This document shows, piece by piece, positions 1 through 37,057 of a DNA stretch of 37,057 nt (its first letter is position 1; every line of letters begins with the position of its first letter). A model generated the notes under the pieces. It saw only the letters and a program-made list of their open reading frames with translations. It searched no databases and was not told the origin of the DNA. Source of the DNA: Atractiella rhizophila. Taxonomy: Eukaryota. Made by a program: the position numbers and the translations under genes. Location: NCBI GenBank assembly GCA_021432655.1, contig MU271232.1:1-37057 (forward strand). Direction: 5' to 3'.

Positions 1-475
1 GAGAATGGACTGGGTGGAAAATATACGCTTTGAATCGACATGCTTTGCCTCCAGAGCTGGGAAATGGCGAGTTTGTAATTTATGTTGCTTATCATGCCAA
101 TGTAGTTGACTGACAAGACGGAGCTGAATGATTTGGTGAGCGTTCTAGAAAATCGCGGAGTGCCAGCTATGGGATAATTAGAATATTATGATATAGCTAA
201 TTTAACACAAAGGGAACAATATTATATTCATGGATTAAATCCTATTAAGTGTAGTACTCTTCTAGGGTAAAATATTAACGTATGTTTGGCAAAAAAACAC
301 TAATAGTACTACAAATTACTTAACGCTATTTATGACAAAATCGTGCGCCTCCTCCTTTCGCCACTTGCGAACTTGCGCGTTTAGTTTCCTTCGAGCACTT
401 TCTGGAACTGTGGCCAATCTTTTGCCACAGGGATCTCTCTGTTATAAAAGCTTGTAAACCTGCAAGTGCGAGACT

Positions 476-566
476 TATACTCATTGTTATCTCGCACTTC
501 GCAGGTAATGTAGTTTCCTTACATACTAAATGCAACATATACTCATTGTTATCTCGCACTTCGCAG
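476..566. repeat. 29-bp perfect direct repeat (476-504, 538-566) overlapping a hairpin (458-506)
   Basis: TATACTCATTGTTATCTCGCACTTCGCAG occurs twice. ACCTGCAAGTGCGAGA (458-473) pairs with TCTCGCACTT(C)GCAGGT (490-506). Confidence 0.85.
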
Positions 567-1110
567 CGCTAATACATTTGTCAATTTAGACTAACCCTTT
601 CCAAGTTGGGTCAAACAAAATACCAACAAGAGCAACTTAATGGTAACTTCCTTGATAGAGACGTAAGAATGGTGCAAAGGCACCAATTAGCGCAAACTGC
701 CGGCGTCTTTACACTCGTTTTTTATGAGCGTTCTGCCATGCCTGCTTTCTCCCATTCTCGCCCACGTCGCTACTTGATGCAAAAGTCTTCCCTCCCAATT
801 TGAATTGAGGAGAAGACACACCGTTTCAGTAGTAACCAAAGTATTTGGCAGCTACATCACGCTTCTGCGTCTATTTCACTTTGCCTTTCAATCTGACGCT
901 CCGCACTCCCCCGGAGCTCCTCCAAGCTCAGCTATATTTGCTGTGCCTCTGCTACGTCCTACTTGCCCTTAGCTTCAACTGCAAGTATATCAATCCATGC
1001 TTGTCCGCCACTCCCAGCTTTGTCCGACCGCCACACTGAACAAGCAACGAAGCAACATCCTAACAAGTCTCTGCATCTTCAGAAGTTTATGACTTCGAAA
1101 TTGCCATAAT

Positions 1111-1881
1111 ATGGTATCAATGGACCACCCTGAACATTCGTTCGAGGATCGCCTCCGATATCTCGCTGAACTCGCAGAGCTTCACTCTACAATCACCTCT
1201 ATGGCCACTTCAATACTAGAGACTCGTCTTTCCAACCCTTTCCAACCTCTCCCTCCAACTGACACACGGGTCTTTCAAATTTCCAAGAAGTTTACAGAGC
1301 TAAAGATTGTCCTACGAGAGAACAATGCGACTGTGGCTGATACAAAGAAGGAGGTTGCTGCCGCGAGAACAGAGGTGGATAAGAGCGCTCTGAAACTTAG
1401 TAACTTAGAATATGAGAAGTCGCATTTAGAAAAGGAAATCAGGAAGTGCGAAGAATTTGAGTGCGTGTCTCTGTTATTTGTGCAAAAACAAAGGGAATTA
1501 ACGGTGCGCGGTGTGTGGATATAAAGGACAGAGTACGAAACGATACCTCTCCATTCTGTCGAGGAATTTCGGCAGCTCGCAGCGGAATCAGACCCGCCAC
1601 TTGAGGTTCCAGAGGATGAGCATGAATTGATGCTTGCACGCCTACGCTTCGAGCTAGCTGAGAGGAAACGCCTCGATTCCAGGCGAAAGCAGTTGTTAGT
1701 GGAGAAGACGAAGCTGATCAGGGAGAACGAAACCAAGAAGAAAAAGCTGGACGCGTTGGAGGGGAAATTGGATCAGTTTATCGAGGTCAGTCCTGTGCTC
1801 CACCATAGCTCAGTGCACTAATGTGTAAAATGGGCATAGTCAGCGCAAGCCATCCAGAAAGACATGGCTACTTTTCAGTAG
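1111..1881 (+). CDS. THOC5: THO complex subunit 5 (FmiP/Thoc5 family), short fungal form, 2 introns
   Basis: Spliced translation ...LSNLEYEKSHLEKEIRKCEEFE-TEYETIPLHSVEEF...EHELMLARLRFELAERKRL... matches the Thoc5 N-terminal motifs. Last exon 1840-1881 ends in TAG. Confidence 0.85.
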
Positions 1882-2257
1882 TGTACACATCCTTGGATTT
1901 TGTTGTTCTCAATATTCGTTCAAATGCATTCTTACTTTTCTGTTTACAACTTGAGATTTCGCGCCGAATATTCAGGGGAAGTTGGGGCATTAGTGATATA
2001 CTGATACCCTTCACAACACATTTCGATCGAGGAGATATCAAGGCATGGTAAAAATAGCGTCCCAATAGTTCTACTACCTGTCATGATGAAACAACATTCC
2101 TCTTCCATCATGACAGCTTGGCGAAGGTTTGGATCTGAGATTATACAGTTCGGCCCTTTAGGACGTCCAGCCAACAACAAGTGGCAACAGTTGCCAACGA
2201 CCAACTCGCTGCCCCCTGTCAGTAGATCAGTTTCGCAGCTGTCCTATTTTGGCTATC

Positions 2258-4426
<2,169 letters not shown>

Positions 4427-4839
4427 TGGGGTAATGTGGTTCGCCAAAACGGATTGGGGGAGATGAGGCGTGATCTGCTCAAAGGGTATATGGAATTCTA
4501 TATCTGCTTTACATTCATGACTCCAGATTTCTCGCCACTGGCTGCAATTTACACTGTGCCGTGAAACTGGAAACTCGCTGTGAATAATCCCTTAATTGCT
4601 TGCACATTGACACTCCTTTGAAGGAAAAGAAGTGGAGAATTGAGAACGCATTCACTATCGATTGCCAATTGCCACATGGAATCAGGTGATCAATGCCCAT
4701 CGGCTCCGCAACGGAAAAGTGAGCCCAAAAACTGATCAATCCTCTTTCCTCCTTTCAATCCTTAGCCCACTCCGCGTACTCCACTGTAATTCCTACAACT
4801 CTGAAATTACAGTATCTATTCCGCCGACCAAGGGACACA

Positions 4840-5055
4840 ATGTCTGCCGCTGGTAGTACAGCAGAGAAGATCCGTCAACGTATCCAGAAGCTCGAGGCTG
4901 AAGTCACGGAGCTGAAAGACGAAAACGAGCTCTTGAAGGACGAGATGAAAGCCGTGAGAAGGATCTTGATGGAGAATAAGGTGGACGATGGAAGGAAGTC
5001 ACTGAAACAGATCGCTGAAGCTTTGATGGAGGATATTAGGACTTTGACCTCTTGA
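4840..5055 (+). CDS. Small coiled-coil hypothetical protein (71 aa)
   Basis: ATG in good context (ACAATGT). Heptad pattern IQKLEAEVTELKDENELLKDEMKAV. No family recognised. Confidence 0.5.
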   Translation: MSAAGSTAEKIRQRIQKLEAEVTELKDENELLKDEMKAVRRILMENKVDDGRKSLKQIAEALMEDIRTLTS

Positions 5056-6154
5056 AGGGGCGAGAGGATTGTGAGTCCTTAATTCCATGTTCTTGAATGC
5101 TGTCCCAATGCGCCTGTTGCACAGCTGCTGATTTAGAGGAACGCTGCAAGGTCCATTGAGTGATCACGTGATGATTATACTTGAGTTGTTTGTTGTTGTT
5201 TTCTAGTGTTGAAGGAGGAAAGGACAAAGCATTCTGAATGTTATACCATCGTCGCACCGTTACTTTCGAGAATCAAGACGAGATAAGTAGACAATCAGAA
5301 GGCGGACGTGTTCCATGCTTCGCAAAAATCTCTGAAGTCTGAGTATGCCGAGCATATGCATCCCCACGTTCGTATTTCTAGGTTCACTGTCGGACGAGGT
5401 AACTCTGGAGGTAACTGACGTGATGCCCTCTTCATTTCGAGCTTTCCAAATGTAGGGACATATCACAGGAAAAACTGGATCCCATTGGATCCCACTGGGT
5501 CTGAACAAGCGCACGACAATCAAGGTTATATCGAACACACGGCACAGATTATCTTGCTCGCAAATGGGGTGCCTCCAGACCCCAGAAAATCGAATCGTCG
5601 TGTTCTGAGTCTCAGTTAGCATCATCACTCGTTTTTGCTAATCTTGCCTTCCATAGGCTCCAAATATCTATGATTTGTCGGTGCTTGCTCTATTTGCGAG
5701 AAGGTCAACCGCCGGACCTAGCCCACCTTGTTGTTGCTGTCCACCTCGTAGGGAAGGAAACCATTGGGTTCTTCCAATCTCCTCGAGAGGCACCTCAATC
5801 AAGGACAATAGCTGAGTCCTCTTTGGGTTCCATTCGAATTTTAAGATGTTTGTCATGGAATCGCAATGTCAAGTCTCCGAGATCGTGGCGATAATTTCTG
5901 TTGCAGAAGCTTCCGCTTCTTCGGATGCTGGCTGATTAGAAGTCGGCGAGCCACGCAAATCAGAATCAATGTAATCTCAATCCACAATTTCGGACGATGG
6001 TACGTAAAGAAGTCTTAACCTTAAAACGTGTCAGAATCCCTCAAAAGCGCCAATCTCATCTTCAGCCTCTCTTTCTCACCAGTAGCTCCAGAGGTGCGCC
6101 ACCTGCCAGAAAGGAGGCACAAGCTCTTGCCACATCATTCTTTACCCCATCATC

Positions 6155-7749
6155 ATGGCTAGGAAAGTATCAGCCAAACCTTCACGCGACGACGACACAT
6201 CGGGGACTGTCTTCAGAAAACGACGCGTCTCGAAGAACAAAGAGTACTACAAATCAGAAATGGAAGTACTCAAAGCTGTTCGACTGATTAAGAATCGCAA
6301 TACGCGCGGACCGTGGAGCAGTTCTGAAGATCAAGCACTTCTAGCAGTAGTGGCTCAGTATCAAGGTCGAGCTTGGGCTCGAGTTGCTTCTGAGCTGCGA
6401 TCGTCTTATAACGTTTTCAGGAGCGCGAAACAGTGTCGGTGAGCCTTACCATTTCCCTTTTTGTTTTCGAATATACTAAAAAGAATTTCAGGGAACGATA
6501 TGTCAACAATCTGTCACCGCACAGTGCGTAGTTTTGTAGGGTCATCCTGGGCTGAATAACTCTTTGCCTTAGTCGAAAAGAGACCTTGGACTCAGGATGA
6601 AGACTGGGCCATCATTAGAGGATGGCAGACGCTTGGGAGGTCGTGGTCAAAAATTGCTCGGATGCTGGAAGGCAGGTCGGACAACGACGTCAAAAATCGT
6701 TGGAATACGGTTCGTCTTTCTTTGTTATTTGACTTATATGTAATTCACGCTCACAAATGTATAGAAAATTACGAGGAACAACGGGGAGCATTACCGCAAC
6801 ATTCTCGAGCTCTTTAGCGATGACTCTAGCTCGCCAGCCGTCATTCCTTTCGCTGCAGTGCCCAATCCGGTTCTATATTCGTCTAGTGGAAGCGAACTCG
6901 ACGAGACTGTCCTGAGCGAGATTTCTTCTCCTCCTCTTTCTCCTCCAACGTCCAGTGTTCATTCCTTCCCTCCCACCGACCCAACCCATCACATGCCCTC
7001 CAGCTCTCCGGTCCTGATGGTGCAACCCAGTCAGCAATGTCTACAGATCCCACCTCTCTCTCAGACCGCCGAAGATCCACAGACCTACACTGCTCCGCCC
7101 GCCGATCATTACCTGTCCGAATCGGCTGCGACAGGATGTCAGCAGTTCCAATGGAGGCATATGCAGGAGGATAGGATTCAGACCGAAGTGACGCCTTACC
7201 CCACTTATGTTCCGCTTCAAAATCTCTCGCCAACTGGCTCTATTCCTTACTGGCAAAACGAGAGCGCGACGACGCATCAACGAAGCCACAGCGTCCCGCA
7301 ACCTGTCACACTCCAGGAATCTCAATGCTGGTCCAGTCCTCCTCAACCTCAGTACCCCCAAAGATTACTCTCCTCCTTCGTCGTTCCTGCCAATTCGTCA
7401 GGGATCAGGCGTTCAAACTCACTCCCACAAAACCTTTATCATCACGAAGTTTCTCCGTCGGTAGTGAGTCCTCCTTCCCATTTTGAAATATTTGTTAACT
7501 TCATTCGTACAGCAATACGTTCAATCAGAACCACTTGGACAACCTTACGCCCAAACTGGACAGGCCGTGGCGTCCCCCATCCTTCCTACGCTCGCTCCTA
7601 CGATGGTATATGACTATCCTCCTCCTGCGAGTTCGACTGCGCCAATGATGACTGGCACGGAAGACGAGATTGCGACCTATCTTAGCATGGACGAGGTGGT
7701 CGGATTCGTCGGCTTCAATCAGTGCTACGAGAACTTGGTTCCCTGTTGA
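6155..7749 (+). CDS. Two-repeat Myb transcription factor (FlbD/c-Myb-like) with Pro/Ser/Gln-rich C-terminus
   Basis: Spliced: RGPWSSSEDQALL...WARVA...RSAKQCRERYVNNLSPHIEKRPWTQDEDWAII...WSKIARMLEGRSDNDVKNRWNT. The 3' exon structure is less certain. Confidence 0.9.
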
Positions 7750-7947
7750 CGGATCTACACCAACTTGACATTTCGGTTTCATTTCGATCTTTCCCTCGAA
7801 CAATGGTGGTCAACGATCAAGGAGTCTCCCTCCATAGACCAATACCTTCGTGTACTGGCGCAGAATCTTTCGCTTCAAGGTTCACCTCAAGTTTCCATAC
7901 GAACTTCATTTCACGCTTCTCCTCTTTCTATCACTTACAAAATAAAG

Positions 7948-7972
7948 NNNNNNNNNNNNNNNNNNNNNNNNN
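7948..7972. other. Assembly gap (25 N)
   Basis: Run of 25 N. Confidence 1.
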
Positions 7973-9240
7973 GATTTGGCTACTATCGTGTAGCTTTTGG
8001 TTCTTTACTCTCCTTCAAGTTGCTTTTCAATCTTTGGTCGCCTGTCTGTTGATGGTAGCATAGGTAAAAGAATTGTGTGATGTTGTTCTCAACTCGCTTT
8101 CGCTTGGGCTCAAATAAAGATGTCTATTACACTATGTATTGTTCCATTGTCTCAAAATGTCGGGAATATCATTCTTCGTCTTCAACCCATCCATGCTATC
8201 CCTACCTCACGTTTCGTCGATGATCCCCCTCTCCCTTCCCAACCTTGGCCCGCTTCAGACTACACAATTGGAAGAACACCCATGGAATCTCAAGGGATGG
8301 GGCAGGATTCTAACTCCAGAATTTGGGGGTGCTTAACCCCATCATGATCAGCGGTGCCATCACCAGGTGTGACCATGGTGGGGCGATTCATATAACGCAC
8401 CATGGAAGTTTATGCGAGATTGTTCGAGAAAATATCATGGTCAGTCTGTCCTGTGTTCTTCCCATGTCAGCTCGTCATCCCACTCCTCGCGACGACTGAG
8501 CTTGCAACCATCGCTTGTGCAATATTCAGCTCGATTCGAAGATGTAGGAAGGCTTCAAGAAAGTTGCAGGAGGAAGGAGGCGTCGCCTCGTTCGTCCTGT
8601 CACCATCAGGATACCTCTGTCAAACCACCTCAAACACCTCATCATTGCTTTCTGTTATGAGCTAGCTAGGCACACATTTCCATTCTTCTGCTTGCTTCTG
8701 TGTTTCCAAAGCTTCGCGGAGCTGTCAAATTAATCCAGAATTTGATCGTCATGGAAGACAGGAAAGAGGTCTATACCCGAGTTTTGGTTCTGTGCTTTCG
8801 GAGAGATAAGAGGTAAAAAGTACTTCATTGAATCAGAATGAATCCAAATCTGGCGTTTTCCCACCTTGTCTTGACCTTGAGCAAGAATGTCCCCATCCGA
8901 AGGGAGAGGTAGAGGGATTGTCGCAGATGGACATGTAGTGTGTGCAGGAACAAACAGATAGGAATGCGGCGTGTGGTGGCGATAAAGTGGCAACGACATC
9001 TTCGATGCTTTTATAACTGAAGACAATGTGAGAAAGCGAGCTACCATACTCATAGTTATTCTACCCGTTCTCTAAATGAGAACTTGATTGAGAGGATGGT
9101 GACAATGCTGAAAGGCGAAGCAACAGAACAGGAACGGCGCAAAAATGCGCAAGGTAAATGAGCAATGAAAGTTTGAGAATCAAATAAAACCACTGGCTAG
9201 AGAGTTAGAGCTGAGGAAGCAGGCGGTGAGTGCCAAATGC

Positions 9241-9804
9241 TCACCTCTGAAGATTGACATGCATGGTCAGATCACGCTTCACTAGCTTTTGCTGGCGCTT
9301 CTGACGGTCGTGGTCTTCGAAGATGATATCCAAAAGTTGTTTCAGCCTGAGGGTATCCGTAATAAAGGAAGTCAGCTCCTCTCCGTCCTCCACATCAATA
9401 CTGTGCCTGCTCCTCAACCGGTTGAACACTTCCAAGCCTTCTGTAGCCTCTTTGGTCAAAGCAGATTGCTCCAATCTAGTTTTGTATGACGGCCAATTTC
9501 TAACCACTTCTGCGAACTCGTCTCTCTTTCTGGTGTACTCCCCATTTAGCTGTTCGTCCGGAGGAGATAAAAGTGACACTTCTTCTGAGGGAAGTGAAGG
9601 AAACGATCGTCTTCGAAACCGACGAATAATGGACTTTGAGAAGTTACGAGCAGTCGAGGACAACGTAGGCTTGATGTTCCTCGTTGCGTCATCGACAACA
9701 TTATTGTGGAAACTGGCCGATCGAGAATGTAAAGGTGGTGCTGAGCCCAAGCGGTGTGCACGATCTTTCGATGGTGAAGAGAATAAGCCCGCAGGAGCTA
9801 CCAT
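9241..9804 (-). CDS. Hypothetical protein (about 187 aa), possibly with a short final exon
   Basis: Open frame from ATG 9804 (MVAPAGLFSSPSK...) with a helical charged C-terminal half. No family recognised. Confidence 0.45.
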   Translation of the reverse strand: MVAPAGLFSSPSKDRAHRLGSAPPLHSRSASFHNNVVDDATRNIKPTLSSTARNFSKSIIRRFRRRSFPSLPSEEVSLLSPPDEQLNGEYTRKRDEFAEVVRNWPSYKTRLEQSALTKEATEGLEVFNRLRSRHSIDVEDGEELTSFITDTLRLKQLLDIIFEDHDRQKRQQKLVKRDLTMHVNLQR

Positions 9805-11006
9805 GGCAGAGACGATTGTGGATGACCTTCTCACGCCTGTCTGCGGCTTATATGCTGCTGTACAATATCGCACCTCTAACCTCATTCCTTGACATTGCCA
9901 TCGCGACTCAAAGGTTGAAGATGGATTTGATTTGTTCCATCATAGATACCCTTCATGAGTCTTGATAGCTTGATCCTTGTCTATGCATTCAACAACTGAA
10001 AACAGTTCTAATGATGAAATAACACCAGAGTTTGGTAGTCTTTGCTCAAGACCACCTCATAATATGAACTATGAGAAAAAAATTGTACCTTCCTTTGACT
10101 ATGTCAAGGTATGGAAAGAACGAAGGACTGCGAAATATGGCATGGCCTGGACTCATTCTCAAGGACTTCTAAGCAGAGTATTGCTAATAGCATTCTATCA
10201 TCGTACTCACAACCGTTAATCGCCTCTAGTTACTGAGAAGGTGTACAAAGCAGTTGACACGATACATCTCGCCCGTGATTCGATTCTTGTATTCTTTTTC
10301 CATCATCAGATTCTTGGCGGAGGCAGAAACAACAAAGGGATTGGTGGAGGAGTGAACATCCTGCGACATAACAGGGCCTGCAGCGAAGGAAGAGGTAAGA
10401 CGAGATAGAAGCAGAAGCAGATTTGCCAAACGGAGAAGGCATGCTTGCACGACGGCCGTTTAAAGCTGTTATAGGATTGGCATGTCTCACAGTTTGGTCC
10501 CATGCACTATCGGCCGCACATCTGTCGAGAAGAAATATGGTACTGCCTGATTTCTCTCCTACTGATGGCAGTGGCAGTGGTTTATCCAGAACTGTGGTGG
10601 ATTGATAGGGTGAAGTCAAGTTAGGGACGGGCATTGAAGGACTTCCAAAAAACACGCCTACTAGCCACGAAGAAGGCCAGAAATAAAGATTTGAGCGTGT
10701 ACTGACTGCTAATTCATGAAACGTCGAGCTCTCTCTAGGTCAGACTCAATACGGATTGTTATAATCTCGTATCCTGTCATAGCGTGTAAATCCAACTCTC
10801 GAAAAACTCAAACGCGCAAAAATCTGATTGCGACACAGAAATTTTGGATGTTAGAGGAGAAGGCCAGAATGTTGACGATACTTGTCTGGGGCAAGATAAT
10901 GCCCAAGAAATAGCTGGAGGAAGGAGAGATCTCTGTGAATAGTGGGTTCTCTGAGTTGCGCAGCATATACTTCGTAAAGTCACAATAGCATCGAGACGCA
11001 CCCGAA

Positions 11007-11610
11007 NNNNNNNNNNNNNNNNNNNNNNNNNNNNNNNNNNNNNNNNNNNNNNNNNNNNNNNNNNNNNNNNNNNNNNNNNNNNNNNNNNNNNNNNNNNNNN
11101 NNNNNNNNNNNNNNNNNNNNNNNNNNNNNNNNNNNNNNNNNNNNNNNNNNNNNNNNNNNNNNNNNNNNNNNNNNNNNNNNNNNNNNNNNNNNNNNNNNNN
11201 NNNNNNNNNNNNNNNNNNNNNNNNNNNNNNNNNNNNNNNNNNNNNNNNNNNNNNNNNNNNNNNNNNNNNNNNNNNNNNNNNNNNNNNNNNNNNNNNNNNN
11301 NNNNNNNNNNNNNNNNNNNNNNNNNNNNNNNNNNNNNNNNNNNNNNNNNNNNNNNNNNNNNNNNNNNNNNNNNNNNNNNNNNNNNNNNNNNNNNNNNNNN
11401 NNNNNNNNNNNNNNNNNNNNNNNNNNNNNNNNNNNNNNNNNNNNNNNNNNNNNNNNNNNNNNNNNNNNNNNNNNNNNNNNNNNNNNNNNNNNNNNNNNNN
11501 NNNNNNNNNNNNNNNNNNNNNNNNNNNNNNNNNNNNNNNNNNNNNNNNNNNNNNNNNNNNNNNNNNNNNNNNNNNNNNNNNNNNNNNNNNNNNNNNNNNN
11601 NNNNNNNNNN
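11007..11610. other. Assembly gap (604 N)
   Basis: Run of N. Confidence 1.
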
Positions 11611-12475
11611 AACCTTACAAACCCAAGAGCTAACAGAGTACCACCGTTCTTGACCACATTTTGGATCGAACACGAAGAAAAGGAAAGCGACCGAAAATAC
11701 GATTCACCCCATATCACTGCTTCTCCTGTACAACTCTAAGAGAGGATCCCGCTCCTACAGGGGAGTACCTAGAGCACGGGGATGAGTATTGTACAGGAAG
11801 TGGACTTAAGGGTCGATAGTTTCCTGTTCTTCTTCCTACATGCAAGTCACTATTAGGGTACCGACTTATGACTCCGCTACAGTCTAAAGACCTGGACACA
11901 GTGAGGAAAGGACTCTCTTTAACCGACATTCAACCGCAAAAATAAGCTTTCCGAGAGCTTATTCGCTCCTATAGTATCAGTAACCACATGCTTAACCCCT
12001 GAAGTGCCGGGGCGCTCGGGAGGCTGAAGGAAAAGTCCCTGCTGGTTAAATACCTATATTAAAGGAGCTAGATGAAGGAGGTTGAGAGGGAAGGTATGGA
12101 GCTTGGTCGAAATGAGTCCTAGCTTGTACTTAAAGAGTTGTATAAGGGTTGGTTACGCGAAATAAAATAAAGCGAGTAGAGGTAACGAACCCGCTTGCTT
12201 TAGAAGTAGGAATTTTCAGAGGAAGTCGTTGCTCTTCGGCTATCACAGGGACTGGACCTTTTCGTCTTCTTTGAGCGGGCTCAGCGAGGTAACCATTTAG
12301 TCGATCGCAGTATACGACGTGCCAGATAGCGGATACATAAAGTACATCCGTTGAGGGCATAGTAGGACGTAGTTGTGATTAGAAAGCGGAGTATCGCTAA
12401 CGCTTTCGAACCATTTTTGAACCGAAGAAAGTGTAGGGAACGACGGTACTAGGGAGTTGAGGGGTACGAACGTGT
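11611..12475. other. Reversed-not-complemented block A (right boundary +/-10 nt)
   Basis: The complement read left to right gives introns (GTACGT..CAG, GTAAGT..TAG, GTAGGC..CTAAT..TAG) and a ~100-aa open exon (FRDDQFMDIISSIYFLQLSLPYLEPALLRIEHEF...). Confidence 0.88.
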
Positions 12476-14046
12476 AAGGAAGCGCGATGCTCGATAGGAT
12501 CATCTTTTCTCTTTGCCATGGGGTGTCAGGATGGAAGGATGGAAGCAGGGACACAACAGAAAACATACCCTGAAATCGATCGGTAAGGATTCATTCTGAT
12601 CAGTGAGGATTCGAATGTGCTCCAACATTGTCTTGCAGTAAATGCGTCCTTGGACTGCCCGATCCTCATCTACATCTGCATCAGTCCCGCTCACGAGTTC
12701 AAATACTGAAGCAGCGTACTTGTTAAGCCCTGATAAAGGAGCAAGAGGCTGGCGATACTTTCCGGGCTGGGGCTTCGAATTGTTCCTTTGGCATCTGCTA
12801 TAGCCATGGCCCGTGCAAACAACTTCCGATTAATAGCTGTACCCATCCGATGAGCTTACGTTAGTGGTTGAGGGCCGCACTTACTCCGCCTTAACTTTCC
12901 CATGTCAGAATAGGCATTCAGTGCATCCTCGCTATCCAAGGCGTCGAATTGCCCGGAAACGTTACCAGGACTATGCGGGAGAGTTTGACCCCGGAGCAGA
13001 AGAGGATGGTCAGATAGGATGGCTCCTTTCACCAAAAGAAATGCGCAAAGAACCTATCATTCATTGATTAGATAGGCAGTCCTCCTTCTCGCCAAATTTC
13101 AGACGTACTTCTTCCTGTTCTGCCATTTGATTCGGTTTTCTTCCCGCTGCCTCAAATTTGGCTCGGAAGTCTTGCCACTTTGCCAACACTTCACATTTCG
13201 TCACTCCTGCGATTCAAAATCACTTACTTCGATTGGTTGCAATTGCACCCATCCCTTCGTTAGGTGTCATCGTTAGATATCCTCGCCTGTCGGACGATCA
13301 GAACCTACATTGCTGAAATACACTGATCACATCGTGAGGACGAGCTTGAGTCACAAGCATGGAGAAGCGCACATTCCATTAAATGGAGAGCGAGGGAGCT
13401 TTCCATTTCGGAATCTCCGAGTCTGGAATTTGTCGAGCTTGGGAGGGCGTTGAGATGTCTAGGATCTTGCTTAGAGTTGTTTGACCGTTGTGACTGAGAT
13501 CCAGCTTTTCCGAACGTCGCACTTGAACCAAATTACTGAGGAGTACTCCTTGAACGCATGACCTACCGAGCTTTCGCGATAATTGAACCGTCCCTGTTCT
13601 TCCTTACAAACTACCTTATGAAAATATCGATGGAGTGAAAGCATAGCAGGCGCACCATTTTACGACGGGGGTTCACCTGCTGGAGCATCGTGCATCTAGT
13701 TGAAACATCAGAACAGTTTGTCATTTAGAATGGTGTCCATGGACGGGCACGACTACTTCGTGAACTAGGGTAACACACCTTATTCCCTTATTTAGACATT
13801 GTTTACAACTGTCATTGGTAACTGGTTCTCGAACACATTTCTGTGGACACCTTTAATCCCAACGCGAGAAAAAAAAGGTGGTACGCACGACTCTTCGCAT
13901 GCTATCAACACCAAGTCAAATCTTGAGAGAAGGGAGGTAGGGATGAGGGAAGTGGCGCACCGGCAACTATCACAACTTCTTAGTTTCTGAGTTGGTGGTG
14001 GAGAAGGGGACGAGGACGATGTGTGAGACGACGTGTGAGGGTCCAT
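11611..14046 (-). CDS. Zn2Cys6 fungal transcription factor with middle-homology-like region; part 11611-~12475 is stored reversed; 3' end probably lost in the gap
   Basis: Spliced CDSCR-MRRV-KCVREPVTNDSCKQCLNKGIR-C, including a 13-nt micro-exon at 13889-13901. ...RKDDPIEHRA(SF) at about 12480 continues as WNVWVLDCLMVARTGVKPS in the plain complement of 11611 onward. Confidence 0.8.
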
Positions 14047-15068
14047 GGCTGTTTCCTGTCAAAGCTAAATTTAACTTGAAGTTCTTGAACTCGAGTACAG
14101 TATGCTCTGTTTGTGAGAGATTACGAAAGGTGGACGGGTGTGTGCGCAAATACGCTGTTGGACAAATTTGGAAGTCTCTTATACGAGGACCGTCGGCCTT
14201 GATGTGTATTTCATAGTAAACGAGTAATTACCAAAGTAAAAGAGACAATTTGATTATGGTCGTAATAAGCAATGGTAGATGGACTCGACTTTGTCATATG
14301 ATGATCCTGTGAGCGTAGATCATGCTAGGACTGAGCTTCTCAAATTGAAATGGATGGTCGATCCTTCGGTGTTTTTGAGATTATATGTTGGACCACTATC
14401 CTTTGTTTCTGCGTAATGGTAGCACAGGTCCTAAGGTCCATAAGAACGCAATTGAGCTGCGAAGGAACACTCTTCATGACATGACAAGTAGTCTGTGGGA
14501 TGGTAAGGAAAAGCGTGACGGTGTCTATCTTAGCTAGAAAACCTTTTCTACTGCCGAAAATAGCATTTCGTCTTTTCGACAAAAGGGAGTGAAGGTAAGA
14601 GTGCCTCGGGTACAGAGCAACAGTGAGTCGTGCTTTCACAGTCGACGGCGACGACATTTTGCTGCTACGAACGTGAACCTTTGGCTCCCTGCAAAGGAGA
14701 ATCGGAGACATGAACAATGATCACTGAATGTTTACTACTTGGAGAGCCTAGACAGCATGAATCTAGGTTCTGCAACTGAGCCAGGGTAAGGATGGAGAGA
14801 AGATAAAGCACGTCGAGCAGCTCAAAGCATAGGCCACGCACCTGATCAATAACTAGATAAACCACAAAGCGCTAAATGGGCCTTCCGCTTTGCCTAACAA
14901 GTCGCTAGCACACAATTCACAAAGTCAGTGTTCGAAGTAATCAACGCGTTGAGGTGCGGTTGGCTGGATTTGGGAATAGCCCCCTGAGGTAAGTGGAGCC
15001 CCTTAGCAATCATTTGCCACCTACACCAGACATTGAGCCGAACAATCCTTATTCGAGCTGGGTCTCTA

Positions 15069-18000
15069 ATGGCGCCTTCCGAAGATTCCACGCTCTACGA
15101 ACTCGAGCTGCTCTCCCTCGTCCAGTCCATCAACCGCCAGCTGACCAACCATCTCAACCTCAACGACAGCGCCGTATCCGAGTTTCTCATCAACATCCAC
15201 GAGTCCTCCGCCTCATTCGACGACTTCAAGAACAAGCTGAAGGAAAATGGAGCCGAGTTTCCGGAGAGCTTGGTCGAGGGAGTGGACAGGTTGATCGTGG
15301 AGATGCATCCTTTGTACAAGAAGCGCAGGGCGGCTGAAGCGCAGAAGAGCAAGGAAAGGATTAGTGGGACTGGGGCTGAAGAAGATGGTGGGGACGGAAC
15401 GGACAAGAAGAAGACGAGCGAATTCTCGGCGCTCGTTCAGAAGGATACGAATTGGACTCCCTCTTTTATTCCTGACGATGCGAAGCATATTGCAGAGTCT
15501 AAGGCTCAGAAGTTCGTCGATGATTTGATGCAGGAGTTTGAGTCCATTGGTCAGCAGGCCCAGGCTTCGAAGGCTGGCGGTGGCGCAGAGAAGAGGAGGA
15601 GGAGTCGAAGTCCTGAACCGAATGCGAAGAGGAGGAGGTCGAGGTCGCCGGATTACAGTAATGGAAGAGGGAGGAGGGATGAGGATCGTGGGAGAGGGAG
15701 AGGGAGAGACAGAGATAGAGAGATGGATGAACAACCAGTGCTTTATAAGATCTACAATGGCAGGGTGACTGGTATGAAAGACTTTGGGGCTTTTGTGTCA
15801 TTAGAAGGTATTCGAGGTAGAGCCGAAGGTATGTCTTTCCTCTCTGTTTGTTGCGTGGGTGTGAAGAAGCAAAAGCTGAGTTCGTGTGTGTAGGAATGGT
15901 CCACATCTCCTCCATAATCCCCTCACGCGTCAACCACCCGTCCGACATCCTCTCCCGGAACCAAGAAGTAAAAGTAAAAGTGATGTCTATCGCAGGCAAC
16001 CGTATCGGTTTATCCATGAAAGACGTGGATCAACGAACCGGAGCGGATCTCACACCCAATCTACGAATCAAGAGCGAGAAGGAGATCGAAGACGAGCAAC
16101 GACGGCTCTACAGCACCGGATCTAATGGCGTACCGCTCGGTGGGGCTAGGGGAGGGGGTGGAGACGGGAGGGGAGTCTCCTTCGCTGATGATGACAGGAG
16201 GAGTTCAGCTAGACGCTTGACGAGTCCGGAGAGGTGGGAGATCAAACAGCTTATTGCTAGTGGAGCGGCTAAAGCGTCGGATTATCCGGAGTTGGATGAC
16301 GATCGTGATTATATGATGGCTGCTCCTAGCGGAAGGAGAGGAGGAGGAGGAGGCGGTGGTGGAGCAGATGAGTATTATGGAGCGGAGGAAGAGCTGGATA
16401 TCGAGGTCAAGGAGGAAGAAGCGCCTTTCTTACGCGGACAGACGAAGAGAGCGCTGGAGATGTCACCCGTCAAAATCATCAAGGCGCCGGATGGCACGCT
16501 CAACCGAGCCGCTCTCTCCGGGACGTCACTCGCGAAAGAAAGGCGGGAGATGCGCGCTCAAGAAGCCCAAGACCGTGCGGATTCGGAGGCGAGGGACCTC
16601 TCCTCCCCTTGGCTCGACCCGGCGGCTAAAGCGGAGGATAAGGTGTTTGCGCAGGATTTTAGGAGTGGAGCGTTGCATGGGAAGAAGGAGGAGGGGATGA
16701 GCGCTTGGAAAAATGCCACTTTCAATAAGGCGACCACGTACGGAAGGATCACTAGTCTGTCGATACAGGAACAGAGACAGAGTCTTCCCATCTATGCGTT
16801 TAGGGAACAGATCATACAGGCCGTGAAGGATCATCAGGTCCTCGTTGTTGTCGGAGACACGGGGAGTGGGAAGACGACACAGATGACGCAGTATTTGGCT
16901 GAAGCTGGATTCGGCGACTCAGGGACGATTGGGTGTACTCAGCCCCGACGAGTGGCTGCTATGAGCGTCGCGAAGAGGGTAGCTGAGGAGGTCGGATGCA
17001 GGTTGGGCCAAGAGGTGGGATATACTATTCGGTTCGACGACTGTACGAGTCCAGAGACGAAAATCAAGTATATGACGGACGGGATGTTGCAGATGGAGGC
17101 TTTGTTCGATCCGGATCTGACAAAGTATTCTGTGCTTATGCTTGATGAGGCCCATGAGAGGACCATATTCACGGATGTCATGTTTGGACTGTTGAAGAGT
17201 CCGTCTGCGCTCTCTCTTCGTCTTCTGTGAATTACTGGTGCTGATGGGATTTTGATAGAAACGCTGAAAAGGCGACCGGACTTGAAACTCATCGTTACCT
17301 CCGCCACTTTGGACGCTGCAAAGTTCTCCGAGTACTTTTACGCCTGTCCCATCTTCACCATTCCCGGTCGTACATTCCCAGTAGAGATTTTGTACACGAA
17401 AGAGCCAGAATCGGATTACCTCGACGCTGCCCTAATTACCGTCATGCAGATCCATCTCTCCGAACCCGAAGGAGACATCCTCCTCTTTCTCACAGGCAAA
17501 GAAGAAATCGATACCGCCTGCGAGATCCTCTACGAACGAATGAAGAGCCTGGGAAATTCAGTCCCCGAACTGCTAATCCTTCCCGTCTATTCTGCTCTGC
17601 CCAGTGAAACCCAGAGCAAGATCTTCGAGCCTGCTCCTCCCGGCGCTAGGAAGGTGGTCATCGCTACCAATATCGCAGAGACTAGCATCACCATCGACGG
17701 TATCTTCTACGTCGTCGATCCTGGCTTTGTGAAACAGAAGGCGTATGATCCAAGACTCGGGATGGACTCCCTTGTCGTCACTCCCATCTCGCAAGCTCAA
17801 GCTCGCCAACGCTCAGGTCGTGCTGGACGTACAGGTCCAGGGAAGTGTTATCGATTGTACACCGAGGCCGCATACAGGAACGAGATGCTCCCCAATCCCA
17901 TCCCCGATATTCTCAGAACCAACCTTTCGGCCACTATCCTCACGCTTAAAGCGATGGGCATTAACGACCTCATGAACTTTGGCTTCATGGATCCTCCTCC

Positions 18001-18994
18001 ACAGCAAACGTTGATCACTGCCCTCGAAGATCTTTACGCTCTCGGCGCATTGGACGATGAAGGATTGTTGACGCGCTTAGGGAGAAAAATGGCTGATTGG
18101 CCACTTGACCCCGCACTGGCGAAGATGATGATCTGCTCTGTGGACCTGGGTTGCTCAGAAGAAATCTTAACGATCGTGGCGATGATTTCGACACAAGGAG
18201 AAATCTTCTATCGCCCTAAAGATAAGCAAGCGCAGGCGGATGCGAAGAAAGCCAAGTTCCATCAACCTGAAGGGGACCATCTCACACTCCTTGCTGTGTA
18301 TAACGCTTGGAAGGCGAGCAAGTTTAGCAATCCGTGGTGTCATGAGAACTATATTCAGGCCAGGAGTATGAAGAGTGCGAGGGATGTCAGGAAGCAACTG
18401 TTGGGGATCATGGATCGGTATGTTCTCATGGATAATTAGATGTTGCAGTTGCTGATGTGGTTGCAGATACAAGCATGAAATCGTCTCCTGCGGCAAGAAC
18501 TACAATCGCGTCAGACGAGCACTTTGCAGTGGTTACTTCCGACATGCAGCTAAGAAAGAGTATGTCCTCATCCTCCTTTCTGTCCCGCAAAGTCCTGACC
18601 ATCATCTAGTCCTCAAGAAGGTTATAAGACACTTACAGAAGGCACTCCCGTCTTCCTTCATCCCTCCTCAGCACTGTTCAACCGTGCGCCGGAATGGTTG
18701 ATCTACCACGAACTCGTCCTCACAACTCGAGAATACATGCGTGCGGTCACCGCCATTGAGCCTCAATGGCTTGCCGAGTGTGCTCCCCGGTTCTTCAAGG
18801 TTGCAGACAGTTCCAAACTCTCGAAGAGGAAGAAACAAGAAAAGTACGTTCCCTCCGTCATCTAGCCCAAAACTAGTTCGGCTTACAGTGGTTGTAGGAT
18901 TGCGCCGTTGTGGGATCGGTTTGCGAAATCTCAGGACGATTGGAGATTGTCGAAACTCAAAAGGTCTACCAGGACCAGTCAGACTTTTGGCTAG
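15069..18994 (+). CDS. PRP22: Pre-mRNA splicing DEAH-box helicase Prp22/DHX8
   Basis: S1 domain ([13 protein letters not shown]), [49 protein letters not shown], and C-terminal [13 protein letters not shown]...TSQTFG*. Confidence 0.97.
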
Positions 18995-19230
18995 TGTTGT
19001 TGTCGTTTATACCTGGATCTTACAATATCATGCTTCTTATTTGCTACGCCAGTCCCTGTCCTCCTCAACAGCCTGTCCATACCTTTCCCAACTTTTTCAT
19101 CGAGCCATCGATGCGTCGTTTTACTCGAAATCCTCTCGCTCTTGGAACAATGCGACAAAACGCGTGTTAAAAAGCACGTCGATTATTTGTATTATCTAGG
19201 GGCAGACTATTCCACTTGGTCTTTTTGTTC

Positions 19231-19551
19231 AGTCCATCTTCTTCACACATCAAAAGGCGTCAGCAAGAAGAGTCCGTCAAAATGATGGCTCCAGAAGAAA
19301 GTCGAAGTACATCCAACCAACTGGAATGGAATGGTGTATGTATGTAGTTGTAGTTAGAGTCCATTGAGCGTCCTTGACGAAGAAAGCGTCCTTGAACTAC
19401 GACTACCACTTTAACGGAATGAGTTTGAAAGAACAGAAGTCAGCGTCCTTGACTTTGAAAGCGTAGCGTCCCTTTGGTAGGCGATGTTTTACATCAAGAG
19501 AGTCCATGAAAGTCCATGAAGCTTTTTGCGAACAAGCAAACAGAAATGTCC
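19231..19551. repeat. Cluster of GTCC-core motifs (AGCGTCCTTGA x3; AGTCCATGAA tandem x2)
   Basis: AGCGTCCTTGA at 19367, 19385, 19442; AGCGTCCCT at 19465; AGTCC at 19231, 19271, 19358, 19501, 19511; GTCC at 19548. Confidence 0.75.
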
Positions 19552-19751
19552 TTCAAGCCCATCTTTGATGTTTTGGAAACTGTCAAGAAGAATCGAATCA
19601 AGAATCAGAAGGAAAGCAGCAGAAAACAACGATGTGTGATGGAGAATGAAGGGGTGTTCACGGCTTAGAACGAAGTAGGAGTAGGCATACTAACTTGAAA
19701 ACGTTGTTAACTGAAACTTGAAGTTGCGGATGAAAATGCGAAACCAACTTC

Positions 19752-20731
19752 CTACATCGAGTGAGTGTAATATTTGGACAACAATTCTAGATCTTCATTA
19801 GACAAGTTGCCACTTGAAGTTTGAGAAGCGATCCAACTCCAATCTATCGCCTGTGGCTGATGTTGTTGGAGTTGTTGGAGCAGCTGCTGCTGAAGGGCGG
19901 GATCGTGGAAATTGATCGAAGGAGTATTAGAACTAAAAGTCGAGACTGGAAGCGCCTCGCCTGGTCCTGCCGGTCTCTGAAAATGTGAAGGAACGTCTGG
20001 CATCGGTTGACCTCCGAATCCACCGACGCCAACATGTTGGCTGGAGAGAAATTGTCCGGAAGCGTTCGGATATGGGTAAACTAGCGACTCGTTGTTGCTG
20101 CCATGTTGGCCGAGCAGGTTCGCGGCATCCCACGGTGATGTGGGAGAGGCGGACGAAGGAGAGGATTGCTGAGACATGCTTGTTGATCCGTGGAAGGGGG
20201 ACTGGCGTGTTGGATCGGCGGAAGCGACGGCCATAGCGTTCGAAACGATGTTCTCCAAAAATGCTATACTCATCGCCACGTCAGCCCTATTCCAATCATG
20301 GTGCGAACAGAGACTTACCCAATCGTTGCGACAATTCCTCGATGCGCTTGTCATCCTCATCGTCCTGCGAAGACCTCCCACTCTTGGCACCCTTCCCCTT
20401 CGCCTTCCCTTTACCTCCTCGAGAACCCGAGGCAGGAGGACTGTTGCTACTCCTTGAGGCCGAATTAGGATTTGGCGGGGTCATGGACGAGGGAGAGGAG
20501 ATCGGGATGTATTCGCAATTGACAGCGTCCGGGGACAAGTTATGGGACTGAGCATGGCGGACGCAGTTGCCACAAACAGGTCTTGTCATCTGCGAAGCAG
20601 TCAGCGGAACGGTGGAGGAGAAGAGATAGGAGGGAACTGACATCGCATCGGATCTTTTTGACTCGGCAATTGACACATGCTAGTTTGGCAGTGATGAGCA
20701 GGTGCGAAGGCACTCTCGAACCCAAGTCCAT
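19752..20731 (-). CDS. Short Zn2Cys6 transcription factor with Ser/Gln-rich tail (start may be 20818), 2 introns
   Basis: ACVNCRVKKIRCD|MTRPVCGNCVRHAQSHNLSPDAVNCEY, followed by a coiled coil (KRIEELSQRL-AFLENIV) and a Q-rich region. Confidence 0.88.
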
Positions 20732-21401
20732 TGTACCGTTGGAAGTAGGGACGGTCGTGGTGTAAGGACTGTTGAGGAGATGAGGCAGGACGGTCGGTTG
20801 AATGGCGACAAGTTGCATCGAAGTCGACGACGTTTGACTCGGAACGAATGTTTAAAGTACTGATATTTTACGGTAGAAACGACAGTCTGCCGACGCTCCT
20901 TGATTAGCGAAAAGGAAAGAGTGTGGAACGAAAAATTTAACACACTAGACTAGAAAGAAAAGCGAAGAGCCTCCACGCCTCGGCTCTGACTCGTGACTTC
21001 GCTTCCTCTTGTGAATGGGAGTTCTTTGAGGGCTCTTGGGCGAGAAAAGAGAAGTAATAAGATATAGAGAGGAAGATGGTCAAAGAACTTTCATGCCCGA
21101 TTTCTGATTCCCACGAGAACGAGAACTTGGAAAGCGTGAGCCTCAGAAGCTTGGGGATGGGATGAGGTGATATATGTATGTCGGCGGTTGGACGAGACTA
21201 GCGTCGTATTCCCTCCAAAACGCCTTTCGAGCACGCTTCTTCAATGTTTGACCAAGTCTGAAGAAAGCGAAAGGCTGTGCGGCCAAAGATCCGAGAAACC
21301 GTACAACTCGTTTTCACTTTCAGCCTGCTCTCGCCGTCAAGGAAATGCCGAACCTGGTTATATTTGTATCCTCTTGTTTATCTCTCCTGTTCTTCTCTGT
21401 T

Positions 21402-24189
21402 TAGAAACCGCTTTTAGAGACCTCCTTCAGAAATTTCTTTCCCTTGAGGCTGGACCTCTGGATGCCGGAGCGCCAAAGGCTCTAATCAGGTCGAACGTTA
21501 AATATCTTGTTCGACAACGCGACAAGCGTATGACCGTCGTCCTCATGGTTTAAACTCGTCTACGACTCGAGGTCGTCGTTCTGTCTCGATTTTCACGTTT
21601 CTACCTATCCAGTTTCGCAAGTTCGTTGCGTCGGTTGGAAGGTTTTACGTCGTCGTTTGGAATAGTTGTAGAACTGGAGGATACAACCTTAAAACGACGC
21701 TGTGCACCGTGGAACTTTTGGGCTGCGGAACCAAAAGTCGGTGTCTTAAATAATGCCTCATAAGTAGCGCTAAGAGGGAAGAATTCATCGATTTCCACAG
21801 GATCGCCTAGGGATAAGAGAAAACATCACCGACCGGCAGCTAAGGCGACACTCCTCGTTGGCGCTACTGTGAGCGTTTTGATCGATAAACGCACAGACCT
21901 TAGATACCCAGGAAGGAAAACACCCGAGACAACGTTCTCGCTTCATGCAGGAGAAAAACTGATAGTTCAGTTCGTGGGACAAACGAAATACAACACGCAC
22001 GGCATGCTTTCCGACCAGGGGGTCTTTAGCCGGATACTTTCGGAAGACTGGAGTAACGGTTGACGAGGAAAGGGAAGGTATAAGCGAGCGACGTGACTAT
22101 GCTTCGACTACGTAGCTTATCATAGGTGCTGTAGTATACGAGGTGGCCCGCTCGGAGGTCTCATGAAAGCGCGCCACCAGAAGGAGTTGTCGTAGGTTAG
22201 TTGAAAGACAACGTATCGGCGAGAAAACATGGAGCGTTCGAAGTTCGTAAGTAGGGTCTTATATACCCTCGAAGACCCTGAGGGTAGCTGGCCAAACAGC
22301 TTATTTAGGCTGTAACGAAGAGTTCAAGGAGCTAGCGGCGAAAAGCTCTCCTTCTTCTGCTTTAGGCTCCACCTACCTCCGAAGGAAAGTTTACGCTGAC
22401 CACTCGTCCTTAAATGGTCCTACGTGCCGCCTGTCTTTCTGAACCTCTGCGGAAGCTGAAAGGAAAGAAAGGGATTCTTGCAAGTTGTTAAGTGTAACTG
22501 CGATCTTCTTAGCGTTTTGTTCATAACCAAGGTCGCTATAGGGAAGTTGAAGGAACCAGTGTAAGATTTTCAGAGGTAAGAAGTTAGCTAACCTGGATAG
22601 AAACCTAAGCGGTCAAATGCTATGTAAAGAAAGGGCTGGTACTAGGAGCCCTTCTCGACGTTTGAGTAGGGACAGTACGAGTACTTGTAGTAGGAGATGG
22701 CTGCGTTTAAGCGTCGGGTATTCATGCGACACCAGCGCTAGCACTGCTCGCCTTATTCACAAAAGTACAACTACCCGCTCGTCGTACCCTGACCTCTCTT
22801 CGCTTTTCCTCACCTTAGCAGCAGTAATAACCCTTAGTAAAACGAGGAGTAGTTAGATTAGTAGCTACCTAGGCAGTTAAGCTGGGTCCTGCTCTAGAAG
22901 TTCGAGAAGGGCTGCTAGTTGCCTTGTGTCTACTACAAGACCTACTTGGAGAAGAGCTGGAAAGAGTGGTGGAGTAGAGAGAAGTAGGGGAAGGGAAGTT
23001 AGGGGTAGGAGAGAGGTGGGAGCTGGAGGTCGAGGAGGTTGGTCAAAACCCAACGCAATCTCAAGTAAGTTTTTATGGGAAGACAGGACGCGCTGGAGGA
23101 GGAAAAGAGGGAGAAGCCGCGCGAGCCTGTTTAGAAGTAGAAGGAGTGGGAGCGTTTGAAGCCGAGGAACTGCGAACACTGGTATTGGCAGGAGGCTTTT
23201 GACAAGTGGTACTAAGAGTCGCAAAAGTATATGGTAGTGCTAGAGAGACGTCCTGTCACCCCACCACAGTGAAACCAAAAGCGACCCTAACGTTATCTCC
23301 GAATACACCGACCACCTTTCTTCCTACCCGTCCCCCTCTCGTACCGTGTAGCACAAAACCTACTCTTCCTCTTCCGCTCCGACTTTCTACGCACTGAACA
23401 AGGTTGAGGAAATGTCGAGTAGATTACTCAGCGGGGAGGCGTGAGGGTAATGTCAAAGGGAAGGGCTAGTTAGTGAATCCTTATGTCATTTACTTACAAC
23501 AACGTGTTGCCCTTGTGATGACCGGATTTACTTACATAAGGGTGAGTGCAGCGGAGAGTGACAGGTTGGCAGGAGTGTTTCTGAAAGCGGTGTTAACGCG
23601 CCTCAAGAAGGGGTTGTTGGCGTTTAGGTTTGGAGGTACCAAGTAAAGCAAGAGCCTCCTTGAGTCGACCATTGAGTTGTTGTGATGTGAAAGCTGTAGG
23701 AAGGTTTGTCATAGTAATAAGTTTAGGTTTTGCACAACCAACTGGACCATTTTAAGAAGCCAGGCAGACGGTCAAGCGCAAATCGTGCTTAGTTTGACTT
23801 AGCTTACTCGTGCTCCTGGTCGCCGTACGTTAAAGGTTCGAGTTCCGGCAAAACAAGGTAGCGTGGGTACAACACCCGATGAGTGCCATGTTCTGTTGTG
23901 ATGAACTCGGCGCAACAAAACCTGAAAGTCTAGCGAAGTAATTCCTGATCCTAACGCAGGTATCGAACGTAGGTAATCAACTAGGATTGGAGGCTCGAAC
24001 TGTGGCATTGTAAGTAGAGCCCAACGAAGCAAGGAGCAAACAGTTCAACAGTATGGATGAGTAGGAGACTTAACCCAGAAACAAGGGTAACTTCCGAAAG
24101 GACATGACATGGAGCTATATGCCTATGAGCAATCTCAGCACTTTATAGGGATCTACAACTCCGATAACTGGCGAACTTCATAGTCCTTT
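21402..24189. repeat. Reversed-not-complemented block B: 21402-24013 is a mirror copy of 24215-26826, plus 176 nt (24014-24189) with no forward counterpart
   Basis: Base x equals base 48228-x at both ends and at the internal segments I checked. One substitution seen (21484 A vs 26744 G). Confidence 0.97.
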
Positions 24190-24214
24190 NNNNNNNNNNN
24201 NNNNNNNNNNNNNN
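24190..24214. other. Assembly gap (25 N) between the mirror arms
   Basis: Run of 25 N. Confidence 1.
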
Positions 24215-24832
24215 AATGTTACGGTGTCAAGCTCGGAGGTTAGGATCAACTAATGGATGCAAGCTATGGACGCAATCCTAGTCCTTAATGAAGCGATCTG
24301 AAAGTCCAAAACAACGCGGCTCAAGTAGTGTTGTCTTGTACCGTGAGTAGCCCACAACATGGGTGCGATGGAACAAAACGGCCTTGAGCTTGGAAATTGC
24401 ATGCCGCTGGTCCTCGTGCTCATTCGATTCAGTTTGATTCGTGCTAAACGCGAACTGGCAGACGGACCGAAGAATTTTACCAGGTCAACCAACACGTTTT
24501 GGATTTGAATAATGATACTGTTTGGAAGGATGTCGAAAGTGTAGTGTTGTTGAGTTACCAGCTGAGTTCCTCCGAGAACGAAATGAACCATGGAGGTTTG
24601 GATTTGCGGTTGTTGGGGAAGAACTCCGCGCAATTGTGGCGAAAGTCTTTGTGAGGACGGTTGGACAGTGAGAGGCGACGTGAGTGGGAATACATTCATT
24701 TAGGCCAGTAGTGTTCCCGTTGTGCAACAACATTCATTTACTGTATTCCTAAGTGATTGATCGGGAAGGGAAACTGTAATGGGAGTGCGGAGGGGCGACT
24801 CATTAGATGAGCTGTAAAGGAGTTGGAACAAG

Positions 24833-26363
24833 TCACGCATCTTTCAGCCTCGCCTTCTCCTTCTCATCCAAAACACGATGTGCCATGCTCTCCCCCTGCC
24901 CATCCTTCTTTCCACCAGCCACATAAGCCTCTATTGCAATCCCAGCGAAAACCAAAGTGACACCACCCCACTGTCCTGCAGAGAGATCGTGATGGTATAT
25001 GAAAACGCTGAGAATCATGGTGAACAGTTTTCGGAGGACGGTTATGGTCACAAGCGTCAAGGAGCCGAAGTTTGCGAGGGTGAGGAAGATGAAGATTTGT
25101 CCGAGCGCGCCGAAGAGGGAGAAAAGGAGGAGGTCGCGCAGGACAGAAGGGTATTTTTGAATGAACTCTAACGCAACCCAAAACTGGTTGGAAGAGCTGG
25201 AGGTCGAGGGTGGAGAGAGGATGGGGATTGAAGGGAAGGGGATGAAGAGAGATGAGGTGGTGAGAAAGGTCGAGAAGAGGTTCATCCAGAACATCATCTG
25301 TGTTCCGTTGATCGTCGGGAAGAGCTTGAAGATCTCGTCCTGGGTCGAATTGACGGATCCATCGATGATTAGATTGATGAGGAGCAAAATGATTCCCAAT
25401 AATGACGACGATTCCACTCCTTTTCGCTTCTCTCCAGTCCCATGCTGCTCGCCCATCAACATGAAAACACTTATTCCGCTCGTCACGATCGCGACCACAG
25501 CGTACTTATGGGCTGCGAATTTGCGTCGGTAGAGGATGATGTTCATGAGCATGACAGGGATGAGTTTGCAGCTCTTCCCGAGGATCATGGTCGGGAAAGA
25601 AATGTATCGTAAACTGGCGAATCCAAAGATAGGTCCAATCGATTGAAGAATGGAGACTTTTAGAATGTGACCAAGGAAGTTGAAGGGATATCGCTGGAAC
25701 CAATACTTGTTTTGCGATTCTTCTAGCGTCAATGTGAATTGTTGAACGTTCTTAGGGAAAGAAAGGAAAGTCGAAGGCGTCTCCAAGTCTTTCTGTCCGC
25801 CGTGCATCCTGGTAAATTCCTGCTCACCAGTCGCATTTGAAAGGAAGCCTCCATCCACCTCGGATTTCGTCTTCTTCCTCTCGAAAAGCGGCGATCGAGG
25901 AACTTGAGAAGCAATGTCGGATTTATTCGACAAACCGGTCGATGGGAGTCCCAGAAGCTCCCATATATTCTGGGATGAATGCTTGAAGCTTGCGAGGTAC
26001 AAAAGAGCGGCTATGCAACAGAAAGTTGATTGGATGCTGTTGAGGAAGACCACCGCGCGAAAGTACTCTGGAGGCTCGCCCGGTGGAGCATATGATGTCG
26101 TGGATACTATTCGATGCATCAGCTTCGTATCAGTGCAGCGAGCGAATATGGAAGGGAAAGGAGCAGTTGGCAATGAGGTCAGAAGGCTTTCATAGGCCGA
26201 TTTCTGGGGGACCAGCCTTTCGTACGGCACGCACAACATAAAGCAAACAGGGTGCTTGACTTGATAGTCAAAAAGAGGACGTACTTCGCTCTTGCAACAG
26301 AGCCCACAAAAGGAAGGACCCATAGATTCCAGACACGCAAATAGCTAGTTTTGCGAGTGTCAT
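24833..26363 (-). CDS. HUT1: UDP-galactose transporter homolog (UAA/SLC35B1 family)
   Basis: Exon 1 MTLAKLAICVSGIYGSFLLWALLQER (26363-26285); intron 26284-26107; then ISFPTMILGKSCKLIPVM, DGSVNSTQDEIF, GALGQIFIFLTL..FGSLTLVTITVLRK. Confidence 0.93.
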
Positions 26364-26826
26364 CGCGGTTGCTCCTCACAGCGGAATCGACGGCCAGCCA
26401 CTACAAAAGAGAATAGGGATCCGCTAGGACACCTTTAGCTACTTAAGAAGGGAGAATCGCGATGAATACTCCGTAATAAATTCTGTGGCTGAAAACCAAG
26501 GCGTCGGGTTTTCAAGGTGCCACGTGTCGCAGCAAAATTCCAACATAGGAGGTCAAGATGTTGATAAGGTTTGCTGCTGCATTTTGGAAGGTTGGCTGCG
26601 TTGCTTGAACGCTTTGACCTATCCATCTTTGCACTTTTAGCTCTGTCTTGCTGCTGGAGCTCAGCATCTGCTCAAATTTGGTACTCCTGCTGCCAGTATG
26701 CGAACAGCGCAACAGCTTGTTCTATAAATTGCAAGCTGGACTAGTCTCGGAAACCGCGAGGCCGTAGGTCTCCAGGTCGGAGTTCCCTTTCTTTAAAGAC
26801 TTCCTCCAGAGATTTTCGCCAAAGAT

Positions 26827-28397
26827 ATGCCCGTCGGAGGAAGGCGAAAAGTTTTGCTGTTTTTCCTTGCATTGGGAGGATTTTGGGTCTACTTCCGGTG
26901 GCCTTCTTCGTTCAATTCATCGTTCTTTCGGACTAATTCATCCGCGTCACCCGAAAGCGACGATGAACAAACGAACGGGGATCCCAGGAGACCATTTCAG
27001 CCTTTCCCTCTTCATCGACCCCTTCGGAGCGGTGAAAAATACCTTTCTTACTTGCCCCACTCCCAATTCCATAATCAACGAACGATACTCCAAAACGCTC
27101 TCTCCTTAGCATTATACCTGAATCGAACCCTGCTCCTTCCTCCTATATGGGTAGGAGAAGGAGGTCCACCTCGTTCGGGATACGATGTCCTGCGAAAGGC
27201 TTGGGAGGATCGAATACAAGGGGATGTTTTGTTTCAACAGGGTAACTCGAAGATGGAGAAAGCAAAGAGAACGGGGAGCACCTTCATCGCTTTTGACGAG
27301 GTTTTTGATCTGAAAGCGCTTGAAGAGGAGACTGGAGTCAAGCTCGCTAACCGGTGGTGGGGCGATGGCACTGGGGAACGAGCTGGCATGACGGAAGAGG
27401 GAGCCAGGTTGGACGCTGGGGGTATTGGGGAGGACGACGTTGTATGGCGCTTATCTGACTGATGCTTGTTATTGATTTCACTCTTCCGTAGTATTATGTG
27501 AAGGAGAGTTCGAAAGACGAGCTCCAGTTCACAACCCATCTCCCATCCACCGACCTCACTGTCCCTTTTCCTCCGTGGCAGCGCACCGGCGTCAATAAAT
27601 ACCAGACGTCTTTCTCCTTGCAAGCCTTGCGAAAGCGCCCGGAATCTCTTATCCTCTTCGGCTCGCTCTTTGGCAGTGGACGCCTCAACCTCTCCGACTC
27701 GGATGGGGTTTTTAAGCCCAGCTGGTTCGAGAAGCGGCTGATTCTGCGGAACAACGCTGTGTCCCACATCTCCCAACTCATCGCTTCAGCCTTAGAGGAG
27801 GTATCTCGCCAACAAGGATACTATGCTGTTCTGGCGAGAGTGGGAGATGGAATATTTGCGAAGAAGACGGAAGAATACATGGATAACCTTTTCACTCGAA
27901 TCGTGACCTTAATCTTGGTGGAGGAAGGAAGGGAAAGCGCGGCAGAAGAAGTGCTCCTTCGTTTGCGGAAGCTGACAGAGGAACCGAAGCGACTGTCTAA
28001 GCAGCTTCAGGTAGTTAACAGAGACGAAAGTGGTGGAATTCGTCACTGTAACTACCCTCTCCATACAGATCCAGCGCTTCATGTCTTCAACGCACCTCTC
28101 TACATGGCAACAGATTCCCGATCGCCAAAAACCGATCCAAACCTCTTCAAATTCTTTCGAGCTTTCCCATGCACGTTTACATTGGGAGATTGGGATGGAA
28201 TGAATGTTGGGATAGCTGAATTGGCTGCTTGGAAAAACGTTGATGGAGAAAAATTGGGTGGTTTCTTCATCCCCATGTTAGATTCGATGGTAGCTGCGAG
28301 GGGGAAAATTGCAATTGGAACGCAGGGAAGCAGCTATGGTGATTATGTCGAAAAAGTATTACATCCTGCTGTTGGTGCAAAGCATCCTCTAACTTGA
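26827..28397 (+). CDS. Type II membrane O-fucosyltransferase-like (GT-B fold) glycosyltransferase, 1 intron (27442-27491)
   Basis: N-terminal TM anchor; EKYLSYLPHSQFHNQR...NAL..A.YLNRTLLLPP; FGSLFGSGRL; RVGDG; LYMATD; FPCTFTL; GTQGSSYG. Confidence 0.75.
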
Positions 28398-28940
28398 ATT
28401 CTCACGCTCGTGTCTGACGTCTGACACGCTGTATTGAAAACACTCAATGATGCCCTATTGACAATTGCAGCCAGGAGAGCTACATGACTCCTCTTGATTC
28501 GACGAGGCATATATTGAGCCCAACACCCATGTCCTTCGTTCCCCTGAAACGTGAAGGACCTTGAAGAATGGCAGCTACTACGCATACCGAACCTCAGCTA
28601 GATGATGATGAAAGTCAAGGTTCATGTCTAAAATTTGCGGCTCAATCAAATCTTGCTATCATAGGGATGTCCTGAGACTACTTGCTGCAAATGTAACGCA
28701 GCGTGTTATTGACGCTCCAGGTTTCAAGCGAGTCTGAAGGTGCAAACAAGGTCAACCTGTTGCATTAGCGTTGCGCTAACATGCGCCGACCTGCGCCCCT
28801 TAAAAGCTTTGCGAACCTGTTGGCGAAATCTTCCCCCAACCTCAAGAAAAGCCCTATCGTCGCTACAGGACTTCTTCTCGAGCCTTATAAACCCCAGCAC
28901 AGAACCATCCTCGCCTGGAACTCTGTAATTTAAAGCAAAA

Positions 28941-30877
28941 ATGAGAGAAGTCATCTCGTGAGTCCCAAGTTTGATTTTTGATGAGAACGGTTGATCTCGT
29001 CGAGATCTTTCTCCTGCTGCTCCACAGCACACTTGGAGGACGCTCTTGAACTAACTTATGCTTTATCTGAATTGAAACTGACGTGTTTGAACGGGAAACA
29101 GTGTTCGTAAGTTGGCATGGCATCACTTGAATCCAACCACTCATTCACAACACTAGACGTTGGTCAGGCCGGTTGCCAGCTTGGTAATGCCTGTGAGCCG
29201 ATCTCCATATCCATGACTGCAAAATCATAACCGTGACCCGCTAAGGCTGGGAACTCTACACCCTTGAGCACGGACTTTCCGCGGATGGAAGGCTCAAGGA
29301 CCAGTCTGCCTCCACTGAAGGATTCTCCACCTTCTTCTCCGAGACTGGAGCCGGAAAATTCGTGCCTAGGAGTATCTACGTCGATCTAGAACCTAACGTT
29401 GTGTTCGTCTTTCCTCATTCTAGTAACTTCAAGTTGTTGACGCGTAGTGGATAGTGATGAGGTCAGGACTGGTACCTACAGGTCCCTCTTCCACCCAGAG
29501 ACGCTCGTCACTGGCAAGGAGGACGCGGCCAACAACTACGCTCGCGGTCACTACACCGTCGGAAAGGAGTTGATTGATACCGTCCTTGACAGGCTCAGGA
29601 GATTGGCTGATGCTTGTACTGGACTTCAAGTAGGCCTTCCAGTTCTTAAATCGCAAATTCGAAGTGCTGATGACGACTTGATAAGGGATTCTTCGTGTTC
29701 CACTCCTTCGGCGGTGGAACTGGATCTGGTTTCGGTGCCCTCTTGTTGGAAAGGTTATCCACCGATTACGGCAAGAAGAGCAAGCTCGAGTTTGCGTACG
29801 CCTTAACCGCCTCACCCTTGATATTTCCCTGCTGATAGGGAATTGCGATTAGTATCTACCCCGCTCCTAAAATGTCGAACTCGGTTGTTGAGCCCTACAA
29901 CTCAGTCTTGACCACTCACACCACCCTCGAACACGTTGACTGCTCCTTCATGGTCGACAACGAGGCCATCTACGACATCTGCAGGAAGAACTTGGGCATT
30001 GTCAGCCCCGGCTATGTCAACTTGAACAGGCTTATCGCTCAAGTAATTGGCCTTTCCGTCACTATTACTCCTGCTCACGATAACTATTGCAATAGGTTGT
30101 GTCCAGCATCACCGCGTCCCTTCGTTTCGATGGTGCTCTGAACGTCGACCTGAACGAGTTCCAGACCAACTTGGTGCCTTTCCCCCGTATCCACTTCCCT
30201 CTCGTTACCTACGCGCCGATCATCAGTCGTGACAAGGCACAACACGAGCAGAACAGTGTGGCCGAAATGACCTACGCTTGCTTCGAGCCCAACAACCAGA
30301 TGGTCAAGTGCGATCCTAGACAAGGGAAGTACATGGCTTGTGCCCTCCTTTTCAGGGGTGATGTCGTCCCCAAGGATGCCAACTCGGCCGTCGCCTCCAT
30401 CAAGACGAAGAGGACCATCCAGTTCGTCGACTGGTGCCCCACCGGATTCAAGGTGAAACTCTGCCCATTCTCTCTTATCCTCTCGGTGATTGTTGTGATT
30501 GACCTCCGGTGCCATGGAACAGCTCGGTATCTGCGCTGAGAAGCCCGCTATCGTCCCCGATGGAGATCTCGCCCCCGTCAGCAGGTCCCTCTGCATGTTG
30601 TCCAACACGACCGCCATCGCCGCTGCTTGGAGCAGGTTGGACAACAAGTTCGACCTCCTCTATTCCAAGAGGGCCTTTGTTCACTGGTACGTCGGTGAGG
30701 GAATGGAAGAGGGTGAATTCTCGGAGGCGAGGGAGGACTTGGCTGCTCTCGAGAAGGGTTCGTATTTCATGGTTCTTCTTGACCAGTACATCATACTGAT
30801 TCGATTGGATCAATATAGATTACGAGGAGGTTGGGATGGAGAATGCTGACGAGGAGGAAGGAGCCGTTGAGTACTAA
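28941..30877 (+). CDS. TUB1: Alpha-tubulin, many introns, including a 5-nt micro-exon at 29102-29106
   Basis: Spliced [24 protein letters not shown]..., [56 protein letters not shown]...EEEGAVEY*. Confidence 0.98.
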
Positions 30878-31125
30878 ACATGGGTTGGAATGTCTTGCGA
30901 CCTTTCTCGAACTTCGAGTGAAATGAACATGACTTTTCCTTAATTCTTGGCCGCTTGACCCTGCCTTGATCATCATAGAGGGCTGGCACCAAAGGGCGAT
31001 CCGATCGAATGATCGCAGGTGGGCCACAGCAAATAAAGGCAAGCAATTGACAAACCTGCCAGTGCAACGTCCAACATCGATCAGGCCGTCGCTTGTCTTG
31101 CTAGCGATTGCCTGTCCAGCACTCC

Positions 31126-32447
31126 ATGGCGCCAACCAACGAAGACCTCCGCTTATACGCTCTCTACTGTTTTGACGTCCTCCATTCCCGTCTCACTTCC
31201 TCCACATCCCCATCGCCCAGATCCCTCCCCGGTTACAAAGACGAATACCCCTTGTTTGTTACTTGGAACATCACCAGCAGCACCAGTAGGAGCGTACGCC
31301 TCAGAGGTTGCATTGGAAACTTTGAGAAGTTGAGGTTGGGCGACGGCCTGGCAGAATATGCTATCATTAGGTGAGGTCATTGTTCTTTATCTGGTGTGGG
31401 CAAGTAGAGAGTGGTGCTGATGGATGCTTGGTTCCTTTACATGTTGTATCTTGGCTTGTCTTTTGTTGACTGTGTTGCTTCGACCGTCAAACGAGAGTAG
31501 CGCCTTCAAAGACCGTCGTTTCAACCCCATCACCTCCCGGGAGCTCTCCCGCCTTGAATGCGGGTACGCTCTTCCTTCTTCCATTCCGTGATCCTTCATG
31601 TATCTTGCATTACTGACATGAGGAGTGGAACAGCATCTCGCTCCTAACAAAGTTTGAGCCGGCCTCTAACTACCTCGACTGGACCATCGGCGTGCATGGG
31701 ATTTACATCAGCTTTCCGAACCCTGAACTGCGGGGATATACCGTCTCCTCCACTTCGGAAGGAGAGGAGGAGGAAGATGATCCGATATCCGAGAACGATT
31801 TGACGAGCGAAGGCGAAATCGAGGTCGACGACACCGAAGAGGAAACCACTATACCTGTTCTCATGCCAACTGTGTTGGAGAAACAGGTAGATACCCCAGG
31901 ATCAGGTTCAGGTTCCAGCTCCACTGCCACCCCTTCGTCGTCCAGTGACTTGTTCTCCCCTCCTGACGCCGGATCAACTACTTCCCTGAATACCCCTACT
32001 CTCACGCGGCCGCCATCGACTGACTCTTCCTCTCGTGCTTCCAGCTCAAAAGTCAAATCACCCTCACTTCTTCGCTCCCATCTTTCCTCTCTGCTCAAAT
32101 CTCAATCTCACAAAACTCAAACACAAACCCAATCCCAATCTAAAGTCAAAAGTCACTCAACCCCAGTCCTGCCCCCACCAAAAGAAGAAAAGGAATACTC
32201 CCTCTCTGACCTCCTCCCGCACGGCTACGGTAACTTGAGCGCAACCTACCTACCGGATGTTGCGAAAGAACAAGAGTGGACGAAGATAGAGACGCTCGAT
32301 TCGTTGATGCGGAAGGCGGGTTGGGATGGAGAGATCACGGAGAGGATGAGGAGAGGGGTGAAGGTTGTGAGGTACCAGTGCTTGAAGGGCGGAGTGGCAT
32401 ATGGAGAGTGGAAGAGGTGGAGAGGTGAAATGGGAAAGAGTGTTTGA
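31126..32447 (+). CDS. AMMECR1: AMMECR1-family protein with a long acidic, Ser/Thr-rich insertion, 2 introns
   Basis: YCFDVL, YPLFVTW, LRGCIGNF, SAFKDRRFNPI, DWTIGVHGIYISF, SATYLPDVAKEQEWTKIETLDSLMRKAGW, VVRYQ. Confidence 0.92.
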
Positions 32448-32628
32448 GGAAATTCGGTGGAACAAGGTAGTTTTTGGGCCGTGAACTTCGAAATTCTTTG
32501 CCAGGACTGTTTGTCGTCTGCTCGACTTGTTGTTGTACTAATCAATGGAACGTAGAATGAAATACAATGTTAGATTACATATGTACCACACTGATTACAC
32601 CTGTTAATGAGATGTGCATAGGAGAGCG

Positions 32629-33011
32629 TTAGGAAGGTAATTGGACTCCCACACTCTCCTCTTTAACCTTCAGAGTGTTCTGCTCCATTGTACCTTTTAC
32701 AGGCTCAGCAAAACTACCTGATTCAAGGGAAAGAAGACGTACTCCAAGGCCGTCGATCCATAGGACACTGATTCTTCGAATTGGGACTATTAAGCCACTT
32801 TAAGAGACAATGCATATGAAAGACATGGGTGCATTCTCCCCAAACTATCCCACGTCATGAATGCTCAGCAAATAGTCTAAAGGCAAGAAAAGGCAAGAAA
32901 CTTACTGAGAGGACAATCGTCTCCTGGCACCTTACAGTCCGAGCAACAACCATCAAACGCGATCCTGCAAATTCCACACACGTCCTCCTCCTCATCGTCC
33001 CCGTCTTCAGC
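32629..33011 (-). CDS. APC11: APC/C subunit 11 RING-H2, 3' part (last exon and stop uncertain)
   Basis: [44 protein letters not shown]...CPMDRRPW. Confidence 0.93.
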
Positions 33012-34367
33012 GGCGGGCGGAGGAAGAAGTTTAGAGCGTGGACGCCTCGTCGCCTTTACCACCGACAGCGTCTTTAGTATCCACCTCCCCCGACCTAGTG
33101 TCCACCCCCCGGCTTAACAAAGACGCAGCCTAAGCCACCACATCCCTCGCCCACACCGACTCTCCTCCTCCTCCGCCTCCGCCTCCGCAGACCATAGCTG
33201 TAACCTAATACTCCACGCAACTTTGGCCCTCCCCCTCCTCCCTTTCTTCCAGCCTGCCCCTCCAGCACACCACCAGCACCCCTCCCTTGCTACCCGCTCC
33301 ACCATCTCTCACTCCGCCTCCGCCGTACCCGTACGGAACAACACTACCCTTCATCTGACCTCCACGCCAGTACACACTCCCTTTGCCTCGCCCACCATTC
33401 ATGACTCCTACGTACCCTTGCACCACGCCGTAGACGTAGACGTACCGCCGTAACCTCCTCCCTTCACGACAACAACAACCACTACAACTCCTAACCCGAC
33501 CCCTACTGCCTGCGAACCCGCCAACTTCTCACCAACACCACTCGGACATTTACGTAGTCTATGTTAACGTCGCTATGTTTCATTCCATCTCTTGCGTGGT
33601 AGTAGACAGAACTTAGCAAATCCCCCTCCACCCGGCAGTCCCTCTCCCTATAGCAGCAGTCTCAGAAGGAGAAGAAAGACACCACCACCACCTGGTCCTC
33701 CTTCTCCCTACAGCAGGAGTAGCGAGAGTAGCGGAAGTCCGAGTAGGAGTAGGAGTGGCAGTAGTAGAAGGCGTAGGCGATGTGGCACGGCAGTAATGGG
33801 TAGCAGACCGTTCTTTCTATCTTTCTGTCTGCGTGCGGAAAGTTCCATTCCGTAAGGACCACCACCTTGGGGTATACCTAACATCTGCCCTAGTATTATT
33901 TGCGAGAAAAACCCTAAGTGGTCGCAAGGTAGGAAGAACTTCTATAAGGAGAGCGGTGGGAAGGAGACGCGCGAGAGGTGGACAAGGAAGTTTAAACTGA
34001 ATATTAGAGGGACACGGACAGGTCCGAAGAATTACTAAAATAGGGAGAGGAGGCCTACGAGGAAGTTTATTAGAAGGAAGCGAAACGACTAGAAGAAGTG
34101 AAGGCGGAACTCGAGAAAGTGGAGAAATAGGACGCAGCCTCACGCCCTTCCCTCCCGCTCCTCCCGCAGCTACGCGAAAACCTCTAGCCTACCCAGAAAG
34201 AACCGCAGGAAACTTCGAACTCTGAAGACTGCGCGAAGAAATAAGAAGAAGTCGAGGAAGACGGCGACTCGGAAGGGACGCCACTTTATCATAGTCGCGT
34301 TTCGTTTCACTCCGTTTCGTTTGCGTGCCATCCGCAGGTACCCTAAACTCCCGAACAAGAAGGGGTA
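33012..34367. CDS. WBP11: WW domain-binding protein 11 (WBP11/Saf1) splicing factor, stored reversed (would be + strand after correction); ATG at 34367-34365
   Basis: Reverse reading: MGKNKPSNPMDAYR|KAQRQKELKKNKEARQK...EDYLKEHPEER...KSVYYDPVYNPYGVPPPGMPY...DDIPLPPGPPP...ATISAAPQVRDLKKEA, with three GTGCGT..AG introns (first 34327-34277). Confidence 0.92.
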
Positions 34368-34593
34368 TAACCCACAGCAAACGAGATCTCTGCGAGCCCT
34401 ATCAACCATAGAGAAACGTCCCGAGATGCGAACGGTCACATCTCTGGAAAGGATCCGCCCGCCTATTCCTATAGTAAGCGGTGTGCACGTGATTGTCTGT
34501 TTTGTGATTTATGTGCGAGGTCACCTCCTAGCTCTAATGCTCATCCCCTTGTTAATTCCCTGCTGGAACTCGACCTTAACCCTGCTCCTCTGC

Positions 34594-34689
34594 TACTTCC
34601 AGTTCTAGTTCCGCATGGTGGGCTAGCGCCAGACCAGGACCTTGGATTTCGTCTTAGTTGGAAACTTGCGAGTCCGCTGTCCCTTGCTC
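34594..34689. CDS. APC11: APC11 N-terminal 32 codons, readable as the plain complement left to right
   Basis: Complement = ATG AAG GTC AAG ATC...: MKVKIKAYHPIAVWSWNLKQNQPLNAQATGNE, in frame with [16 protein letters not shown] starting at 33011. Confidence 0.93.
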
Positions 34690-34891
34690 NNNNNNNNNNN
34701 NNNNNNNNNNNNNNNNNNNNNNNNNNNNNNNNNNNNNNNNNNNNNNNNNNNNNNNNNNNNNNNNNNNNNNNNNNNNNNNNNNNNNNNNNNNNNNNNNNNN
34801 NNNNNNNNNNNNNNNNNNNNNNNNNNNNNNNNNNNNNNNNNNNNNNNNNNNNNNNNNNNNNNNNNNNNNNNNNNNNNNNNNNNNNNNNNNN
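34690..34891. other. Assembly gap (202 N)
   Basis: Run of N. Confidence 1.
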
Positions 34892-34978
34892 CAGGTGACG
34901 AAGAGGAAAGGGGAGATGGAGATGGTGAAGGATGAATATGAGAGCTTCTTGGAGGAGCTGAATGGGATGGAGAAGTGA
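34892..34978 (+). CDS. WBP11: Probable C-terminus of WBP11, in normal orientation
   Basis: VKDEYESFLEELNGMEK* resembles the WBP11 terminal D-Y-x-x-F-x-x-E motif and lies where the corrected gene would end. Confidence 0.7.
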   Translation, partial: QVTKRKGEMEMVKDEYESFLEELNGMEK

Positions 34979-35983
34979 GGTGCCCGTCTCATTCTTGCTT
35001 TTCGTGTATGAACTTCTCACATCGGAATCATCATTCGGTGCCAACTTCTGAAATGCCGTTTATGGACTTCCTCTCAGTCCTTGCAGTTCCTCCTCCTCGT
35101 CACCCATGACCGTCACACTTCAGAGCTCTGTTACTGGCAGTCCGCTCGACACACTGAAACCCTACGCTGAGTAAATAAAGCAGCAACAGCAATTCCCATT
35201 CTATCTTCCTCTTTACCTTCAAAGGCAACCTGTTACAAGGTTTACGACGATTTGTGACGGCAGGCTACAGCGGAGATGTTTCTGACGGTTGTCGATCGTG
35301 CTAAAGAGGTTTGTGTGCTGTCTCAAATTTCAACTTAGCTGATATAACATTGGCGCTGTTGATCAAAGTAAGCTTCCCAACTGTTTGGGAAATCATCACT
35401 AATATTGCGCTAGTGTAAAGGATTTTAGGCTCGTTTCTCAATCTCCTTTGCCTAGCGGCTGAGGATAAGCTTCAGGTCGCTCCAGCTCTCAGCTAGAATC
35501 TATCCTACCCCAGCTCCCTAAGGTGCAGACTCGGCAGTCCTCGACGCGCCGCAACAGACGGAACCTCCTCGAGTATTGATGTGCCAAAAGAGGAAACGAA
35601 TGAGACACAAGAAGGGATATCAGAATGGATGAAACCCAAAGTCGCACACCAGAAGTGGCTGAGACTAGGCATCAAGTCCTCCGTTTTTCCGTTTTGGCTT
35701 TAGTGAGTCATCACCTCTTCTTAACCATTTTCCAGAGCAAGTATCGCAAGGACCTGCGCAAAATGGTCGCTGATGAAAGCAAAAGGGTAAAACTTTGAGG
35801 AGATACAGTTGAGAACGTTTCAAGCTCGCGGTTTCTCCGCTGATTATTTGGTGAAGCAACAAACATCAATGCAACAATCAGTATCCAATGCAACTACTGT
35901 ACATGCTTGAAATGCAGGAAGACCTCGTGCTCCTCGACCGAAACAAGAATGTTCACGACAAACCCAACAGTTCTGTACGCAAC

Positions 35984-37057
35984 TTACCACCCATTTTTAC
36001 TCTTCTTTCTGTTTATTGAGGCTTCTCCCCAAGCGTCATTCGGATTGCTCCACGCCTCTGTTGAGAATGAATTCGCAGGATTTTTGATCAACCAGCTGGG
36101 CGTCGAGGCTGGGTCGGGTGCTTTGTCCTTCCAACCTATTCTATCCGCCTGCTGCTCAAATATGTCGCCATCATTCGAACCGAAGGTGATCCCTGACTTT
36201 GCCTCTTGAAAAGAACTCGACGGCCCCATTGTCATCGAGGTCGATGTCAAAGAATACGACCCCAAAGAATTGATTTTGGGTTCATCCCAGGAGAGCGTGC
36301 CATCAGAGGACGCAAAAGAAATGGATGGCGTGTCCATTACTCCGGCTGCGCCGCCAAATACAATGGATGGAACAGATTCTTGACGAGCAAATGGAAGGCC
36401 AAATGTCGTTTTGTCGTCCATGCCGCCGCTCCCGCCCCAAGCTTCCCGAAGGGAGCTCTGCGAAGCTTGAGTTCTGGGAGACTGGAGCGGGAAGAGGGAA
36501 GAGGAGGCAGGAGAGTCTGACGGTTTCGACCACTGCTTCCGTAATTCCTCCCTCGCCTGTTCGTTCAAATCCATTGTCTGCCTCGTCGGAGGCTCTTCGT
36601 TTTCTTCCGCAACAGGGGATATAGGAGACGTCAGAGGACGGTTACTTTCTGGAGGTACTGATGCTGCACGTTCTACATTTGGACGTGCGAATAGGGTACG
36701 AGCAGGCGAAATGGGCGGTGTTTGTGTGCGTGACGGAGTGGAAGAAGACCGGGCAATCTCTGCTCGAATCCTGTCTACGTCCAAACCAATCGGCACAGGT
36801 TTCGGAGTTTCCACACTAGGAGTATCTGATTGTGGATGTGGTTTGGATGAAGAGGAAGGTGAGATATCGCTAATTGAGCCTCCGTCAACAACAGGAATTG
36901 GATGTGGGCTTTTGGCGGAAATCGATTCCCGAGGAGGGAGCTCGTCGTCAGAAATTCGTGGCGGTAAGTCATCGTCATCATTAGAAGCTTTCTCGGGGCG
37001 GGGTGAATCTATTGAGTTTGTCTTGGAAGGGAGGACTGATCCGTTGGATGTCTTCCG
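35984..37057 (-). CDS. Partial hypothetical protein, disordered Ser/Pro-rich C-terminal region; 5' end outside the window
   Basis: Frame is open from the window end (RKTSNGSVLPSK...) through TPSISFASSDGTLSW...NPNDAWG. No family recognised. Confidence 0.7.
   Translation of the reverse strand, partial: RKTSNGSVLPSKTNSIDSPRPEKASNDDDDLPPRISDDELPPRESISAKSPHPIPVVDGGSISDISPSSSSKPHPQSDTPSVETPKPVPIGLDVDRIRAEIARSSSTPSRTQTPPISPARTLFARPNVERAASVPPESNRPLTSPISPVAEENEEPPTRQTMDLNEQAREELRKQWSKPSDSPASSSLFPLQSPRTQASQSSLREAWGGSGGMDDKTTFGLPFARQESVPSIVFGGAAGVMDTPSISFASSDGTLSWDEPKINSLGSYSLTSTSMTMGPSSSFQEAKSGITFGSNDGDIFEQQADRIGWKDKAPDPASTPSWLIKNPANSFSTEAWSNPNDAWGEASINRKKSKNGW

Follow-up and report, generated by a model that had tools for sequence, protein, structure and literature searches.

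Three gap-adjoining blocks of an Atractiella rhizophila scaffold are reversed without complementation, very probably by software

A scaffold of Atractiella rhizophila (assembly GCA_021432655.1, contig MU271232.1) raises the question of whether the sequence that has been deposited is the sequence that the organism carries. Within the stretch analysed here, positions 1 to 37,057 of the contig and referred to below as the window, a first-pass annotation made from the letters alone had described three kilobase-scale blocks, each touching a run of N, as reversed without being complemented. The answer that emerges is that the native sequence is each of these three blocks, A, B and C (Table 1), reversed in place. 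The blocks themselves are almost certainly software artefacts of the deposited record and not the DNA of the organism. For blocks B and C, both the junctions to the base and the arrangement of the native sequence have been shown, whilst mirror copy, contig overhangs, homologues and polarity agree that the three blocks are reversed without complement. The three blocks amount to 5337 bp, which is 14.4% of the window, in keeping with the first estimate of about 5.3 kb and roughly 14%. Each adjoins an N-gap, as had been claimed, A starting at 11611, B ending at 24189 and C ending at 34689.

Table 1. Reversed blocks, gaps and the genes that they affect, in window coordinates as deposited.
Feature	Position	Length	Strand	Description
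Gap 1	7948-7972	25 N		Both flanks forward-like; no reversed block
Gap 2	11007-11610	604 N		Block A on its right side
Block A	11611-12481	871 bp		Reversed without complement; starts at the edge of gap 2
Zn2Cys6-type paralogue, 5' part, correctly written	12482-13986		minus	From tblastn of P0100, P0101 and P0102
Block B	21402-24189	2788 bp		Reversed without complement; ends at the edge of gap 3
Block B, mirror arm	21402-24013	2612 bp		24215-26826 written backwards
HUT1 frame written backwards	21884-23395			As-given position; inside the mirror arm of block B
Block B, unique part	24014-24189	176 bp		True 21401-to-24215 sequence written backwards
Gap 3	24190-24214	25 N		Spanned by block B; no sequence truly missing
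Native partner of block B	24215-26826			Contains the HUT1/UAA locus; X1, X2 and X3 contigs cover from 24215 onwards
HUT1/UAA nucleotide-sugar transporter frame	24833-26344		minus	Pfam PF08449, 1.5e-42
APC11, correctly written part	32726-33011		minus	Exon 32907-33011 (residues 33-67), intron, exon 32726-32848
Block C	33012-34689	1678 bp		Reversed without complement; ends at the edge of gap 4
APC11 from its start codon to codon 32	34594-34689			In reversed letters where block C meets gap 4
Gap 4	34690-34891	202 N		Real remaining gap

Block B can be recognised from the window itself. When the window was reversed, left uncomplemented and compared with the original by blastn, a single match was obtained, which joins 21399-24013 to 24215-26829 at 99.885% identity over 2615 columns (E = 0). 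An ordinary self-blastn of the window on both strands returned no copy of block B, and only a 32-bp repeat. A letter-level comparison places the start of the mirror at 21402 and finds 2610 of 2612 positions identical, the two mismatches falling at 21484 and 23035. The suggestion that this block reproduces the adjacent HUT1 locus is thereby borne out, as is the placement of its left edge. At 23035 the block carries a G. The X1 and X2 contigs introduced below also have G at 25193, its counterpart in the native partner, although the window itself shows A there. This shared allele indicates that block B was therefore built from reads and was not copied from the neighbouring contig.

The junctions of blocks B and C were compared with contigs assembled from public runs independently of this assembly (X1, X2 and X3), over a range of 16001-36000. 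X1 and X2 come from one sample, which may be the assembly's own source, making them independent of the assembly software and not of the biological material. X3 carries another organism label and has spliced, RNA-like joints; its letters bear on the C junction only. These contigs depart from the window at 21402, 24215 and 33011/33012, and the letters with which they continue are those of the blocks read backwards from the gap end. Thus the overhang behind 21402 (25 nt) equals 24188->24164 and that before 24215 (30 nt of 173 compared) equals 24043->24014, both with 0 mismatches, while those behind 33011/33012 in X1, X2 and X3 equal 34689/34688->34660/34659 with 0-1 mismatches. In all, three overhangs of 25-30 nt have no mismatch and a fourth has one; as-given, reverse-complement or complement-only readings each give at least 8. 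The junction in its in-place-reversed form is thus present in independent data for B (X1/X2) and for C (X1/X2 and X3), as the first-pass annotation had expected of sequence data. Since 25-30 letters were compared per overhang, support for the interior of B and C comes from mirror copy, homology and polarity. In all four runs, bins 22004-24004 and 33343-34676 had a depth of 0 and the flanks were covered; the uncovered parts are not taken as evidence.

At block C the reversed letters complete a conserved gene. The correctly written part of APC11 has Pfam matches to zf-ANAPC11 (6.5e-13 and 1.1e-16). The 107-aa APC11 of Atractiella rhizophila at NCBI (P0001) aligns by tblastn to the window as given from residue 33 and stops exactly at 33011, whereas after in-place reversal of the block its residues 1-67 align at 100%, at corrected positions 33107..32907. 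APC11 homologues behave in the same way, 94 of 99 reaching past 33011 after reversal as against 4 of 99 as given. The reversed block therefore joins its neighbour as proposed, meeting the APC11 gene at exactly 33011/33012. The transcript-like X3 contig, which has a joint 32844->32906 (CT..AC) with the APC11 intron removed, continues beyond 33012 in the reversed-back form. Read backwards, block C also holds a pair of long frames on the plus strand, at as-given 33798-34292 and 33372-33791, which by eye look WBP11-like, a candidate label only.

Block A likewise joins its neighbour once reversed, here a gene for a Zn2Cys6-type paralogue continuing across 12481/12482. P0101, a 642-aa paralogue carrying PF00172, aligns to the window as given over residues 16-284. 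After reversal of the block, residues 125-386 and 385-514/516 align with 66% identity and 194-196 bits, a colinear gain of about 230 residues that extends up to the gap edge; the stretch matching residues 385-516 when read backwards is as-given 12033-12479. The matches of P0101 and of the APC11 proteins by tblastn thus uphold the expectation that reversed blocks A and C would find homologues. The right edge of block A had been placed at about 12475, and this is corrected to 12481, where a gapless scan of the junction gave 21/30 identities as against 9 or fewer at 44 other positions tried, and which coincides with the k-mer change point given below. The tblastn HSP score was ambiguous on this edge, the gapped HSPs spanning introns. 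For the minus-strand frame 12500-12829, a search among 1.84 billion representatives together with a near-length search recovered only its own model, P0100, its paralogues coming solely from a search for longer proteins; metagenome contigs scanned with the 32 nt to the right of the junction gave 0 matches.

A measure of polarity that makes no use of homology agrees with these assignments. A strand-symmetric 4-mer statistic contrasting forward with reversed reading was trained with the blocks held out, the mirror partner of block B being likewise excluded for the score of that block. Per 300 bp, blocks A, B and C score -24.4, -22.3 and -21.0 respectively, against a mean of +18.3 in 100 trusted bins (sd 11.9, minimum -12.3, 6 below 0), and the held-out log-likelihood ratio (LLR) is -70.5 for A and -117.7 for C. 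Change points fall at 12481 (A), 21486 (B) and 33008 (C), that of B lying 84 bp away from the exact mirror start. Reading frames tell the same story: as given, A, B and C contain stop-to-stop frames of at most 82, 120 and 168 aa, and once reversed of up to 133, 503 and 255 aa. Pfam gave no match at E <= 0.01 for any of 17 as-given frames within the blocks, on both strands, and the description of the blocks as senseless in all six frames is accordingly sustained. Open frames across the junctions did not discriminate between the as-given and the reversed form. All three blocks thus match authentic sequence solely when read backwards and uncomplemented, and each has a contig end on one side and an N-run on the other, with a base-exact join to the contig after reversal (33011/33012, 12481 and 21402).

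Reversal is a property of some gap flanks in the window and not of others. Three of the eight flanks are written backwards, the remaining five being forward-like by 4-mer polarity; these include both flanks of gap 1 (left +17.1, right +22.1) and the left flank of gap 2 (10707-11006, +22.6). On the right of gap 4, the 49-letter overhang of X1/X2 before 34892 found no match in the window in any of four readings, the best having 8 mismatches.

The interpretation of the blocks as a software artefact has gained support, all three of its predictions that were put to test having held. The likely course of events would be that contig ends were extended into scaffold gaps and the extensions written letter-reversed with the complement omitted, so that only one half of the reverse-complement operation was applied. 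At block B, where the mechanism is clearest, a 2788-bp extension from 21401 would have crossed a real gap of 176 bp and continued for 2612 bp within the next contig. Backwards writing would have made this overlap unrecognisable, which would explain why gap 3 was left at 25 N and why the HUT1 locus is present twice. The responsible step appears to have been a read-based gap extender. PBJelly can be put forward tentatively as the particular program, by analogy with the output that it terms overfilled gaps. In its description, a gap is defined as at least 25 N, and overfilled gaps are those with extensions longer than the predicted gap size and no identifiable overlap, attributed to scaffolding errors, inversions and misjudged gap sizes (English et al. 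2012, PMC3504050). Gap 3 has the features of this class, an over-long extension (2788 bp for a real 176 bp), an overlap that went unrecognised and 25 N retained, but differs from it in that the passages describing the class make no mention of extensions written in reverse (PMC3504050). A literature search at the level of listings and abstracts found no account of such a backwards-writing bug, and no assembly method or gap-closing program for Atractiella rhizophila.

An alternative, also within software, would have the blocks begin as separate contigs or patches in minus orientation, which were reversed uncomplemented when the scaffold FASTA was built, whether from an AGP-like layout or in a file conversion. 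Such an origin predicts recovery of the native sequence by in-place reversal equally well, and all blocks do lie at component boundaries adjoining gaps. However, they abut their neighbours without N or overlap and base-exactly after reversal (33011, 12481), which is expected of a contig-end extension but would be unusual had each block been assembled as a contig of its own, and the 2612-bp overlap and different allele of block B fit a read-derived overshoot. It is a very improbable account.

Ordinary inversions, whether real rearrangements or common misassemblies, are the usual form of an orientation error, and there is a resemblance in that the error does not reach beyond a block adjoining a gap or the edge of a contig and that genes are broken at the junction. 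No support was found for them beyond this. The blocks are reversed only and code on neither strand, so that, unlike for an inversion misassembly, six-frame searches and read mapping fail. Read as reverse complements, they show 8-12 mismatches per 25-30 nt at every overhang, as against 0-1 when reversed only; the self-blastn, which covered both strands, lacked a copy of block B, and the block frames lacked Pfam matches. A true inversion was rejected, since by self-blastn and overhangs alike the blocks do not correspond to the native sequence in reverse-complement form, and this class of explanation is extremely improbable.

That the native chromosome truly carries kilobase-scale mirror sequence, reversed and uncomplemented, is stated by the deposited record alone and has a vanishingly small probability, for the public-run contigs have the in-place-reversed arrangement at the B and C junctions, contradicting the record much as the first-pass annotation had foreseen, X3, lacking the APC11 intron, passes 33012 in the reversed-back form, and no known process inverts polarity. 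It is well established that 5'-3' polarity is preserved in replication, recombination, transposition and reverse transcription alike, and because these processes do so no natural one is known that would produce a reversed uncomplemented copy. Known natural mirror repeats and H-DNA tracts are short and homopurine-homopyrimidine. Block B shares with them a same-strand symmetry about a centre, but its arm is 2612 bp long, of mixed sequence (54.4% purine, longest purine run 22) and has a whole gene inside. Membership of this class was rejected on the purine content and on the absence of the mirror arrangement from the independent contigs.

The value of this finding lies in data quality; no new biology is implied. 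As deposited, about 14% of the window is unreadable, and HUT1 is falsely duplicated with its second copy in unreadable form. APC11 is without codons 1 to 32, its start among them, and the NCBI model P0017 is labelled 'partial'. P0100 (186 aa) follows part of the Zn2Cys6-type gene and then takes its last ~25 residues from the reversed DNA 12474-12400; it is an NCBI model with a false C-terminus, in which the gene is cut to 186 aa. At least one further predicted gene is hidden within block C.

With three of eight gap flanks affected in the window, the whole assembly therefore merits a scan. There is a reasonable likelihood that the fault is systematic, with a sizeable share of the assembly's gap flanks, and perhaps those of other assemblies from the same pipeline version, carrying backwards kilobase blocks. 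In that event real genes would be hidden, and false duplications and truncated or chimeric models, of which P0017 and P0100 are instances in this window, would have entered public protein databases. Checks for ordinary inversion, which seek reverse-complement matches, miss such blocks, while the 4-mer polarity statistic and a reversed self-alignment would detect them cheaply in any assembly.

Three stretches of the window, blocks A (11611-12481), B (21402-24189) and C (33012-34689), are written reversed without complementation, as the first-pass annotation had proposed, and this is borne out by mirror alignment, polarity, frame lengths and Pfam searches. When the window reversed without complementing was aligned to the window as given (blastn-type self-alignment), a single match was returned, pairing 21399-24013 with 24215-26829 at 99.885% identity over 2615 columns. 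Ordinary self-comparison on both strands returned only a 32-bp repeat near position 500. Base by base, the mirror starts at 21402, position 21401 being a mismatch, and 2610 of 2612 bases agree with 24215-26826, in keeping with the claim that block B reproduces the HUT1 locus. Positions 24014-24189, the final 176 bp of the block, lack a mirror partner in the window.

A homologue-free polarity statistic gives the same picture. This strand-symmetric 4-mer log-ratio, comparing each k-mer with its letter-reversal, was trained on window sequence outside the three blocks; for scoring block B, its partner sequence was omitted as well. Polarity per 300 bp was -24.4 in A, -22.3 in B and -21.0 in C, against a mean of +18.3 (sd 11.9) in 100 trusted 300-bp bins, six of which were negative (minimum -12.3); the remaining five of the eight gap flanks scored +16 to +23. 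Cumulative-sum change points fell at 12481, 21486 (84 bp away from the exact start of block B) and 33008. The longest stop-to-stop frame measured 82 aa in A, 120 in B and 168 in C as given, growing on reversal to 133, 503 and 255 aa, and none of the 17 as-given frames within the blocks had a Pfam match at E <= 0.01.

Native order was read from Logan contigs, which were assembled independently of the deposited assembly, although X1 and X2 may still be its source sample. A search of public sequencing runs gave X1 and X2 (shares 0.84 and 0.82, one sample) and X3 (0.56, another organism label), further runs being weaker. Contigs of X1, X2, X3 and X5 were aligned to 16001-36000, which covers the junctions of B and C, that of A lying outside. 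Contigs ended at 21402 and 33011/33012 and started at 24215 and 34892, all with overhanging letters, and these were searched in the window under as-given, reversed-only, reverse-complement and complement-only readings. For the four overhangs tabulated, the best matches under the other three readings always had at least 8 mismatches. Thus at block B position 21401 is natively followed by 24189, descending as far as 24014, and this in turn by 24215; at block C, 33011 is followed by 34689 and descending positions. Alignments reach 21402, one base past 21401, since T occupies 21402 as well as 24189. The overhang before 34892 matched nowhere in the window under the four readings, and gap 4 is therefore a real gap. 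Joints in X3 are spliced (e.g. 17198->17259, GT..AG), and an X3 contig with the APC11 intron removed (32844->32906, CT..AC) continues past 33012; the reversed-back form is therefore also present in transcript-like contigs.

Gaps, trusted genes and contig overhangs in the window
Feature	Position	Strand	Detail
Gap 1	7948-7972		25 N
Gap 2	11007-11610		604 N
Gap 3	24190-24214		25 N
Gap 4	34690-34891		202 N
DEAH helicase	15821-18439	+	trusted part
HUT1/UAA transporter	24833-26344	-	trusted part
AMMECR1	31617-32447	+	trusted part
APC11 RING-H2 gene	32726-33011	-	trusted part
Overhang behind 21402 (X1/X2), 25 letters	24188->24164		reversed-only, 0 mismatches
Overhang before 24215 (X1/X2), 30 letters	24043->24014		reversed-only, 0 mismatches
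Overhang behind 33012 (X1 and X3), 30 letters	34688->34659		reversed-only, 0 mismatches
Overhang behind 33011 (X2), 30 letters	34689->34660		reversed-only, 1 mismatch

The trusted parts of the window hold eukaryotic genes with introns, and reversal of A and C does join neighbouring genes, as had been claimed. NCBI gives the name Atractiella rhizophila to proteins that match frames of the window at 100% identity. APC11 homologues were collected with the as-given frame 32877-33113(-) as query. P0001, a 107-aa APC11 protein that NCBI names Atractiella rhizophila, aligned to the as-given window from residue 33 only, stopping exactly at 33011, whereas its residues 1-67 matched at 100% across that point once block C was reversed in place (corrected 33107..32907). 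Homologues reaching more than 15 nt beyond 33011 numbered 94 of 99 after reversal versus 4 of 99 as given, and after reversal the end point was the shared start codon in 77 of them. The NCBI model P0017 (71 aa, 'partial'), from a contig of 131,755 bp, is a truncated version of APC11. Reversed block C also contains two long plus-strand frames, which by eye may be WBP11-like.

At block A, the flanking frame 12500-12829(-) had no relatives among 1.84 billion representatives beyond the NCBI model P0100 (186 aa), whose contig is likewise 131,755 bp long. A search for longer proteins gave two paralogues, P0101 (642 aa, Zn2Cys6 PF00172) and P0102 (446 aa). Residues 16-284 of P0101 aligned to the as-given window; with block A reversed, it ran colinearly on the minus strand across 12481, residues 125-386 then 385-514/516, to the gap edge at 11613 (66% identity, 194-196 bits). 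Gapless 30-residue junction comparison over 45 candidate edges gave 21 identities at 12481 and at most 9 elsewhere. The left edge first placed at 11611 stands, and the right edge moves from about 12475 to 12481, where paralogue comparison and k-mer change point coincide. The C-terminal ~25 residues of P0100 are artefactual, because they match only the backwards DNA at 12474-12400. To the left of gap 2 (10230-11006), nothing matched the C-terminal ~125 residues of P0101 (515-642) at E <= 1, and by sequence comparison the missing end of the Zn2Cys6-type gene probably sits within that 604-N gap. P0100 ('hypothetical protein', 12400-13270, -) lacks most of this ~500-640-aa paralogue gene.

The blocks are an artefact of the record and no biological feature. 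As deposited, 5337 bp (14.4%) of the window are unreadable, matching the earlier estimate of about 5.3 kb and 14%; of the window's eight gap flanks, three carry such a block, and the damage reaches two or more public protein models. The first suggestion, that software wrote fill sequence backwards, stands and is supported by the reversed-only matches of the B and C overhangs. A sequence E would become rev(E) if opposite-strand sequence were complemented but left unreversed, or alternatively if correct sequence were needlessly reversed. The evidence points to a read-based gap extender, since every block joins a single contig end to the exact base and faces an N-run, and block B extends 2612 bp beyond the true 176-bp gap without having been merged. 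Position 23035 in block B is G, as in X1/X2 contigs, whereas its partner 25193 in the neighbouring contig is A; block B was therefore built from reads, not copied from that contig. Reversal of separate minus-oriented contigs during scaffolding would account for the reversal itself, but explains the seamless joins less well, and likewise the difference in allele. Native DNA truly carrying mirror sequence is contradicted by the independent contigs, and the block B arm (54.4% purine, longest purine run 22) is unlike natural mirror repeats, judged by their known properties. Ordinary inversion is excluded by both-strand self-comparison and by the poor reverse-complement overhang matches.

The gap extender may have been PBJelly, a tentative attribution made by analogy. 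The paper on that program (PMC3504050) defines a gap as at least 25 N and calls 'overfilled' those gaps in which the extension is longer than the predicted size and the overlap unidentifiable, and gap 3 looks exactly like such a gap. Literature searches gave no record that PBJelly, or any particular version of it, had been applied to this assembly.

Some minor observations concern the rest of the window. Bin 301-600, away from gaps and alone among the trusted bins in being strongly negative (polarity -12.3), contains a 32-bp direct repeat (473-504 and 535-566, 96.9% identity), and its negative polarity probably reflects low-complexity sequence, not a further reversed piece. Bin 14401-14700, another of the six negative bins, is a lone reversed-like 300 bp (-9.7) adjoining no gap and lying outside the 16001-36000 span of the contig alignments, probably by chance. 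Within 16001-36000, X1/X2 sequence departs from that of the window at numerous positions: 25 of 59 and 40 of 104 contig pieces are only 95-99% alike, and there are small indels at about 28600-28815. The pattern suggests two haplotypes (perhaps a dikaryon) or a strain difference, and the additional loose ends seen at 28721, 29154 and 35743 could mark breaks between haplotypes. Transcript-like X3/X5 contigs supply introns of the DEAH helicase (e.g. 17198->17259, 18416->18466), of a minus-strand gene (20263->20319) and of genes at 29.2-31.6 kb. Over 17198-20319 and 29192-32906 these are GT..AG or CT..AC and 49-130 nt long, and can serve in re-annotation; the joint 29795->29854, which lies beside a GT..AG joint at 29795->29853, is listed as GT..GT.
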